Part shown: positions 1 through 64,000 of the stretch, piece by piece
Position numbering within the stretch: the first letter of the stretch is position 1
Layout: each line of letters starts with the position of its first letter
Virus record (IMG/VR): IMGVR_UViG_3300020036_001974
Span: 1 to 64,000 of that record
From: a virus
Taxonomy: Duplodnaviria; Caudoviricetes
DNA length: 64,000 nucleotides
Direction: 5' to 3' (one strand)
The notes under the pieces: model-generated
Databases searched by the model: none
What the model was told of the DNA's origin: nothing
Seen by the model: the letters and a program-made list of their open reading frames with translations, nothing else
Position numbers and translations under genes: made by a program

Positions 1-2
1 CT

Positions 3-1625
3 TCTGCACCTGCTTTTGACTACCTTAATCCAGTAGTAACAAGATCACTTACAGCAAATAACTATACATTACAGGATATTGATAATGGATGTATTGTTGA
101 GCTGGATAACGGAGCAACAGCAGGAACCATTACCTTACCTACAGGATTACCAGCAAGTTGGAACTGTACTGTAGTAAATAGAGGAACAGGTATCTTAACC
201 CTTACTACTTCAGGAACAACACTCACCTCTGATGGCACAACTTTAGAAGTAAGATATACAGGTACTACTATTTACAGTAGGGGTAGCAATGCATTCACAG
301 CAATAGGAGCATTAGGCGCACCTCTTACGCTAGCCAACATTACAGGAACATTACCTGTGGCTTCTGGTGGTACTAACATTACTTCTTACGCTATTGGTGA
401 TTTAATACAAGCGACAGGAGCAACTACTTTAAGTAAGTTAGCATCGGTATCAGCAGGATCTTTTCTTAGAAGTGGTGGAGTAACTACCGCCTCATCATGG
501 TCTACTGTTAAGCTACCTGATACCATGAGTGCTTTAGGTTTATGGGTAGCTAACTCAGCAAACACAACGGTTAACTTAACAGCAACAGCAGGACAATCTA
601 TTAGAGTTAATGCTGGTGGCACAGCTTGGGAAGCGTTTACACCGGGAGGAAGTGGAATAGGTGGCTCTACAGGAGCTACAGATAATTCTATATTAAGAGC
701 TGATGGAACTGGTGGAGCTACTTTACAAAACAGCGGGTTAGTTATTGATGATAGTGCTAATTTAACACTTGGGGTATCTTCATTAGCCGGTGCAACTAGG
801 AATATAGGAGCAGATGGATCTGCTACCGATATAGGGTTGGCAATTTATGGAAAAGGAGCAGGTGTTGTTGCAATAGGAGGTAATACAGCAAAAACAACAA
901 TAACCGTTTCAGACGCTACAACTAATACTACATCTATTATAGCTGAGTTAGTTAAAAGAAGTTCAGGAACGGTTGCTGCCGGTTTTGGTATAATTCAGAA
1001 TATAAATCTTGAAAATGCTTCTGATAATTTAGCAACAGCATCTGCATGGACTTACACATGGAGCACTCCTACGAACGCAGCAGAAACAAGTAGCATGGTT
1101 TTATCTACCAGAAAAGCTGGTGCAAGTTTCGATGCATTTAGTATCAATGGTGATAACATGGCTTTGTTATCAGGAGTACCTGCTAACTGGCAATCTATGG
1201 AAAGAGGTGTTTACCTCCCTAACAGAACAGTTGCCCCAACAACAGGTATAGCAAATGGTGTGGCTTTATTTGCAGAGGATAGTAACTCGTTGTCAGAATT
1301 CTATGTAATGCCTGAATCAGGAGCTAAAGTCAATATTTCAGGGCTTTTAGAGCCAGTTACAGAATCAGGGACTTCATTCTCATTAGGAGAGTCGCATAGA
1401 AATAAAATTGTTCTTTGTACTAATTCAGCAGCAATTACTGTAACAGTAGGTAGCGGTAAAGCAGCAGGATGGAATTGTATCTTATTAGCTACTCATGCGA
1501 CCGGGACAATATCATTGACTGCTTCTGGAACTACTTTAAACGGGACTACGGCAACAACAACTCAATTTGAAACTTTATCCTTGGTGCATTACGGATCAGA
1601 GGTATATCTATCAAAGTTAGGATAA
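3..1625 (+). CDS. Tail fibre-like virion protein, 5' truncated by the window edge
   Basis: Frame is open from nt 3 (the track starts at a GTG at 357). Gly/Thr/Ser/Ala-rich, with two copies of a 'TITLP..G..A.WNC......GT..LT.SGTTL' module near the two ends. Confidence 0.65.
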   Translation, partial: SAPAFDYLNPVVTRSLTANNYTLQDIDNGCIVELDNGATAGTITLPTGLPASWNCTVVNRGTGILTLTTSGTTLTSDGTTLEVRYTGTTIYSRGSNAFTAIGALGAPLTLANITGTLPVASGGTNITSYAIGDLIQATGATTLSKLASVSAGSFLRSGGVTTASSWSTVKLPDTMSALGLWVANSANTTVNLTATAGQSIRVNAGGTAWEAFTPGGSGIGGSTGATDNSILRADGTGGATLQNSGLVIDDSANLTLGVSSLAGATRNIGADGSATDIGLAIYGKGAGVVAIGGNTAKTTITVSDATTNTTSIIAELVKRSSGTVAAGFGIIQNINLENASDNLATASAWTYTWSTPTNAAETSSMVLSTRKAGASFDAFSINGDNMALLSGVPANWQSMERGVYLPNRTVAPTTGIANGVALFAEDSNSLSEFYVMPESGAKVNISGLLEPVTESGTSFSLGESHRNKIVLCTNSAAITVTVGSGKAAGWNCILLATHATGTISLTASGTTLNGTTATTTQFETLSLVHYGSEVYLSKLG

Positions 1626-1626
1626 T

Positions 1627-3399
1627 ATGTTATTAGTTTCCGCCTTCAATCCTATAAGAAAGACAACAAATACTAATTCTGGTTATGGATCTGGGGTTGA
1701 TATTTCTATTACTCCAGATTTATACGATGATGAGGTTAATGTTGTTAGAAACGGAAGCACTAGTAACTTTGACATAAATGTACCCTTAAATTATTTTGCA
1801 ACTTGGGCTATTGTAGAATCTAAAACTCAGATAGCTGTAAATATTGGTTCAGGATTAGCTTGTTCGTTTACCGCTGATTTCACACAAGAAACAGTTTCAG
1901 GATATGAGACTCTTGAGCAAGGAGTTAAATATTATGATATTATCATTACTGCAACCAAAAACGGAAACACATTTAAACGTCACTTTAGAAGGGCGTTTGT
2001 AGTTTATCCTGCTCTATTTACAGAAGGAGCTGCTGATCTAGTTTGGAACTTCTCATCAGGTGGAATGGGGTATAAAGATGGAGGAGGAACTGATAGAGTA
2101 GGTTATCAGATATTTATAAAAGGCACATATACAGGTACAAGTTATCTAGGTATAGAGGATTACAGAAGTAGCGACCCTACACAACCAGTTCATATATTAG
2201 TCGATCCTGCAAACTTAGTTGAGATAAATAGCTCTAACGCATGGTGTTTAAGAATTAATAAGGATTGTCAGAATCTTATCTTTGATGCTTGTGGAGATAG
2301 ATCGTTAAGGCAATATGGATTAAAGTGTACTATTACGGATGCCGGTGGTTCTCAGGCAATAATGATACAGCCAGCGGATACAGCCAGCGGATCAACAACA
2401 AGTAGTGCTGGTAAAAATATAACCATTGGCGGCATAGAAGTAGACAATGGACGTAATGGTGGATCTGGATTCAATGTTAATTTCGATACAGCAGGAAATG
2501 CTACTATAAATTATGATAATTGGTCTTTTAATGGATTAAATGTACATAATATGTATATCCATGATACTACCGATGAAGGATTCTATATTGGTAGATTTAA
2601 TGACGCCTTAGTTACAGGTTACGCAAAACCAAAGGTAAACAATATGGTATTTTGCCATAATAGAGTAGAGGAAAGTGGAGGAGACGGTTATCAGTTTGGT
2701 ATAGTATTTAATTCAGAAATTCACAATAATAGAGGCGTAAATTTAAACTGGAGAAATGCTACCGATCATAGAAATCTAATTCAATTGGTTGCTTGTGCTG
2801 AGACTTTTGTTTATAGAAATAATTTGAGTTGGAATTCTACCGAAGGAGGATCTACTTTATGGAATATATCTACAGGTAGAGGAGGAAACACTATCAATTT
2901 CTGGGCTAACGTTCTTAACAATCAATTTACTGGTTCTCACATTAATGGATTTATCAATATTGAAGAGACTGAATATGGCAACGATGAGATAGAGATGAAC
3001 ATCTATAACAACACTATCCTTCTTAACTTTGAGAACAGTATTGAAGTCTGGAATAAAACATCGTCCCCAGTTGTAACAACGGTTCTTAATCCATTGAGAA
3101 TAGTAGACAACGTTATTTTTAATGATAATGACCCAGATGAGATAGCTTATTTCAATTCCCCTAATCAATCTGGATACACAATAAGTAATTTGTTTAATCA
3201 AACAAGTAGTTATTTTGGATTTACAAACTTTGCAGGGGGTGATTATAAACCATCCTCGTTATCTTCAGCTATGTTTGGAAGCAGGACGTCATTCACTAAA
3301 ACTCATCCTTGCGCCAATCAGGATATAGAAGGATACGAATATGTAGACGATATAAGAGGAGCGTACTCAGGAGTAGAATTACAAATAGCTGCAACATGA
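1627..3399 (+). CDS. Right-handed parallel beta-helix protein (pectate-lyase-like tailspike/depolymerase)
   Basis: Repeating Asn/Ile-rich strands (NVHNMYIHDTTDEGFYIG, FCHNRVEESGGDGYQFG, IYNNTI, IVDNVI). Confidence 0.65.
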   Translation: MLLVSAFNPIRKTTNTNSGYGSGVDISITPDLYDDEVNVVRNGSTSNFDINVPLNYFATWAIVESKTQIAVNIGSGLACSFTADFTQETVSGYETLEQGVKYYDIIITATKNGNTFKRHFRRAFVVYPALFTEGAADLVWNFSSGGMGYKDGGGTDRVGYQIFIKGTYTGTSYLGIEDYRSSDPTQPVHILVDPANLVEINSSNAWCLRINKDCQNLIFDACGDRSLRQYGLKCTITDAGGSQAIMIQPADTASGSTTSSAGKNITIGGIEVDNGRNGGSGFNVNFDTAGNATINYDNWSFNGLNVHNMYIHDTTDEGFYIGRFNDALVTGYAKPKVNNMVFCHNRVEESGGDGYQFGIVFNSEIHNNRGVNLNWRNATDHRNLIQLVACAETFVYRNNLSWNSTEGGSTLWNISTGRGGNTINFWANVLNNQFTGSHINGFINIEETEYGNDEIEMNIYNNTILLNFENSIEVWNKTSSPVVTTVLNPLRIVDNVIFNDNDPDEIAYFNSPNQSGYTISNLFNQTSSYFGFTNFAGGDYKPSSLSSAMFGSRTSFTKTHPCANQDIEGYEYVDDIRGAYSGVELQIAAT

Positions 3400-3983
3400 T
3401 TTCTGCATTTAATTTTATAGGAGGATTTGGAAGGAGAACTGTCGATCCGGTGGAAGTCAAGATTAACTTCTTTACAGGTACAGCAAGTGGATGGATAGCA
3501 ACAGGATCAACAAGTCCAAAGCCAGCAGGAAATACAACGGTTGACTTCGGCCAATTAGGAAGCACAGGAGTAGGTCTGAGATCATTAAATCCAGTAAGCG
3601 ATACATGGAACGCAACGGGTTCAAGTGGAGCAACAACAGGGGCAAATACAGGAATATTCCCTGATGCTGTTCTACAGACATATTGGTATGGAAGCGGAAC
3701 GGCCACACCTACTTTAGAACTTTATGAGCATACCGGAACGCCACTAACTGGAAATACTTTTACGATTGTACTTGTAGGAAGTCGCGCAAGTATATCCTCA
3801 AGATTAATGAGAGCGAGGGTCAATGGAGGAAGTTGGAGTTCAAACTTAGATGTAGCCAATAACACGGCTAACGGAATAACATTTACAGGAGTGAGCGCAG
3901 TTTCTGGGGTTATAAGTATTGAACTTGATTCTATTGCCGATGACTTCTGTTATATTAATGGATTAACTTTAACATCTGAATAA
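3396..3983 (+). CDS. Virion-associated beta-sandwich/carbohydrate-binding-like protein
   Basis: Likely start MISAFNF at 3396 overlaps the upstream stop (ATGA); contains TGIFPDAVLQTYWY; shares an N-terminal SAFN with the upstream gene. Confidence 0.5.
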   Translation: MISAFNFIGGFGRRTVDPVEVKINFFTGTASGWIATGSTSPKPAGNTTVDFGQLGSTGVGLRSLNPVSDTWNATGSSGATTGANTGIFPDAVLQTYWYGSGTATPTLELYEHTGTPLTGNTFTIVLVGSRASISSRLMRARVNGGSWSSNLDVANNTANGITFTGVSAVSGVISIELDSIADDFCYINGLTLTSE

Positions 3984-3984
3984 A

Positions 3985-5157
3985 ATGAACTTATCAATTA
4001 TACTAAACTTATTGAATAATGGGGGAGATGGTACTTTAGGTACTATTTTTAGTGAAACCTCTTTTGCTAGTACCGCTAATTTCCCTATTACAGCAGCTAC
4101 CATAACAAGAGGTACTAATAAATTGGATATGTCCGGTAGTCCATCGCTATTCGGGTCATACGTTAGATTCGATAATAGTTCATCAGCTCATAGATACACT
4201 GGATTGGAACATTGGAAACAAAGGTTAAGAGTACAAACACCTTCTACTATAAATGGCACTTCTTATGGTATAGGTATTGGTGTTAGAAGTGCTAATACCT
4301 TTGATCCTTATTCAACCTATATTAGATGGAGTTGGGATACAGGAGGCCCCGGGGCACTTGGGTCACTTTATCTATATAATAAAGATACAGTTGCTGGACA
4401 GATACAATCAGTAGGCTCCTACACGCCCGTTGCTGATACTTATTACTGGATAGAAGTGGAGCGTATAAAGAATACTGTTAAATTTACCCTGTTTAGCGAT
4501 TCAGGAACTCAATTATTTACAGAAACTCTGGCTTTTGTATTAAACTCAGGTTACGTTCAAGCTCATAATGTAGGTCAGTTTTGTATTCAACATTTTGGGG
4601 GAAGTAGTATTGAAGTAACAAATTGGACTACAACAAGCAGTGCTATGAAAGGCCAACAGTATTGCTTTGTTGGTGATTCTAATACTTATGGATTATTTTC
4701 AGCTACAAACGCCCTCAGATGGGCCGAAAATGCAGCTACAACTGCCGGTAAGACCTTTGTGCTCAATGCTGGTATAGCTGACAGAACAGCAGATGTTATT
4801 TTAAAACTTAATGAAATTGTAGCCCTTAGACCTCAGTGTGTGTTTCTTAGTGTAGGTAGAAACGATGTAGCTAATTCAATAGCTATCGGTACTATTCAAG
4901 CTAACATAGATACAATAATATCAACCATTGAATCTGCTGGAATTACAGTTAAATTAGGAGGGGTAGTTGCTTCAACGGTCGATGTTTCGGCAGTTCAGAC
5001 TCATTATAATAGTAAAGATAATGACAAAGTTAACTTCTATACAGATAGTAAGAGTGGCACAACTACGTTAAAAGCCGGATACGATGGAGGAGATGGTATA
5101 CATCTAAATGCAACAGGTCATGCTGGATTATCTACATTGGCTCAGACTATATTATAA
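3985..5157 (+). CDS. SGNH/GDSL esterase with an N-terminal beta-sandwich domain
   Basis: Blocks FVGDSNT, NAG, GRND and DGIH. Confidence 0.8.
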   Translation: MNLSIILNLLNNGGDGTLGTIFSETSFASTANFPITAATITRGTNKLDMSGSPSLFGSYVRFDNSSSAHRYTGLEHWKQRLRVQTPSTINGTSYGIGIGVRSANTFDPYSTYIRWSWDTGGPGALGSLYLYNKDTVAGQIQSVGSYTPVADTYYWIEVERIKNTVKFTLFSDSGTQLFTETLAFVLNSGYVQAHNVGQFCIQHFGGSSIEVTNWTTTSSAMKGQQYCFVGDSNTYGLFSATNALRWAENAATTAGKTFVLNAGIADRTADVILKLNEIVALRPQCVFLSVGRNDVANSIAIGTIQANIDTIISTIESAGITVKLGGVVASTVDVSAVQTHYNSKDNDKVNFYTDSKSGTTTLKAGYDGGDGIHLNATGHAGLSTLAQTIL

Positions 5158-5163
5158 ATATTC

Positions 5164-5179
5164 TGGCACGGTTTTTGCT
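5164..5179 (+). promoter_or_regulatory. Sigma54-type -24/-12 promoter
   Basis: TGGCACG-GTTT-TTGCT (GG-N10-GC), intergenic; 22 nt identical to 57154-57175. Confidence 0.7.
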
Positions 5180-5213
5180 GTATAATTGTTTTTAAACAAA
5201 AACCAATAAATTT

Positions 5214-5561
5214 ATGATTTTAGAGAACAAATTCGTTTTACCACTTTTACTTGAAATTTTATCATTTAACCCGGAAACTAATAAAGAAACCGGGGGTCTT
5301 TTGACTGAAGAACTGACCTTAGGTACAAAGAGACGACTTCAGAAGATAAGAGCGGAGCTTTTAAAGCAAAATGAAGAAATCAGAAAAGCTATTGAAGAAA
5401 TTGAAAAAATCGAAGATTCTGAGTTAAAATTGAAAGAAATTAAGGATTTAGAAGACGAGACATTTACTATTAACGCAGAACCTGTGTCTTTAGAAATGAT
5501 TGAAAATATCAAATCTAAGACAAATTATAATATGATTCTATTAGAAAAAATAACCAAATAA
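5214..5561 (+). CDS. Hypothetical coiled-coil protein (possible tail assembly factor)
   Basis: ORF track; position in the tail module. Confidence 0.5.
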   Translation: MILENKFVLPLLLEILSFNPETNKETGGLLTEELTLGTKRRLQKIRAELLKQNEEIRKAIEEIEKIEDSELKLKEIKDLEDETFTINAEPVSLEMIENIKSKTNYNMILLEKITK

Positions 5562-5569
5562 CCCCAAAA

Positions 5570-6085
5570 ATGCAAGTAATTCAAGATTCAGTAAAACCAA
5601 CAGAGAAGATTGCCTCGTTCCAAAACGCAGCAGGTTCTCAGAAATTAGGAGTATATGGAGATGGTAGTCTTTTAGACGCCTCTGATAATACTCGCTTATT
5701 TTTCAATTCTACGGCTAAGACTATTGTGGACGGAGCCGCTACCGGTTTATTCTCAGTAGCAGTTGCCCAAGGATCGGTAGCAGGTGGTATTATCCACTTC
5801 AGCGTACTAGCGAGTGATGGAACAGATTTCCAGACTATTAACGGTATGGCAAGCTACTCAAGTGTAAACAAAGCAGGAACCTGTACAAACGCAATTACAT
5901 ATGTTACTGGTAACGAAGCTAAAGCTGTGTCATCAGGTACATTAACTCTTGCCTTTACAATGGCAGAGGACACCGCAGATGTGGTTACAATTAAACTACA
6001 ACCTACTGGTTCGTTGACAGAAACAACTTATACAGTAATTTATACCTTGACTCCTTTAAGAGGAGGGGCTATAACAATTCTATAA
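5570..6085 (+). CDS. Putative virion structural protein
   Basis: Beta-rich Thr/Ala/Gly composition; context. Confidence 0.45.
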   Translation: MQVIQDSVKPTEKIASFQNAAGSQKLGVYGDGSLLDASDNTRLFFNSTAKTIVDGAATGLFSVAVAQGSVAGGIIHFSVLASDGTDFQTINGMASYSSVNKAGTCTNAITYVTGNEAKAVSSGTLTLAFTMAEDTADVVTIKLQPTGSLTETTYTVIYTLTPLRGGAITIL

Positions 6086-6730
6086 ATGACAATTACTCAG
6101 ATGCATGAGTATTTTGACCTGCTTCTTGATAAGAGCGGGTCACCTTACTTTGAAGACAGTGAGAAGGACTTGTTCATTAACATGGCTCAGATTGAGTATG
6201 TTAAACAGTTAATGCCTTCAAATGAAGGAGGGGTTGTTAATATTGAATTAGATCAGGTGGTGTACAATAATGTATACCCCTTGGTCTATGACATAACAGG
6301 GTTGACAATGAATGCATCTTCTAATGTTCTTGCAACAACAGTTCAAACAGCATTAGATACAGCCTCATCTTCTACAGAAAAGGTACTTTATATTTTAAAC
6401 GTTAGCTGGACTAAATCAGGAACAACTCTCCCGGTAAAGTATACCCGTCAGAACGATTGGTTTGAATTTGAGAGAAATAGTTTTAAACAAGGATCTGCTA
6501 CACAACCTCGTTATAAGTATAATAAAACAAACTTTACATTCTCACCATTAGACCAGAGTGCTACTATCGCATTATCACTTGTCAAATCTCCAAAGAATGT
6601 TAGTCTATCTGGGGTAGTCAATAGTGAATTCCCAGACCATACTCATAAAAAGATAGTAGAGATGGCATTGGATTTAGCAACCGTATCTCTTAGAGATGGT
6701 GATTTGAGTCAATTAAATAAACAAGTATGA
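6086..6730 (+). CDS. Head-tail ring/adaptor protein (crAss-like ring protein type)
   Basis: MT..QMH..FD.LLDK......F...E.D.FIN.AQ start and 'SEFPDHTHKKIVEMA' end, recalled as typical of this family. Confidence 0.6.
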   Translation: MTITQMHEYFDLLLDKSGSPYFEDSEKDLFINMAQIEYVKQLMPSNEGGVVNIELDQVVYNNVYPLVYDITGLTMNASSNVLATTVQTALDTASSSTEKVLYILNVSWTKSGTTLPVKYTRQNDWFEFERNSFKQGSATQPRYKYNKTNFTFSPLDQSATIALSLVKSPKNVSLSGVVNSEFPDHTHKKIVEMALDLATVSLRDGDLSQLNKQV

Positions 6731-7062
6731 GTAAAATAGTATACGTAAACAGTTCTCCATCTTCAATTACACTCGATTTTAATCGTGAAGAGGTTGTTCA
6801 ATTTAAACTATCATCTGCTATAACAGGGTCTAAAACCCTTACTATAGCAAACGACAGCGAAGCTAAGGGTTTATTTGTATCAATATCTGTTACAACAAGT
6901 GCAGCTATTACACTCCCTACAAGTTTCAAATGTGAATCGACAGAGAGTAGATATGTAGCTAATGTATTAACACTGACAGGAACAGGAACATATACAATAA
7001 ATGCCGTTTACGATGGTGCTTACTGGTTATGCAAAGTTACCGCAGATGGTGGATACGTATAG
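6727..7062 (+). CDS. Small structural protein
   Basis: ORF track; beta-rich; coupled to neighbours. Confidence 0.45.
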   Translation: MSKIVYVNSSPSSITLDFNREEVVQFKLSSAITGSKTLTIANDSEAKGLFVSISVTTSAAITLPTSFKCESTESRYVANVLTLTGTGTYTINAVYDGAYWLCKVTADGGYV

Positions 7063-7405
7063 TATAACATATAAAGGTCAAGCTCCTTCTTTAAACGATA
7101 TTTACGGGTCATCTAACTGGAGAGTAAGAAAAGGATTAGTGGATAAATATAAGAAGATATTCACCATTCTACTTCTTGAAAGGAACCCTCCAAAGTATGA
7201 AAAATATAAGGTATCTATTTTCTACAACAGTCGTCATGATTGTGATAACGTTGTAGGGGCCGTTGGTAAGATACTAAATGATACCCTTAAAACCAAGTGG
7301 GTTCCTGAAGATGGACCTAAGTTCTGTAAAGGGATCAGTGCTGAAGTAGACACATCTCTAGAGCATAATGAGTTCAAAATAGTAATTACAAATGCTAATA
7401 TCTAA
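7046..7405 (+). CDS. RusA-like Holliday junction resolvase
   Basis: PSLN..Y start, RHDCDN, K...D.L and PEDGPKF acidic motifs. Confidence 0.7.
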   Translation: MVDTYSITYKGQAPSLNDIYGSSNWRVRKGLVDKYKKIFTILLLERNPPKYEKYKVSIFYNSRHDCDNVVGAVGKILNDTLKTKWVPEDGPKFCKGISAEVDTSLEHNEFKIVITNANI

Positions 7406-8084
7406 AATTATAGACGACATCATGTTGAAGGTTTACGCAGGTAACCCATCAGATGATGTTTCATTAGAACGCAGCCAGATTAAATTCTGGATATTGGCAG
7501 CCCGGGATATGCTTGTGAAGTCATATCTTGACAACCAGATAAAGGACGGAAAGTCACTGGATACCCTGTATCAGGAAAGAGAAACAGGTAAGGCAACAGA
7601 TGCCGAGGATCTTGATGATGTAGCTTCTGAAGACGAAAGAATATACTTTTCACTTAGTAAAAGACCAATGACCCTTCTTAAGGATATGGGGGTTATTAAG
7701 GTAATCACAGACGAAGGACTTCCTGTATTAAAAACATCATTGGAAAAGGTTGAGGTTATTAAAGATTTGAAATACGCCAAACCATCTCCTACTAATTTAG
7801 TATACTATAGAACTAATCAGGATATTAACGTACTTGGGGTTGGTAGTAAGAACCTTACTACGACTAGTTTTATAGTTTACTATATTCCTTCCTTATCGGA
7901 TCAGGAGTTAGCAGAAACAGAGGAATTAAACATCCAAGATGACCTAATCCCTTCACTGTGTGATCTTGTTGAAGAACAAGCCCGGAGAGAGTTGTTTGGA
8001 GTAGAAGATAAAGAAAACAACGGTATTCAACCAGAGGTTGAGAGAAGTTCATCAGACTGGAGACTTATAGATAATGGAAAGTAG
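7392..8084 (+). CDS. Ring/adaptor protein
   Basis: Size, context and D..S...I..W.....R pattern. Confidence 0.5.
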   Translation: MLISKIIDDIMLKVYAGNPSDDVSLERSQIKFWILAARDMLVKSYLDNQIKDGKSLDTLYQERETGKATDAEDLDDVASEDERIYFSLSKRPMTLLKDMGVIKVITDEGLPVLKTSLEKVEVIKDLKYAKPSPTNLVYYRTNQDINVLGVGSKNLTTTSFIVYYIPSLSDQELAETEELNIQDDLIPSLCDLVEEQARRELFGVEDKENNGIQPEVERSSSDWRLIDNGK

Positions 8085-8742
8085 ACAACTTACAATTGAC
8101 GAAGTAACTTCTTCTGTAATGACTATTATAGGAGAATCAACCAACGAAGACAGACTGTTGTTTAAACAGTGGGTAGCAGAGTGTGCTCAGAACTTAGGAG
8201 CTAATTCTACTTGGATGAAGAACTGTGAACTTAAGCCAAAAGACGGTTCGTTCCAAAAACCCAAAGACCTGACAGCAACAATTGACCTTGCTTTATATGA
8301 TTCATCTGGTAGAGAACTTACCCATAGGTTTATAGGTAACTCACCGGGTAGAATACATGTAGATCGTAACGTAATTAACGCAACAATCTCTTCTACTAAT
8401 GTTAGTTCTATTATAGATCTTTCAGAAGATGTATACTACTTCCACATGGGTCATGGTGGAGATCAGGCAGCAACAATGCAGATTTCCTACATGGCTATTC
8501 CTGTGGATCGACAAGGCTTCCCACTTGTACCAGAAAGCAATCTCGATGCTTATAAGATGTATTGCCGCTGGATGTGGTCATTGAGACAAAATAATAACCA
8601 GTCTTTCATAGCCCAATCTTATGAAATGTGGTTACGTGAGAGAGAAAGAGCAAGGGGTAGAAATAAAATGCCTGATAGATTCAGAGCAAATGCTTTCTTT
8701 AAATCCTATTTAAGCATGGTCAGTGCTCCTATATTTGATTAA
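8074..8742 (+). CDS. Ring/adaptor protein
   Basis: Size, context and 'I.YMAIPVD.QGFPLVP' pattern. Confidence 0.5.
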   Translation: MESRQLTIDEVTSSVMTIIGESTNEDRLLFKQWVAECAQNLGANSTWMKNCELKPKDGSFQKPKDLTATIDLALYDSSGRELTHRFIGNSPGRIHVDRNVINATISSTNVSSIIDLSEDVYYFHMGHGGDQAATMQISYMAIPVDRQGFPLVPESNLDAYKMYCRWMWSLRQNNNQSFIAQSYEMWLRERERARGRNKMPDRFRANAFFKSYLSMVSAPIFD

Positions 8743-9548
8743 TGGCTGAAGTTAATAATAAGCAAAATTGTGGAGTTTATTGTATTAAGAACTTAAATAC
8801 AGGTGGTGTCTATATTGGTTCATCTATTGAATTAAATAAAAGATTAAATCATCATTGGAATAGACTTAAAAACAATAAACATCGTTCAATACATCTTCAA
8901 AGAGCATATAATAAAGATAGTAGATATTTTGTAGCAGGTATTATTTGTTATTGCACTAAGGAGGATGTTATTAAATTAGAACAATCTTTTATAGATCTCT
9001 ATAAAGGTAAATTGTATAATATTAGACCAATTGCTAATTCTAATAGTGGTTTCAAATGGACAGAAGAACAGAAGAAAAAAGCTAGTTCAAACTATAAACC
9101 AAAAAAGATTACCGATGAGACAAGGAGAAGAATGTCACAATCAGCAGTTGGTAAAATAATCAGCGATAGTACAAGACATAAAATGTCTATAAACACTAAG
9201 TTAAGGTGGTCTGACAGATCATTTGCCAACATGATGTCAGAGAAGATGTCTGAATACAATAAGAACCTTACAGAAGAAAGGAAAATAGAAATAAGTAAAA
9301 AGATTTCTGATAAAATAAAAGGTTTATCACAAACAAGAGAGTCAATAATAAAAAGACTAAACTCAATGGGTGCTCCTTCAATTGATATGTTTGATTTAGA
9401 CGGTAATTTTATTAATACATTTAGGATGGCTAAAGATGCAGCCGAATATGTTGGTGGGAAAAGTGGTAGTATTACTGATAATTGTAAAGGCAGACAACGC
9501 TCCTATAAAGGATTCATTTTTAAATTTAACTATGGAAAGAATCTTTAA
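8742..9548 (+). mobile_element. Free-standing GIY-YIG homing endonuclease with NUMOD-type C-terminal DNA-binding repeats
   Basis: CGVYCIKNLNTGGVYIGSS...R...H; ETRRRMS/STRHKMS repeats; terminal 'DLDGNFINTF.MAKDAA...I..NCKG....YKGFIF'. Confidence 0.9.
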
Positions 9549-12500
9549 AAATTCATTTCTACGTGGGATTAATGCTGATTTAGACAAGAGTATAACTCCT
9601 GCCGAAAACTATGTTGCAGCATCTAACATAACCTTAACAGGGGATAATAAATTCCTTGCTGTTGAGAATATTGCCGGTACCTTAAAGATCGGTGAGATTC
9701 TTCCTAACTTCACAGGTAAGGTCCTTGGTATGTATGCAAGCAGGTATCTGATAGATACTGTAGAAAGCGAGTGCCTTACGATCTTTGTTTTAGAGAGTTC
9801 AACCTTCACCATCTATTGCTACGATCTTGACAATGACGATCTGATTACATTGTTCTCAGAAGCAATGAGTGAAACAGATCCGGTTGTAGACCTTGTGGTA
9901 TACCCGGAGAGTAACGTGGACATTTTATATTTCACAGACGGTGTAAATGAGTTAAGAAAGATACGTTGTGATATTACAACACCTTATACCTTAACGGCTG
10001 AGGACATTTCATTACAACGTAGGGGAACTTTAGCTACTGTTGGACTAGATACAATCTCTTTAACAGGAGGTACCCTTTTAACAGGTTCTTACCAGTTCTC
10101 ATTAAGATTGTTTAATGAAAACACAAGAAGCTATACTAAGTGGACAGTTCCAACAACTCCGGTAGTAATATCAAGTGACGGTAATGGTACCTATAACCTA
10201 ACCAGTTCAAAGGTAATCAATATTGCAGTTAACTCTATTGCCGACTACACAACAGATAACTTTACACACTACCAGTTTGCTGTAATTGAAAACAGAACAC
10301 CTGTTACACAAACAGTAGCCTCTTTACAGAAATTAGAAACATTATCAACTCCTTCTTTTACTTGGTCTTATTCAAATAACACTAAGATAGGAGATGTTGC
10401 CCTTGCAGACATTGTTGTTGACTTAGCAGCTATTGCCCATGTCAAGACACTAGCTGTAAAGAATAACAGATTATTCGCTGGTAACATTGAATACTGGAAT
10501 CGTACTTACGATAGAACTCCGGCCATAGAACCCGGTGCAAACAGCACAATCTTAGCAGACACTGTAGCAGACCCAACAGATGACGAGGATATTTCAAAGT
10601 ATAAAGGACACTTCAGAGATGAGGTGTATCGTTTCTATGTATCGTATTTTGATGAATATTACAACTTCTCAAGACCTTATAAATTAGACCTTACTCCTGT
10701 AACAGGGAATGAGATAGCTAATGGAGACTTCAGATTCCCAAAAGGAAGAGGTGGTTCTTATCATATCACGAATGCTTCTTCAGAGTTTCAATATCTTAAT
10801 CTTAAATTTGAGGTAAATAACCACCCATCGTGGGCTAAGGGATTTATCATATTAAGGGCAAAGCGTAAGAAAAGGATTAAGTTCCAATCCCCTGTAGTAC
10901 CCATGTCAAACATAGAAGGGGGTATTGTTCAAGGTACTTACCCAGATACTCCACAGGTTCCTAATGGTTCAGGAACATATACTGATGTCACTTTAACAAG
11001 TGCTACTCCAATGAATCCTATAGGTACTTATGTACCTAAAAACTTCCTATGGACAGAAAATCGTAACATCATAAAGTTTAAAAACCAAGCTACTGTAAGA
11101 GGGGTTGTTTATGAAAAAGGAACATGCTTTTATGAAGCTGCTTTTTCATCTCCACTACATCAGGTATTTCCATCTCAGAATATTTACGATACCTCTTCAG
11201 CAGAAACCAATAGTTATGATATAAATGCCGGTGATTCATTAGACCCTGTTGATGTATCTTTTCTAAAAGCAAGTTATACAAATAGTACAGAAAACTCAGC
11301 AGCATCAGATCTTCCCGGTGATACCGATGAGACTTCTTATGCAGCTACTTTATACTCTTCATTTGGAGATTACTATTATGTTTATGGAGGAAGCGAAGGT
11401 GCTTTAAATCAACCCGGGTATAGATTGATAGGAGCCAAGATGCTCGATAATTATGGGGAAGGTACTTCTTTGAATGGTAAGTCTATTGGTCAATTTTCAA
11501 ATTTGGAAACAGGTGGTTTAAACTGGTTCCAAAGTGGTAATAACCAAAAATCACTAATCATTGAGACAGAGGTGCCAAGACCGGATATATCATGGGCAGC
11601 TAATTACTATTCATGGACAACAAACACCGGAGGAAGTCCAAACAATGTAATCCCAACCACTTATTACAGTAACACAAGTAGTGTAGGAGGCTCTGATAGA
11701 TTTATAACTAATACAGAAGGTCATTTATTTGCCACTGACAAATCAGGATATGACTCTTCAAAATATGTAAGTGCTGTAGAAATAGCTAATATAGTAGACA
11801 CTAATATAGGAGATGATAGATATGGTGATAGCGATGAGCCTCACGATCTTGTATATACAGGTGCTTCTTATCTATTTAGTGTTGCAGAGTTAGCAGATGT
11901 TGTAGCAGATGGGGATTCACCAGCGGTTGTAAATGTTAGAGGAGGAGATTGTTATGTATCAAGACATACTTTCAAAGTAACAGACAATCACTATGGATTG
12001 CAATATGTAAGACTTCTACATACGTTGTTATCTTATTCTGGTAACGGTAGATACAGATTCAGATATGAGAGTCCATCTGGTAACAACTATACCATGCCAT
12101 ATGCGTATAAGAACATGTCCCAGATACTCCATGTATTTCTGGAATCAGAATACAACGGGGAATTAACAGCTACAAAACCAGTTACAGGAACACCTCCGGG
12201 CTACACCTCTGATAATCAATTCAGGGTATGTTTTAACTATGGATATAATTTCGGATACCTAAAACAGTCCGATCAGAAAGCATTTACTCCTTATAATGCA
12301 GATGAGATTGTTAACACAACCTATCCAGCAAGGGTACTGTATAGCGACCAGAAGGTATATAACACAGACATTCAAGGGTTTGATATATTTAGAATTTCCA
12401 ATACCTCAGACCTTCAGGAGACATTCAGAGGCATTACTAAGTTAACTTTAGCAGGTGACGCCATGTATGCTGTACAGGAAAGGGCCATTGCTTATCTACC

Positions 12501-13371
12501 AGTAGACGCTGCAATTATCGAGACAGCCGATGTTAATACTCTGGCAATCAGATCAGGGACCGTAATAGACACCCCTAACTACCTGTCAAAGCAATTCGGG
12601 TCTCAACACCTGAAGTCGGTAGTCAATCAGGATAATTCGTTTTTCTTAACAGATAATTACAACAAGGTAGTACTTAAGGTATCGGGGCAGGAGATCACCA
12701 ACCTGACAGACATAGGTACAGCTACTGAGTTTAAATCATTGTTAGCTACTACATTAGGAAACGATTCAATCTATGGATTGTATGATAACCTACGTAGACA
12801 ATACCTGATATACAGACCAGATGGTACGTTCTGTTGGGTATTCGATGACCGGTTAGGTGTGTGGGTAGGAGACTACTCAGTTAGCTCATCTTATAGATTA
12901 TACGATGGAGTTTATACTAAAAACGACCTCTACGTACTCGGAAAGGATGGAACAAATATGAACCTTTACAAAATGTACAAAGGTACTCCGGGGCAACTCT
13001 TCAGTAATATAGTTACCCCTTCAGTTACATTCTCTGTAAATGATAACTTCGATGTACCTAAGACATTTGATAACTTCGTAATCTACTCCTCAGAAGCCCT
13101 TGGAACCGCTGATATAACATCAGAAAGGGAACCGAGTATAATTGTTCAGGAAGTATTAAATCAGGATATAGAAATTGCCCGTAGAGAAGGTGCTTACAGG
13201 GTGGCCGTATTAAGAGACAATGATGGGGCCAGAATAAGAGGTACCCGGGCTACTGTTAAGTTGAAGTGGAACACTCTGGATTCATATTCAGAAGGTGCTC
13301 CTCCATCTGTAAATAAGGTTTCTTTATCTCAGGTTATAACTAAATATAGAGAATCTCCCCGTTTTATTTAA
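9532..13371 (+). CDS. Large tail stabilisation/muzzle protein (P22 gp10/crAss muzzle-like)
   Basis: Likely start MERIFKNSFLRGINADLD; beta-propeller-like repeats (LYFTDG, AHVKTLAVKNNRLFAGN, FGSQHLKSV). Confidence 0.7.
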   Translation: MERIFKNSFLRGINADLDKSITPAENYVAASNITLTGDNKFLAVENIAGTLKIGEILPNFTGKVLGMYASRYLIDTVESECLTIFVLESSTFTIYCYDLDNDDLITLFSEAMSETDPVVDLVVYPESNVDILYFTDGVNELRKIRCDITTPYTLTAEDISLQRRGTLATVGLDTISLTGGTLLTGSYQFSLRLFNENTRSYTKWTVPTTPVVISSDGNGTYNLTSSKVINIAVNSIADYTTDNFTHYQFAVIENRTPVTQTVASLQKLETLSTPSFTWSYSNNTKIGDVALADIVVDLAAIAHVKTLAVKNNRLFAGNIEYWNRTYDRTPAIEPGANSTILADTVADPTDDEDISKYKGHFRDEVYRFYVSYFDEYYNFSRPYKLDLTPVTGNEIANGDFRFPKGRGGSYHITNASSEFQYLNLKFEVNNHPSWAKGFIILRAKRKKRIKFQSPVVPMSNIEGGIVQGTYPDTPQVPNGSGTYTDVTLTSATPMNPIGTYVPKNFLWTENRNIIKFKNQATVRGVVYEKGTCFYEAAFSSPLHQVFPSQNIYDTSSAETNSYDINAGDSLDPVDVSFLKASYTNSTENSAASDLPGDTDETSYAATLYSSFGDYYYVYGGSEGALNQPGYRLIGAKMLDNYGEGTSLNGKSIGQFSNLETGGLNWFQSGNNQKSLIIETEVPRPDISWAANYYSWTTNTGGSPNNVIPTTYYSNTSSVGGSDRFITNTEGHLFATDKSGYDSSKYVSAVEIANIVDTNIGDDRYGDSDEPHDLVYTGASYLFSVAELADVVADGDSPAVVNVRGGDCYVSRHTFKVTDNHYGLQYVRLLHTLLSYSGNGRYRFRYESPSGNNYTMPYAYKNMSQILHVFLESEYNGELTATKPVTGTPPGYTSDNQFRVCFNYGYNFGYLKQSDQKAFTPYNADEIVNTTYPARVLYSDQKVYNTDIQGFDIFRISNTSDLQETFRGITKLTLAGDAMYAVQERAIAYLPVDAAIIETADVNTLAIRSGTVIDTPNYLSKQFGSQHLKSVVNQDNSFFLTDNYNKVVLKVSGQEITNLTDIGTATEFKSLLATTLGNDSIYGLYDNLRRQYLIYRPDGTFCWVFDDRLGVWVGDYSVSSSYRLYDGVYTKNDLYVLGKDGTNMNLYKMYKGTPGQLFSNIVTPSVTFSVNDNFDVPKTFDNFVIYSSEALGTADITSEREPSIIVQEVLNQDIEIARREGAYRVAVLRDNDGARIRGTRATVKLKWNTLDSYSEGAPPSVNKVSLSQVITKYRESPRFI

Positions 13372-13389
13372 CTTTGGCACAATAATTGT

Positions 13390-13941
13390 ATGAGTTGGTT
13401 AACTAACATTGTAAAAAACAATCCTTACTATAAAGCTGCCCCTCAGGGTACTTTTGGTACTGATGTAGCTTCCACCGCAGCCGGTGCAGCAGGTATTGTT
13501 GGTCAGGCAGCAGGCGTGGCTAATTCTGATCAGAAAGTAGGAATGGAAGACCCACAAGGTCAGAAGGACGCATATGGCCGTCCTATTTACAATTTAGGAG
13601 GTTTTTCCCAACAGGTTAATAACTTAGAACCTAAAGGAGCCTCTGGTGGACAGTTCCTTTCTGGAGCAGCATCAGGAGCTTCAGCAGGAGCACCTCTGGC
13701 AGCCGCTACAGGAGGACTTTCAATAGCAGCCGGTGCCTTGGTAGGTGGAGTAGGAAGTCTCATTGGAGGGGCTATAAAGAAGAATAAAGAGGAAAGGACT
13801 TTAGAAGAGAATAAGAAGAAGTTAACAACTTTACAAAATAATTTCAATAGTCAAAATATATCAGCCAATAACAACCTTCTTGCCCAACAAGCATACGAGG
13901 ATCAGTTGAATATGTATAAATTACCAAAGACATTCCTATGA
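13390..13941 (+). CDS. Putative ejection/pilot protein
   Basis: Gly/Ala-rich hydrophobic segment followed by a coiled coil. Confidence 0.55.
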   Translation: MSWLTNIVKNNPYYKAAPQGTFGTDVASTAAGAAGIVGQAAGVANSDQKVGMEDPQGQKDAYGRPIYNLGGFSQQVNNLEPKGASGGQFLSGAASGASAGAPLAAATGGLSIAAGALVGGVGSLIGGAIKKNKEERTLEENKKKLTTLQNNFNSQNISANNNLLAQQAYEDQLNMYKLPKTFL

Positions 13942-14951
13942 CAGGTGAAGAGTGGAAGAAGAAGAAAGAGCAAATTGAAGCTGATTTAGCTGCCGGTAAG
14001 ATTACCCCTCAGCAGGCTATGGATCAGTATGCGGCTTCTGCTAAAGATAGCCCTAAAGAGTTTGGAGACGATTTCCAGCGATTCATGGCTCGTAACCCTA
14101 GTTTAGCAGCCCCTTGGATGGCTCAACGTCAGGCTGAACTTGCTAAAGGAGAACTTAGTGGTAAATTAGCAGCCGGTCTTGAGACATTGACTAACTTAGG
14201 ATTTACAGCCGCTTCTATCAATCAGATAGTAATGGCTAATCAAGCCCAAGGTCAGTTACAGCGTCCTTCATTACCGGGTATCCCAGGTAGAGATCCTGCA
14301 CTTCAACAGGCCATGTATGAGGCTCGTCAAGGTGTAATGAATCCTAACGCTATCTTAGACCCTGCTAAACAGGAAATCCAGAATAGCTATTTAGGAGCAC
14401 AGACTGCTAACCAATTAGCCTCCGGTGGACAAGCAGGTGCATTACAAGGAATGAATCAGGTTGCAAACCTACAAAGAATGCAGGCTAATTTAGGACTTGC
14501 TCCTATTGCTCAGGAGGTAAAGATGCAGAACCAACAGAACTATAACAGTCTGTTAGGGCAACGTCTTAATGAAACCCAAAACCAATTTCAAAACCAAACA
14601 TCCAATTACGGAAACGCTTGGGATCGTTATGCTTTTGGAGCACAAGCAGCCGGGGCACTTGGACAGTCTGGTAGAACTAATTTAGCAGATTCAGCCCAAC
14701 GTCTTGCCCAATCAATAGCACAGGGAGCAGCATACGCACCATCATGGATTAAATCGCCCGGGTTAGGAGAAGCAGACAATTCGCGAATTCAGAATATCTA
14801 TGCAGAAGCTGCCCTTAATTCCCAACCTAATAAACCTTATTATATGAATCCTGCTACAGGAATTCAGGCTAATGAGAACTATCAATATCCAAAACCACAA
14901 CCACTTCCTCTAAGACGTACTCCTTGGGGTGGATATGAAACTAATTACTAA
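13938..14951 (+). CDS. Putative ejection/cargo protein
   Basis: Gln/Ala-rich helical sequence; podovirus ejection-module context. Confidence 0.55.
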   Translation: MTGEEWKKKKEQIEADLAAGKITPQQAMDQYAASAKDSPKEFGDDFQRFMARNPSLAAPWMAQRQAELAKGELSGKLAAGLETLTNLGFTAASINQIVMANQAQGQLQRPSLPGIPGRDPALQQAMYEARQGVMNPNAILDPAKQEIQNSYLGAQTANQLASGGQAGALQGMNQVANLQRMQANLGLAPIAQEVKMQNQQNYNSLLGQRLNETQNQFQNQTSNYGNAWDRYAFGAQAAGALGQSGRTNLADSAQRLAQSIAQGAAYAPSWIKSPGLGEADNSRIQNIYAEAALNSQPNKPYYMNPATGIQANENYQYPKPQPLPLRRTPWGGYETNY

Positions 14952-14954
14952 TTT

Positions 14955-16634
14955 ATGAACGAAGGACAACTCTTAGGTAACGTATTTAGTCTTCCACAAG
15001 CTCCTCAATATGCTCAACCAGCAAGAGGAGCAGGTGTAGGTGGACAAGGATCTCCTACAATGGATGATAAATACTTTGGTATTCCTAATGCTGCTGAAGG
15101 TCTTCAATGGACTGGAAACGTAGCTGAGAATTCCCGGGATTACTATGATAAGTTGGCCGGGTTAAGAACACTTGCCCAAAGCCTGTGGTTAAACTATGGT
15201 ATAGACGTAACCCGTCCAGACTACTCAAGACCCGAGAGCATTACTGCTGCTGAAGCATTTAAAATGGAATTAGGTAACGTCCTATCAATGGCTGATAAGG
15301 CTAAGACATCACAGTCGATGCTCGAAAAGGATTTAGCAAATAAGGATAAGGTAATTAATCAAGGTGCATTTGGTCAAGGTGAATATTATGCAGGTTATAC
15401 CTCAGATCAACAATATACAGATGTTTCCTTATCACCATTGGCTAAAGAAATAGCTAATAGTTACTCAGGTAATAGACAAACACAGGGTATAATTAATCAA
15501 GAGCAGGCTCAAATCGGAGAGAAGTTAGCAACAATGGAACAAGAAGCTGCTTATTTAGATACTACTAACCCGGCTTTAGCTGCTAATAAGCGTAAAGAGA
15601 TTGCTCAAATAAAACAGATGCAGAATATGTATCTATCTCCTCCTTCAGACGGAGCAGGATATGGTCTTAATACTCCAGCCGCAAACTTAGGAGAATTGGG
15701 GAATGTTCTTGCAGGAGCTTCTTCAAACTATAAACCAGTAAATCGTGTAGTTAACGGTTATCAGGTTAAAAGAACAGATAATTCACCGTTTACAGGAATT
15801 AATATTGGTGGTAAAGAAGTAGCAGCTACAGAAACAGCCGGTCCTGATACATGGTTTGAATTTACCGATGGCTCTAAAATGGATGTAAATGAAGATGATC
15901 TTTACAGCTATTTAGCCGCTGCTTACAAGAAAATGGGGCAAGAGCCACAGTGGGAGGCTTTCGTTAAGAATGGTATAAAATCAGGTGCCATTGTTCAGGA
16001 AGATACACAGGCAGGACCAGTGTTTAAGATTAAGATGGATAAAATTGTTACTCCTTCTGGATCTGAATACCTTAAAACTAGAGAACAAAAAGATCCTACT
16101 CTACAGAAGGCAATTGAAGAAGCTGATAAAGAAATTGAAACAAGTGTTACTAAGAATGTAGATTACTTGAATAAAAATTGGTTTCAAAGATTAAAACTTA
16201 AAACAACAGGAACTGCCGGTGCTAACTTCCCTTATATCGGAACAGAAGATCCTCCTATTATAAAATATACCAGTGACAGGTTCCCGGGATATGATATTGT
16301 TATGACTCCTAAAGGGGACAAGATTGCAATTAAAGTTGTAAATCCAAGTGATAATAAAGTATTGATGACTGACTCAAAAGGAGCACCTGTTACTGATAAA
16401 AGTAAATCAGCATTTGTGTTTGAACATTCTGTAGATAGAAAGGATACTGGTAAAATAACAGAGCTTCTTAAGCAATACGAGGCTTATGATAAATTAGCCC
16501 TTGATAAGAAGAATACCATAACACCTTCATCTTCTAATAAGTTTAAAGCTCCAAATGGATATTCTTATACAAGAGATGAATTAAAATCGTCAGGATGGAC
16601 TGATGAAGATATTGATAATTTACCTAAAGAGTAA
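14955..16634 (+). CDS. Putative internal virion cargo protein
   Basis: ORF track; context. Confidence 0.5.
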   Translation: MNEGQLLGNVFSLPQAPQYAQPARGAGVGGQGSPTMDDKYFGIPNAAEGLQWTGNVAENSRDYYDKLAGLRTLAQSLWLNYGIDVTRPDYSRPESITAAEAFKMELGNVLSMADKAKTSQSMLEKDLANKDKVINQGAFGQGEYYAGYTSDQQYTDVSLSPLAKEIANSYSGNRQTQGIINQEQAQIGEKLATMEQEAAYLDTTNPALAANKRKEIAQIKQMQNMYLSPPSDGAGYGLNTPAANLGELGNVLAGASSNYKPVNRVVNGYQVKRTDNSPFTGINIGGKEVAATETAGPDTWFEFTDGSKMDVNEDDLYSYLAAAYKKMGQEPQWEAFVKNGIKSGAIVQEDTQAGPVFKIKMDKIVTPSGSEYLKTREQKDPTLQKAIEEADKEIETSVTKNVDYLNKNWFQRLKLKTTGTAGANFPYIGTEDPPIIKYTSDRFPGYDIVMTPKGDKIAIKVVNPSDNKVLMTDSKGAPVTDKSKSAFVFEHSVDRKDTGKITELLKQYEAYDKLALDKKNTITPSSSNKFKAPNGYSYTRDELKSSGWTDEDIDNLPKE

Positions 16635-19600
16635 TGCCTCAACAAGTCATACCACCTCCACCACCTCCTCCTAAAAAAGGAGTAAATTCTACTATACCAC
16701 CTCCACCACCTGGTAAACCACTTCCACCTACTCCTCAGGAGGCTAAGATATTAGGTGAATTCAATCCTTGGGTAAAACAACGTCAGGCTGAACTTGAAGC
16801 ATCTGCTCCTAAATTATATACTCAGAAAGAAGTAGACGATTATAATACTAAAATCAATCAACAGTTTCAACAGGAGCAGGAGCAGAAGTTTGCTGAAATA
16901 TCTAAGAAATATACTTTACCATTACCTACTACTCAAGAACCAGCAGGGCAGCCTGCTTTAGATGAACGCTCTATATTCGGAGTACTTCCTATCATAGGAG
17001 ATGCTATCCATTACGGAGGTAAGGCTGTTGAAAGAGGGTTCTACCAAGGTCAACAGGCTGAGATCATAAATCCTTATAACACCGAAGGCTCTATTAATAG
17101 AACCGATATTGAGGACTTATCAAGATACCAACAGGAGATAAACTCAAGACAACCATCTCCTTATTTTAAGAAAGCGACTGAAGCAGATTCCTTCTTGGGG
17201 TCTTTATCTGCATTTGCAGAAAGGCCACTTACAACTATGGCCGAACTAATAGGTCAGTCAATGTCAGCAATGGCTACACACGGAGCTACCAGAATAGCAG
17301 GTGGTGCAGCTATTGGGGCAGGAGTTGGTCTTACAGGATTAGGAGTAGGAGCAGTACCCGGAGCAGCTACAGGAGCATTGGCCGCTGTACCAGATGTGAG
17401 TCTAAACTTAGAGTATAGTGGTAAAATACTACAGACCTTATCGGAATCAGGTGTAGATACAACAAATCCAGAGCAAATTATACAAGCCTTCTCAGACCCT
17501 GTTAAGGTTTCTGAATTAAGGAACAATGCTTTTAAGAAGGCAGTTCCTATTGCCATATTTGATGCCCTGTCAGCCGGTATAGCAGGTAAATTCTTAAAAG
17601 GTGCCATTACTAAAGGAGGTTCTAAATTAGCAGCCGGTGGTAAAGAGTTGGCTGTACAAATGGGGACAGGTGGTGCTGGTGAATTATCTGGAGAATTAGT
17701 TTCTGGAGAAAAGATAAGTCCCGGTGCTATCCTGAGTGAGATGGTTGGTGAGATAGGAGGAGGTGCTATTGAAACAGCAGTAGGGGCTTCTCAGGTAGAT
17801 AATATTACTGACAATGTTCTCGATCCCGTCCTCAAGGAAACTGTTGATAGTGAAGCAAATTCAGTAGTAGCTAATATAATTAACCAAACAGATGCCGTTC
17901 AAAAGCCAAGCACAGAAGGCGTGGATGTACGCCAACAAACCCCTGTTAGCGAAAAAGTTTCAGAAGTTAACACCGAAGAACCGACCGTTACCAAGGAAAG
18001 CAAAGTAGAAGATCCTCAGTTAACATCTTTAAAAGAGGAGTATAACAAAGCCACAGATGCTTTCTTTGCAGATCCAACAGATCCTGCATTGGCTGATAAA
18101 GTAAAACAACTTCACCAGCAAATCAAAGATACTGAGATTGAAAAGAGTACTGCCAAGGAACCGTTCCAAGATCAGATAAAAATCCTTAACGATAAGAACG
18201 GAGTTGTAGATGATGAGTTTACAAACGCTGCTCGTATTGTTATTGATAGTATCCAAAATGAGGACCAGAGGCAAAATGCCGTTAAGCTATTCAATATAGC
18301 AATTCGTACTCAGAATAAGAATGACGTAAGTAACTTTGTAAAGGCATTAGAGGAATCTAAGGGTCTTAAAACAACTACTATCCGTGAAACAACTCTTACT
18401 AAGAAACTGAGAGATGCTTGGAGACAGGGTATTACATTGGGTAGAAAGGATGAGAAGGCAGCCCGGGTTGGACTTATAACTAACATTAAAGAGTTACTTA
18501 AAGAAGCCGATCTTCCTAAGAGAACCTACAAGGCGATTATCAATAAGATAGGAAGTGTCAACCTTAAGAACGAAGAAAGTATTCGTAAGGTTCAGGACTA
18601 TGTTGAGAAAGTTGTAGGAGATGCTAAGGTAGCAGAGCAGTTTGATGTTATTGAAAATCTTCAGGAGTCAGTACGGAAGTTTATTGGAAAGCTACCAAAT
18701 AGCCAGAAAAAGTACGTTCGTCAGTTAGTTAATGCAGATCCTGTCAAGATTAAAGACTTACCTGCTTATATCAAACTCATGACAGATATTTCCAGAAACA
18801 TATCTGGTGTAAAGGCCGATAAGGTTAAGGTAACAGAGGATAACTTTGAGGATCTGAAGGCACAATACCCTGAATTAGAGCAATCTGATATAGGGCATAG
18901 TGTTGTTGTAGATGTAGCGGAACCCGGACCGGCTGTAGAAGAAGGTCGTATTAAAGAGGGTTATAAGACAGTAACCAAGGATACAGAAGACTATAAATCC
19001 CAACAGAATATTGATTACCTTGAATCTGAGGACTTTGGTGATTTAGATCAGGAGATAAGAGATGTTATTAACGATAAGAAATCATTAACAGAAGTTAAAG
19101 AGTCAAATCGTAAAAAGATAATAGACGCTGTTATAGAGATGATCTCTAACCGGATCAACAAAGCAACTCCTCCTAAAGGCGAAACACAAAGCAGAACATA
19201 TAACGATATTAAGAATAATCTTAAGAATCTTGATAAGTTACCAATAGATGAACTTAAAACTTTACTAAGAGGAGTAGACCAAGGGTTGGTTAATGGTATT
19301 TGGGTAGATGCGTTTGGACCTTCTACTCATTTAGCAGCCATAGACGCTTTGAGTAAAATCCCAAAAATGGATATTACAAAAGGTCGTGGTAAATGGAAGT
19401 ACACCTATATGAACTCTGCCTTATTCTTAGAGGATATTTACAATTCCTTTAAAGATAAGATTGCCAAATTTCGTGCAAACTCTGGGTGGGGTAGTTTTGT
19501 GGTTGGTAAAGCCAAGTCCCTGTTCAGTAACAACAAGTATTCTAAAGAAGTTAACGATATTCTTAAGAAGATTGAGAAGAAGTATAACCTCTCAAGAGGT

Positions 19601-21793
19601 AATATTGATAAGCCCCGGCAAGTAATGCTTCGGCAGATTCTTGCTGAATACATGGTGGAATACAGCGAAGTTGAAACCACCGATCAGGAGGGTATAGACA
19701 GAGCCAACGCCAACTTAGAAACAGAGTTACGTTCGATGCTTGCCAAACATCCAGACACCGGTGAATATGTTTATCCATTTGCAGAGATTGCACAAGATGT
19801 ATTTGGTAAGTTCCTGTCTCAGGATTTCAAAACTAAACAAGAGGTTATTGATTTTGCCAAGAGTATAGATCCTGCTTCTACAGAGTATACTTTGAAACTG
19901 ATAGAGTTCTATAACAGACCTGAGATAAGAGAGAAGGCTTTAGAGTTATCAAAGGTACAGGGCGATAATACCTTCCGGGAGGATATGAAGAATGTACTTC
20001 CTATCCGATTTAAAGGAGCAGTAGAGCCTTCTGTAGACGATGTTGTTGCTAAACACAGAGCAGGTGCTAATATTAACATTCCAGATGCAAGTTCAATTAA
20101 GTACAGAAATCGGGTTTGGAAGGAAGGTACCTACCGAAGGATAGACCAGACAGCGGTTCTTATAGAAACCCTTTTTGCTATTAACAACAAGTACCATACC
20201 GAGTACGGCACAAGAGTATTACTTAACCTGCTTAAAGAGGATACTAAGAATAACTACAAGTTGACGGGTAGTGAGGATGCTCATAACGTACTTGAGACCT
20301 ACTTCACTGAGATGATGTTATCCCATAGAAACGGTACATTAAACGAAGGGGTTCAGAAGGCATTAAATAAGATTATAAATATCACCACAACTGGTTTGTT
20401 AACTGGTCCAAGTAAACTTGCACTACAGTATTTCCCAATGATGGTTAACTCATTGTTGAGATTAGCTACATCTGGTAAAGATCCGAGTCTTGCTTTTGGT
20501 AATGGTGAGGGTAGTGAGACCTTCTTAGAAGGCACTCCTGTAGGAATGAGACTTGAACAGATGGCCGGACTCGCACTCGGTACTGATATAGATAGTACCA
20601 GTAAGAGAGCCATGAAGTCCATCAATGATAAGGATAACGCTCTTATTGAGGCAGGTCGCACTGGTGTTGATTTAGTAGATCAGGCTTCTTCTTTCTTAAA
20701 GAAATATATGTTCGGTGCTGCTGAAGCCTTTGGTGCCAAGCAGATATTCTTGGGTAATTATCTTAACAACCTTAAGAGTAATGGAGTAGATGTTTCAAAG
20801 CGTAACACCCCTGAGTTTTGGCAGAATGAGAAGCAGTTACTTGAATCAGGAGATCCTATTCGTAACGAGGCTTTTCAGGCAGCGGATCAAGAGGTTTCAA
20901 CAGTTGCCCTACCTTCAATGAACGCTGAGAAGTCTATTGCTACCAAGAACCCGGATAGTAATATAATGAGGATAGTATTCCCATTACTTCGCTACCAACT
21001 TGCATTTAAGATTCGTCTTATGCAGAATATTGGTAATATGGCAACTGGTAAAAACAAAGCAGAAGGTGCCAGAGGGTTAGCTGGTAACACACTTGAAGCA
21101 GCCACTTATATATCTTCACTTACATTTCTAATTGCTCCATTACTCGACAAAGCTGCTTCTGAAGTTGCCGAGATGTTTGGGTTTAGTTTACCTGAAGATG
21201 ATGAAGAAGATAAGAAGAAAAAGAAAGAAAGGAAGTTTGCAACTGGTGTTATAAACGAACTTACCCCTCTTCCTTTAATAGGAGGAACTCAGGAATTAAT
21301 GTATCCTCTATATAATGAATTGGCCTACCGTCTTACTAAAGAAGAAGGTCAGACATTTGAAGAATGGACAGATGATGGATTAAAGGGTTTACCTTGGAAC
21401 ACATATGATAAGACCTTCATGGAAAGCCTAGGTTTGATCTCTACAGAATATAAGAACATAGACGAGTTTATAGAAGCCTATAGACTTGATGAAGAGAATA
21501 ACGTTCTTGTTGCTGATACAGGGTATGGTGAAAAGAAGATTGAATTATCAGATGAACAACTCGCCTATTTCAAGCTAAGAATGTATATCAAGGGTCTCCA
21601 GTTGCTAGGGTTAACCCCCGCTGACGTAAGAGCAGTTGATGATAGAATCTATAGAGGAATAATTAAAGGTTCCTCTTCAACAGGAGGTTCTTCTGTTCCA
21701 GCATTTAGCCCGGGCATGAGTTCTCCTGCAATGTTTCCACCTCCTAATTTAATCCAACCTAGATTTACACCACCTAATTTACAAAGAAAATGA
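16634..21793 (+). CDS. Large internal virion/ejection protein (1719 aa)
   Basis: Pro-rich N-terminus, Gly/Ala hydrophobic region, long helical body; no RNAP catalytic motif recognised. Confidence 0.6.
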   Translation: MPQQVIPPPPPPPKKGVNSTIPPPPPGKPLPPTPQEAKILGEFNPWVKQRQAELEASAPKLYTQKEVDDYNTKINQQFQQEQEQKFAEISKKYTLPLPTTQEPAGQPALDERSIFGVLPIIGDAIHYGGKAVERGFYQGQQAEIINPYNTEGSINRTDIEDLSRYQQEINSRQPSPYFKKATEADSFLGSLSAFAERPLTTMAELIGQSMSAMATHGATRIAGGAAIGAGVGLTGLGVGAVPGAATGALAAVPDVSLNLEYSGKILQTLSESGVDTTNPEQIIQAFSDPVKVSELRNNAFKKAVPIAIFDALSAGIAGKFLKGAITKGGSKLAAGGKELAVQMGTGGAGELSGELVSGEKISPGAILSEMVGEIGGGAIETAVGASQVDNITDNVLDPVLKETVDSEANSVVANIINQTDAVQKPSTEGVDVRQQTPVSEKVSEVNTEEPTVTKESKVEDPQLTSLKEEYNKATDAFFADPTDPALADKVKQLHQQIKDTEIEKSTAKEPFQDQIKILNDKNGVVDDEFTNAARIVIDSIQNEDQRQNAVKLFNIAIRTQNKNDVSNFVKALEESKGLKTTTIRETTLTKKLRDAWRQGITLGRKDEKAARVGLITNIKELLKEADLPKRTYKAIINKIGSVNLKNEESIRKVQDYVEKVVGDAKVAEQFDVIENLQESVRKFIGKLPNSQKKYVRQLVNADPVKIKDLPAYIKLMTDISRNISGVKADKVKVTEDNFEDLKAQYPELEQSDIGHSVVVDVAEPGPAVEEGRIKEGYKTVTKDTEDYKSQQNIDYLESEDFGDLDQEIRDVINDKKSLTEVKESNRKKIIDAVIEMISNRINKATPPKGETQSRTYNDIKNNLKNLDKLPIDELKTLLRGVDQGLVNGIWVDAFGPSTHLAAIDALSKIPKMDITKGRGKWKYTYMNSALFLEDIYNSFKDKIAKFRANSGWGSFVVGKAKSLFSNNKYSKEVNDILKKIEKKYNLSRGNIDKPRQVMLRQILAEYMVEYSEVETTDQEGIDRANANLETELRSMLAKHPDTGEYVYPFAEIAQDVFGKFLSQDFKTKQEVIDFAKSIDPASTEYTLKLIEFYNRPEIREKALELSKVQGDNTFREDMKNVLPIRFKGAVEPSVDDVVAKHRAGANINIPDASSIKYRNRVWKEGTYRRIDQTAVLIETLFAINNKYHTEYGTRVLLNLLKEDTKNNYKLTGSEDAHNVLETYFTEMMLSHRNGTLNEGVQKALNKIINITTTGLLTGPSKLALQYFPMMVNSLLRLATSGKDPSLAFGNGEGSETFLEGTPVGMRLEQMAGLALGTDIDSTSKRAMKSINDKDNALIEAGRTGVDLVDQASSFLKKYMFGAAEAFGAKQIFLGNYLNNLKSNGVDVSKRNTPEFWQNEKQLLESGDPIRNEAFQAADQEVSTVALPSMNAEKSIATKNPDSNIMRIVFPLLRYQLAFKIRLMQNIGNMATGKNKAEGARGLAGNTLEAATYISSLTFLIAPLLDKAASEVAEMFGFSLPEDDEEDKKKKKERKFATGVINELTPLPLIGGTQELMYPLYNELAYRLTKEEGQTFEEWTDDGLKGLPWNTYDKTFMESLGLISTEYKNIDEFIEAYRLDEENNVLVADTGYGEKKIELSDEQLAYFKLRMYIKGLQLLGLTPADVRAVDDRIYRGIIKGSSSTGGSSVPAFSPGMSSPAMFPPPNLIQPRFTPPNLQRK

Positions 21794-22401
21794 CAAAGTA
21801 TTTAATCCTTATTATCGTGGTTTTAGCCATTGCTGGTAGTATATTCTTTAACAGGTGGCTCGTTCTAAGGGAACAGAATAAGCAAATCACTCAGTATGCT
21901 ATCCAGAAGAGTATGGAGGTTGAGTACTATAAGTTAGAGAACGGCCAATTAGTTGCTACCAAAGACGCTGCCATACTTGACCTAAAGACAGTAAAGAAGC
22001 TATCTGAAGATAAAGATCTACAGTGGATTAAACAGTTTGAAGGAATTAAGAAGAACCTCAGGAACTTAGAAACAGCTACTCAGATCAATACCGAGACGAT
22101 TGTTTCTATGAAAGGGAATATTACCGACACAGTAGTAGTTGTAGATAGTACCGAACACAAGGCTTTCAGCTTTGATAACTCTGATAAATGGATGGAGGTT
22201 AAAGGAGTTGTTATTCCTGATCTAAAAACAGTCGATACGTTTGTTAAGGTACAAGTCCCTATTGAGGGAGTAATGTTTTGGAAACGTAAGAAAGTTCTTG
22301 GATTGAGAATAGGTGGTAAGGAGTGGAGTAGTGAGTTTACATCTCCTAATCCGTATACCAAGATAACAAATCTTAATCAGATTTTAATTAAGCGCAGGTA
22401 G
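21790..22401 (+). CDS. Spanin-like (Rz-type) protein
   Basis: N-terminal TM helix, coiled coil, beta-rich C-terminus; last gene of the late operon. Confidence 0.55.
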   Translation: MTKYLILIIVVLAIAGSIFFNRWLVLREQNKQITQYAIQKSMEVEYYKLENGQLVATKDAAILDLKTVKKLSEDKDLQWIKQFEGIKKNLRNLETATQINTETIVSMKGNITDTVVVVDSTEHKAFSFDNSDKWMEVKGVVIPDLKTVDTFVKVQVPIEGVMFWKRKKVLGLRIGGKEWSSEFTSPNPYTKITNLNQILIKRR

Positions 22402-22580
22402 TCTGAGAAGGACAGAACTTCGTAATCGCTTCCTTTATTTGATGATTCATCTGCTATCCACCATGTTATACCACATGCTGTAGTTATTGTATTATCATTT
22501 ATTGATTCTATCCTTGTAATAACGTCTCCTTTTTCATAAATATCGTATAATTTAACCATGTCTCCTATCTTCATTATCAA
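22377..22580 (-). CDS. Tagged microprotein (KIGD type)
   Basis: Ends SFSDYLRLIKI; overlaps the spanin-like gene tail-to-tail. Confidence 0.7.
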   Translation of the reverse strand: MIMKIGDMVKLYDIYEKGDVITRIESINDNTITTACGITWWIADESSNKGSDYEVLSFSDYLRLIKI

Positions 22581-22676
22581 ATAGATTTAGCATAATAAGA
22601 ACAATAATACAAATAGTAAATACCGTAGCCATGTTGGGTCTTGTTTTCTTGTTTGTTTTAGTAATCTTAGCAGTAT

Positions 22677-22708
22677 ATACCGCCTACCTCCGGGGAAGTA
22701 GGCGGTAT
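22677..22708. terminator. Strong hairpin, probable terminator
   Basis: ATACCGCCTAC/GTAGGCGGTAT, 11-bp stem, intergenic. Confidence 0.6.
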
Positions 22709-22716
22709 GATGATGA

Positions 22717-22926
22717 CTAGGATATAATCTTAGAGGCTTTCGTATCCTCCTTGATAAAGGCTAAGTATTTATTAGCCCCGTCTACCACTTGCTCAAAAGT
22801 GAACACTCCGCTTCCTCCCTTTTCCAAAGAAGCTAAAGACAGTTGTAAAAGATTCATACGTAACTCTAAGTTACGATCTCTCATGTGTTGTTCGATGATT
22901 TGTGCGTTCTGTTTTGCTTGATCCAT
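22717..22926 (-). CDS. Hypothetical protein
   Basis: ORF track. Confidence 0.55.
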   Translation of the reverse strand: MDQAKQNAQIIEQHMRDRNLELRMNLLQLSLASLEKGGSGVFTFEQVVDGANKYLAFIKEDTKASKIIS

Positions 22927-22948
22927 TTTGTTTATTGTTTAGTTAAAT

Positions 22949-23344
22949 TTAAGCATTAGAATATCTTAGTTCTTGTTTTAAAGTAGAAATAGTTTGCCGG
23001 GATTGTTCAATAACAACATTGACCTGAGACATTAATAAGGATAACTTTTTATACATAGAATCAGAATCCATATGATCCTTATACAACCCTTTAAACGTGT
23101 CCTTGGCCAAGTTCTCAGCCTTACCTACCGGCAGAGCAGAAGTAGATATAAACCCACTTAAAGAGGATTTATACATGTACTCGGTGGTGTTCTTACGTTC
23201 ATACCACTCCCCTACCAAGGAGGCCAAGTAGTAAGAATTAATAGATAATCTCTCTGTTATCTGGGTTTTACTACCAATATCATTAGTGTTATTGGTACTC
23301 TTCAGTAGAGAAATGTCTTTCTCAATCTCTTCGATTATTTGCAT
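22949..23344 (-). CDS. Hypothetical helical protein
   Basis: ORF track; starts MQI inside the upstream LCK* junction. Confidence 0.6.
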   Translation of the reverse strand: MQIIEEIEKDISLLKSTNNTNDIGSKTQITERLSINSYYLASLVGEWYERKNTTEYMYKSSLSGFISTSALPVGKAENLAKDTFKGLYKDHMDSDSMYKKLSLLMSQVNVVIEQSRQTISTLKQELRYSNA

Positions 23345-23571
23345 AATTTTAAATATTTATTAAATGAAATCTCCTGCCACCTCCAAATATTACCATTAAT
23401 TGGTAAAGTACCCAAATTACTACCAATAGTCCAATTCATAACCTCAGAAAACGCAGTTGGTTTGGTTAATCTAATACAATCTTGATAATATAGATCAATA
23501 CATCTTTCACCTATTATAATTTCACCAATTCCTCCCTCATTACTGTCGTGTATACACTTAAATATCGCCAT
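23335..23571 (-). CDS. Tagged microprotein
   Basis: Ends SFNKYLKLCK. Confidence 0.75.
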   Translation of the reverse strand: MAIFKCIHDSNEGGIGEIIIGERCIDLYYQDCIRLTKPTAFSEVMNWTIGSNLGTLPINGNIWRWQEISFNKYLKLCK

Positions 23572-25348
23572 ATAGATCTGTTTTCTTGTTAAACATCTTT
23601 ATAATCTTGTTACACTCCGATATATAATACCGGGTATCTATATCATAAGGCCCTTCTTTCCACTCGTTAAACATGGTTACCTTACGCTTAACGTGTACAT
23701 TTCCATCTGTTTTATCAGTCTTTTTACGCAATACATCCCCTGATCTGGATATGTAATAACGTAAATGCTTCTGCAAAGGTTGCTCAATTACCATACCATT
23801 TTCAACTTTTCTTAGATAAAATTTACCTTTCTTAGCACGTTGCCCTATTAGGAACGGACTTATATCTTTGGTATCACAAATTGTGACCTCAACAGGTGTA
23901 CCTTTTAGGAAGAACTCTTTCAGGGCCATAGGCACAATCAACTGACTGTTATCCTTACCTAACTCCGGCTTACAGATAAACACCCCTTTTTCCTTAATAC
24001 CACCGTCTGTTTTAACAGCAAGATAGTTATTTATATCCCTTACAATCAACTTTGAGTAGGTAGAATGTTCCAGTTTAAGGTTAAACAGATCTTCCCACCA
24101 AGAGCAAATCTGGTGATATTTAACCCGGTCTATCATCTCAACCTCTATACCATCTGTATTGGCAAGAATTATCTTACAAGCCCCTTCTAAAGTCAGCCTC
24201 TCACATAACATAGCCAGTAGTAACTGACCGTTAATGGTAATCTTATAGAACATCATCGGATCATAGAAAGGGGAATACTCAGAGTTACTCTTACCAAAGG
24301 TTCCATTCTGAGCCAGTTTTAAGGCTTCATTCTCTGGTGTGCCCTTCTTATAAGTCTTTCTTTCAATCGCAATTTGTTTGTATACCTCTGTAAACGCCTC
24401 ACCGAAGTGAGCGGGTGCAAATTTACGAGAAACAGCGAGGGAAGGGTAAAAACCAGTAACATCACAGGAATCAACATCACTGTAGACAGCAGTTCCCCGG
24501 CAAGCATGGATACCGCCCAAACCAAAAAAGTACTCAACACCGTTGAAGTTACAAGAATAGTCCACTTCCTGATCGTTTGAAGTAACCACCGTAGCTTTAA
24601 ATTTGTCATATATTTCTTTAAATTCAGGTGAGGAAAACGATACCTCCGGTAGTATACAATCGGCTATTTTTACTTCTCTTCGTGGAGTTCTGCACTTCTT
24701 AAGTGAGTCGATAGATATTCCTATTTTATCACTGAGCATTTTAAGGATAATATATTCCCCTATTTTAGGGTCGTTGAAGTTACCCATATCAGTACCATAC
24801 TTCTCACCTAACTGTTTCCTCATTTTAATCTTAGGGAAGGTTAGTTCGTATAGCTTATAGGTAGCCATTACATCGTTAAGGTTATATTTAAGAACCTCGT
24901 CTATCTGGTCTTTAGTAATCTTATCCGAATGATGTATAGGCATATCCATTACATTCTCAAAACCCATATTAATCTGTAGCCATTTCAAAGAACAGAATTT
25001 AGACAAATTATCGAAATGATGGATTTTCATTAAATCCCGCTGCTTCCATCTCACTTCTACATACTCATTTCTCTCAGCCGTAATGCGCTTCTGTGCTACT
25101 TTGTAGATCTTGTTTTCAATCTTATCAACATCCCAGTTATCGTAGAAGAATTGAAGAATAGGAGTATCAAAGTCTATACAATTAAAACCCACAAGACTAA
25201 TGTCCTTAGAAATAAAGTCGTACAATAGCTTACGGTCGTCCCGGTCTTTATGAATAGCAAATTGAGATACCTTCTTAGTTGTAGGATTATAGAAAGTAAC
25301 GGTAAAGCAATTCTTAATAGTTTCAATGTCATATATCTCTATTTGCAT
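23558..25348 (-). CDS. polB: Family B DNA polymerase with 3'-5' exonuclease
   Basis: ExoI YDIET; motif A DVTGFYPS; motif B KLAQNGTFGK; motif C NTDG. Confidence 0.9.
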   Translation of the reverse strand: MQIEIYDIETIKNCFTVTFYNPTTKKVSQFAIHKDRDDRKLLYDFISKDISLVGFNCIDFDTPILQFFYDNWDVDKIENKIYKVAQKRITAERNEYVEVRWKQRDLMKIHHFDNLSKFCSLKWLQINMGFENVMDMPIHHSDKITKDQIDEVLKYNLNDVMATYKLYELTFPKIKMRKQLGEKYGTDMGNFNDPKIGEYIILKMLSDKIGISIDSLKKCRTPRREVKIADCILPEVSFSSPEFKEIYDKFKATVVTSNDQEVDYSCNFNGVEYFFGLGGIHACRGTAVYSDVDSCDVTGFYPSLAVSRKFAPAHFGEAFTEVYKQIAIERKTYKKGTPENEALKLAQNGTFGKSNSEYSPFYDPMMFYKITINGQLLLAMLCERLTLEGACKIILANTDGIEVEMIDRVKYHQICSWWEDLFNLKLEHSTYSKLIVRDINNYLAVKTDGGIKEKGVFICKPELGKDNSQLIVPMALKEFFLKGTPVEVTICDTKDISPFLIGQRAKKGKFYLRKVENGMVIEQPLQKHLRYYISRSGDVLRKKTDKTDGNVHVKRKVTMFNEWKEGPYDIDTRYYISECNKIIKMFNKKTDLYGDI

Positions 25349-25560
25349 AATTTCTCTAGGTATCCGTTAAAGTCAATTCGTGTATAATCAGAAAAATAGA
25401 AGCTGCTTATGTTTAATTCTACCCCTCTCTTAGTAAATCCTACAAATATCTTACCATTTGAATCTGTCCAATAATAGGTAACTATTTTATTATTAATCTT
25501 AAGAACATGGAGAATATCTCCATACTCATCTCGATACTTACCAACTTTAAGTTTACTCAT
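25339..25560 (-). CDS. Tagged microprotein (YYWTD type)
   Basis: Ends DFNGYLEKLCK; paralogue of 33642-33875. Confidence 0.75.
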   Translation of the reverse strand: MSKLKVGKYRDEYGDILHVLKINNKIVTYYWTDSNGKIFVGFTKRGVELNISSFYFSDYTRIDFNGYLEKLCK

Positions 25561-25796
25561 AGCAGTTTCAAATAATCGTTAAAATTCTTAACATATATCC
25601 AAGTCTTTGTTCTTAGGTAATACTCAACATCTTTCTTTAAATAAGTTGTTCTGCTGTAGCCTCCTTTTATATTCCACTCAATTACTACTCTCTCAATACC
25701 ATTCCTCCTTAATATATCACCTGTTGTATACTGTATATCATAAGAATCATTCTTAACAGTAAACTTTCTGCCGATTTGTATCATAATTATTTGCAT
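25557..25796 (-). CDS. Tagged microprotein
   Basis: Ends NFNDYLKLL. Confidence 0.75.
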   Translation of the reverse strand: MQIIMIQIGRKFTVKNDSYDIQYTTGDILRRNGIERVVIEWNIKGGYSRTTYLKKDVEYYLRTKTWIYVKNFNDYLKLL

Positions 25797-25918
25797 AACT
25801 TTAAATTATCCCAAGATCTAAAATCTCCTTTTCCATATCTAGCAGTATCTACCCAATATACAGGTAATCCGCAGTACTTACAAGGAAGAGGTGAATTGAT
25901 TGTAGGTTTCGCTATCAT
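25787..25918 (-). CDS. Zn-ribbon microprotein with a degenerate tag (not in track)
   Basis: Manual translation MIAKPTINSPLPCKYCGLPVYWVDTARYGKGDFRSWDNLKLCK*. Confidence 0.55.
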   Translation of the reverse strand: MIAKPTINSPLPCKYCGLPVYWVDTARYGKGDFRSWDNLKLCK

Positions 25919-26231
25919 AAGTTTTCATTATTTCTAAACAGTGTTCCCAGTTCTTAAGAGATTTAAAATCCCCTTTATACCCTTCTATTTTAGAGTTGCA
26001 AGAGTGGCAAGCAGGGAAGTACATAACCGGGTTCCATATTAACTCAGTACGTCCTAGTTCTTTCAACCTAGCTTTAGGGATTATATGAGCAGATCCTTGG
26101 GCTTGTTTACCACATCCCATACAATAAGGCTTAGGATTAAAGGTATAAGTTTCTTTATAACTATCAGATAGTTTCTTTTGTATAGTAGCCTCAGATACCT
26201 TACTACCATCTGAACATTTATAGTAGTTCAT
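25878..26231 (-). CDS. NinG/HNH-like nuclease
   Basis: CMGCG....SAHIIPK ... CHSCN. Confidence 0.65.
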   Translation of the reverse strand: MNYYKCSDGSKVSEATIQKKLSDSYKETYTFNPKPYCMGCGKQAQGSAHIIPKARLKELGRTELIWNPVMYFPACHSCNSKIEGYKGDFKSLKNWEHCLEIMKTYDSETYNQFTSSL

Positions 26232-26416
26232 AGTTTCTTTAAGTATTCACTAAAAGCAACACCCTTGATATTAGAGTCATCGGCAACATATTGTTTATTG
26301 TAGAAAGAATACCACTTACTATTATAAGATACTTCACTTATCTTATATATCTCGTTTTCATTGAAGAAACTCATATATTGCTTCATAATAACAACATCTC
26401 CTACTTTATATTTCAT
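26228..26416 (-). CDS. Tagged microprotein (MKYKVGD type)
   Basis: Ends AFSEYLKKL. Confidence 0.75.
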   Translation of the reverse strand: MKYKVGDVVIMKQYMSFFNENEIYKISEVSYNSKWYSFYNKQYVADDSNIKGVAFSEYLKKL

Positions 26417-26616
26417 AATAACTTTAGATAATAGTTAAATGCTGAACCTTTTTCTTCCCAATTACCCCCACTCCATGTACCTATTTTACCAACCGGGTAA
26501 TAATGAGTGTTATAAGTATTCTTTATTAACATGTGTTTGTTACTAGACATGATTAATATCTCCATATCACAAAGACCTTCGTCATAAATATAATAAATAT
26601 ATCCAATCTTTTTCAT
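26413..26616 (-). CDS. Tagged microprotein
   Basis: Ends AFNYYLKLL. Confidence 0.75.
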   Translation of the reverse strand: MKKIGYIYYIYDEGLCDMEILIMSSNKHMLIKNTYNTHYYPVGKIGTWSGGNWEEKGSAFNYYLKLL

Positions 26617-28631
26617 ACATTAAAATGGTTTCTCCAGAATTGTTCTTCTTTATATAAACTCATATACTCATCACCAAACGCCATGCTCTCACTCCAGAAC
26701 CGGAATCGGCTAATATCACAGTTAATAAGATAATCCCTAACCTGCCCTTCTCTGTTCTTAACAACCCTAAGCATTGCCTTGTTCATTGCAGGTACTTCCA
26801 TACCAGTATCTGGGTGTTTGAGTAGTTCTTTCCTACGGTATTCAGGACGGTCAAGGATGATAAGTGTATCAGAGTTCTGTTCTATAGATTGTGAATCAGA
26901 TAGGTCAGTAACATCGGGGTATTCTTTAGTATCCGCAGTACGGTTAATCTGGGCTAATAGAAAACAAGAAAGACCAGTCTCATTAGCATGTTGCTTAAGG
27001 GTTTGAAGGAAGTTAGCTAGGTCATAAGTCTTATTACCATACTTAGCATTACCCTGAACCATCCCTACATAGTCTAATACCATTACAGGCTGGATCTTAA
27101 TACCTTCCATTTTCTCTTTCTTAGCTACCCCGGCTAACCATTCTAAGTTGGTCTTAATGATTGTTTCAATGTTGGTAGAGTATTGGTGGTAGGATATTGG
27201 AAACTTAGCTGCTTCAGCGTATGCTTTGTTAATCTCGGTACGGATGGCTTGAGGGAGTATCCTTGAGTACCGTAGTTCTGGTAGAGTAATTCCTACTTTC
27301 CAGCAAACATAACGATCTGCTAAAAAGGAAGCCTCCATTTCCCAAGAATAGATTAATAACTCACTACGTTTACCCTCTACTACTTTACCTGCTACCTCAC
27401 TCATTTGAGTTACAAGCCCTGTGTTATGGGTTACTGTAAAATCTTCTAAAAAGAATCTCTTATCATCGTTCTCTAGTTGAAAACCATAATAATTACCAAT
27501 ACCTATAGACTCTACAGAAATACCTGTCTTTGTTTTATCTATTCTAGTACTAGATGTTAGTAATTTCTTACGAGGTATTACTAATGGGAGAGTATTAAGA
27601 TCGTTACCAGAGATCACAGTTCTGTAATACACAGTACCGTTGACTACCTTCTCAGTAAGGTATCCTCTATACCCAAGAGAGTTTGACAGGTAAACAATAT
27701 CGCTGGCTAACTGACGATTTACTTGTACAATTTCGTAGGAATTAGATGCCATGTAGCCGTCTGTATCTAGTAATCCTGCTAATAATTGTTTTCTTTGATT
27801 TACAGAAGATGTTAAGTATTTATGTGGAATATGTTTGTTGGAATAAACATTAATATCCTTTAATACATCTGTAAAATACTTACCAGATGTATTTCTTCCG
27901 GTTATTGTTATTTCCTCGCAAGTTTTTCTATCATAGCGATTTATACCCCATCCTTCTTTATCTGTAATATCCTTTAAAGCATTGAATAATTCAATATCTG
28001 GTTTAAATATAGAAGCCTTATTATGACCACCGTCCCCTAACCATACTCCTAATAAATAAGGGTCTAACTCCAATATAACCTCGGGTTTAATCATTGTAGA
28101 TTTATAACCCTTATGAGAGAGCTTCCACTTATTTGTTTTTGTTAAATATTCATTTAGTGGAATATTAACAATCCCGCCTTTTACCCCATGTATTCCGTTT
28201 GTTATTTCCTTTCTTATCTTATTTCTATAATAAGCAGAGCCGGATGACTTTAAACTAAGAACATGAACAGAGTTAACAATATAATCAATCGCTCTGTTTT
28301 GTTTTATCTTAAACATTTCATCCTGTCCCTTACAAACAGAGACTACTTTATTAGGTCTACCATCTACACCCAATAGTAATTCTCCCGGTAAAATATCCTG
28401 CACTTCTTTAAAAGTACCATCAAACAGTATAACCTTAGTCCCGTAACCAAGGCACTTACCCTGACCACTACGGGCTGCAAGGGTTGTTACCTTACTAGGC
28501 ACATGACCACCGGTTATCATATTCAACTCATGAACCCCCATAGGAGTCCCGTATAACCCTATTTCCCTTGTAAGATTCGAGTGATACCTTTTATAAGATT
28601 TTTCAACGGCTGATCTTTGTTCAATAAGCAT
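26613..28631 (-). CDS. dnaB: DnaB-like replicative helicase with an intein
   Basis: AARSGQGK|T Walker A, YSWEM, LDYVG, LAQINR, DLSDSQSIEQNSD, VVKNREG. Confidence 0.9.
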   Translation of the reverse strand: MLIEQRSAVEKSYKRYHSNLTREIGLYGTPMGVHELNMITGGHVPSKVTTLAARSGQGKCLGYGTKVILFDGTFKEVQDILPGELLLGVDGRPNKVVSVCKGQDEMFKIKQNRAIDYIVNSVHVLSLKSSGSAYYRNKIRKEITNGIHGVKGGIVNIPLNEYLTKTNKWKLSHKGYKSTMIKPEVILELDPYLLGVWLGDGGHNKASIFKPDIELFNALKDITDKEGWGINRYDRKTCEEITITGRNTSGKYFTDVLKDINVYSNKHIPHKYLTSSVNQRKQLLAGLLDTDGYMASNSYEIVQVNRQLASDIVYLSNSLGYRGYLTEKVVNGTVYYRTVISGNDLNTLPLVIPRKKLLTSSTRIDKTKTGISVESIGIGNYYGFQLENDDKRFFLEDFTVTHNTGLVTQMSEVAGKVVEGKRSELLIYSWEMEASFLADRYVCWKVGITLPELRYSRILPQAIRTEINKAYAEAAKFPISYHQYSTNIETIIKTNLEWLAGVAKKEKMEGIKIQPVMVLDYVGMVQGNAKYGNKTYDLANFLQTLKQHANETGLSCFLLAQINRTADTKEYPDVTDLSDSQSIEQNSDTLIILDRPEYRRKELLKHPDTGMEVPAMNKAMLRVVKNREGQVRDYLINCDISRFRFWSESMAFGDEYMSLYKEEQFWRNHFNV
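27423..28454 (-). mobile_element. Intein with LAGLIDADG homing endonuclease (344 aa), in the helicase P-loop
   Basis: Starts CLGYGT after GK; ends VTHN before Thr; LLGVWLGDG and LLAGLLDTDG. Confidence 0.92.
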
Positions 28632-28810
28632 AAATATGTTTTAAATGTAACTAATTCAACATTATTATTTTCTACCCACTTAATTCCTCTCTTAGTTTCT
28701 ATCACAACACCAGCACCATTAGGTTTAGTAATATAGACTATTTTACCTACTATACCCTTCTCAATCCAAGGAGTGCTAATAATGGTTACAACTCTATCCC
28801 CCGCTTTCAT
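28559..28810 (-). CDS. Tagged microprotein (KAGD type)
   Basis: TFKTYLCLL overlaps the helicase ATG, followed by a 22-aa extension. Confidence 0.7.
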   Translation of the reverse strand: MKAGDRVVTIISTPWIEKGIVGKIVYITKPNGAGVVIETKRGIKWVENNNVELVTFKTYLCLLNKDQPLKNLIKGITRILQGK

Positions 28811-28944
28811 CGTATATTAGGTTTAAATGCTTTAACAGGTGCGTGTCTCTGGCGTAACCTATCTGCTACGCTATCGTTCTGGTGCTTACTTACTTTAGAT
28901 GAAGCACAACCGGATAGAAGGATGAGGAGTAGAAGGTATTTCAT
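28807..28944 (-). CDS. Small lipoprotein (not in track)
   Basis: MKYLLLLILLSGCASSK..., lipobox LSGC; ATGA-coupled to the next gene. Confidence 0.6.
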   Translation of the reverse strand: MKYLLLLILLSGCASSKVSKHQNDSVADRLRQRHAPVKAFKPNIR

Positions 28945-29171
28945 GGCTTTAAATTATTCTTTGTTACATACAGGACATGGTCGCATAGTTACTTACCGAA
29001 TAATAATTCACCGATAAGATAAAACCATTTTGGAACAGCCAATCCCTTATCCATCATTATCAGCGGATTGCCGTTCAGAAATCTATCCACGTTATAAAAC
29101 GTAATTGAATACTCCCCTGAATTTGTTGATGTTGTTGTTTCTCTCATGGCTTTTCTTGGTTAGGTTGATAA

Positions 29172-29193
29172 ACCCCCTCAATTAAGAGGGGGT
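29172..29193 (-). terminator. Hairpin terminator after the SSB-like gene
   Basis: ACCCCCTC/GAGGGGGT stem. Confidence 0.55.
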
Positions 29194-29200
29194 ATTTAGT

Positions 29201-29482
29201 TTAAAAAGGGGTGTCATCACTACTTGAGGAATCAATATTCCCCCAATCATCTCTACCATCTGGTAAAACCGGTTCCTTAGCTTTAGGAACAAAGGTATCA
29301 ACTTCAACATAATATCCCCCCTTCTTAGACTCTTTTACAACGAATTTAATCTCGTCTTTCTGAGTCTTAAGCCACTCGGTAATATCTTTCTTAGTGATAA
29401 TACCGGAGAACTTAACAAAGTCAGGGGCATTGGGGAAAGGTTTAAACACTCTAACCCCGTTTACAAATTCAGTTTGTTTCAT
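29201..29482 (-). CDS. Single-stranded DNA-binding-like protein
   Basis: Beta-rich core with an SSB-type acidic tail ending DDTPF. Confidence 0.6.
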   Translation of the reverse strand: MKQTEFVNGVRVFKPFPNAPDFVKFSGIITKKDITEWLKTQKDEIKFVVKESKKGGYYVEVDTFVPKAKEPVLPDGRDDWGNIDSSSSDDTPF

Positions 29483-29772
29483 TTATATTTTGGTTTAACT
29501 TTTGAAAAAATAGGCCAAGCCCAACGTCTACCATTACCTTCTACTTCAGTCATATTAAACTCATGACTGATTACTGAGTATACGCTTCCTCGAAACGTAA
29601 ACTGATCTCCCTCTCTAAGGGTTTTTAAGTGTCTCATATTCTTTTATATTAGATCGTGCTATTATTTTAACCTTACCTTTTAATCCGGTAACCTTTAACA
29701 ATCCATCATCAAAAGCCTCTAACCAAGTGTCATTAGGGAATTCCGTCCCCAATGACCTGATTAATTTGATTC

Positions 29773-30234
29773 TCACTTATCAGATGATTTAGTATACACC
29801 CAAGCGAAGATCTCCTCAGCCAAGGCGAATATATGATCCTTCTTAAGAGGACTACCGTCTAAACCGGTAGAGCGTTCTCTATAGAAATCAACAGATGTAC
29901 TCATTGCACTCATAGCAGCAATACGTCCTTGATCTGAGTATGCACCTGCTGGTTTCTTAAATCCACCAAATCCGGTCACTGGTTTAGCCTCTACCGGGGA
30001 GATCTTATGATTGGTAAAGTTACCATTCTGCTTAGTCTCTGTGGTAAACGTAGCCTCCTGAGTAGGCACAAATTTAGTACACGTTTGAGCTAATGAATGA
30101 TACTCCCATTCAATAGGATCACCTTCTATGGTAATCCCATGTACATACACTGTGGGGTTTTTACCAGTGGTATCCCGTTTGTTAGGATAACTCTTAATGT
30201 TCTCTCGTACTTGTTTTACTTTTCCTGTTTGCAT
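29773..30234 (-). CDS. OB-fold-like replication/recombination protein
   Basis: Beta-rich N-terminal part, Gly/Pro linker, helical end; replication context. Confidence 0.4.
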   Translation of the reverse strand: MQTGKVKQVRENIKSYPNKRDTTGKNPTVYVHGITIEGDPIEWEYHSLAQTCTKFVPTQEATFTTETKQNGNFTNHKISPVEAKPVTGFGGFKKPAGAYSDQGRIAAMSAMSTSVDFYRERSTGLDGSPLKKDHIFALAEEIFAWVYTKSSDK

Positions 30235-30239
30235 ATAAT

Positions 30240-30443
30240 TTATTTGTTTAAAAGTTTAATATATTCATTGAATTCCTCAATAATTAACCATTCATCTATA
30301 TGCCAAATCATATCAGATTTATCTAATTTAATTGTTTTACCAATCTCTCCCCTAGTAAACTTAGTACCCGGGTTAACAAGAGTACAGTGTCTTTTATCAA
30401 TCATCTTCCAAATGATACCATATTGTTTATGTCTATACATCAT
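30240..30443 (-). CDS. Tagged microprotein (MMY type)
   Basis: Ends EFNEYIKLLNK. Confidence 0.75.
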   Translation of the reverse strand: MMYRHKQYGIIWKMIDKRHCTLVNPGTKFTRGEIGKTIKLDKSDMIWHIDEWLIIEEFNEYIKLLNK

Positions 30444-30637
30444 AATAGTTTCAAGTATTCGTTAAATGTAACAATCACCCACTGCCCTGAATCCCAAGAA
30501 TCACAATTAAGATAATTAGTTCTATAACCTACATCTTTTATAGTCCAACCTCCTCCGTGTTTAATAAGCGTTCCACTGGCTCTGTTATTAGGATCAACGT
30601 CCCATATAATGCCTTCTTTTTTGTGTTTATACATCAT
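30440..30637 (-). CDS. Tagged microprotein (MMY type)
   Basis: Ends TFNEYLKLL. Confidence 0.75.
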   Translation of the reverse strand: MMYKHKKEGIIWDVDPNNRASGTLIKHGGGWTIKDVGYRTNYLNCDSWDSGQWVIVTFNEYLKLL

Positions 30638-30822
30638 AGCAATTTCAAATATTCCTTAAATTCATAAAGTGCTTCCCATTCTGTACTTCTCCATTGCGTT
30701 GTAAAACGTTCTATCCTCCCAACAGCACTTTGATAGTATCCACCACCTGCTTTAATTAGAGTATAAGAACCGTCATCATTAAGCCTCCAGACAATACCCT
30801 TAGTTCTGTTTCTATACATCAT
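30634..30822 (-). CDS. Tagged microprotein (MMY type)
   Basis: Ends EFKEYLKLL. Confidence 0.75.
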   Translation of the reverse strand: MMYRNRTKGIVWRLNDDGSYTLIKAGGGYYQSAVGRIERFTTQWRSTEWEALYEFKEYLKLL

Positions 30823-31007
30823 AACATTTCCAGATAATCGTTAAAATTAACAATAACAAATCTCCATTTAAAATAGTAATTTCCTTTTATCTGAAAGCCA
30901 TCTCCTGTATCTATCGCATCGTGTATACTACCAATAGGAAATATATTAGTTTCGTCTGTAATATACCCAACCTTGTTACCACCATTAATATATTTAACCT
31001 TAATCAT
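30819..31007 (-). CDS. Tagged microprotein
   Basis: Ends NFNDYLEML. Confidence 0.75.
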   Translation of the reverse strand: MIKVKYINGGNKVGYITDETNIFPIGSIHDAIDTGDGFQIKGNYYFKWRFVIVNFNDYLEML

Positions 31008-31245
31008 TTATAGTCAGTTTAATTCCTACTTCTATACCTACCTCCCTTGCTATTAAAACAAGGGAATACTGGGTAAGGCGTTTACTATCCTTACCGTTTA
31101 AATAAAGACTAATATTACCCTTGTTTAACTGCAATTTCCGTGCCAATTCACTAATTGTCAGCTTCTTCTGAGTCATTTTATGACGGATTAATTCCCTTAA
31201 ATCCTCATTATCCCTTACCAAACAATACTTTCTTATAGCCAACAT
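31000..31245 (-). CDS. XRE-family helix-turn-helix protein
   Basis: LTISELARKLQLNKGNISLYLNG. Confidence 0.8.
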   Translation of the reverse strand: MLAIRKYCLVRDNEDLRELIRHKMTQKKLTISELARKLQLNKGNISLYLNGKDSKRLTQYSLVLIAREVGIEVGIKLTIND

Positions 31246-31451
31246 AAGTAATCTTTAAAGGTTGGTATTTTAGAAAACAAATGTTTAAATTTACTAATAG
31301 AATTATAAGTATGAGTTCCTTCTGTACGTAACCTCGATGTTTCTTTATTCCAAGCTACTGTAACTCCTCTTTTAGGTAAATCTATAATAGTATATATTGT
31401 ACCTCCTTTAACATTATCCTGATACCAACGGTATTTATCCCCTACTTGCAT
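31233..31451 (-). CDS. Tagged microprotein (QVGD type)
   Basis: Ends TFKDYLCWL, overlapping the HTH gene ATG. Confidence 0.7.
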   Translation of the reverse strand: MQVGDKYRWYQDNVKGGTIYTIIDLPKRGVTVAWNKETSRLRTEGTHTYNSISKFKHLFSKIPTFKDYLCWL

Positions 31452-31654
31452 AAGTTAATATATAGTTTAAAGGTAACTAACTCTGCATTTTGTTCTTTAA
31501 TAGCAGGTCTTAAGTAATCATTATAAGGAGTTTGCGATAATACATATGGAACACTGGAACCATCCTCATCAATAATAGCAATGGTTCCTTTCCTAATATA
31601 ACGACTATGTCGTGTCATTATCACCACGTCTCCTTTCTTAAACTTGTATTTCAT
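31442..31654 (-). CDS. Tagged microprotein (KKGD type)
   Basis: Ends TFKLYINLCK. Confidence 0.75.
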   Translation of the reverse strand: MKYKFKKGDVVIMTRHSRYIRKGTIAIIDEDGSSVPYVLSQTPYNDYLRPAIKEQNAELVTFKLYINLCK

Positions 31655-31830
31655 AATAGTTTTAGATAATCATTAAATAGTACATCTTTGAACCTATACT
31701 GGAACCATTTTATATTAATGTCCTGAAGTATATAGTAACCACTCCCAATAACTTCTTCAACCTTATAACAACAACCTCTTTTTAATCTACTGTTAGATTG
31801 TTCATCATCAATACAAATTACATACTTCAT
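31651..31830 (-). CDS. Tagged microprotein (not in track)
   Basis: MKYVICIDDEQ...KDVLFNDYLKLL*, 59 aa, ATGA overlap at both ends. Confidence 0.75.
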   Translation of the reverse strand: MKYVICIDDEQSNSRLKRGCCYKVEEVIGSGYYILQDINIKWFQYRFKDVLFNDYLKLL

Positions 31831-32552
31831 ATAGTTATTTCTTCAAATTGAACTGTTTCTTTAAGTAATCTTTTGCTACAGATTAAAGGGCATTTAGAAC
31901 AAGATGATTCTTTTGGGAATCTTGGGAACTCGTCTAATAACGAGTATTCATCCCATAAGGTTCGGGCACTGGAGAATCTTTGGTGGTACTCTTCAACAGC
32001 CTGATCACTTATATTAACCCGTATCTCCTTGATTCTCATCTTAGTAGAGTAGTCAAAGATAAGTAACCTCATTTCAGGAATTATACCGAAATTCTGTTCA
32101 TATAACCATTGGTAGTGGATTTGTTGAAGGAAATCTACAGTAGATAAATCACTCCACATACCTCCTTCTAAGTCGGCAGTTAGCTTAAGATCGTACACAA
32201 TCAATGGGTCTGTAGTAAAGTCAATAGTACCTTCCCTGTCTCCATGCTTGAGAACCAACTGCCTGTCCTTAATAACTTTACCACCAAAATCCTTATGATT
32301 AGGGTCAAACATATTCTTAAACCGTTCGGCCTGTTCTTCTATACGTAGGTGTTCAGCCGATTTACCCTTCTTTAGTAAGGGAAGTTCAGTTTGTTTACCA
32401 CCAACCCCAGAACCTAAACAAAGAGTTTCAAAGAAGGAACCCTTTTGCATAGGACTACCATCAGGTGCATCTGGTCTCTTAAGGATAAGTTCATTAGCTA
32501 ACCGAGGACACTCTGATTCAAGTACCTTTACAATAGATTGTGTTATTTGCAT
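31827..32552 (-). CDS. PD-(D/E)XK exonuclease (RecB/Cas4-like)
   Basis: EGTIDF.....VYDLKLT, LQQIHY, terminal CSKCP..C. Confidence 0.75.
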   Translation of the reverse strand: MQITQSIVKVLESECPRLANELILKRPDAPDGSPMQKGSFFETLCLGSGVGGKQTELPLLKKGKSAEHLRIEEQAERFKNMFDPNHKDFGGKVIKDRQLVLKHGDREGTIDFTTDPLIVYDLKLTADLEGGMWSDLSTVDFLQQIHYQWLYEQNFGIIPEMRLLIFDYSTKMRIKEIRVNISDQAVEEYHQRFSSARTLWDEYSLLDEFPRFPKESSCSKCPLICSKRLLKETVQFEEITI

Positions 32553-32764
32553 AGTTTTATATATTCGTTAAATGAACTTCTCCATTTCCAAACATTACCA
32601 TCTAAAAGCATAGTATTACCTAAATAGAGGTTTAGTATACCACACGCTTTTGTACGCTTTGTAATCTTGATATACACATCTTTCCCTATATACATAATAT
32701 CCCCGATCAGTGTTAATCCTAACACATTCCGTTTTGAATTACTATAATAACAAACAACCTTCAT
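32543..32764 (-). CDS. Tagged microprotein
   Basis: Ends GNVWKWRSSFNEYIKLCK. Confidence 0.75.
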   Translation of the reverse strand: MKVVCYYSNSKRNVLGLTLIGDIMYIGKDVYIKITKRTKACGILNLYLGNTMLLDGNVWKWRSSFNEYIKLCK

Positions 32765-33651
32765 AACAAATGGTTTATAAGTTTAATTTCATTACGGCAA
32801 TACAGACTATTCAAGTCCTCTCCTTTAGGTAAAATAAGTTTAACAGGTTCTAACCCGAGGTGAACGTACTTAGAGAGCCTCTCTTGGTATGATGATTCGC
32901 TATCATCAAAGTCAATCATTATTTTACCTTTTAAATGGGCATATTTATGGGGTAGTTCTTTAGGAACACTCGTCACCCCACCTGCACTTGCAACCACACA
33001 ACTCTTACCAATATTACGACAATGTTCCCATAAAGAGTTAGCATTAGCCTCACCCTCTATGAGGTAGAACACTGGTTCCTCAAAGGAATCCTTTATATTC
33101 TCAAGTATATAGAACCCTAATTGCCCTGATGAAGAGAACCGCTGTCCATTGATCTGTTCTAAAGCCCTGAATTTAGCCCCTGTTACAACCCCATTTGAAT
33201 CCTGATGAGGAAATAATATAGCCAAATGCCTGTCAAATCCACTATCTGTCTTAGTAAAAAAACAACCGTTAGCATAACCCCTTACAATACCCCTTGATTC
33301 AGCATAAGCCATTACCTTGTTACGTTCTTCTGTAGAAAGGTCTATGAAGGTTTCTTTAATACCGTTCCAAGATTTACGGGTTAGTATAGCTGGTGGCTTC
33401 CAAGCGAATGACTTGTTTCTAAAGTCCCTCAGATCATCCCCAAAGTGTTTGGCAAGGGTTATAACATTACCTGATTTAGGACCATTACCATTCCACCCAA
33501 AGTCTACCCAAGCATTATCCGGGAATATACAGAAGGAAGGAGTTCTCTCCTGCCTAAAGGGTGAGTTAGTAAACCACTTGTTACCCCGTCTTTCAATCTT
33601 GTACCCCTTCATCTGAAGGTAGTCTACACAAGGAATGTCTCTTATTTGCAT
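32761..33651 (-). CDS. DNA primase (N-terminal Zn-binding-like domain plus TOPRIM)
   Basis: SPFRQERTPSF, WVDFG, LIEGEANA, IDFDD, KGEDLN. Confidence 0.85.
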   Translation of the reverse strand: MQIRDIPCVDYLQMKGYKIERRGNKWFTNSPFRQERTPSFCIFPDNAWVDFGWNGNGPKSGNVITLAKHFGDDLRDFRNKSFAWKPPAILTRKSWNGIKETFIDLSTEERNKVMAYAESRGIVRGYANGCFFTKTDSGFDRHLAILFPHQDSNGVVTGAKFRALEQINGQRFSSSGQLGFYILENIKDSFEEPVFYLIEGEANANSLWEHCRNIGKSCVVASAGGVTSVPKELPHKYAHLKGKIMIDFDDSESSYQERLSKYVHLGLEPVKLILPKGEDLNSLYCRNEIKLINHLL

Positions 33652-33875
33652 AATATTAAGTAAGCATTAAAATCAATTCTTTTATATTTATCTTCATCTG
33701 GCCACCACCACATAACAGTCTGACCACTTGTATCGAAACCGGTTAGTAATCCACCTCTCCCGTCTGTCCAGTAATATGTAACATAATACACATCTCTACG
33801 TTTAGATACTTTTGTTATATATAGAAATTCTCCCATTGTATCAACATATTTACCAACAATCGGTTTCATATTCAT
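33642..33875 (-). CDS. Tagged microprotein (YYWTD type)
   Basis: Ends DFNAYLILCK. Confidence 0.75.
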   Translation of the reverse strand: MNMKPIVGKYVDTMGEFLYITKVSKRRDVYYVTYYWTDGRGGLLTGFDTSGQTVMWWWPDEDKYKRIDFNAYLILCK

Positions 33876-34060
33876 AATCTTTTAATATAATTACTAAATG
33901 GTTTATAGTACCCTATTATTCTTTTCTCCATTGCTACAAAAGGTATCTCAATGAATCTATAAGTATCTGAATCTGTATGACCTCCTGTGGTATAGGGTGT
34001 ACCGATATTAAAGTAATCAGGATAATCTAATAATACAACATCGCCTATTTTATATTTCAT
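33872..34060 (-). CDS. Tagged microprotein (MKYKIGD type)
   Basis: Ends PFSNYIKRL. Confidence 0.75.
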   Translation of the reverse strand: MKYKIGDVVLLDYPDYFNIGTPYTTGGHTDSDTYRFIEIPFVAMEKRIIGYYKPFSNYIKRL

Positions 34061-34260
34061 AACTTATCAAGATAATGTTTAAACTTATTAACTATTTCCC
34101 ATTTCATACCCAATGCCCCTTTATAAAAACTATCAAAGGTGTAAATCTGTCTCTTGCCTGTATTACTAATAAATACCCATTCATCCTCTCTTATATGTTC
34201 TTCGGCAGTCCAAGTTGTACCAATTTTATTAACAAATTTTATACCTTTATAACACATCAT
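34057..34260 (-). CDS. Tagged microprotein
   Basis: Ends KFKHYLDKL. Confidence 0.7.
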   Translation of the reverse strand: MMCYKGIKFVNKIGTTWTAEEHIREDEWVFISNTGKRQIYTFDSFYKGALGMKWEIVNKFKHYLDKL

Positions 34261-34745
34261 AACAACTTTATTCTGTCTATTATAGAATGACCAAACCTAT
34301 CTACTTTAACAGCTTTACCTGATGGTTTTAAAGAACCAGTCTTAAGGAAATCCCTTGTAGCATAAGGACCAAACCCATGTAACGCTCCAAATAGTCGCGT
34401 TCTTGTTATCCTAATACCTCTCACCCTCTTACCAACAAACCTATACAACCCCATCCGGGTTAATAACTGATGACAATGGTATATAGAAGCGTTCATTGTT
34501 TTCTCCTGATAAACAGGATTGTTAAGGAAGTAATCAACAGTTAAACACTCATTAGGTTCTTCAAGTAACCCAATGTTTATCAACCCTTTAACCGTTGTCA
34601 TAGAGAACTGGTACTTACCAAAATGGGTTCCATTAGTAGCACAATAATCCCCTCTCGACTCTAAGTAGCCTATCCTTTCTTTATAAGTAACAACGTTATC
34701 CGTTGGTACAAAGATAAATGTAGTTATTAAAAGTAATACGTTCAT
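34257..34745 (-). CDS. Lysozyme-like peptidoglycan hydrolase with a hydrophobic N-terminus
   Basis: LESRGDY (catalytic Glu candidate), GKYQF, FLNNPVYQEK, 'FVGKRVRGIRIT'; recalled as resembling Flavobacterium lysozyme-like proteins. Confidence 0.7.
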   Translation of the reverse strand: MNVLLLITTFIFVPTDNVVTYKERIGYLESRGDYCATNGTHFGKYQFSMTTVKGLINIGLLEEPNECLTVDYFLNNPVYQEKTMNASIYHCHQLLTRMGLYRFVGKRVRGIRITRTRLFGALHGFGPYATRDFLKTGSLKPSGKAVKVDRFGHSIIDRIKLL

Positions 34746-34875
34746 AGAATCTTGGGGTTAAATCTAGGTATTTATGTTCTACACCGGAAAGTATAATAGT
34801 AGTATCATCAACAACTGTTAATATCTTATGATGTTTAAAAGTACCGGCTATTATCCTATATCTTCCTTTTTGCAT
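34696..34875 (-). CDS. Tagged microprotein (not in track)
   Basis: MQKGRYRIIAG...ERITFNNYIYLCTNG*, 59 aa. Confidence 0.65.
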   Translation of the reverse strand: MQKGRYRIIAGTFKHHKILTVVDDTTIILSGVEHKYLDLTPRFYERITFNNYIYLCTNG

Positions 34876-35075
34876 AACTTTATATATTTAGTAAAGGTAC
34901 AAACCTCATAACAATGAGAAGGTATCCATTTATTATAAGTAGAAACTTTAAACCATTGATAAGAAGTGATGGTGGTATCAGTAACTACCCCGCTATGAGT
35001 ATTTGTACAATATTCAGGCCAATCTTTATCAAGGTAATCACTTCTTCTTATAACAAAATCACCTATTTTGAACAT
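34851..35075 (-). CDS. Tagged microprotein (KIGD type)
   Basis: TFTKYIKLCKKEDIG. Confidence 0.75.
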   Translation of the reverse strand: MFKIGDFVIRRSDYLDKDWPEYCTNTHSGVVTDTTITSYQWFKVSTYNKWIPSHCYEVCTFTKYIKLCKKEDIG

Positions 35076-35260
35076 AGCTTTAAGTAATATTTAAAGGTAA
35101 CAATAGTGTAATCCTCTTCTTCTATTAGAATGTAATTAGATTCTTTAACAACATCTACTGTTTTATTGTATTTTTTTAATACCCTATACACAGTATTAGT
35201 CTTAATAAGACCCTCTCTTACTATATGGGGAGGTAGTTTTGATTTAGTTTTTATGTACAT
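35063..35260 (-). CDS. Tagged microprotein (MYIKT type)
   Basis: Ends TFKYYLKLCSK. Confidence 0.75.
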   Translation of the reverse strand: MYIKTKSKLPPHIVREGLIKTNTVYRVLKKYNKTVDVVKESNYILIEEEDYTIVTFKYYLKLCSK

Positions 35261-35448
35261 AATTTCATGTAATCTTTAAAATTGACAACAGTATAGTATT
35301 CAGGAGATAAATAGTACGCACTCTTAGTGTCTACATCTACTTGCGATGTACCATTAACTAAATTTAAAACCCTATATACAGTATCAGGTTTAATTAACTT
35401 CTCTTCTGTTACATTAGGTGAGAGGATATGCCTTGTCTTGATATACAT
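35251..35448 (-). CDS. Tagged microprotein (MYIKT type), tandem paralogue
   Basis: Ends NFKDYMKLCT. Confidence 0.75.
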   Translation of the reverse strand: MYIKTRHILSPNVTEEKLIKPDTVYRVLNLVNGTSQVDVDTKSAYYLSPEYYTVVNFKDYMKLCT

Positions 35449-35596
35449 TAGTTCAATGGTAAAATTGCCTGATAATTTATAACCACATCTAACATAGAAA
35501 ACGTACCCATTGTAGGTAATTCAACAAGGGTATAAGCGAAGCACTTGTTCTTATTAAGAATGATTGCTCCTTGAATTGCAGGTTGATAACTGTTTT

Positions 35597-35788
35597 TCAT
35601 TTTAGTAGTTTTAAGTATTCGCTGAATCCATAGTATCTGAAGTTATTCCAATTCCACATTTGTTCACAAGTTTGTCCAATTCTATAGGTATTTGTATCCT
35701 CTGATATAACCAACACATTCTTATCATCACCTGTATAAAGGAAACCAAATTTATTGGTTTTACTTCTATATATACCATTTCTCCTCAT
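35597..35788 (-). CDS. Tagged microprotein
   Basis: Ends GFSEYLKLLK. Confidence 0.75.
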   Translation of the reverse strand: MRRNGIYRSKTNKFGFLYTGDDKNVLVISEDTNTYRIGQTCEQMWNWNNFRYYGFSEYLKLLK

Positions 35789-35982
35789 TGTATTAGCTTT
35801 ATATAGTCATTGAAACTTAGTATAGTTATTTTCCATCTTTTATTATCTACATGTAAACCTATCATCTGACCATCCTTTCTTATATACCAGATACCTCTTG
35901 GAATTCTAACAATCTCAACAATAGAACCATGCTCCCAAAACCCCCTGTTCTTGTAAGCCTCCCCTGTAAGTTTCGCTATCAT
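35785..35982 (-). CDS. Tagged microprotein
   Basis: Likely start MIAKL at 35982 (ATGA overlap); ends SFNDYIKLIQ. Confidence 0.7.
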   Translation of the reverse strand: MIAKLTGEAYKNRGFWEHGSIVEIVRIPRGIWYIRKDGQMIGLHVDNKRWKITILSFNDYIKLIQ

Positions 35983-36191
35983 CGTTTTATTAGTATTAAG
36001 TAATCGGAAAATCCACACCTCACCCAAACCCCGTAATAAAGGTCTGTAATATCCCTCATCCCACGGGTATCCCCTTCATCATCTATAAAACACCACCTAT
36101 TGTCGTCCTCTTTGGTAATATCATACACCTTACCAACGGTAACTTCAACAGGGTTAAAATAATTACCGAGTGATCTGCAAATATACTTCAT
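35979..36191 (-). CDS. Tagged microprotein
   Basis: Ends GFSDYLILIKR. Confidence 0.75.
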   Translation of the reverse strand: MKYICRSLGNYFNPVEVTVGKVYDITKEDDNRWCFIDDEGDTRGMRDITDLYYGVWVRCGFSDYLILIKR

Positions 36192-36370
36192 AGTAATTTA
36201 AGATAGGTGCTAAACGGCAAAGGTTCCCACATTTCAAAATTAATTCTAAACTCCTTATTAAGATAGGAAGAATCCTGCCAATGTGCAATTGTTAATATAA
36301 CAGCCCTATTGCTGGTAAAATCAATAACCTTGCAAATATATGTAGGAGCAGTTTTATGTCTGTATATCAT
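36188..36370 (-). CDS. Tagged microprotein (MIYRHK type)
   Basis: Likely start at 36370; ends PFSTYLKLL. Confidence 0.7.
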   Translation of the reverse strand: MIYRHKTAPTYICKVIDFTSNRAVILTIAHWQDSSYLNKEFRINFEMWEPLPFSTYLKLL

Positions 36371-36372
36371 AG

Positions 36373-36398
36373 AAAAAATACCCCCACTCAAGGGGGTA
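36373..36398 (-). terminator. Intrinsic terminator after the VWA gene
   Basis: TACCCCC/GGGGGTA stem followed by T6 on the minus strand. Confidence 0.65.
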
Positions 36399-36402
36399 GA
36401 AT

Positions 36403-37692
36403 TTAGTCCTGAATAACTACCTGTTTAACGTTACCCCCGTTAGAAAATTTAACAGGTTCACCACAGGATATAATCAGGAATTGTTGATAAGTTCCTTTAA
36501 AATCTAAATGGTCGCAATACCCATCGGTTAAGATGACCACTGGTTTATTACGCATCTTGTTCTTAGGGTCAAGTACATAGTTGACAAAGGGTTGTAATTC
36601 AGTACCACCTAACCCTTTAATCATCATTGACTTAAGATCGTTCTTCTTCTTAACCTTGTCAATCTTCTGTATCTGTGTGTCAACCTGAACAAGATCAATC
36701 TCATACCCATCCCTGAATAACTCAGATAGGACAAGTTCAAAGCGTCTATACATACTGCCTGATACATCGAGTCCGGCTACCAAAGATTGGGATACTTTCT
36801 TGTTACCCTTAATAAGACCGGGTAGTTTTCTTGATAGACGAGTATAGGTTTTCTCCTTGATACGACCTTTGAAGGCAGAGATAACCCTCTTAAGAGTACG
36901 AAGGTTGTTCTTCTTAGGAGCCTTGAGAAGCATCTTCATCTTCTCTTCAGTAGAGTTAGAACCATACCCTCTTAAGCGAACCTTAACCTTTTCAATACCT
37001 TCTTTAGCAAGTTGCTCCTTAATCTCCTGCATCATTTCATCATTCGGTAGGTGGGTATCGAGTGACTGCCCCTCGCCACAACGTTCTAACAGGTCTTTAG
37101 TACGCTGTGTTAGCTCAGACTTCTCACCCTTATCATCCTTCTCTTTCTCCTCTTTAAGCCAACGGTACAAAGGCTCAAACACTAACTCACCTTTATAGTT
37201 TTCGTCAAGGGTTACACAATAGGTTTCGCCTATAGCTTTACGAGCCTTAGCAAGGTTATCCTCATTGATCGTATGACCTTGAGAGCTGCCCTTTTCAATC
37301 TGTTTCTGTATCCACTCCTCTGTTATCTTAGGGAAGGATAGAGTCTTGTGATAGGTCATGATCAGGTGATTGATGATCATATCCATAGCAATGTTGGCCA
37401 TTTGCCTATCGTAATACTTACCCCTCTCCAAGTGATTGTGTAAGAGGTGGTCACACTCATGTAGCAGGATGGTAACTACCTCTATATCAGATAGTTCCTC
37501 AACAAACTCTTCATTGTATAGAAGAGCCATTCTCATATCCACTACGGTGACTGCCATTGTAGGCAGTTCATCCGTAACATAGAAATCAACGTAGTTGAGG
37601 AAATAGAAATAGAACTGTAGTTCCTTTTGGTTGTGAAGGAGAACCTCCTCCAGACACCTATTTAGTTTCGGTGTTACTTTCTTGTATCTCAT
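36403..37692 (-). CDS. DUF2201-type metallopeptidase plus VWA domain protein
   Basis: PTMAV, LLHECDH (HExxH), NIAMD..IN; MIDAS DVSGSM, GGT, LTDGY. Confidence 0.85.
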   Translation of the reverse strand: MRYKKVTPKLNRCLEEVLLHNQKELQFYFYFLNYVDFYVTDELPTMAVTVVDMRMALLYNEEFVEELSDIEVVTILLHECDHLLHNHLERGKYYDRQMANIAMDMIINHLIMTYHKTLSFPKITEEWIQKQIEKGSSQGHTINEDNLAKARKAIGETYCVTLDENYKGELVFEPLYRWLKEEKEKDDKGEKSELTQRTKDLLERCGEGQSLDTHLPNDEMMQEIKEQLAKEGIEKVKVRLRGYGSNSTEEKMKMLLKAPKKNNLRTLKRVISAFKGRIKEKTYTRLSRKLPGLIKGNKKVSQSLVAGLDVSGSMYRRFELVLSELFRDGYEIDLVQVDTQIQKIDKVKKKNDLKSMMIKGLGGTELQPFVNYVLDPKNKMRNKPVVILTDGYCDHLDFKGTYQQFLIISCGEPVKFSNGGNVKQVVIQD

Positions 37693-38803
37693 TGGTTTCT
37701 CTTTCGCCTAACATAATATACTCCTTCTCAAACTCTTTCATTAATGCTGTCTCGTTAGCAGACGCCTTCTTAGTGGCCTCCAACTCAGCAATACGGTTGA
37801 TACCTAACTGGTAGATAGCACCGACCAATACATCATGGTTCGTCTCTCTAAGCATTTGCAGGAACTTAATAAGGTTGGCCATTTCCTTCTTATTAAGGGT
37901 TGCAATCTTGCAATTAGAGAACTCCTTTGCAAGCTCTGCCTGATTGTCCCGCTTGATTGTTTTCAGGTTAGCCTTACCTGATAAAATATCAGGGAAAGTT
38001 ACTGATATATTCTCCTCAAGGAACCGGATTAAATCAAGGTTACGGGCACCTACAAAGTTGTGACCAAACTTGCGTAAGAAATCACCGTACTCTTGGTAGG
38101 TAGCAGTCTTTCCGAAGTTGGCCTCGATAGCCTTTGATAATCCCGTCCATGTTCTAGGGTTGGTAATAACGTCACCGCCCTGCTCCTTAAGATCTGGGTA
38201 GAAGGAAGTAGGCTTCGCTTTCAGATACTCAACAATGTCCGAGTGGATGTTCTCAGTAGCGTAAGCATCAATCCAGTGGTGAAGCTCATGTTCGTGGTTA
38301 ACAGAGATCAAACGACTCTTAAGAGCGTTATCAAACTCTTCAACATCTGTCCCATCCTCTGTACCTAAGTTACCGGTTGCTGCCATAAACACGTTCTCAC
38401 CAAATACAAAATTCGGGCCAATTCTTCTCTCAAGCAGAAGCCCTAACGCTGCGTTTCTTACAGCCGGAGAGGTTCTGTTAAGTTCCTCAAATACAATCAA
38501 GAAATTCTTTGTTTTATCCTTTGTCATATAAGCCCACTCAGGAATACCGTTCTTTGCAATAGGCAACCCGTTGTCGTAATGAATCACCGGCATTGTACCC
38601 AAGTCAACCTCATCCATCGTTGGTAAGCGAAGGTCAATAAAAATCATATTCATCTTGTCCGATATGGATTTTAAGATGGCCGACTTCCATGTACCCGGTT
38701 TCGCTTTGATAAAAAGAACCATGTACTGGCTCAACATCAGTTGAAAGTATCCCAACTCTTGGGAATTTAATACTTGTTTTGCTTTTTTAATTAATTGTTT
38801 CAT
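37658..38803 (-). CDS. MoxR-like AAA+ ATPase
   Basis: AKPGTWKS (atypical Walker A), IDLRL, VFEELNR, AATGN, ALKSRL, TNPRTW. Confidence 0.85.
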   Translation of the reverse strand: MKQLIKKAKQVLNSQELGYFQLMLSQYMVLFIKAKPGTWKSAILKSISDKMNMIFIDLRLPTMDEVDLGTMPVIHYDNGLPIAKNGIPEWAYMTKDKTKNFLIVFEELNRTSPAVRNAALGLLLERRIGPNFVFGENVFMAATGNLGTEDGTDVEEFDNALKSRLISVNHEHELHHWIDAYATENIHSDIVEYLKAKPTSFYPDLKEQGGDVITNPRTWTGLSKAIEANFGKTATYQEYGDFLRKFGHNFVGARNLDLIRFLEENISVTFPDILSGKANLKTIKRDNQAELAKEFSNCKIATLNKKEMANLIKFLQMLRETNHDVLVGAIYQLGINRIAELEATKKASANETALMKEFEKEYIMLGERETNEIQESNTETK

Positions 38804-38815
38804 AGTTTTTAAAGT

Positions 38816-39094
38816 TTATACTAATTCAGGGTTAAATTTCACAACGTCTGCCATACCTTTTGCGGTTGCTAAGAACCACTTGCTAACATCTTTCTTAGGA
38901 AGATGTACCTCTATTGAGGGGCTATTCAAAGCCCTTTCAATAGCTTTCTCACGACCAACCCTTCGGATAAACTGGTCGTTTTTTGAACAACGGCTAACTC
39001 CGAATTTAGCCTTAGAGCCGTCAATTACTGCGGCTACGGTAACCCTTGACTCCTTGAGTCCGGTTACTTTTGAGTGAAAAATAAACTGCATCAT
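38816..39094 (-). CDS. Hypothetical phage protein
   Basis: ORF track; 'GVSRCSKNDQF.RRVGR.KA' pattern. Confidence 0.6.
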   Translation of the reverse strand: MMQFIFHSKVTGLKESRVTVAAVIDGSKAKFGVSRCSKNDQFIRRVGREKAIERALNSPSIEVHLPKKDVSKWFLATAKGMADVVKFNPELV

Positions 39095-39258
39095 AATAAT
39101 TTTAAATATTCGTTAAACTTGTAAACTCTATCCCAATAGGCTTCAGAAAGCATAGTAGAATACCCAAATCCCATAACCCCTTTAATACCATCAAACCGAT
39201 CACCGTATACTTTTATAAGGCTTTTATGGTGTTTGTTTATATAATAACCGTCTTTCAT
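39091..39258 (-). CDS. Tagged microprotein (not in track)
   Basis: MKDGYYINK...DRVYKFNEYLKLL*, 55 aa. Confidence 0.75.
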   Translation of the reverse strand: MKDGYYINKHHKSLIKVYGDRFDGIKGVMGFGYSTMLSEAYWDRVYKFNEYLKLL

Positions 39259-39467
39259 AATCTTCTAAGGTAAGCATTAAATGATATAATTTTAAATAGC
39301 TTCCAATCATTTAAATGATATTCATGAATTTTTCCAATATTGTAAGGATGATTACTTGTACCCTTGTCCACTAATTCAACTTCAAGATATGGATTCTTAA
39401 CCTGAATAACCTTCCAAGTAATTCCATTACCCGGATACTTCAATACATCACCAACATTATACTTCAT
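39255..39467 (-). CDS. Tagged microprotein (MKYNVGD type)
   Basis: Ends SFNAYLRRL. Confidence 0.75.
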   Translation of the reverse strand: MKYNVGDVLKYPGNGITWKVIQVKNPYLEVELVDKGTSNHPYNIGKIHEYHLNDWKLFKIISFNAYLRRL

Positions 39468-39649
39468 AACTTTTCAAGATAATAATTAAAACCAATTCTT
39501 TTCCAATGTTCAGGGTAATAATGAACACTCCAATCTCCAGTATCTCCAACATTATACAAAGGTCGTTTACCATTACGTATTATAGTATAGAAGTTAGGTT
39601 TTGTCCTAAGCAACATCATCCCTTCTTTATGTAACCAAATCTCTCTCAT
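39464..39649 (-). CDS. Tagged microprotein
   Basis: Ends GFNYYLEKL. Confidence 0.75.
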   Translation of the reverse strand: MREIWLHKEGMMLLRTKPNFYTIIRNGKRPLYNVGDTGDWSVHYYPEHWKRIGFNYYLEKL

Positions 39650-39900
39650 AACATATTAAATTAAGCCATTTGTTCTAAGTAAGTTCGCTATCATCATTTT
39701 TATTCGTTATTTAAAGGGCACACTTCTCCCAAGAGTTTAAGAAGGCTCTCAAGAACCATGATTCATTATTCTTTTTTGAGTAGCAGCCTCTTTCTTAGTT
39801 AGCTTACGGGTCACCCCTGATACCTTAGAATGTCCTATACTCTGTGGTATTTTACCACAGTCAGTGGTTACTTTACGGATTGAATTACCTTCGTACTTCT

Positions 39901-40107
39901 TCATTGTAATAGTTTTATGTAATGATTAAAAGAAATCTCTTCAAAGAACTGGTTATAATCGAAGTTTGTAATATATTGTTTTGAGGGGGTTATTGAATAC
40001 CTCGTCATACCAATATCATCTATTATACCCATGTCAGTCTCCAAATATATTTTACCGACTGTCATATGAATGAACAATTCAGTCTTACACAACCAATACC
40101 TTTTCAT
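39901..40107 (-). CDS. Tagged microprotein
   Basis: Ends SFNHYIKLLQ. Confidence 0.75.
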   Translation of the reverse strand: MKRYWLCKTELFIHMTVGKIYLETDMGIIDDIGMTRYSITPSKQYITNFDYNQFFEEISFNHYIKLLQ

Positions 40108-40177
40108 TAGTTAAGGTTTATATAGTTAAAAGGATTCCTTAAGTCACCAAACGGACACAACACTTGTACGTTGTAGA

Positions 40178-40432
40178 CTAGGACGTTTTCTTTGTAGCTG
40201 AAGATTCTTGGGTATTGCATAACTTTAAATAGTTTTTAAACGGTGGAATATATATATCTCCTTTATCTAATTTAACAGGAAATTTATCATCTTTATATAA
40301 ATCACCAACCTGCCAACCTGTCTTATTATCAGAACCTTTTAAACACCTCCAACTAAGATCACCAATATAAATCCATTGGTAATTATTATGAGTTATATAG
40401 ATTCCCCCTATTGTTGGTGTTATTCTTTGCAT
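40178..40432 (-). CDS. Tagged microprotein
   Basis: PFKNYLKLC plus extension; overlaps a 37-aa MQY ORF (40107-40220). Confidence 0.7.
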   Translation of the reverse strand: MQRITPTIGGIYITHNNYQWIYIGDLSWRCLKGSDNKTGWQVGDLYKDDKFPVKLDKGDIYIPPFKNYLKLCNTQESSATKKTS

Positions 40433-40734
40433 AAATTAACGTATAAATCAAATGTTTTCTTAACAGGAGTCCACTTACCATCCCAATATTTGCCATTCAA
40501 ATACCAACTGCCTTGTTTTTGGGATATACTAACACCGGGTAAACCATTTAATCTATCTTTAGTAGTAACTGTTCTCCAACCGGCTGAGGATATATAAATG
40601 TTATTACCCTTGTGATAAGCAATAAGGTTACCGAATACTGTAAGGTTGTTTCCATCTGTTTCTGTATTAGAAACCTTACAATACCTACGTTCTAAGAACG
40701 CCTTAATTACTGGTTGTATAGACTTTCTACTCAT
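40420..40734 (-). CDS. Widespread-type phage hypothetical protein carrying the tag
   Basis: GW.TVTTKDRLNGL core; ends TFDLYVNLCKE. Confidence 0.7.
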   Translation of the reverse strand: MSRKSIQPVIKAFLERRYCKVSNTETDGNNLTVFGNLIAYHKGNNIYISSAGWRTVTTKDRLNGLPGVSISQKQGSWYLNGKYWDGKWTPVKKTFDLYVNLCKE

Positions 40735-40958
40735 TTTCTAAAATCATTATCTTTCTGACGTTCTGTTACAAACATTACAGGTCTATTTTCAAAGATATTA
40801 GGCCCGGGTACTCTGGATAAGAAGCAGTAGAACACCTTCTCAGATATAATCTCTTCAAAATCTTCTTCTTTATACCCGTTACTCTTAAACCAACAGTAGG
40901 CATCTGATACCCAAACGTCATTAGAAGAGGATAGGTAGACAAGGTAAGGTTTTTTCAT
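40731..40958 (-). CDS. Hypothetical protein (untagged)
   Basis: ORF track. Confidence 0.55.
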   Translation of the reverse strand: MKKPYLVYLSSSNDVWVSDAYCWFKSNGYKEEDFEEIISEKVFYCFLSRVPGPNIFENRPVMFVTERQKDNDFRK

Positions 40959-40964
40959 ATGCTT

Positions 40965-41153
40965 TTATTTAAAAGTGGGTATTAGCTTAATATAGTTATT
41001 AAACGAAAAGGGAGAAGCATTCGGTTTATCTTTATAATGATAACACGGAGTCCTTGACCAGTTATTCATATTTACACCATGTACCCATCTTGGAGTGGGG
41101 TCAGGATATAACCAAAATATAGGTTTTCCACAGTATTTACAAGTATAGTTCAT
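40965..41153 (-). CDS. Tagged Zn-ribbon microprotein
   Basis: CKYCG...C.H; ends SFNNYIKLIPTFK. Confidence 0.75.
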   Translation of the reverse strand: MNYTCKYCGKPIFWLYPDPTPRWVHGVNMNNWSRTPCYHYKDKPNASPFSFNNYIKLIPTFK

Positions 41154-41335
41154 TTTTCAATTAGTTCTAAATAAGATATAAAAGCATAAGGTTCGTAAGA
41201 AATGGGTAAGTCACCACTATAAGGAAAATTATAACCTTTGTCCAAATTAGTTACCTCTTTAGGATCTGAGATAATAGTTATAACCTTATTACTAAGATCT
41301 AATATAACACCTGATATTTTATGTTTATATAGCAT
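41150..41335 (-). CDS. Tagged microprotein (MLYKHK type)
   Basis: Ends AFISYLELIEK. Confidence 0.65.
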   Translation of the reverse strand: MLYKHKISGVILDLSNKVITIISDPKEVTNLDKGYNFPYSGDLPISYEPYAFISYLELIEK

Positions 41336-41538
41336 TACTCTCCTTTAATGGTTAGTTGTCCGACTTCTATACCAATATCACGACATCTATCTATTGCTTT
41401 AAACAGATCATCCTCAGACTCAATAAGCCCCTCAGAACCATCTGGGTAAAGAATATAAAGATCAAATAACCCCGATTTGTAAATACTATGAGCTTTATGA
41501 GTAACTATTAACCATATAAAGTTATCTATTATTTTCAT
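41335..41538 (-). CDS. Hypothetical protein
   Basis: ORF track. Confidence 0.55.
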   Translation of the reverse strand: MKIIDNFIWLIVTHKAHSIYKSGLFDLYILYPDGSEGLIESEDDLFKAIDRCRDIGIEVGQLTIKGE

Positions 41539-41731
41539 ATTATTTAACTATTTAATTTAATACAAGTACTTCAGATGCTGAAAAAACATTACCATTAACA
41601 GTTCTAAAACTACCATTCTCTAACTGATAAGCAAGAGTAGTGATATAAAGAGATCTAATAAGTATTTTTTTCATATTATTCATATTAGTATTATTTAAGT
41701 AAAACTTGTCGATTTGAGTGAAAATTCCGGT

Positions 41732-41950
41732 TTATCCTATTTCATCTATTGAATCTTCATCTATTTCAATACTATCAGTATCTCCATCATATTGATCTCC
41801 ATGAGTCCAATCTGCCTGTTCATCAATATCTTTTTTAGACATTTTTTTAAGTTTGTTTAATGCTGCTTTTTGATTAGAAGCCTCTATTTCAATAGTTCCT
41901 TCATAATAACCAGTTAGATTCTGTGTTACTCTTATTTCAAATGTTTTCAT
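41732..41950 (-). CDS. Small acidic hypothetical protein; first gene of the leftward arm
   Basis: MKTFEIRVT...IEIEA...A pattern. Confidence 0.6.
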   Translation of the reverse strand: MKTFEIRVTQNLTGYYEGTIEIEASNQKAALNKLKKMSKKDIDEQADWTHGDQYDGDTDSIEIDEDSIDEIG

Positions 41951-42079
41951 AATAGTTATTTTTAAATAGGATTAAACTGTTTTTCTTGAATTTTGGGGAT
42001 TTTCCCTTGAACCCGATGCAACGTTCGGAGTTTTGGCGGATATGTGCAAATTTTTGGGGAATTATTTTCCAAAAATCTC

Positions 42080-42095
42080 TGGCACGATTTTTGTG
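42080..42095 (+). promoter_or_regulatory. Sigma54-like site (variant)
   Basis: TGGCACG-ATTT-TTGTG upstream of the HNH gene. Confidence 0.45.
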
Positions 42096-42131
42096 GGCTT
42101 ATCACGCACACAAGTAAAAACCCACTAAACA

Positions 42132-42911
42132 ATGAATATTAACGAATTACTAAAACAAAAGACTGTATTAGAACTATCTTTAAAAGACTTAAGATATAAA
42201 ATAAACAATTATTATAGTCAAAGACCTTTAATAGAGCATGAAAGTATTAAAGGATACTATTTAATTCATCGAACAGGTGTTCATTATATAAGCAAAGATG
42301 CCGTTATAATAAATAAGAAAGGGGCTGTTATAAAACAAACTCACCAAAAGGATTACTGGGTTGTGCCTTTAAAGGGTACTGGTTTAAGGGTTCATAGGTT
42401 AATAGCAGAGATATTCATTCCTAACCCAGATAATAAACCATTTGTCAATCATATAAACGGTAATAGATCTGATAATAGGGTAGAAAACTTAGAATGGGTA
42501 ACTCAATCAGAAAACTTAATTCATGCATTTTATGTACTTGGTAGAAAAGGTAAGCCGTTAAAGAGGGCAGATGACGGGCGCACCCTTGAGGAAATAATGA
42601 ATGAAGAAGGATTAACCTATCATCAAGCAAGTTATAAATACTTTACTAAAAGACCTCGTTTTGGTGGTAAACATGGTGACATTATTAAAAATATAATGAA
42701 ACAAGAGGGTGTTGGTTACAATATTGCTTATAGAAAAGCCGTAAAAATGAATTTAATAGAACCTCCTAATAGCTCCTTTCTTAAGAAAACACAGGCCCAA
42801 CATAATGGAATTATTAAACAGATAATGGATGAAACAGGATTTACTTATAACAGGGCTTATAGAAAGGCTAAAAGAGAGGGGTTAATATCTCCCAAAACCA
42901 GAGTTAAATAG
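42132..42911 (+). mobile_element. HNH homing endonuclease with three C-terminal repeats
   Basis: VHRLIAEIFIPNPDNKPFVNHINGNRSDNRVENLEWVTQSEN. Confidence 0.9.
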
Positions 42912-43592
42912 GACAAGAGTTGAGGATTGCTTGCAAGCGGTCGTCCTTAACAAGGATCTGGAGCTGGAGAAACTAATGTATCAGATTCTTAAGGTACAAT
43001 AGGCTGTATAAGCTCTATATAAGCTATTAGAGCAACGCAGGAATCCAACCACTCCAGATAGGTCTAATAGTACAAACCTCTTATAAAGGCAATTATAAAG
43101 CTAATTTATACCCTATAAATGATCCCAAAAGAGTTCATCTTGTCCTAATACACTAAAGCGTGATAGCGATAAATACCTACATTATAGATACGTAATAGAA
43201 GAAAATGAATTACTATACTAACTTCTTTAGCAATCGCTTAACCACATACTAATATAGATAGTATTTAGTAATAACTAAAAGTTTAGTTATTAACCTATTT
43301 ATACTCCCTTTTTTAAGGTAATTAAGGGGTTTTTATCCCAATTTGGGACAATTATTCCCATTCTGGGACAAACACAGGGAGTAAAAAAGTAATATTTCAC
43401 CTAAAACCTTACATCATGCCAAAACCAAAAAGGCCCAAAATGAAGGAATTTACCGGCAAAACACAAATAATCTTACATGGAATGGGTGAAAATTAGGAAA
43501 TTCCAAAAATCGGTTATTACTTTGGGGCAACAAATCGGGAATAAGTCCCACCACCATATGGGGTTCCCGATAAAAACCAAATTTATAGTATT

Positions 43593-44258
43593 ATGAAAAA
43601 TGTAAGTTTAAAGAGTGAGCAGAAGGTATTATTAACCGTTGTAGGTCTAATAATAGCCTATTTTGTAGGTCAGAATTTATTGACATTGTTTCAATACCTT
43701 ATCAGTTTTAGGCAAGATGAGGTAATTGGGTTTTTAAGCCTTGCAAGCGTTTTACCTGTTTTAAAGGTCAAAGCGTTAAAGTATCCTATTTCCTTAATTG
43801 ACCATACAACTAAAAGTGGTCGCAATCGTAAAGGTGTTATTTTGGGTACTGAAAATGGCCGTTTGGATCGTGAATTATGGTATTTAGCTTTACATAGCGA
43901 TTTTAAGGCTACTTCATTATTCGACTCTCAAGGCTATTCAGTTGAGAACAAAAAGCCTGTTTACCTTGTAAAGCCTGAATATTGCAACGGTAAAACCGAT
44001 TCTCAAATTATCGAATCGGTGCAATCATTCCTTAATACGGGATTGACTAAAGATAATAGAGAATTGATAGCTGCAAAGATAGCTGCAAAGGACGCTGAAA
44101 AGGAAAGCCAGAAGGCTGCAAAGACAGCTAACAAGGTAACTAAAGGTAAGGGAAACAGTATTACTGAATTGGTTGCAAAATTGGATATAGCACTTGATAG
44201 AGGGCTTATCACCGCTGAAGAGCACAAGGTGAAGTTAACCGCTGCATTAGGTATCTAA
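43593..44258 (+). CDS. Membrane-anchored protein with a C-terminal SHOCT-like domain
   Basis: N-terminal hydrophobic segments; C-terminal ELVAKLDIALDRGLITAEEHKVK. Confidence 0.55.
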   Translation: MKNVSLKSEQKVLLTVVGLIIAYFVGQNLLTLFQYLISFRQDEVIGFLSLASVLPVLKVKALKYPISLIDHTTKSGRNRKGVILGTENGRLDRELWYLALHSDFKATSLFDSQGYSVENKKPVYLVKPEYCNGKTDSQIIESVQSFLNTGLTKDNRELIAAKIAAKDAEKESQKAAKTANKVTKGKGNSITELVAKLDIALDRGLITAEEHKVKLTAALGI

Positions 44259-44279
44259 TCAGGTAAGTAAGTAAAAGGA

Positions 44280-44307
44280 AAGGACGCCTAAACAGCGTCC
44301 TTTTTTT
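44280..44307 (+). terminator. Intrinsic terminator
   Basis: AAGGACGC/GCGTCCTT stem plus T7. Confidence 0.8.
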
Positions 44308-44352
44308 ATGTCTATACTTTTGGCACCCTATTTTTAATTAGTCTAAATAATT

Positions 44353-44379
44353 AACCCGCCTAATTTAGCGGGTTTTTTT
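44353..44379 (+). terminator. Second intrinsic terminator
   Basis: AACCCGC/GCGGGTT stem plus T-run. Confidence 0.75.
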
Positions 44380-44528
44380 ATTGCCTTATATAAGATAGTT
44401 GTTTATGCGATTATTCAAATTGACCCCCACCCTCTTTGAATGACCCCCCGGCAGTCAGACGAAATTGCATACAGGGCCGCATGTGTAGTTTAAAGGTTAA
44501 TAGATAGAGATATTATAAGAAAAAAGGG

Positions 44529-44717
44529 TTAATTAATAAGACTATAAAGTAAAACCCCCCATAAAAGACTTAAAAACGCAATTAAGAACCCTATTAAAAA
44601 CTGTCTACGACCATATTCCTTTAACATCATTAGTATGTATCCTTGGTATTCTATTGGTATCTTCTTACCATGTTTTAACCAGCATAGATTTAAGTATCTG
44701 TTCATTATGTCTCTCAT
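44529..44717 (-). CDS. Small membrane protein
   Basis: C-terminal TM helix. Confidence 0.5.
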   Translation of the reverse strand: MRDIMNRYLNLCWLKHGKKIPIEYQGYILMMLKEYGRRQFLIGFLIAFLSLLWGVLLYSLIN

Positions 44718-44794
44718 GTCCTTAGTGTTTATTGTACCCCTTCGGGTATAAAAGTAGTAGTATTGTATATGTTTATACCTTATAGGGTATAGTC

Positions 44795-45016
44795 TTACTG
44801 TTTATGGCAAGATGAACCACTCGGTTTTTCAAGGTAGGTAAGGTAGGCTCTAAAGAAAGCAGGAGTATGGAAAAACCCACCTAATGTATTATGTAGACCA
44901 AAACAAAAGAACCCGTTACTATGTACCTTTCCTTTCTTATAAGAATTGGATATTTCCTGACTCCACCAATCTTTACCGAGACTCTCTATCTCATATCCAC
45001 ATCTGCTGCATTTCAT
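44795..45016 (-). CDS. Tagged Zn-ribbon microprotein
   Basis: CSRCG...C...H; FFRAYLTYL. Confidence 0.6.
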   Translation of the reverse strand: MKCSRCGYEIESLGKDWWSQEISNSYKKGKVHSNGFFCFGLHNTLGGFFHTPAFFRAYLTYLEKPSGSSCHKQ

Positions 45017-45228
45017 TTCTTAAAGGTTATAAGGTAATCTTCTTTCTTAAGAGGGCAGTCTTCTGGAGTACTATACCCGGGTTCTTCAAACCCCATATAA
45101 GTACCTAAAACATTGCCGGTAAGGTTACATTTATCGCAAGAATCCTCACCTATTGCCCAATCATCATATTCACTTACCATAAAAGGGCAGTTTCCACACC
45201 CAATAACTTCAGTTTTAACTGTTTTCAT
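45013..45228 (-). CDS. Small Cys-rich protein
   Basis: CGNCPF...C..C...CPL. Confidence 0.6.
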   Translation of the reverse strand: MKTVKTEVIGCGNCPFMVSEYDDWAIGEDSCDKCNLTGNVLGTYMGFEEPGYSTPEDCPLKKEDYLITFKK

Positions 45229-45355
45229 ATAAAATAAGCGATTATTTGAGGCAATAGGAAAATAATAAATAAATAGGTTAGAATGTGGTACCAGATAAGG
45301 GTTTTAGTCACTCTACCTTCAATAAGGTACATAAGTCCTAGTATAGGTATGTATT

Positions 45356-45526
45356 TCATAGTAATTTTAAATAATTGGTAAAATTAATAGGTTTCAAGTC
45401 TTTTGTATAGCAGATATTTACATTCCCATCTGTAAACTTTATACGTGATACCAGACCTTCTTTACTCATTGCTTCAATATCACATACCCTACCCATACGG
45501 CTTAATACTCTATCGCCTATCTTCAT
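45356..45526 (-). CDS. Tagged microprotein (MKIGD type, not in track)
   Basis: MKIGDRVLS...KPINFTNYLKLL*, 56 aa. Confidence 0.75.
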   Translation of the reverse strand: MKIGDRVLSRMGRVCDIEAMSKEGLVSRIKFTDGNVNICYTKDLKPINFTNYLKLL

Positions 45527-45538
45527 AACTTCCTTAAA

Positions 45539-45961
45539 TCATGATAATATCCTGTCTAATCCAAAATAGATCCCTAAACACCATCCTAAGATGATAATCC
45601 TAATCCCGATAAGGGTTAGTTTGGAGAATTTCTTAAGTACCTTATCTGTTGAAGAACTCTCACCCAGATAGAACGGATCTCTTTTAAAGAAAGTTCCAAA
45701 GGTTATATCAAAGAACATTACAAATAGTCCAAAACAAGCTATCAGGCTCTGAAGTAAGTGAACCGGGAAGATGAATTCATTTGGGAAAATCATTACATTT
45801 ACAAGGCTCGCCAGAAGAAAAGCAGGAGCACGTAGTGTCCATATGTCCTTCTTGTGGTTGTCCCAGACCCCGTTCTTGGAGTCCTTTAGGTCCAAAACTG
45901 CTTCCAGTATCCAAGGGGTTGATAGTAGTAGGAGTTGTAGGGTTATCAGTAGTGTTTCCAT
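45539..45961 (-). CDS. Multi-pass membrane protein
   Basis: Several hydrophobic helices. Confidence 0.6.
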   Translation of the reverse strand: METLLITLQLLLLSTPWILEAVLDLKDSKNGVWDNHKKDIWTLRAPAFLLASLVNVMIFPNEFIFPVHLLQSLIACFGLFVMFFDITFGTFFKRDPFYLGESSSTDKVLKKFSKLTLIGIRIIILGWCLGIYFGLDRILS

Positions 45962-46027
45962 GTTTTAATTTATATAAGTCGCAAATATGAAGGGTTTTAA
46001 ATAACTCCTTGAACTTCTCATTAGCTG

Positions 46028-46844
46028 TCATTTCTTCTTGGATTCTTTATAACAGTTATAGATCTGACCTACTATCCACCCGGTAAGGTAAGCCTCCGGC
46101 TCATCGTTACTAAGGTCGTGCTTAATCCCTGAGTGACTGTATACCATATTTTTGATATGGATTGCTTCATGGGCGATAGTGTCTATCTCCAGACCCCGGG
46201 TGTCGAACACTACTGCAATAATACTACCGTTGGCAGCAATATTTTGCCCTATGAGGTGTGGCTGCCATAACCCCACAAAGCCGCGCTGCTCAAATCCTGC
46301 GCTCACGCCACACTCGCCAACCCTTCGCAAAATACAGCCGTTGCCGACACACATTACCGTTTTCAATAGTCACTACCAACACATCTCTATTGTTGCTGGG
46401 AACAAACTTTTTTACATCAGTCCAGTTTTCCATAAGGTATGTATTCAAATGATTTAACTTTTGGTTGTTTATCAAGTTGAGCAAGCCAAGTTCCAATTTT
46501 ACCTCGGCTGTCTTTTACGGGTTTCATCCATTTTTCTCCATCCCAATACATAACTTTGGTTCCCCCATTTAATTTATAATATCCTTCTTCCATCGCGCTA
46601 AAAATTATTTATTAAAACCTTTATTTTATCATTCTAATTAAGTTCGTGCGTCAACTCGGCCACTGTTCATAGCAATGTCCATTATAGAAGTGATCGTTTG
46701 CACACGCAGACATTCCATCATCCCATGTAATGTTTATACCCGGGTTGGAGACATTTGTTTGAGTAACCTCTTTATGAGGGTCTTTACTAATAATAACCCA
46801 CATATCGATGGATACGGAGAAATAGGAATCTTAGTTAAGCTCAT
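46028..46844 (-). pseudogene. HExxH zinc-peptidase-like gene, apparently split by an insert and a frameshift
   Basis: C-terminal part IAHEAIH...EPEAYLTGW; N-terminal-like pieces at 46844-46676 in two frames. Confidence 0.4.
46229..46676 (-). mobile_element. Foreign cassette-like insert (2 small ORFs and an attC-like element)
   Basis: Flanked by GTTGGCAGCAAT and GTTCATAGCAAT; ORFs 46417-46593 and 46290-46433; AAC...GTT element at 46261-46351. Confidence 0.4.
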
Positions 46845-46865
46845 GGCGTCTGGCTTTATCCATTT

Positions 46866-47117
46866 CTAAAAATCAACAAATTTGAAGTCTTTTTGAATAT
46901 CTTCCATTGAAGCGTACACTCTGTATCCCGAAGGGTCTTTACCTTCTTTAAAGATATTGGTAACTGTCTTATACAACATAATTCTCAGGTCCTTCTCTCC
47001 ATTTGGCATGTTACCGGTCATTGGGGTAATGTCAATAGAGTTGAGTTCACCGGGAACATACTCCTCACAAGGAGGTCCGGTGTAAGTGACTTTTTGGTTA
47101 AAATATGCTTTTCTCAT
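46866..47117 (-). CDS. Hypothetical protein
   Basis: ORF track. Confidence 0.55.
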   Translation of the reverse strand: MRKAYFNQKVTYTGPPCEEYVPGELNSIDITPMTGNMPNGEKDLRIMLYKTVTNIFKEGKDPSGYRVYASMEDIQKDFKFVDF

Positions 47118-47413
47118 TTTTTAGTGCTTTTACCGTTGCTTCCGTTTCTACTTCTGTTTGTTTTAGAGCTTTCTGATACAAGTTTACCAGATTTAGTATG
47201 AGATCTGTCCTTACCCATACTTTTCATTTTACCATACGTACCAGCATCTCTGTTAGCTTTGTTCAACTTAGCACGGTACTTCTTACGCTCGGGGGTAGCG
47301 TGGTACTTAGTATCATAAGCCGCCTTCTTCTTTTTAGCTTCCGGGTGGCTGTCATAATACTTTTGTGTTTTACTCTTTGCCATTGTTTTTATAATGTTTA
47401 GTAACATAATCAT
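47114..47413 (-). CDS. Highly basic, degenerate HNH-like protein
   Basis: GKDRSH.K.......S.TNRSRNG. Confidence 0.5.
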   Translation of the reverse strand: MIMLLNIIKTMAKSKTQKYYDSHPEAKKKKAAYDTKYHATPERKKYRAKLNKANRDAGTYGKMKSMGKDRSHTKSGKLVSESSKTNRSRNGSNGKSTKK

Positions 47414-47521
47414 ATACTCGTCTTACCTCATAATTTGGATTTTCAAAATCATCCATTGCAAGCTCATCGTAAAAGAACTTACGTAAGAACTGCCAAAGTC
47501 TTTCTTCCTTACTCTTTGCCA

Positions 47522-47722
47522 TTAGTTTAAATTGTTTAAAATGTTAGTAGAATCTTCTCCATTTGCCATATCGTTAAATGCATTAGAAGCAGCATTAATA
47601 GCAGGAGAATCACCATTGTGATTGCAATACATAGCAGTATACTCTTCCTTGTCGATAAGAAGAAGATAATCTTTAGATAAGAGAAGTGCCCAGAGCGCAC
47701 GTAGTTTAAGTTTGAATTTCAT
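47522..47722 (-). CDS. Hypothetical protein
   Basis: ORF track. Confidence 0.5.
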   Translation of the reverse strand: MKFKLKLRALWALLLSKDYLLLIDKEEYTAMYCNHNGDSPAINAASNAFNDMANGEDSTNILNNLN

Positions 47723-47842
47723 CTTAATATTGATTTAACAGCCTCATATAATGATTTACACTTATCCTCAGAAATACCAGCCAAGGTTTTCTCCCAAGCC
47801 TCTTTCTGTAATTTTCTAACCTTTGATTGTTTCATAGTTTAA

Positions 47843-48529
47843 TTATTTATGTAAAATTGTTATGTTTCCTTTTTGAATATCCTTGAAAGTACAACTTTTA
47901 TTTGTCAGATGGTCGATGACCTCGTTGGCCTTTTGATTGTATGTCCTCCTCTTGTTTCCTCTGAAAGTATCACCAATCTGGTCTTTTCTGATCTTAGAAT
48001 AGGTATCGTCATAATTACTCTTGTGTTGTTCTTTAATCCTCTGTTTCATGATCTTATATGCCTGCTCTATGTTGGCCTCCTTTGATCTACCCTCAACCTT
48101 AACAGTAACATGTGCCTTTATGTGGGTCATCATGACTGAGCATTGTTTTCTGTTACGATGCTGACCACCGGCTCCTGTGCCACTGAAAAATCTGATAGTA
48201 ACATCTTCAGACTTAACATCCACTTGTATATCCTGTAAAGGATCAAGTACAGCTACGCTTACTGTGGAGGTTTGAGTTCGTCCTCTCTTTTCAGTAGGAG
48301 GAACCCTTTGCCATCTATGGCCGCCTATTTCATTAGCAAAGATTTTCTTGACGTCCATCCCTTGTATTCATAACTTAACAAAACCCGGACGGTTCTCCAT
48401 TGATTCTATAGTAATGTTATTCTTGTAACAGAATCTTGAGTAGACATCTGCCATGTCCTGACACAGGAGTTTTGCATCTTGTCCTCCCTCCATGTCTCTA
48501 ATTTCGATAATAATTGTTTCTTGCTTCAT
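47843..48529 (-). CDS. RF1-like peptide chain release factor lacking domain 1, with an in-frame TGA at codon 54
   Basis: IEIRDMEGG.DA.L, GGHRWQRVPPTEKRGR (PxT), GAGGQH (GGQ), RRTYN; TGA at 48368-48370 is in frame. Confidence 0.85.
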
Positions 48530-48816
48530 TTACGTTTCAGTTTAATCCTCTTTCTATCGTACCAATACTCTATATACGAATCATTAACGAAAATAGTTAC
48601 AAAAAGTTCATCTTTTTTTGCCAAGATGAGGGCTGCGTCTATTCTACCGGTATCCTTGTCTACCCGAACCTGCTCCAGATGGGTCACTGGTAAGGTAATG
48701 TACCCATATTCACGAACATAGAAGGATACACTATCGTTTTGAACTAATATCCTGCCAGATATATCATAGCTCCCGGAAGTGGTAACATACATGGTCCAGT
48801 ATATGATCCACTTCAT
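48526..48816 (-). CDS. Hypothetical protein
   Basis: ORF track; ATGA-coupled to the RF gene. Confidence 0.55.
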   Translation of the reverse strand: MKWIIYWTMYVTTSGSYDISGRILVQNDSVSFYVREYGYITLPVTHLEQVRVDKDTGRIDAALILAKKDELFVTIFVNDSYIEYWYDRKRIKLKRK

Positions 48817-49046
48817 AGAGTTTTTAGATAGTCGTTAAATGATAGTATTTTACTATACCCATCTTTTTTAGTGGGTCTCCATTTAAGACAATTACCACTC
48901 ATCTCAGGTCTATTAGTTATATTAATTATCTCCCCTTTCCATAACAACCATCTCCACTTTAAACTATTACCTTCATTAAAGATTTGAAGTATATTATTAT
49001 TTATAAATCTCCATCTCCCTATATACTCACTGTTGGACATAATCAA
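48813..49046 (-). CDS. Tagged microprotein
   Basis: Ends SFNDYLKTL. Confidence 0.7.
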   Translation of the reverse strand: MIMSNSEYIGRWRFINNNILQIFNEGNSLKWRWLLWKGEIINITNRPEMSGNCLKWRPTKKDGYSKILSFNDYLKTL

Positions 49047-49263
49047 TCAGATTGAAACTTTTAATGTCTACGTCTTTATCCTCAACTTTCTTTTTAAGAC
49101 GGGAGGTAGCGTCTGTCTTAGCCTGATAGAGGGCTGTCTGGAGAATGTGGGAAATATCCTTATCTTCTACGTCCCAGACACGATAGTCTGTCCAGAAAAA
49201 TCCTTCAGACCCTCTGACGGTGTACTTGATGAGGTATCTATGGAATGTGCCAGTTTTTCCCAT
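49027..49263 (-). CDS. Hypothetical protein
   Basis: ORF track. Confidence 0.55.
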   Translation of the reverse strand: MGKTGTFHRYLIKYTVRGSEGFFWTDYRVWDVEDKDISHILQTALYQAKTDATSRLKKKVEDKDVDIKSFNLIDYVQQ

Positions 49264-49384
49264 GCTCCTATTGGATTTTTGATTTTTATTAACTTGTCAT
49301 TTCCAGCGTAGTGATAGTGAATATAGAACTCACTTTCACATACTATTCCATTTTTGATCTCTGTGTCTGTCTCTATAACCTTAA

Positions 49385-49615
49385 TTACTGGCTTTTGACA
49401 GATCGGGCATTGCGTTTGCATCGTTTTATATAGTCTTTGAATTTATAATCAGGTTCCAGTTCCCAACACCACTGAGTCCATGATTCTGTAGCAGGATACT
49501 CATGGTAGTAATCAGGTTCAATATTCTTTTTATCATCTCCTGTAAGTTCTGCAACAAGATATTCATCAGGGTCTATACCCCATAATAACTTACGACCACA
49601 GGTCTTACATTTCAT
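49385..49615 (-). CDS. Tagged Zn-ribbon microprotein
   Basis: CKTCG; KFKDYIKRCK overlaps the MQT start of 49167-49421. Confidence 0.7.
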   Translation of the reverse strand: MKCKTCGRKLLWGIDPDEYLVAELTGDDKKNIEPDYYHEYPATESWTQWCWELEPDYKFKDYIKRCKRNARSVKSQ

Positions 49616-50343
49616 TTCTTAATAGGATAAGTACTATAAGAACCACAAGACTTACACTGGTACTGTTGAACCTGAATCCCCCCGGCTGTCAATCTCACCA
49701 TCTTCTTAGCTAAAGAATTACTTCCACAATTCCGGCAAGCACAATCTGACTTAGGAGTTGAAAAAGGATGGTTTTCAATATAAGGTCTTATTTTAAGATA
49801 GACCTCCTCCAGACGAACAACGTCTATTTTATTATATTTAACCATTTCAGCTACTGCTAGTCTTTCTCCTCTCATAGCCCGGAGCCACATTCCTGTTGAG
49901 GTTTCAATCTTACCATGCCCTATTAGCTTTTTACCTAAAAAGTCAAGACGGTTGGAGGTAAAGGCAGCTATTTTCTTTATTTCCTTGAGGGTATCCAGTT
50001 GAACAATCTTAGGCAGCGGTTTTAAACCGTGAAAGATCAACCTCGCATTTAATTTTTTAGTATCGAATTTTTTAGAATTATGCCCTATTAGAATATCTGC
50101 TTCTTCTAAAGCCTCTCTAAGGGCTTTACAAACCCCATAATCATCATCTGCCGACTTACGCTTAAAGTCATTGATTGAGGTAGATTTTACACTCTTAGCT
50201 CCTAGTTCCTTCCAAGCTGCTGAGATAATGAAGGTATCCTGAAGGATGTCAGTGTGGTTAATGTGGTCCTGATACAGGCTCCAAGTAGTAGCAATAATTG
50301 GAGAAGTTTCGATGTCGTATAGAACTATCTTAGGTTTTCTCAT
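49612..50343 (-). CDS. DnaQ/RNase H-like 3'-5' exonuclease with a C-terminal Zn ribbon
   Basis: YDIETS, GHNSKKFD, YNKIDV, CRNCG...CKSC. Confidence 0.85.
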   Translation of the reverse strand: MRKPKIVLYDIETSPIIATTWSLYQDHINHTDILQDTFIISAAWKELGAKSVKSTSINDFKRKSADDDYGVCKALREALEEADILIGHNSKKFDTKKLNARLIFHGLKPLPKIVQLDTLKEIKKIAAFTSNRLDFLGKKLIGHGKIETSTGMWLRAMRGERLAVAEMVKYNKIDVVRLEEVYLKIRPYIENHPFSTPKSDCACRNCGSNSLAKKMVRLTAGGIQVQQYQCKSCGSYSTYPIKK

Positions 50344-50546
50344 TTTAAAAGGTTTAAATATTTATTAAAAGAAACTTCTATAAATCTATCTTTATACCAA
50401 GGACCACTCCATTCACCATTTACTTTAACCTCTATCAATTCCCTGTCACTGTTATCAAACGTGTATGTGGTTTCGGCAATCTCATACACTTTACAGGCTA
50501 TAAGTAAAGAACCGGGAGTTGTTGATATACACTTAGCGTACTTCAT
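50340..50546 (-). CDS. Tagged microprotein
   Basis: Ends SFNKYLNLLK. Confidence 0.75.
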   Translation of the reverse strand: MKYAKCISTTPGSLLIACKVYEIAETTYTFDNSDRELIEVKVNGEWSGPWYKDRFIEVSFNKYLNLLK

Positions 50547-50958
50547 TCTTAATCCTGTCTATTTCCATTAAAAGATAATGAACTGACTTGTAGAGATCTT
50601 TAACATCTCCGCTCTTTCCGTACCCTGAGGTAAGGTAGCGTTTGTTATACTTAAGGCTGTTGCCTACGTTAAAACCTTTCCCATGTTGGGAACTTCTCAT
50701 AAGATGGTACAGGTCCACCTCTGGTTCTCCTTCTTCGTACTTATCCTTGAAGGTTGATAATACGTGGGACACTACTTCACCAATAGAAGTAACAATAGCA
50801 GAATCGTAAAGATCAAGCTCCACGAGATCACTGGATACTTTATTATTAGCTTTATCAGCGTCATTGATTCTACTTTGTTCTGCTTTTTCTAAGATTTTGT
50901 AAATTGACTGTTCTTCCATGTTATTCTTGTTGCGTTTCTTGATGTATACGATCAACAA
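50533..50958 (-). CDS. DUF3310-like protein
   Basis: GFNVGNSLKY..RY...K....DLYKSVHYL. Confidence 0.7.
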   Translation of the reverse strand: MLIVYIKKRNKNNMEEQSIYKILEKAEQSRINDADKANNKVSSDLVELDLYDSAIVTSIGEVVSHVLSTFKDKYEEGEPEVDLYHLMRSSQHGKGFNVGNSLKYNKRYLTSGYGKSGDVKDLYKSVHYLLMEIDRIKNEVR

Positions 50959-51526
50959 GGCTTAAAGGTTTCACTTCTTGTGAAGTTTCTTCAATAAATA
51001 CTTCATCTTTTATATCAGCTATCTTTGCAAGCTTCTTTTTAGCTTCAACAAGATCCGGGATTGTCATGAGTAGTGCATTTCGCTTTTTCAGCTCATCTGT
51101 CTCCACAGGAACATCCTTTCCATCCACATTGGTAGTGGAGGACATTATAGTCTTTTTGATTAATTCTATTTGTTTGTTGATTATCTCCAGCATATCCCGA
51201 TCCTCATCGTGCTGGATCTCTAGGTACTTAGCAAGGGCTGCTTCTATCTTTGGGTTCTTACCTTCTACTATCTCCCGGGCACGGAGATCAAGTGTCTCAT
51301 GGTTTCTATTCTGAATCTTACCACCTGCTGACAGAATGGCTAATTCTTTTCTTTTAGTAATAGGGTGTTGTTTTAAAGGAGACTTGTAATCAGCTACAAG
51401 CATTACATACCTCATCCACTTGTCTCCAACCCTTGCATCTTCTTCTAATGCAGCAAATTCAGGTATAAGTCTTAATCCATTATGGGAATCAAATACCGAC
51501 TTTCCCCGTTCTATCTGGTAAAGCAT
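50921..51526 (-). CDS. Conserved phage hypothetical protein (possible small terminase)
   Basis: Helical; 'Y...VADYKSP' pattern recalled from crAss-like genes near terL. Confidence 0.4.
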   Translation of the reverse strand: MLYQIERGKSVFDSHNGLRLIPEFAALEEDARVGDKWMRYVMLVADYKSPLKQHPITKRKELAILSAGGKIQNRNHETLDLRAREIVEGKNPKIEAALAKYLEIQHDEDRDMLEIINKQIELIKKTIMSSTTNVDGKDVPVETDELKKRNALLMTIPDLVEAKKKLAKIADIKDEVFIEETSQEVKPLSLVDRIHQETQQE

Positions 51527-51668
51527 CTAAATAGTTATTAAAATTAATAGGATAATGAAAAGCAGGATAGTGTATATCTTTACAATAAGGGTTTGAATCT
51601 TTATCAAGATACAAACCTATTACTTTAGTTTTAACCAGTTCTACCTTGCAATATTTACATTTATACAT
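51489..51668 (-). CDS. Tagged Zn-ribbon microprotein (not in track)
   Basis: MYKCKYCK...C...H...INFNNYLDALPDRTGKVGI*, 59 aa. Confidence 0.7.
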   Translation of the reverse strand: MYKCKYCKVELVKTKVIGLYLDKDSNPYCKDIHYPAFHYPINFNNYLDALPDRTGKVGI

Positions 51669-52028
51669 TAATTCTTGGTAAGGACATGGGTGATGGTTTC
51701 TTGCTCAATCCCGCCACAACCCACCTATTCACCATTCCTTGTATTCGTTAATTCCTGTATTATAATTGCTTTAGTAGGAGAATGAGAAAGTAAATTAATC
51801 CGTGAAAAATGGTTATAGCTATCGCTACCATTTATCACTTCCTCATTCTTCGATTTCTTGCTTTGAGCTATCGAAAGAGTTTCCCTTGGAATTAATACAC
51901 TCAAGGTATTGGAGTCAACTTTACTGCTGTGTATTCAGCACACTAGTCTTACGGTTCTCTCCTTTGTACCACCGCTGCGCTTGCTAGTTCCCCTGATAGC
52001 GCAATAAAATACACTCGTCATCCGTCTT

Positions 52029-52445
52029 TTAATCCCGCCCAAGTGTAAGTCTCTTAATAGAACCCCTCGGCTCTATCAACATCCCCTCTATCTCCTTTTT
52101 TAAATCACTTTTAGACATTAAGTTCACTTTTTCATTAGTGATCCTCAATAATCTCATTCTTCTAGTTTTTGTAAGATAAGACTCTCTTATTCTATCTTTT
52201 TTTATTTGATTCTCATCTTCGTGGTATTTTCCATCAATTTCAATACACAGGAAGTAAGGCTTCGGTAAATAAAAATCAACAATCGAGAACCTATCTGTCA
52301 AAAACGCTTTTTGAAATACAAACCTATATTTTAAATCCTCCAATAATCCAAATATAATATCTTCGGATTCTGTGCTATTTTCAATAAGATAGTTCTTCTT
52401 TCTAATCAAAGAACCACCGTGTAGTTTGATATAACTTTCTTTCAT
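52029..52445 (-). CDS. DUF559/Vsr-like endonuclease
   Basis: IVDFY......IEIDGKYH.......D..R...L.....LRITN. Confidence 0.85.
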   Translation of the reverse strand: MKESYIKLHGGSLIRKKNYLIENSTESEDIIFGLLEDLKYRFVFQKAFLTDRFSIVDFYLPKPYFLCIEIDGKYHEDENQIKKDRIRESYLTKTRRMRLLRITNEKVNLMSKSDLKKEIEGMLIEPRGSIKRLTLGRD

Positions 52446-52631
52446 TTATGATCTAAAAACCATTCTCTGGTAAAGTTACGAGGCCCCCAGAGGTCCAGTT
52501 CTTTAATTCTATCTTTTCCTAGAATCCTATTAAGCTCAACAAAAGTCATGCCAACTTTATAATTAGGACGAAATGTCTTAATTACGTAGCTTACTTCATA
52601 AGAATTTAAAGGTTCCATTTTACTTATTTAG

Positions 52632-52701
52632 TAGCGGACCCCGGAATCGAACCGGCCCTTGAGGGATATGAACCCTTAATGCACCATTACACCTTTCCGC
52701 G
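52632..52701 (-). tRNA. tRNA-Met(CAT), initiator-like
   Basis: CAT anticodon, GGG/CCC anticodon stem, mismatched 1:72 pair, GTTCGATT T-loop; CCA not encoded. Confidence 0.8.
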
Positions 52702-52706
52702 ATATA

Positions 52707-52780
52707 GAGCGTTCGGAGGGATTCTAACCCCCTTCTTCCATATTACAAGTATGGGCTTCAACAGCAAAGCTTCAAACGCT
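52707..52780 (-). tRNA. tRNA with TGT (Thr) anticodon, atypical
   Basis: Cloverleaf: AGCGTTT/GAACGCT, GCTT/AAGC, CCATA/TATGG with loop CT-TGT-AA; T-loop TTAGAAT. Confidence 0.75.
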
Positions 52781-52876
52781 TAAAAGTAAGTGGGTACGTC
52801 ATACCACTTATCCAGAATACGACCGGGTACGCACTCGCCTTTCGGAGAGACAGCCGGTTTCTGTTATAATATCTAC

Positions 52877-52892
52877 CACAAAAACCGTGCCA
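52877..52892 (-). promoter_or_regulatory. Sigma54-like site driving the leftward tRNA operon
   Basis: TGGCACG-GTTT-TTGTG on the minus strand. Confidence 0.55.
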
Positions 52893-52982
52893 GACTCAAA
52901 ATACTTTAAAATAATCAGAAATTTGGCAACTTTTTAAGTGGTTCTTACGTTATAACGTAGAAAGGCACCAAAAGGTTTCAAA

Positions 52983-53162
52983 ATGGCATTAAAATCTATA
53001 AAAATAGAACATCTGGAGAGAAGTTTGTTAAAATCAGATGAATCTTGGAAGGATCATTCTAAGTCCAGAAAGGGTTTAAAGAAGATGAGGAACCGGAAAC
53101 TACGTAGGACTCCTGTTACTGAAAAACCTGCCACAAAGAGGTATACTGACTATGAATTTTAA
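52983..53162 (+). CDS. Small basic protein (not in track)
   Basis: MALKSIKIEH...YTDYEF*, 59 aa. Confidence 0.5.
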   Translation: MALKSIKIEHLERSLLKSDESWKDHSKSRKGLKKMRNRKLRRTPVTEKPATKRYTDYEF

Positions 53163-53163
53163 C

Positions 53164-53179
53164 TGGCATGGTTTTTGCT
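53164..53179 (+). promoter_or_regulatory. Sigma54-type promoter
   Basis: TGGCATG-GTTT-TTGCT. Confidence 0.65.
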
Positions 53180-53185
53180 GTAGGT

Positions 53186-53695
53186 ATGAATATGAACGCT
53201 ATTATGTATAAAAAGGCCCAGTCCTACGCATATAAGTGTCGTCCTGATGAATATAAAGATTTAGTTCACGATGCTTGGGTAGTTTGGTGGGATAAAAAAG
53301 GAGAAGACCTGTTTGATCAGGATGAGAGACTTGTAATGAGAGTACTTAAGTATATTGTGCTTAGTAGATCTCAGAAAGATTATTTTGTTCAGAATGGAGA
53401 AAAGCGTCATAAGTTATTCATAAACGTTGAAAAACTAACCTGTACATCTTATGATAGTGAATTTAATACAAAAGCACTTAAGGCTTTACAAAACTCACCG
53501 CTTATTACCGAAACAACACCTGAAAGGATTCTCATTGACAAGGATGAGATGGAGGTAGTACGCAAGAGGCTTACCGAAAAGCAGAAGACTGTATTTGATT
53601 TATTAACAGAAGGATTGTCCAGAAAGCAAATAGATATGAGCCAACAGCTTTGTAGCTATTATATTTCCCAGATAAGAAAGAAAAGATTTAACTAA
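53186..53695 (+). CDS. ECF/sigma70-like transcription factor
   Basis: Region-2-like YKDLVHDAW; region-4-like LTEKQKTVFDLLTEGLSRKQI; start codon uncertain. Confidence 0.55.
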   Translation: MNMNAIMYKKAQSYAYKCRPDEYKDLVHDAWVVWWDKKGEDLFDQDERLVMRVLKYIVLSRSQKDYFVQNGEKRHKLFINVEKLTCTSYDSEFNTKALKALQNSPLITETTPERILIDKDEMEVVRKRLTEKQKTVFDLLTEGLSRKQIDMSQQLCSYYISQIRKKRFN

Positions 53696-53989
53696 TGACA
53701 GACGAAGAATTGAGATTAGAGATTTTAAAGCAAATAGTGTTTCTTCACAAAGGAGAGGGAATAGATAAACAACGCTTTCTTGACGACCTTAAAGGAAGCT
53801 ACGAGTTTATGAAAAACACGTTAAAAGAACCAGTTGAAAAGAATTCAAAACCAAACGAATATCCATACAAATGAAACCAAAACCAAAAGCATCAGCATCA
53901 GTAGGAGTTAAAGCAACTCTTAGACCAGTACCTCCTAAGAATAAAAAGACCCATTTCGGTGCTAATTCATCTAAAGGAACAACAAGAAA

Positions 53990-54304
53990 ATGAACAACTT
54001 TAATGATTACATAGCTGAGATTAGAGCCTCTGAGAGACTCAAGAAAACTCTTGAATTGTTTAAGAAAGGTAATTTAACAATTGAAGAAGCTATTGAATTC
54101 ATAGCCTCAGACGTCCAGTTCCATAAAAAAGAAATTCAAGAGAGTTCTTTTTCAGGATATTCTTATATACCAACATGGATTGGTGGAACAGGATCTGGAA
54201 TTACATATACATCAGACCCCCTAACAGGTAATCCATATTTAGTAAGCGGAACAACAACTACAACAAGTGTCAGCCTATCAGGACCCGATAATAGTACCAC
54301 ATAA
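53990..54304 (+). CDS. Hypothetical protein
   Basis: ORF track. Confidence 0.5.
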   Translation: MNNFNDYIAEIRASERLKKTLELFKKGNLTIEEAIEFIASDVQFHKKEIQESSFSGYSYIPTWIGGTGSGITYTSDPLTGNPYLVSGTTTTTSVSLSGPDNSTT

Positions 54305-57152
54305 CGAATATGACCCGGTATTAGAAGATAAAGTAAAATACTATCTTACACTAACACCGGATCTTCCTAAAAATGATAAAAGGATTATTAGGGCTAAAGC
54401 CCCTGAAGGAGCTACGCCTTATGAGTTAGAAATCTGGCAGCGTGAAGAGGTTCGTAGAATAAGAGAAGGCCATTTTGGGATGTCTCCTAAGATGTACTTC
54501 TTTTATAACTATGTTAAGATGTGGGATATTGAATCCGGGTTAATTCGCCCTGAGTACCGGGTCTGCCAACAAGCATGGTTCTCATTAATCGAGGAATGTC
54601 AGGCTTCGAGAGAATGGGGTGTTATTTGCGTAAAGCGTAGACGGGTAGGAGCTTCTTGGTTAGAAGCATCTGATGTAATGCATGATTGTATTATAAACCC
54701 CATGTTCAAAGTAGGTATGACTTCTAAAACAGAAGCCGATGCTATTGAATTATTTAAGAAGGTTAAATTCGTATACGACAATCTCCCGGATTGGTTACGA
54801 CCTACATCTTCTGCCGGTAACACAAGATCCTCTATTGATTTTTCATACTTTATAAAAGATTCTACAGGCTCGAGACGCAGATTAGGACTTCAGTCTGAAA
54901 TCATTGTAAAAGCCCCAACAGACACATCTTGGGAAGGTTTTGCATTACGTAAATTAGTCATTGATGAGTGTTTTGGTCGAGGTACTTTGGTTAGAATGTT
55001 CAACGGCAATATTAAACCCATTGAAGATATAAAAATAGGAGATAAGGTAATTGGTTTAAAAGGAAAACCAAGAACAGTAGAGTGTACAACATCTGGTATT
55101 TCTGATTTATATAGAATAACCCCAAACAAAGGAGAACCGTTTGTTTGTAATGGTGCTCATTTATTGACAGTAACATTCAACGGAACCTCTAAAGTATTAA
55201 ATATTAAAACAAGTGAGTTCTTTAAATTAAAAAAGAAAAGAATAAGAGGTTACCAGTTAATGAGATCTGGTTGGGAATATAAAAGAAAACCCCTCTCAAT
55301 AGACCCTTATTGGTTAGGATGTTGGCTTGGAGACGGATCATCTAGTTCACCTTCTATTTGTGCAGCAGACCCGGAACTTAAAGAATATTTAGAAAAAGAA
55401 GCACCGTCTGTTCTGAATTGTAAAGTAACTCCTAATAAAAGAGCAGATGGTATTGTTACATATTATTATGGTAATAACTACAGCAGAGATCATGGAGGTA
55501 TTAGAAATAGATTAAAGCGTATAAAAGTATATAATAACAAACATATTCCTCTTAGATATTTAAAATCTAATAGATTAGATAGACTTAGACTATTGGCAGG
55601 AATAATTGATACAGATGGTCATAAGGCTAAAAATAAAGAACAATATGAAGTAACATTTAAAATAAAAAGACTATCAGAGGAATTAAAAGAATTATGTATT
55701 AGTCTTGGATTCTATGCATCTTTAAATAAAAAGATAGCAACAATGAAACGAGAAGATGGTAGTATTTATAAATGTGAGGTATACAGGGTTCATATATACG
55801 GTAGTAATTTATCAGATATACCGTGTAAAGTAAAAAGAAAACAATCAAATGGATCTCCTAAAGTAAAAGGAAGAAAGACTCCTGAAAAGACAGGTTTTAA
55901 AATTGAAAAAATAGAGGATGGTGAATATTTCGGGATTAGATTAAAAGAAGATCCTTATTTTCTATTGCACGATGGTACGATTGTACATAATTGTGGTAAA
56001 ATATCCAATTTAAAGTCAATGTTCTCAATGGCCAACGAAGTAATGAGGGTTGGGCACCGGAGATCAGGTATTCCTTTGTTATTCGGAACCGCAGGTGAGG
56101 TTTCTAAAGAAGGAAAGGACCTCAAGGAAATGTGGTATAATGCTGAGATTTATAAATTGAAGCAATTCTTTTATGGAGGCTGGAATGGAATCATAGTAGA
56201 CCAGTTTGGTAATGACCTTAAAGAAGAAGCAATACGCTGGATTGTATACGAACGTAAGCGCAGGGAGGGATTATCTCAAAAAGAATACAACGACTTTCTA
56301 CAACAGTATCCATTAACGGTACAAGAGGCGTTTACATCTAATGAAAACCAAGGATTAGGTAATCAGGTTAAAATTAGCAAACAACTTCAATCTCTGTACG
56401 AAAACCCTGTTAAAGAAAAGAAGGGTTACTTTAAATTAGATAAAGATGAAAACGTAGTTTTCCATCCAGACAACAGAGGAGCTTGTATAATTTATGAAGA
56501 TCCTGACCCTTCTTTAAAGAATACCTACTGTGCAAGCGCAGATCCAACTGATCACGAGGTAACAGACACAAGTGGATTATCATCTCTGTCAATGTTTATT
56601 ATGAAGAAGTCAAATGGCATACAACCGCCTAAGATTGTATTTCAGTATACAGACAGACCTAACATTCCCCGTGACTTCTATGAACAAGCACTAATGGCAT
56701 TGTTATACTATAATAAGTGTAAGATTTTAATAGAGAGGAATAAATCAGGTATGATTACCTATTTCGATGAAAGAGGATATAAGTATCTACTCCAAACCAC
56801 CCCACAAGGAATGACAAGGTTAATAGGAGGTAATACTTTTAACATAGGATATTATAGAACGAAGGCAAGTAAACAATACGGAGAAGAGCTTGTGTGCGAA
56901 TATATAGAGGATTACTGTGAGTATATACCGTGTAAGGAATTACTGAAAGAGTTGCAAAGCTATGGTGTTATAAATACAGATAGGGTAGACGCCCTTCAAG
57001 CAGGTTTAATGTTTTTAAGGGAAGATAAAACCAAATCAATTGCCTCCTCACTGGTTAAAGAAAAAACCCCTAACTTTGGATTAAGTAGAATAGGTGGAAG
57101 ACTCGTTCGTAATAAGCACGATAGTAACGGACAAAAGATTTACCATATTTAG
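54267..57152 (+). CDS. terL: Large terminase with an intein
   Basis: KRRRVGAS Walker A region, VIDE|CGK Walker B, FGTAG coupling motif, ASADPTD nuclease, DRVDAL. Confidence 0.9.
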   Translation: MSAYQDPIIVPHNEYDPVLEDKVKYYLTLTPDLPKNDKRIIRAKAPEGATPYELEIWQREEVRRIREGHFGMSPKMYFFYNYVKMWDIESGLIRPEYRVCQQAWFSLIEECQASREWGVICVKRRRVGASWLEASDVMHDCIINPMFKVGMTSKTEADAIELFKKVKFVYDNLPDWLRPTSSAGNTRSSIDFSYFIKDSTGSRRRLGLQSEIIVKAPTDTSWEGFALRKLVIDECFGRGTLVRMFNGNIKPIEDIKIGDKVIGLKGKPRTVECTTSGISDLYRITPNKGEPFVCNGAHLLTVTFNGTSKVLNIKTSEFFKLKKKRIRGYQLMRSGWEYKRKPLSIDPYWLGCWLGDGSSSSPSICAADPELKEYLEKEAPSVLNCKVTPNKRADGIVTYYYGNNYSRDHGGIRNRLKRIKVYNNKHIPLRYLKSNRLDRLRLLAGIIDTDGHKAKNKEQYEVTFKIKRLSEELKELCISLGFYASLNKKIATMKREDGSIYKCEVYRVHIYGSNLSDIPCKVKRKQSNGSPKVKGRKTPEKTGFKIEKIEDGEYFGIRLKEDPYFLLHDGTIVHNCGKISNLKSMFSMANEVMRVGHRRSGIPLLFGTAGEVSKEGKDLKEMWYNAEIYKLKQFFYGGWNGIIVDQFGNDLKEEAIRWIVYERKRREGLSQKEYNDFLQQYPLTVQEAFTSNENQGLGNQVKISKQLQSLYENPVKEKKGYFKLDKDENVVFHPDNRGACIIYEDPDPSLKNTYCASADPTDHEVTDTSGLSSLSMFIMKKSNGIQPPKIVFQYTDRPNIPRDFYEQALMALLYYNKCKILIERNKSGMITYFDERGYKYLLQTTPQGMTRLIGGNTFNIGYYRTKASKQYGEELVCEYIEDYCEYIPCKELLKELQSYGVINTDRVDALQAGLMFLREDKTKSIASSLVKEKTPNFGLSRIGGRLVRNKHDSNGQKIYHI
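54969..55991 (+). mobile_element. Intein with LAGLIDADG homing endonuclease (341 aa), at the TerL Walker B
   Basis: Starts CFGRGT; ends IVHN before Cys; WLGCWLGDG and LLAGIIDTDG. Confidence 0.92.
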
Positions 57153-57156
57153 ATTC

Positions 57157-57172
57157 TGGCACGGTTTTTGCT
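57157..57172 (+). promoter_or_regulatory. Sigma54-type promoter upstream of the portal gene
   Basis: TGGCACG-GTTT-TTGCT. Confidence 0.7.
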
Positions 57173-57237
57173 GTAAGAGTAAACAGGCCAAATTTCCAAT
57201 AAAATCGCGATTTCATCATTCACTCGGTAAATAATAC

Positions 57238-59454
57238 ATGAGTCAATTCCCTTCTATCTATGTTTCTGAGAAGTCAAAGAACGAAGACTATCATAGAGAA
57301 TTTGTAACTGCTATTTGTAAGCGGTCTCTTAATTCTAATTACGCCCTGCAACAGTCCATTACAGATAGTTGCTATAACTTCTATAATGGAACCCAAGGTA
57401 GTGCCAGTTTTGAGTACCTCCAGAAAGCAGAAGACGGATCTTCCTTACCTGCTCAATGGATGACTTTGAACAAAATCCGTTCCAAAGTTAACCTTTTGAT
57501 AGGAGAGTTGATGGAGAAGGGGTACGACTTTAGGGTATCTGCAATCAATAAAGAGGCAAAATCCCGCAAACTTCAGGAAAAAGAGAAGATGAGAGTTGAT
57601 GTAAGACTCCAGCCAATCTTCCAAGAACTAGAGCAAACCACCTCAATGCCCTCTCCAATGGGCCAAAATCTACCAGAAACCGAGGAAGAGGTAGACGAGT
57701 TCTTTGACAAGAACTACAAAGAAATATCCGAAATAGTTCTTTATTATGCAATTAAATATATCGACAAGAAAACGATGTGGAATTCTGAGAGAACTTCCCT
57801 CTTCAGAGATATTCTTATTGCCGGTAAAGCATTTGCCAAGACTGAAATAGTAAACGGAATCCCGAGAGTACGTAGGATTGATCCACGATACGTGGTCTAC
57901 GATACTTACGCAGAAAATGACTACTTGACCGATTCAACCTACTTTGGTGAAGTTAGATATATGAATGCAGCCGATGCTGCTGTTAAGTATAACGTATCTG
58001 TTGAGGATCTTAAGAAATCAGCCCAAAGTTATCAGGATTACATAAAATACATGCAGAAGTCATCTCAGGAGAGAATGTCTCAATTGGACATTAATTTCCC
58101 GAGCTTAGGTGGTAGTAATCTAAACTGGTTTGAGCAGACTCCTTCTGGTCTCAGAGTTCTTGTAATGGACGCTTATTGGGTAGATTACAAGGTTATAAAG
58201 AACAAGGTTTCCGAGGATAACTACGGAAATGAACATATTAAAGAAATATCAGACTCAGCCCGGGATAAAGAAAATGTTATCTCTAAAATGGTTAAAGTCT
58301 GGAGAAAGGCCACTTTGATAGGTGGAGACACTATTACCGATTGGGGTCTGGTTAAAAACCAACCAAGAGATGTAGACAACCTTTCTGAAACATACCCTCC
58401 TTTCTGTGCCCTAATCCCACACTTTGTAAATGGCCGCTCTGTAAGCATTGTAGAGCAGCTACAGTCGCTTCAAAACATGAAGGACATTATCACCTACAAC
58501 ATAAGCCTCTCTATGGCCAGAGCAGGTGCAAAGGGCTTTGTATACGATGTATCTCAGTGCCCTGATACTTGGGAGCCTGAAGATGTAATTCGTTATCTTA
58601 AAACCGTAGGTATTGCGTTTATAGATTCCCGGGCTGGTGGTGTACCGGCACAGTTTAATCAATTCCAACAGATTGACCTTTCCTTATCTGATTCAGTTCG
58701 TCAGTATCTTGAACTAACAAGATGGGTAGATATGGAGATGGATCAGATTTCAGGCATTAGTGAAGCCCGTCAGGGTATCATGCAAGGAGCCAGTCAGTTA
58801 GCAAGTGTAACCCAGTCAGCCCTAATACAGTCCTCCTTAACAACAGCCTCTTACTTTAAAATGTTTGAGCAGTTCTCTACAAACATTTGGAACCAAATTG
58901 CTAAGTTAACTAAGATAGCTTGGGCTGGTAAAGAGAGATTTGCTCCTATTATAGGGGATGCCGGTGTTAATTTCTTAGAACAGGATATTGAACTTGATCT
59001 TAATGATTACGCAGTATTTGTAGAATCTACCCCTAAGCTGCTTGACGATCTGAATTCATTCCAACAAATGATCATGGCTGGTCTTCAGTCTGGAGACTTG
59101 AGATTTGGAGATGCTATGAAGCTATTGATGGAAAAAGATGTAGTTTCTGGTATTCTTAAATACGAGAAATTAACAGCTAAGAGAGAGAAAGAGCAAGCGG
59201 CTCAGGAGCAGCAGATGATGATGCAGCAGGAACAGATGAAGATGCAGGCTCAACAGCAAATGGCCCAATTCAATGCTCAGACTTCTCAGACAGCAAATGA
59301 AAAAGCACTTCAGGTTCAGCAACTTAAAAACCAAGGAGCACTTCAACAGAAGGCACTTGACTCCAGAACTAAACTAAGAAGTGAACAGATAAAAGGCGTA
59401 ACTCAGTTAGCCACAACTAAGGAACAATCTAAAAACAAGAAACCAAATGAGTAA
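57238..59454 (+). CDS. Portal protein (P22/crAss-like)
   Basis: Follows terL; 738 aa; NKIRSKVNLLIGE, RDILIAG, RRIDPR, D.ISGISEARQG, Gln-rich coiled tail. Confidence 0.88.
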   Translation: MSQFPSIYVSEKSKNEDYHREFVTAICKRSLNSNYALQQSITDSCYNFYNGTQGSASFEYLQKAEDGSSLPAQWMTLNKIRSKVNLLIGELMEKGYDFRVSAINKEAKSRKLQEKEKMRVDVRLQPIFQELEQTTSMPSPMGQNLPETEEEVDEFFDKNYKEISEIVLYYAIKYIDKKTMWNSERTSLFRDILIAGKAFAKTEIVNGIPRVRRIDPRYVVYDTYAENDYLTDSTYFGEVRYMNAADAAVKYNVSVEDLKKSAQSYQDYIKYMQKSSQERMSQLDINFPSLGGSNLNWFEQTPSGLRVLVMDAYWVDYKVIKNKVSEDNYGNEHIKEISDSARDKENVISKMVKVWRKATLIGGDTITDWGLVKNQPRDVDNLSETYPPFCALIPHFVNGRSVSIVEQLQSLQNMKDIITYNISLSMARAGAKGFVYDVSQCPDTWEPEDVIRYLKTVGIAFIDSRAGGVPAQFNQFQQIDLSLSDSVRQYLELTRWVDMEMDQISGISEARQGIMQGASQLASVTQSALIQSSLTTASYFKMFEQFSTNIWNQIAKLTKIAWAGKERFAPIIGDAGVNFLEQDIELDLNDYAVFVESTPKLLDDLNSFQQMIMAGLQSGDLRFGDAMKLLMEKDVVSGILKYEKLTAKREKEQAAQEQQMMMQQEQMKMQAQQQMAQFNAQTSQTANEKALQVQQLKNQGALQQKALDSRTKLRSEQIKGVTQLATTKEQSKNKKPNE

Positions 59455-59806
59455 ATTTTCACCACTCAAAACAGCAGCAACTAACTATAGAGTGTTGTCT
59501 TTAAATACAACTAATTCGGCTGTTATTAAAACAAGCCCTGCTTTGGTACAAGGTATAATGATTCACAATACAGGAACAATTGCTTTTGTAAAACTATATA
59601 ACAAAGCAACCGCTCCGACTGTAGGAACAGATGCACCAATAATGACTATTCCAGTAGCAGCAACAACAGGGTCGGTTGTTATTAGTTTTCCAGCAGGTGT
59701 AGTATTTGGTATCGGACTTGGTATAGGTATTACAGGAGCCATTGGTGATAGCGATACAACTGCTGTAGCAGCTAATCAGGTAACAGTAAATCTTCAGTAT
59801 AACTAA
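59447..59806 (+). CDS. Small virion protein
   Basis: Beta-rich; context. Confidence 0.5.
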   Translation: MSKFSPLKTAATNYRVLSLNTTNSAVIKTSPALVQGIMIHNTGTIAFVKLYNKATAPTVGTDAPIMTIPVAATTGSVVISFPAGVVFGIGLGIGITGAIGDSDTTAVAANQVTVNLQYN

Positions 59807-60327
59807 TGGTAACATTTACCAAGACAGGTAATTCGGTTGAAATGGATTTAGGGACAGATGTCCACTATCTTCCCACGTCAATGGTAGTATCTGCCAAGGT
59901 ATCTTCTAATAAAATATTTCTAGCAGACTCACCATCACCAACAACAACGTTTATTGCATTTCTACCTACAGATATAAATGGTAGACCTAGTGATGATATA
60001 CTTGCTGTTGCAGAATGGCTTAGAGATACTTACTTTACAGGTCTTTCAGTGTCAGGTGGCGGAGGTGGTGGTGACGCAACGGCTGCTAATCAGGTAACCG
60101 AAATTGCACTACTTGGAGCAATTGAAACAGACATTGAATTACTTAGTGATAAAACACCAAGTGATTTAGTTACAGAAGTACACGATTATAAGCAAATAGA
60201 ATATACAATTGACGGTGACATTGATTATGTAGCGTATAAAACAGGTGGTAGCGGTGGAACAGAGGTTGCTAGAATAACACTGGCTTATGACGTAGATGGT
60301 AATATAACAGGTATAACTAAAACATAA
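59806..60327 (+). CDS. Putative structural protein
   Basis: Gly linker; C-terminal 'RITLAYDVDGNITGI'. Confidence 0.45.
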   Translation: MVTFTKTGNSVEMDLGTDVHYLPTSMVVSAKVSSNKIFLADSPSPTTTFIAFLPTDINGRPSDDILAVAEWLRDTYFTGLSVSGGGGGGDATAANQVTEIALLGAIETDIELLSDKTPSDLVTEVHDYKQIEYTIDGDIDYVAYKTGGSGGTEVARITLAYDVDGNITGITKT

Positions 60328-60560
60328 TGAAGATCTTCGGAATTGATTTTTCATCTGATAAGGATAAAGTTTACGAATGTATTGAGTGTAGTGGAATGCC
60401 TAGTTTGGTTGGTATGAAAACTTACGGTAAACCTGCACTTGGTAAAGATTCTATATTCATAGGAGACAAACAATATAGAACAATATCACCTTCTAAAATA
60501 GACGAAGATATAGTGTATACAAAACACCACCTGAGAATAAAACTAAATAGAATTAAATAA
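60327..60560 (+). CDS. Hypothetical protein
   Basis: ORF track. Confidence 0.5.
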   Translation: MKIFGIDFSSDKDKVYECIECSGMPSLVGMKTYGKPALGKDSIFIGDKQYRTISPSKIDEDIVYTKHHLRIKLNRIK

Positions 60561-60563
60561 ATT

Positions 60564-61004
60564 ATGAGCAAGGGTAATACTTTTGAAAATGACCTTTTAC
60601 AGTTGATATTCAACAACGTTGATATTGCTGATATTGGGGACGCTGGTGGATTACAAAATAGCGCAACAGCAGGTAGTCTTTATATAGCACTACACACCGG
60701 TGATCCCGGTGAAGCAGGTACTGCTACTACAAGTGAAGCAGCCTATGGCTCCTATGCAAGGGTAGCTGTAGCCAGAACAGTAGGTGGATGGACAGTTGCA
60801 ACTAACACTGCAACAAATGCAGCGTTAATCCAGTTCCCGGAATGTAGTTCTGGTTCTGAAACAATAACTCACGTATCTATTACTACCGCTTCAAGCGGAG
60901 CAACTAAGATACTATATAGCGGAGCTTTAACTGCTTCAAGAGCTATTAGTTCTGGTATTCAACCACAGTTCGCTGCAAGTGCATTAACAGTAACAGAAGA
61001 TTAA
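60564..61004 (+). CDS. Phage structural (tail-fibre-base-like) protein
   Basis: LYIALHTGDPGEAG...EAAY.SYARVAV pattern. Confidence 0.6.
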   Translation: MSKGNTFENDLLQLIFNNVDIADIGDAGGLQNSATAGSLYIALHTGDPGEAGTATTSEAAYGSYARVAVARTVGGWTVATNTATNAALIQFPECSSGSETITHVSITTASSGATKILYSGALTASRAISSGIQPQFAASALTVTED

Positions 61005-61005
61005 T

Positions 61006-61194
61006 ATGTATAAGTGTAGTAAATGTGGTTTAGGGGTTATTGTTCATGATGGTAAAGGTGGTATTCTACCACAACCTATAAGAGCTTGTAAATGCAATGC
61101 TCCTATAAATGTAGATATGAATTCTAATGTACAAGGTGGTAGTACTGTTGGTGTAGGAACACCACTAAGACAACCTAAAGTAACACTCGGATAA
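61006..61194 (+). CDS. Small Cys-containing protein
   Basis: CSKC...C.C. Confidence 0.5.
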   Translation: MYKCSKCGLGVIVHDGKGGILPQPIRACKCNAPINVDMNSNVQGGSTVGVGTPLRQPKVTLG

Positions 61195-62054
61195 TGGCTT
61201 TCAAAACCATAGGTGAAGTTGTTAATGCTGAATTAGATGGGAAAGTAAGAAATTACATTTGGCGTAAAACCCCATCCCAAACTACAACAGCAGGTATATG
61301 GTTCGACTTGTCAATGAGTCCCGGGATGCCTGTTCCTAAATATTGGTTTGATGCTGCTCCATTAACAGCAAAAGCGATAACACAAAGCGGAGACGGTGGT
61401 TTTTATCATGGTCCAAATGTAACAGGGGAGAAGTATTTAAGAAGTATAACAACACAAGCAAGTGCAGCGACAGCATTACCCATGAACGCTATACTTTGTG
61501 ATTACTTACTATACTACCCAACAACAGACGATGGTACAACCGATGAACAGTTGATGGATAATACCGTTACGCTACCTCGATATACAGATGGTAAAGGTGT
61601 ACAAATATTAGCAGTAACTGTAGGACCAAGAACAGGAGGACAGAAATTTACAATTAGTTATACAAACTCAGAAGGAGTTTCAGGAAGAACAACAACAGCG
61701 GTTACTCAAAACACTTCAACAGCACTTGGTAGTATAACTGGTAGTAATAGAGATACAATTAACGCCACTAACCCATTTATAGGATTACAAGCAGGTGACA
61801 GTGGGGTAAGAAGTATTGAAAGCATAACAATGTTAGGTGCCGATGTTGGGTTAATGAGTTTGATATTAGTAAAACCACTTGTTCAAACATGTTTCAGGGA
61901 AATAACAGTTCCTTATGAAAAGGACTTTTTAGTACCAACAAGTGATTTGATAAGGATATATGATAATGCTTTTCTTAACTTTATTTGCTTACCCGGTGGA
62001 ACACTGGCCGCAACTGTTTTAAGAGGCGACCTTAAGGTGATTTGGACAGAATAA
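61194..62054 (+). CDS. Virion structural protein (paralogue A)
   Basis: Shares LPRYT.G.GV, YTNS, LQAGD.G and IYD.A with the next gene. Confidence 0.6.
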   Translation: MAFKTIGEVVNAELDGKVRNYIWRKTPSQTTTAGIWFDLSMSPGMPVPKYWFDAAPLTAKAITQSGDGGFYHGPNVTGEKYLRSITTQASAATALPMNAILCDYLLYYPTTDDGTTDEQLMDNTVTLPRYTDGKGVQILAVTVGPRTGGQKFTISYTNSEGVSGRTTTAVTQNTSTALGSITGSNRDTINATNPFIGLQAGDSGVRSIESITMLGADVGLMSLILVKPLVQTCFREITVPYEKDFLVPTSDLIRIYDNAFLNFICLPGGTLAATVLRGDLKVIWTE

Positions 62055-62069
62055 TTAATAAAAAATAAT

Positions 62070-63245
62070 ATGGCTGGTTTCTCAAGCAATGATCAAATAA
62101 TTCAAGCATTAAGTAACGGGCAAACATGGAACGCTCCATTTGGAAAAAACATGCAACCAACAACGGTGTGTGTAGCGAACGAATGGCACATGCTTGCCAG
62201 AGGTGCAGGTAATCCGGGTTCAGATGCTCTATTTGACACAGGTGCTAACTTAACATTTATTCCTGTAGAAGATGATACCGCATCTGCCGGAACTCTTCAA
62301 CATGGAGGAGATGTGCAGCCTACATACTATAAATATCTATTATCAGGACATGCTGTAACAGCAGCAGCAACTATGGCACCCGGAACACTTGCTGTATTAG
62401 ACGTTATAGGTTATTATAGAGTAACAACTGTAACCACAGCAACCGCTCAGGCAACAACTAATACAATATCAACACGTACTGCAACATTTACAGCAGATGC
62501 AGGTACAGACATTTGCACACATACTTCTACAACTTCTATTCCTAGTAATATATTAACCGGAACAAGAGTAAGATGTACTACTACAACAACTCTTCCTGCC
62601 GGATTAGCAACAGCAACGGATTACTACTTTATCAAAGTAAGCGATACAACTTATAAACTTGCTACTTCTTATGCTAATGCTATAGCAGGAACAGCTATTA
62701 ACATTACAGACGCTGGTACAGGTACACATACTCTTAACTGGTTGTTACCACGTTACACAAATGGAGCAGGTGTAAACGCTGTTATTTTTAATCCATCGGC
62801 TACTCCATTAGGAGCAGCTACTCCTAACATGAGTTTAGGTTATACTAACTCAGCACAAACTACTACAAGAGCAACTCCTACAGTTCTACCTATTGGTAAA
62901 ACAGCCTGTCCGAACTCACAGATTATATACACAGGAGCAACTGGTACTGGTAAATACAATTATATGATGCCATTGCAAGCAGGGGATGCGGGTATAGCTG
63001 AAATAAATACTATACAAAACTCTATAAGTTATGTATCAGGAACTTACACTGTGGCATTAGTAAAAGAACTTGCAAGATTTCCATTATCGACATTGGGTTT
63101 AGCAAGTGAACGTAATTTCTTGTTTGAATACCCCTCAATGCCGAGAATTTACGATGGAGCGGCTTTATACTTTGCTTGGGGCAGTGGAGCAGCAACTCCT
63201 GTATCAAGTGCTGTTTCAGGGCAACTCAATTTTATATGGTCATAA
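62070..63245 (+). CDS. Virion structural protein (paralogue B)
   Basis: Same motifs, with an inserted 'TTTTLPAGL..ATDYY' domain. Confidence 0.6.
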   Translation: MAGFSSNDQIIQALSNGQTWNAPFGKNMQPTTVCVANEWHMLARGAGNPGSDALFDTGANLTFIPVEDDTASAGTLQHGGDVQPTYYKYLLSGHAVTAAATMAPGTLAVLDVIGYYRVTTVTTATAQATTNTISTRTATFTADAGTDICTHTSTTSIPSNILTGTRVRCTTTTTLPAGLATATDYYFIKVSDTTYKLATSYANAIAGTAINITDAGTGTHTLNWLLPRYTNGAGVNAVIFNPSATPLGAATPNMSLGYTNSAQTTTRATPTVLPIGKTACPNSQIIYTGATGTGKYNYMMPLQAGDAGIAEINTIQNSISYVSGTYTVALVKELARFPLSTLGLASERNFLFEYPSMPRIYDGAALYFAWGSGAATPVSSAVSGQLNFIWS

Positions 63246-63289
63246 TATATAGTAAAACAAAAGGGTTGTCTTTTCAATATATCTGATAA

Positions 63290-64000
63290 ATGCTTATAGC
63301 CAACTACTCTTATATTAATCAAATTTGTGGACACAATCACTCAGGTGTCACAAATCCTATATGGATAATCTCTCCACATAGAATGAGGGGGTATTATGGT
63401 AAATCTCAGTATGAGGATATACAGGAACAAATAAAAAGGGACAGCTTTCCAACAGGAACTAATATCCACTACTCATTGATAATGGGAGACAAAGGTGGAC
63501 TTTTAAGCGCAACAACAACTTTAAATGGAGGTAGTGGATTAACTCTTGGTTCCTTAGCTTTGGGTAAAGACTTATCTACAACGATCTCAGGAACAGGCGA
63601 ATTAGCAGATTCAAGTCTTTCACTGATAACAAGTATGGCGGCTGCTATAACAGCATTAGGTGTTATATCTGGAGCTTCACTTGTTGGATCGGTTTCATTA
63701 GCATGTTCTATTACATCATCCGGGGACATCTCTGGATCCTTAGGTCTTATTTCAAGTATGGTTAGTGCTCTTATTGGTAGTGGAGATATAACCAGTAACC
63801 TGAGAGGTACCTCAAGTCTCGAAGCTGATATATTTGTTAATCAATCTGAAGCCACTACACAAGAACTAGCAGCAGCAGTATGGAATGCTCTAACTTCTGA
63901 TTTTAACGCATCAGGAACGATGGGAGAGGCTATGGCAGCCGCAGGTAGTGCAGGAGACCCTTGGATTACCAACTTACCCGGGGCATATGGCTCAGGAAGT
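63290..64000 (+). CDS. Structural protein, 3' truncated (not in track)
   Basis: ATG at 63290, open to the window end; Gly/Ser/Ala repeats; AVWNAL...GTMG...AGDPW. Confidence 0.65.
   Translation, partial: MLIANYSYINQICGHNHSGVTNPIWIISPHRMRGYYGKSQYEDIQEQIKRDSFPTGTNIHYSLIMGDKGGLLSATTTLNGGSGLTLGSLALGKDLSTTISGTGELADSSLSLITSMAAAITALGVISGASLVGSVSLACSITSSGDISGSLGLISSMVSALIGSGDITSNLRGTSSLEADIFVNQSEATTQELAAAVWNALTSDFNASGTMGEAMAAAGSAGDPWITNLPGAYGSGS

Follow-up and report, generated by a model that had tools for sequence, protein, structure and literature searches.

A conserved C-terminal octapeptide on 40 diverse small proteins from the minus-strand arm of an uncultured crAss-like phage, a putative portable contact element

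The window analysed here, a 64,000-nucleotide stretch of viral DNA, comes from an uncultured crAss-like phage whose host is probably in Bacteroidota. On its minus strand, 40 small genes of 55-104 aa, spanning 22377-51668, terminate in the motif F-x-x-Y-[LIVM]-x-x-[LCI] (Table 1). The set comprises 37 initial ORFs plus 34696-34875, 35979-36191, and 28559-28810. The motif, or tag, is followed by 0 to 20 residues before the stop, and by only 0 to 2 in 31 of the 37 genes measured. Its consensus is the eight-residue sequence F-x-x-Y-L-K-L-L, a predicted helix. F and Y are invariant in all 40 members, including those recovered by looser patterns, and two polar positions are partly conserved, +1 being N in 51% and +5 being K in 62%. 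The tagged proteins are mostly basic, aromatic-rich, and predicted to be beta-rich; the evolutionary evidence for coding indicates that they are real small proteins.

Table 1. The 40 tagged genes, with protein length in aa and residues downstream of the tag after a hyphen or plus sign.
Position (strand)	Length	Tag	Remarks
51489..51668 (-)	59	FNNYLDAL + 9 aa	CxxC...C..H body
50340..50546 (-)	68	FNKYLNLL-K	
49385..49615 (-)	76	FKDYIKRC + 10 aa	CxxC body; P0005 is a near-identical homologue
48813..49046 (-)	77	FNDYLKTL	
45356..45526 (-)	56	FTNYLKLL	
44795..45016 (-)	73	FRAYLTYL + 11 aa	CxxC...C...H body; downstream start uncoupled
41150..41335 (-)	61	FISYLELI-EK	Body class shared with 30240-30822
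40965..41153 (-)	62	FNNYIKLI-PTFK	CxxC body (weak Phage_zn_bind_5 match, E 0.008)
40420..40734 (-)	104	FDLYVNLC-KE	Kyano_Gp96/phrog_554-like domain, then appended tag
40178..40432 (-)	84	FKNYLKLC + 12 aa	
39901..40107 (-)	68	FNHYIKLL-Q	
39464..39649 (-)	61	FNYYLEKL	
39255..39467 (-)	70	FNAYLRRL	N-terminus MKYNVGDV (SH3-like start)
39091..39258 (-)	55	FNEYLKLL	
36188..36391 (-)		FSTYLKLL	Start probably an internal ATG (MIYRHK...), since the TTG start falls inside a terminator-like hairpin
35979..36191 (-)	70	FSDYLILI-KR	Orthologue L020:448-657
35785..36027 (-)	probably 65	FNDYIKLI-Q	From internal ATG, as in L014 and L020 calls
35597..35788 (-)	63	FSEYLKLL-K	dN/dS 0.08 against L020
35251..35448 (-)	65	FKDYMKLC-T	Tandem paralogue 35063-35260
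35063..35260 (-)	65	FKYYLKLC-SK	
34851..35075 (-)	74	FTKYIKLC + 6 aa	
34696..34875 (-)	59	FNNYIYLC-TNG	Tag overlaps start of 162-aa gene in another frame
34057..34260 (-)	67	FKHYLDKL	
33872..34060 (-)	62	FSNYIKRL	N-terminus MKYKIGDVV
33642..33875 (-)	77	FNAYLILC-K	Paralogue 25339-25560
32543..32764 (-)	73	FNEYIKLC-K	Body groups with 23335-23571 and the Gp96-like gene
31651..31830 (-)	59	FNDYLKLL	
31442..31654 (-)	70	FKLYINLC-K	
31233..31451 (-)	72	FKDYLCWL	
30819..31007 (-)	62	FNDYLEML	
30634..30822 (-)	62	FKEYLKLL	MMYR(H/N)K class
30440..30637 (-)	65	FNEYLKLL	AF2 model: beta body, C-terminal helix 58-64
30240..30443 (-)	67	FNEYIKLL-NK	
28559..28810 (-)	83	FKTYLCLL + 20 aa	N-terminus MKAGDRVV; tail overlaps helicase start
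26413..26616 (-)	67	FNYYLKLL	
26228..26416 (-)	62	FSEYLKKL	N-terminus MKYKVGDVV
25557..25796 (-)	79	FNDYLKLL	
25339..25560 (-)	73	FNGYLEKL-CK	
23335..23571 (-)	78	FNKYLKLC-K	Slot between polA and conserved 131-aa gene
22377..22580 (-)	67	FSDYLRLI-KI	Final gene of arm; three diverged strains retain the tag

The larger enzymes (polA, DnaB-like helicase, primase, exonuclease, and MoxR-like ATPase) lack the motif, as do the plus-strand genes with the sole exception of a weak look-alike at 8074-8742. The preliminary description, which reported about 40 such ORFs and no motif in core enzymes or plus-strand virion genes, is thus borne out apart from that one case. A strict form, F..Y[LI]..[LC], lies within the last 22 residues of 31 of the 71 small minus-strand ORFs and at no internal position in them. 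When the residues of these proteins are shuffled 500 times, the mean is 0.27 and the maximum 2, and Markov-2 shuffles of the region yield 5.2 matches over six frames, compared with 34 on the real minus strand. Chance matches are far rarer than the observed ones.

Selection acts on the peptide. The codons vary much as first described: Phe is TTT in 32 and TTC in 5 of 37 genes, Tyr is TAT in 24 and TAC in 13, seven Leu/Ile codons are used at +4, and Leu is written with five codons. This synonymous usage follows background frequencies (TAT/TAC 0.66/0.34 in tags, 0.67/0.33 in the genome). In orthologue pairs from strains at 75-95% nucleotide identity, tag codons have a dN/dS of 0.079 (dS 0.98), compared with 0.384 (dS 0.76) for the bodies of the same genes. 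A nucleotide PWM of the tag, which checks for a DNA-only signal, finds 42 matches, almost all of them in-frame gene ends: 35 are known tags, three of the remaining seven are additional in-frame ends of tagged genes, and there is no intergenic cluster of tag-like DNA among the 42.

Close strains differ by gain, loss, duplication, and replacement of tagged genes, and these changes fall exactly at gene boundaries. Such a pattern would also be produced if the tag were a recombination or cassette junction, its shared 3' microhomology permitting cassette swaps and its peptide being incidental. We consider this very improbable: the tags are only about 70% identical as DNA, their synonymous sites are saturated, purifying selection targets the amino acids, and no inverted-repeat or attC-like structure is present.

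The end of the tag is also shaped by the gene that follows. In 28 of 37 tagged genes, the next ATG lies at F+20, F+23, or F+26. The last Leu of the tag is always YTA, and eight of the 11 Cys codons at +7 are TGC. Both this final YTA and the alternation of Leu and Cys arise because the next gene's ATG overlaps them (YTA-TGA, or TTA-TGC, giving Cys); the Leu/Cys position of the preliminary motif is indeed seen, but its Cys is forced by the neighbor. Furthermore, the phage uses no Shine-Dalgarno sequence (SD-like 4-mers occur in 6 of 94 and 4 of 22 genes), and its host is likewise SD-less. Together with the A/T-rich tag codons, these features could suggest that the tag is an expression signal for the gene behind it: an A/U-rich stretch where translation initiates in an SD-less host, or a nascent peptide that influences termination and re-initiation at the ATGA overlap. 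However, the untagged helicase, primase, 241-aa, and 162-aa genes are equally well ATGA-coupled, the conservation is codon-periodic with free synonymous sites, and the distance from tag to its own stop varies from 0 to 20 codons. Six tagged genes keep the tag even though the nearest downstream start is 38-187 nt past the Phe codon, and no coupled start follows 44795-45016, 36188-36391, 40965-41153, or 30240-30443. In 34696-34875, the downstream ATG precedes the tag. Finally, 22377-22580, which closes the arm and is followed by no gene on its strand, retains the tag, written in GC-richer codons, and does so in three strains. An expression signal is thus improbable; the overlap is a secondary constraint that leaves the tag itself unexplained. 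Because the tag is kept without a coupled gene, its codons are used at background frequencies, and its dN/dS is low relative to that of the bodies, the comparisons indicate that purifying selection maintains the peptide and not its DNA, as had been proposed.

The tag also survives rapid turnover of the bodies. All 14 related genes in L018-L020 retain F, Y, and the aliphatic positions. In related strains, tagged genes are extra, missing, or replaced in the same slots, and the tag is always present. The body of 23335-23571 is hypervariable between strains, yet its tag is retained, even in relatives whose 131-aa protein is only 51% identical. The tag is restricted to a small clade; it was not found in polymerase relatives at 30-40% identity or in IMG/VR.

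The N-terminal parts fall into many clusters, about 30 of which stay unlinked after iterative HMM searches. At least three body types carry the tag: a Kyano_Gp96-like domain, CxxC...C/H bodies with Pro-rich segments before the tag, and SH3-like bodies (MKxKVGDVV starts). Residues 3-83 of 40420-40734 match phrog_554 (E 2e-11) and score 26.6 bits against Pfam Kyano_Gp96 (PF23790), below the cut-off of 27. Homologues of this gene at 87-98% identity have intact tags and those at 61-66% decayed ones; those at 53-63% stop at ...WxGxWxx[VI], immediately before the tag position, and family members in other phages end short of it. Since these homologues end before the tag, and CxxC and SH3-like bodies carry it too, the tag is portable among several unrelated bodies. 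At the same time, many members are recognizable local or tandem paralogues, and much of the array arose by local duplication. The claim of several unrelated N-terminal classes therefore stands for at least three body types, but several of the classes are clear local paralogues; likewise, a common element on variable proteins is supported by the Gp96-like, CxxC, and SH3-like bodies, although many members are diverged tandem copies. Part of the body diversity may be fast divergence within one family, given these paralogues and a W-x-G-x-W aromatic hairpin that precedes the tag in several bodies, as in the Gp96-like gene.

The predicted structure bears on this question. The module opens with the final beta-strand ([WYF]-x-x-[IVL]); an N-cap residue (S/T/N/D) then leads into an amphipathic helix of two turns, F-[NKS]-x-Y-[LI]-K-L-[L/C/I], which begins one residue past the hydrophobic strand. 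Position -2 is I/V/L, forming a hydrophobic staple with Y at +3, and +2 frequently holds D or E, as in a capping box. This N-cap and staple pattern after a strand is typical for a helix packed on its own sheet. Because the tag is fused straight to the last strand through the N-cap, without a linker, the helix may pack on its own body and have a purely structural role. Consistent with this, the AF2 model of 30440-30637 gives the helix a pLDDT of about 80, equal to the body. In the model of 40420-40734, the Gp96-like domain reaches 80-91 and the appended helix 47-57, a low value that may reflect only the 9-sequence alignment used.

A small ancestral beta-protein, perhaps related to Gp96, whose C-terminal helix packed on its own sheet could have been duplicated some 40 times, with arms-race selection diverging the bodies and the helix conserved only to hold the fold, without a common partner. 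The tandem paralogues and the recurring hairpin fit such a history, and phages are known to harbor lineage-specific expansions of small domains, such as the roughly 35 Zn-ribbon copies of Bacillus phage G, of undefined function and probably conflict-related (PMC7824862). However, the Gp96-like homologues fold without the helix, and the Pro-rich CxxC...C/H bodies and the 9-20 residue tails after some tags are a poor fit to one fold. In addition, there are no F/L/W or Y/F exchanges in the 40 paralogues and their orthologues, stricter than is usual for a packing helix, and the tag's dN/dS is one-fifth that of the bodies. A single hyper-diverged family capped by this helix is therefore a rather unlikely explanation. 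The invariance of F and Y over all bodies, together with the partly conserved polar sites, fits one binding surface better than many intramolecular packings.

The preliminary description knew of no matching system. This holds for the tag sequence, but shared address peptides are known. In T-even phages, one short conserved peptide, the CTS, is found on the diverse, fast-evolving small internal proteins IPI, IPII, IPIII, and Alt (PMC3012670), leaving the remainder free to vary, as here. The CTS, however, is N-terminal, cut off by the prohead protease, and recognized by the scaffolding core on a few virion-packaged proteins, whereas this tag is C-terminal, unrelated in sequence, and present on 40 early/replication-arm genes, with nothing to indicate cleavage or loading into virions. 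T4 gp43, gp55, and gp33 end in similar, interchangeable short hydrophobic motifs that dock on the hydrophobic patch of a clamp hub, and genuine docking epitopes, the gp55 C-terminus among them, are borne on linkers that are flexible and variable (PMC2988020). The likeness lies in closely similar short C-terminal motifs on functionally different proteins. Clamp-binding motifs of T4 and bacteria, though, are hydrophobic-acidic, extended, flexibly linked, and found on three to a few proteins, unlike the linker-free amphipathic helix of these 40 proteins. The window shows no clamp gene, and its polymerase belongs to family A. The phage G genome likewise contains dozens of small paralogues, but these are copies of one recognizable domain; here the sole universal element is an eight-residue terminal helix carried by at least three types of body. 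One of these, the Kyano_Gp96-like family, lacks the helix in other phages and covers only between one and three of the 40 genes here.

Our tentative reading, with a probability of about 0.48, is that the helix is a common protein-protein contact element on 40 diverse small early proteins. Such a role is suggested by selection on the peptide, the several bodies, and their turnover. Many different small proteins from the minus-strand early/replication arm could engage one common surface through the helix, its F/Y/L/L face making the contact and the variable bodies carrying the individual activities. This surface might belong to a hub of the phage or of the host, to an adaptor or protease, or to the tagged proteins themselves; binding might lead to recruitment, sorting, or timed turnover. 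The tag thus looks like a putative portable docking or address element on fast-evolving early proteins.

Forty minus-strand ORFs of 55 to 104 aa terminate in F-x-x-Y-[LIVM]-x-x-[LCI], and in all 40 this tag lies 0 to 20 residues from the C-terminus; 1 to 20 residues follow it in 24. Three of the genes (34696-34875, 35979-36191, and 28559-28810) were added through a nucleotide PWM scan and the genes called on a near-identical contig. The shared C-terminal motif of the preliminary description is borne out, since its strict form falls within the final 22 residues in 31 of the 71 small ORFs and never occurs internally, while residue shuffles of the same proteins give a mean of 0.27 strict motifs and a maximum of 2. 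Phe and Tyr are invariant in all members, and looser patterns returned no F-to-L/W/Y or Y-to-F/W variants. The tag was originally described as eight residues long; the motif stands but the conserved module is longer, reaching back to an aromatic residue at about -5/-6 (relative to the Phe), with I/V/L at -2 and S/T/N/D, a helix N-cap, at -1. Within the tag, the consensus beyond F and Y is N at +1 (51%), D/E at +2, K at +5 (62%), and L at +6 (68%). Most of the tagged proteins are basic (median pI of 9.1), and they are rich in aromatic residues (15%).

The sequence analyzed comprises bases 1-64000 of a 73.5-kb IMG/VR record whose completeness is estimated by CheckV at ~51%. Its minus-strand arm, which carries the replication genes, spans ~22.3-52.4 kb, and between these genes are ~70 small ORFs, most of them linked through ATGA overlaps. 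The portal protein is 23-27% identical to portals of crAss-like, Flavobacterium, and Cellulophaga phages. Shine-Dalgarno sequences are nearly absent (6 of 94 minus-strand and 4 of 22 plus-strand genes), and the host is therefore very probably a member of the Bacteroidota. A sigma-70 promoter scan yielded matches only at the level of shuffled sequence; this model is not applicable to Bacteroidota. When read with table 11, the long plus-strand ORFs are unbroken, which gives no indication that a stop codon has been reassigned.

Annotated features of the minus-strand arm
Feature	Position	Strand	Remark
Family-A DNA polymerase	23558-25348	minus	
DnaB-like helicase with intein	26613-28631	minus	Hom_end_hint / LAGLIDADG matches on the gene of the near-identical contig L014
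Primase	32761-33651	minus	
DUF2201_N/DUF2201 vWA/metallopeptidase-like protein	36403-37692	minus	adjoins MoxR-like ATPase; mid-array
MoxR-like AAA+ ATPase	37658-38803	minus	phrog_1297; mid-array, amid tagged genes
RF-1/PCRF-domain protein, 171 aa	within 47843-48529	minus	Pfam RF-1, E 3e-17
Polymerase-exonuclease subunit	49612-50343	minus	

Several other features of the genome were noted. A strong terminator-like hairpin (36398-36379) follows the MoxR/DUF2201 genes and overlaps the TTG start assigned to 36188-36391. A 53-aa ORF (48368-48529, minus strand) stops 7 nt upstream of the start of the RF-1/PCRF-domain gene, and a single tRNA-Thr (TGT; 52707-52779, minus strand) marks the boundary of the two arms. 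Two probable mobile elements are an HNH endonuclease gene (42132-42911, plus strand), located within the minus-strand arm on the opposite strand, and a gene for a homing endonuclease (8742-9548, plus strand) in the structural arm. PHROG matches to the 961-aa large terminase (54267-57152, plus strand) fall on either side of an insert of ~250 aa, a pattern suggestive of a second intein.

Outside the 40 genes, a few sequences resemble the tag. The 104-aa product of 53990-54304 (plus strand), just upstream of the large terminase gene, begins MNNFNDYIAEI, a tag-like F-N-D-Y-I-x-x-I that is the top plus-strand match of the tag PWM (rough chance expectation ~0.07); it may reflect chance or a related helix. 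The only tag-like tail among plus-strand genes belongs to 8074-8742, which encodes a 222-aa structural-arm protein without family match ending in ...AFFKSYLSMVSAPIFD (F-x-x-Y-L-x-x-V, 7 aa from the end), and is probably due to chance. On the minus strand, degenerate tag-like tails are present in 25787-25918 (43 aa; ...SWDNLKLCK) and 40107-40220 (37 aa; ...PFNYINLN), which may be decayed members or spurious ORFs. Two untagged minus-strand genes, 41335-41538 and 31000-31245, have a C-terminal stretch of another type in common, (D/E)[IV]GIEVGx(L/K)LTI, and form a second, small paralogue pair inside the array.

Multiple lines of evidence point to selection on the tag as a peptide. Its Tyr codons (TAT/TAC, 0.66/0.34) match the genome background (0.67/0.33), the Leu at +4 is encoded by TTA, CTT, CTA, TTG, or CTG, and the information content across the tag has a 1-2-3 codon periodicity. 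Comparison with relatives from Logan assemblies, namely L018 and L019 (83-95% nucleotide identity) and L020 (75-80%), gave a dN/dS of 0.079 (dS 0.98) for the tag codons in eight orthologue pairs, versus 0.384 (dS 0.76) for the bodies, or remaining portions, of the same genes; for untagged neighbours, the values are 0.03-0.16. This pattern indicates that the ORFs are coding, that the bodies evolve fast, and that protein-level constraint on the tag is ~5-fold stronger, with free drift at its synonymous sites. The earlier argument from synonymous variation to peptide selection is thus upheld, and on the periodicity together with the dN/dS values a DNA-level signal is rejected. A PWM built from the tag DNA found 42 matches, 35 of which are known tags; the remaining seven comprise three in-frame tagged gene ends absent from the first gene list and four single weak matches, with no cluster in intergenic or out-of-frame sequence. 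Given this codon evidence and the internal controls, it is quite improbable that the tag is an expression signal, and hardly credible that it marks a recombination junction.

Overlap with the following gene does leave its mark on the end of the tag. In 28 of 37 tagged genes the next ATG begins 20, 23, or 26 nt from the Phe codon. The final Leu is always YTA, as YTA-TGA includes an ATG, and the Cys alternative at +7 is TTA-TGC, in which the ATG is shifted upstream by one codon, and TGC is favoured here because TGT-AAA would give ATG-TAA in the next frame. Both the constant YTA and the Cys option are therefore ascribed to the overlapping start. ATGA coupling is also found at untagged genes, and the tag is kept without a coupled start in 22377-22580, the last gene of the arm, and in at least five others. 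In 34696-34875, it is kept even though the downstream ATG precedes it. Coupling thus shapes the last residues of the tag and is not the reason for its presence.

The bodies are far less alike. Once the tag is trimmed off, they fall by BLASTP and iterative HMM searches into small groups of 6, 4, 3, 3, and 3, some pairs, and ~20 singletons, in keeping with the several N-terminal classes described previously. The group of six consists of MMYR(H/N)K-type genes, and local duplication is evident, for example at 35063-35448 and 30240-30822. Common ancestry could be masked by very fast divergence, and for a subset of bodies shared hairpins preceding the tag hint at it. Three kinds of body can be discerned. 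The 104-aa product of 40420-40734 is assigned by sequence to the Kyano_Gp96/phrog_554 domain: it matches phrog_554 (E 2.3e-11, residues 3-83) and scores 26.6 bits against Pfam Kyano_Gp96, just below the cut-off of 27, and its homologues carry a precomputed PF23790 assignment. Pfam and PHROGs searches of the tagged proteins gave no other family. Four tagged genes combine a CxxC...C-x(1-3)-H body with a Pro-rich segment ahead of the tag and a tail of 4-11 residues beyond it. Many others begin MKxK[VI]GD[VI]V, a start typical of SH3-like barrels.

These three kinds of body argue for the tag as a portable module. In other phages, homologues of the Gp96-like protein at 53-63% identity end in ...W-x-G-x-W-x-x-[VI], directly before the position of the tag; those at 61-66% have decayed tags (FQMYLAEN, FVRYYKAA) and those at 87-98% intact ones. 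No tags were found in the neighbours of the untagged P0023 homologue (63% identical) on an unrelated phage contig. Both the Gp96 homologues that lack a tag and the CxxC bodies also stand against the main rival explanation, in which the helix simply closes the fold in a single paralogue family that has diverged explosively; we consider this rival doubtful. That explanation finds support in the N-cap/staple geometry of the tag and in its attachment, since a single N-cap residue joins it to the last strand with no linker. An AlphaFold2 model of the 30440-30637 product has a beta-rich body and a C-terminal helix (mean pLDDT of 77.5, helix ~80), whereas in that of the Gp96-like protein a confident domain (pLDDT 80-91) bears an appended helix at just 47-57; both alignments are shallow, making this contrast weak evidence. 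Neither model gave a convincing match to a solved fold: Foldseek against the PDB and a wide VIA-align search with the 30440-30637 model returned only noise (best Z of 3.9), along with chromodomain, Tudor, and SH3-like rows at E ~5, Foldseek found no match for the Gp96-like model, and the ESM Atlas yielded only unnamed small-protein clusters.

The array has a narrow distribution. A search of 5.8 billion and 1.84 billion proteins with the A1 profile recovered only this phage and its near relatives; contigs >99% identical to the window come from four JGI samples. Relatives occur in SRR25679414, SRR18653128, SRR12486993, SRR14092352, SRR25160617, SRR32678438, and the JGI 33000200xx samples. Between strains, the tagged cassettes turn over rapidly. 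L018 (1382-1576) and L019 (116-304) carry one more tagged gene (62-64 aa), flanked by the 131-aa and 69-aa genes, L020 (63-657 and 1573-1773) has 3-4 tagged genes without a counterpart in the window, and the pair at 35063-35448 is a single gene in L020. A tagged gene always occupies the position between the polymerase gene and the conserved 131-aa gene. Its body can scarcely be recognised from one strain to the next (39% identity), while its C-terminal hairpin and tag persist. This is so even in the relatives L047 and L048, whose 131-aa protein is only 51% identical and in which the tag reads FNDYLKQI or FQDYLNQI, followed by a tail of 8-9 residues. At 30-40% polymerase identity, no tags were found in the IMG/VR and JGI metagenome loci; tag-like tails occur in 1 of 2023 ORF segments of polymerase-anchored relative loci versus 36 of 661 in the window. 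Three DNA pattern scans of IMG/VR gave either 0 matches or 43 single matches attributed to chance, none of them close to another tagged gene, and a scan of GTDB genomes gave one intergenic chance match, in Aquimarina, and no other arrays. Thus, profiling of the motif across related phages and Bacteroidota, as proposed in the preliminary description, extends it to close relatives and to no further array in IMG/VR or GTDB genomes.

Two familiar functions for a terminal helix were considered and set aside. An ssrA-like degron is recognized by its free C-terminal residues (LAA-COOH type); here, the trailing residues vary (none, K, CK, NK, Q, SK, KE, PTFK, or 6-20 aa), so that the setting of the C-terminal carboxylate is not conserved, which rejects a ClpX-type free-C-terminus signal. 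A membrane-targeting helix is unlikely in view of the invariant F and Y and a length of just two turns.

The systems nearest in logic are the capsid targeting sequence of T4 internal proteins, a single conserved peptide on otherwise diverse proteins (PMC3012670), and the C-termini of T4 gp43, gp55, and gp33, which are interchangeable and dock on the sliding clamp (PMC2988020). However, the T4 targeting sequence is N-terminal on its cargo, whereas the tag is C-terminal in 40 of 40 cases. The T4 sequence is cleaved by the prohead protease and marks virion proteins; the tagged genes sit in the replication arm, opposite the structural genes. The T4 clamp epitope is hydrophobic-acidic, extended, and located at the extreme C-terminus after a flexible, variable linker (PMC2988020), unlike the K-rich, linkerless helix with its frequent trailing residues. 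No sliding clamp family was present among the PHROG/Pfam matches of the larger genes of this incomplete record. The ~35 Zn-ribbons of phage G, a lineage-specific expansion of a small domain (PMC7824862), are similar in copy number; the tag differs in its multi-body character.

The pattern, seen in an uncultured phage, is real and strong; its function is putative. The peptide-level constraint, the portability, the strict conservation of Phe and Tyr on unrelated bodies, and the partly conserved polar positions favour the reading of the tag as a portable amphipathic docking helix, to which we assign a probability of just under one half. Through such a helix, many different small early proteins would share one common surface. 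A more specific version, in our view unlikely, is that the helix serves as the address label of an undescribed phage protein-addressing system, in which a single phage or host receptor would recognize F-x-x-Y-L-K-L-L on ~40 interchangeable early effectors and recruit them, load them, or time their activity.

Over half of this phage's small early genes bear the one conserved helix. If it is a docking handle, a pull-down with the peptide (8-16 residues) could reveal a central infection hub of a crAss-like Bacteroidota phage, give a functional entry to ~40 "hypothetical" microproteins at once, and allow the tag to be used as a portable label that brings proteins to this hub. Should it instead be a fold element, the array would still be among the largest tandem micro-domain expansions in a medium-sized phage. 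The gain and loss of genes between strains makes the array suited to the study of arms-race gene evolution.

Follow-up and report, generated by a model that had tools for sequence, protein, structure and literature searches.

A conserved in-frame UGA in a phage RF1-type release factor gene as a putative readthrough gate

The locus and its genome

The window analysed here comprises 64,000 nucleotides of a Caudoviricetes record in IMG/VR. On its minus strand lies a gene of 228 codons that is predicted to encode a class-I release factor of the RF1 type, as judged from its PPT and GGQ motifs and its RF1-like decoding residues. The sole interruption of this frame is a TGA at codon 54. The features of the locus, all on the minus strand, are listed below.

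48526-48816, minus strand: upstream ORF of 96 codons, whose TGA overlaps the release factor ATG (48529-48527) as ATGA
47843-48529, minus strand: complete recoded release factor gene, 228 codons plus TAA (47843-47845), in one frame
48371-48529, minus strand: N-terminal segment ahead of the gate, codons 1-53, containing the conserved EGGxD
48473-48490, minus strand: EGGQDA, codons 14-19, an RF1-like GGxxE/D element before the stop (from alignment with Thermotoga RF1; invariant columns)
48368-48370, minus strand: in-frame TGA, codon 54, putative readthrough site in the context AAG TTA TGA ATA
48293-48301, minus strand: PPT, codons 77-79, RF1-type PxT tripeptide (P78 and T79 invariant, P77 nearly so)
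48266-48283, minus strand: GRTQTS, codons 83-88
48161-48169, minus strand: GGQ, codons 121-123, catalytic motif (G121, G122 and Q123 invariant)
47843-48358, minus strand: ORF of 171 codons from Met58, reported by code-11 gene callers; the portion behind the gate

An earlier note on this DNA had described an ATG at 48529 that is ATGA-coupled to the upstream gene and opens a single frame running through the TGA, and the sequence and coordinates are as it claimed. The ATGA overlap suggests translational coupling to the upstream ORF, for which PHROG and Pfam matches were absent. The 171-codon ORF is the part of the gene behind the gate and no gene in its own right.

The genome was assembled as a single contig of 73,505 bp with 37% GC, which may be incomplete because no terminal repeat was found in it. 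It encodes a terminase, a portal, a DNA polymerase, a primase-helicase and an exonuclease. The portal is ~25% identical to portals of crAss-like, Flavobacterium and Bacteroides phages; read from this protein, the phage would be a distant crAss-like phage, and its host is likely a member of the Bacteroidota. The release factor gene is located together with replication genes in a minus-strand block (~22377-52618 in contig coordinates), and the plus-strand blocks span 357-22401 and 52983-71609.

Stop usage was counted in a crude ORF-based gene set of 133 ORFs, of which 67 end in TAA, 17 in TAG and 49 in TGA; ATGA overlaps account for 42 of the TGA stops. These counts bear out the earlier statement that the genome is not recoded as a whole. 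TGA ends 41 of the 83 ORFs of the minus strand, which carries the early genes and many small ORFs, mostly in ATGA overlaps; the structural ORFs of the plus strand end in TAA in 35 cases out of 50 and in TGA in eight. Genome-wide reassignment of TGA (code 4 or 25) was rejected: TGA serves as a real stop, tryptophan is encoded by TGG elsewhere in this gene family, and long genes are free of TGA, with ORFs of 1311 and 1719 codons open under code 11. ARAGORN and Rfam showed only a tRNA-Thr and no suppressor tRNA in the contig, and tRNA was the sole Rfam match. In the whole genome, only one other pair of ORFs is split by a same-frame TGA (45539-45961 and 45356-45526, minus strand), consisting of 141 codons, the TGA, a 12-nt gap and 57 codons; this pair has no Pfam or PHROG match and could be one gated gene or two.

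A release factor of domains 2-4

Conceptual translation through the TGA gives a protein with two Pfam domains that together span the stop, PCRF at residues 3-92 (PF03462, 65.5 bits, cut-off 24) and RF-1 at residues 100-207 (PF00472, 62 bits, cut-off 35), both above their gathering scores. The 53-residue N-terminal piece alone also matches PCRF (E 1e-6). Among the NCBIfam models, the best is that of RF1/prfA (NF001859, 165.5 bits against a cut-off of 400), which aligns over profile positions 103-332 of 347, and RF2 follows with 96 bits. None of the RF1, RF2 and PrfH models reaches its cut-off, as the protein lacks domain 1. As the prfA match is limited to positions 103-332, domain 1 is absent from the predicted protein, which consists of domains 2-4; the earlier note had reached the same view from aligning both halves by eye.

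A sequence search of the PDB returned RF1 chains as the best matches (E 1.7e-32). An AF2 model built from 44 family members reached a pLDDT of 91.2, and a Foldseek search with this model gave a TM score of 0.85 to RF1 in 70S complexes, with RF2 weaker. In the model, codon 54 falls within a beta-strand of domain 2 (residues 50-58).

Residues E9, E14, G15, G16, D18, L21 and G49, all ahead of the stop, are invariant in the 44-sequence alignment, which indicates that this segment is translated in frame with the rest and is needed for function. The EGGxD among them lies at the start of the helix that reads U1 of stop codons in RF1 structures. Because the N-terminal 53 residues hold invariant release factor motifs, the portion behind the stop is no complete factor. 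Further along, the protein contains QRVPPTE, and its GRTQTS retains the decoding threonine of GRxHTS. Where the window and its nearest subclade have GRTQTS, GR(I/V)HTS is found in RF1 and in the majority of the family. The glutamine in place of histidine beside the decoding threonine might alter stop-codon reading, and the codon specificity of this subclade is uncertain for that reason.

Conservation of the stop

The earlier note had named a sense codon in reads or homologues as the mark of a sequencing error or a recent pseudogene. Contigs of three public runs from two studies (wastewater and activated sludge) are identical across the TGA, one of these runs possibly being the source sample. 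The closest relative with DNA read, a contig from the metagenome scan (L169, 73% protein identity), has a TGA at the same column, and the codons around it read AAA CTG TGA CTG CAA GGC as against AAG TTA TGA ATA CAA GGG in the window. A stop at this column is also found at ~40-45% identity, and in a first set of 70 distinct relatives column 54 is TGA or TAG in 30. Both error and recent pseudogene are contradicted by the identical contigs and by this conservation, and the UGA is a conserved, selected feature of the gene.

A conserved start codon after the stop was not found in the relatives, and the RNA downstream of the UGA is no more structured than shuffled controls (z -0.34). Selenocysteine insertion was considered and rejected: a SECIS hairpin was not found, and the stop columns align with tryptophan or hydrophobic residues.

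A family with recoding signals at fixed positions

The family survey covered 177 distinct full-length loci (33-47% identity), plus L169, drawn from phage records, IMG/VR, species genomes and metagenomes; a second IMG/VR scan yielded no relative closer than 47%. An early recoding signal, within the first 70 codons, is present in 166 of the 177 (94%), a proportion that excludes chance. Sixty-three loci have one in-frame TGA and 37 have two; a +1 frameshift site at CTT TGA was found in 29 and at CTT TAG in 18, mixed or other forms make up 19, and the remaining 11 are uninterrupted. The genes range from 28 to 65% GC and are carried by bacterial chromosomes as well as by phages of 73 kb up to over 700 kb.

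The in-frame readthrough signal is TGA, rarely TAG, and UGA and UAG signals are combined within some genes. Across 76 contexts the stop is followed by A 44 times, by C 25 times, by G six times and by T once, while the background frequencies of codon first bases are.36,.18,.34 and.13, respectively. Of 26 leucine codons directly after the stop, 25 are CTN, even though the genes surveyed use TTA most often for leucine. Poole, Brown and Tate are said to have described A and C after UGA as weak termination contexts in E. coli in 1995. By this measure the stops of the family, that of the window included, lie in weak termination contexts.

In the first set of 70 genes, in-frame stops occur only at columns 39-41, 46, 50 and 54, and the tryptophans at columns 73, 114, 158 and 227 are always TGG. 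The stops are therefore tied to position and not to the genetic code. The commonest stop column (39-41) corresponds to the conserved tryptophan of RF1 in GW[KR]V, and column 54 is occupied by phenylalanine or methionine in solved RF1s. Tryptophan insertion is thus plausible at both sites, and tryptophan is the likely inserted residue.

Frameshift relatives and the history of the gate

Bacterial homologues were found in Myxococcota (Nannocystis, Minicystis), Planctomycetota and proteobacteria. At column ~39 they carry a canonical +1 frameshift cassette like that of prfB, GGAGG-N3-CTT TGA C or CTT TAG C (for example CGG AGG TCG CTT TGA C). In this bacterial cassette 32 loci use TGA as the stop and 12 use TAG, and even close bacterial relatives can differ in which of the two they have. 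These bacterial paralogues (L098-L168; for example L152 of Nannocystis exedens and L115 of Minicystis rosea) are of the PPT type and lack domain 1. AT-rich phage-like contigs have CTT TAG C at column 55, adjoining the stop column of the window, and two of the contigs with a frameshift site at column 55 also carry an in-frame TGA at column 41.

In a tree built solely from the sequence behind the gate, the window falls, with strong support, in a group of 34 rows that consists entirely of readthrough types. The gate must have switched at least 20 times on this tree, either between readthrough and +1 frameshift or between TGA and TAG, which indicates that the device has been maintained while its form changed.

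tRNA neighbourhoods and database proteins

Homologues are commonly located in phage tRNA arrays; the window gene has no such array close by, and its single stop is at column 54 instead of the tryptophan column. In 12 IMG/VR loci (L010-L012, L017, L020-L023, L025, L031, L037 and L065) a double-UGA release factor gene lies just 3' of two tRNA-Met genes, and a tRNA(CUA) of the amber suppressor type is found 1-2.5 kb downstream; some of these loci also have a tmRNA gene. A tRNA(UCA) was absent from the contig and from ~80 homologous loci. At another locus (L019:1502-1578), 1.4 kb upstream of a double-UGA gene, ARAGORN reported a tRNA-like gene whose anticodon has four bases (ccta), which may be a misprediction or a tRNA of the frameshift-suppressor type.

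Three public proteins (P0003, P0016 and P0019) are full length with tryptophan exactly at stop columns, at column 54 in P0003 and at columns 41 and 54 in P0016; P0003 is one of a series of closer relatives, P0003-P0015, with 66-84% identity. These residues probably represent TGA codons called under code 4 on short contigs, and such calls of family proteins are a possible origin of false 'recoded' calls.

The proposed gate and its alternatives

The earlier note had raised a readthrough switch as a possibility. With a stop that is conserved and selected, and with 166 of the 177 homologous loci interrupted, such a switch is the most economical reading of the sequences. We consider it probable that programmed UGA readthrough gates the RF1-type factor and ties its output to weak RF2 termination. 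Most ribosomes would stop at codon 54 through the host RF2 and release a useless 53-residue peptide, and a fraction would read the UGA, most likely by a near-cognate tRNA-Trp that inserts tryptophan, to give the 228-residue factor. When RF2 is scarce or overloaded, more factor would be made, and by reading UAA and UAG it would add termination capacity for these codons in the infected cell. Basal UGA readthrough in bacteria is typically 0.1-5%, and with no stimulatory RNA structure after the stop and no suppressor tRNA in the contig the efficiency may be basal only. In relatives with two UGAs, a trans-acting factor is suggested in at least some phages, because passing two such stops would leave hardly any product unless a suppressor is active. 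Support for the gate itself is good; the sensing role, the insertion of tryptophan, the response to the RF2 level and the gain for the phage are inferred.

Further proposals of the earlier note concerned the use of such a gate. That it could act as a sensor of termination capacity gains support, as regards the link to termination, from the prfB-type +1 cassette found at the same place in relatives, and the response to RF2 is the part that we infer. A role in ribosome rescue is without support: the stop-reading elements of RF1 are kept, and no partner gene is present in the one bacterial neighbourhood with family matches, that of L152 in Nannocystis, where the neighbours are ordinary chromosomal genes (a FemAB-like gene and a Clp ATPase). 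Near L115 in Minicystis, none of the three ORFs scanned matched a family and a partner gene was likewise not found. Modulation of the many UGA-coupled junctions of the genome is unlikely, as the reading elements are of the RF1 type (UAA/UAG).

Among the alternatives, the foremost is that the UGA acts as a fixed attenuator, holding a factor that would do harm in larger amounts at a constant and very low yield, with no sensing of RF2. Overexpression of release factors is toxic in B. subtilis, that of RF2 more than that of RF1 (PMC12421855), the many relatives with two stops would yield very little, and the window has no stimulatory RNA structure, all of which would suit such a device. Yet a weak start site would achieve the same more simply, whereas 94% of the loci keep a device that depends on a stop, the type of device switched at least 20 times on the tree, and the same frameshift cassette is a termination sensor in prfB; on balance we regard a fixed attenuator as unlikely. 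It is less probable still that efficient reading of the UGA has to await a dedicated tRNA or a change of decoding brought about by the phage, which would make the gene part of a timed code-change module. Jade phages do combine RF1 with a suppressor tRNA and TrpRS (bioRxiv 10.1101/2021.08.26.457843), homologues often sit in tRNA arrays with a tRNA(CUA) near 12 loci, and double-UGA genes would need efficient suppression. Against this, the tRNA that would read UGA is missing from the contig and the homologous loci searched, no other gene of the genome visibly requires TGA decoding, strong suppression would extend many proteins since TGA ends 37% of the ORFs, and the Jade phage RF1 gene is itself in the standard code.

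The two remaining alternatives are contradicted by the data. A functional 171-residue product from Met58, or two functional peptides made without readthrough, would fit the ATG that lies three codons past the TGA in the window and the C-terminal ORFs that gene callers output. However, relatives have no conserved start there, the break would fall inside the modelled strand of domain 2, invariant motifs precede the stop and are conserved in frame with what follows, and two-stop genes would have to be made in three pieces, so that a split or truncated product seems very improbable. Least credible of all is a sequencing error, a recent pseudogene or genome-wide sense reading of TGA. A lone in-frame stop would ordinarily point to a pseudogene, but here it is identical between contigs and kept at its column at both 73% and ~40-45% identity; sense reading is at odds with TGG at the other tryptophan codons and with TGA serving as a stop throughout the genome.

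Returning to programmed readthrough, a broader view can be put forward tentatively, and we hold it to be possible rather than probable. The short PPT-type factors of phages, Myxococcota, Planctomycetota and proteobacteria might form a back-up terminator that comes on when termination fails and is controlled by interchangeable devices, namely readthrough of UGA or UAG or a +1 frameshift at CUU-UGA or CUU-UAG, and in the phage the gate might link the early genes, many of which end in UGA, to the supply of an RF1-type factor for the late structural genes, which mostly end in UAA. The stop usage of the two strands fits a temporal model, itself speculative, in which heavy demand on RF2 early in infection opens the gate and so provides such a factor for late termination at UAA.

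Implications

Regulatory recoding of a release factor gene is textbook knowledge in the case of RF2, and giant viruses offer one demonstrated example. The RF1-type family described here is large and widespread, and nearly all of its genes are stop-gated; if the broader view is true, no regulatory recoding of a gene of the RF1 type would have been known before. Should the gate sense termination capacity, it would reveal cross-talk between the two bacterial termination pathways and a means by which phages control termination during infection. On the practical side, standard gene callers split or truncate such genes or resort to code 4, and phage release factors are under-counted as a result; miscalled genes of the family may also be misread as evidence of recoding.

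Comparison with known systems

Surveys of huge phages list RF1 and RF2 genes with internal stops unmentioned, and in the part of the literature that our search covered we found no stop-gated RF1-type gene in phages or bacteria. For prfA, no programmed frameshift is known (PMC12421855, a 2025 survey). Of the known systems, the gate most resembles prfB and the release factor gene of Mimivirus. In Mimivirus R726 and Megavirus mg280, internal stops are passed by readthrough and frameshift, as has been shown experimentally (Jeudy et al. 2012, PMC3521657). The resemblance to the window is close in that a virus-encoded class-I release factor gene is the only recoded gene in its genome. The Mimivirus factor, however, is of the eRF1 type (eukaryotic/archaeal) and belongs to a giant amoebal virus, whereas the window carries the gene of a predicted factor of the bacterial RF1 type, in a phage of 73.5 kb.

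Jade phages have an RF1 gene in the standard code and late genes with in-frame TGA (Borges et al., bioRxiv 10.1101/2021.08.26.457843). They share with the window a phage-encoded RF1 linked to UGA decoding, but the arrangement is reversed here, where TGA interrupts only the RF1-type gene and everything else in the genome follows the standard code.

PrfH (RF-H) is not known to carry a PxT-type reading motif. Like the window protein it is short, lacks domain 1 and retains GGQ, and RtcB is its partner (Baranov et al. 2006, PMC1586002; PDB 7sa4). Identity with PrfH was rejected: TIGR03072 scores 48 bits against a cut-off of 166.65 and an RtcB neighbour is absent. In the PDB comparison the similarity between the window protein and PrfH is confined to the GGQ domain.

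The coat/A1 pair of phage Q-beta is a known case in which low-level decoding of UGA as tryptophan by the normal tRNA yields a longer product. There, readthrough extends a functional protein at its C-terminus, whereas the product made before the stop in the window is proposed to be non-functional.

The frameshift site of prfB lies at codon 26, in domain 1, and the stop of the window gene in domain 2. In prfB the ribosome shifts by +1 with the help of CUU and an SD-like element; the window has UUA UGA A, is read in the zero frame and has neither element. The prfB loop is self-limiting, but that of the window would not be so in the same way, since an RF1-type factor is expected not to read UGA. 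Both are nevertheless class-I release factor genes in which ribosomes soon meet an in-frame stop with a weak context; termination efficiency sets the output of prfB and would set that of the window gene. The prfB cassette itself occurs in bacterial and some phage relatives at the stop region of the window.
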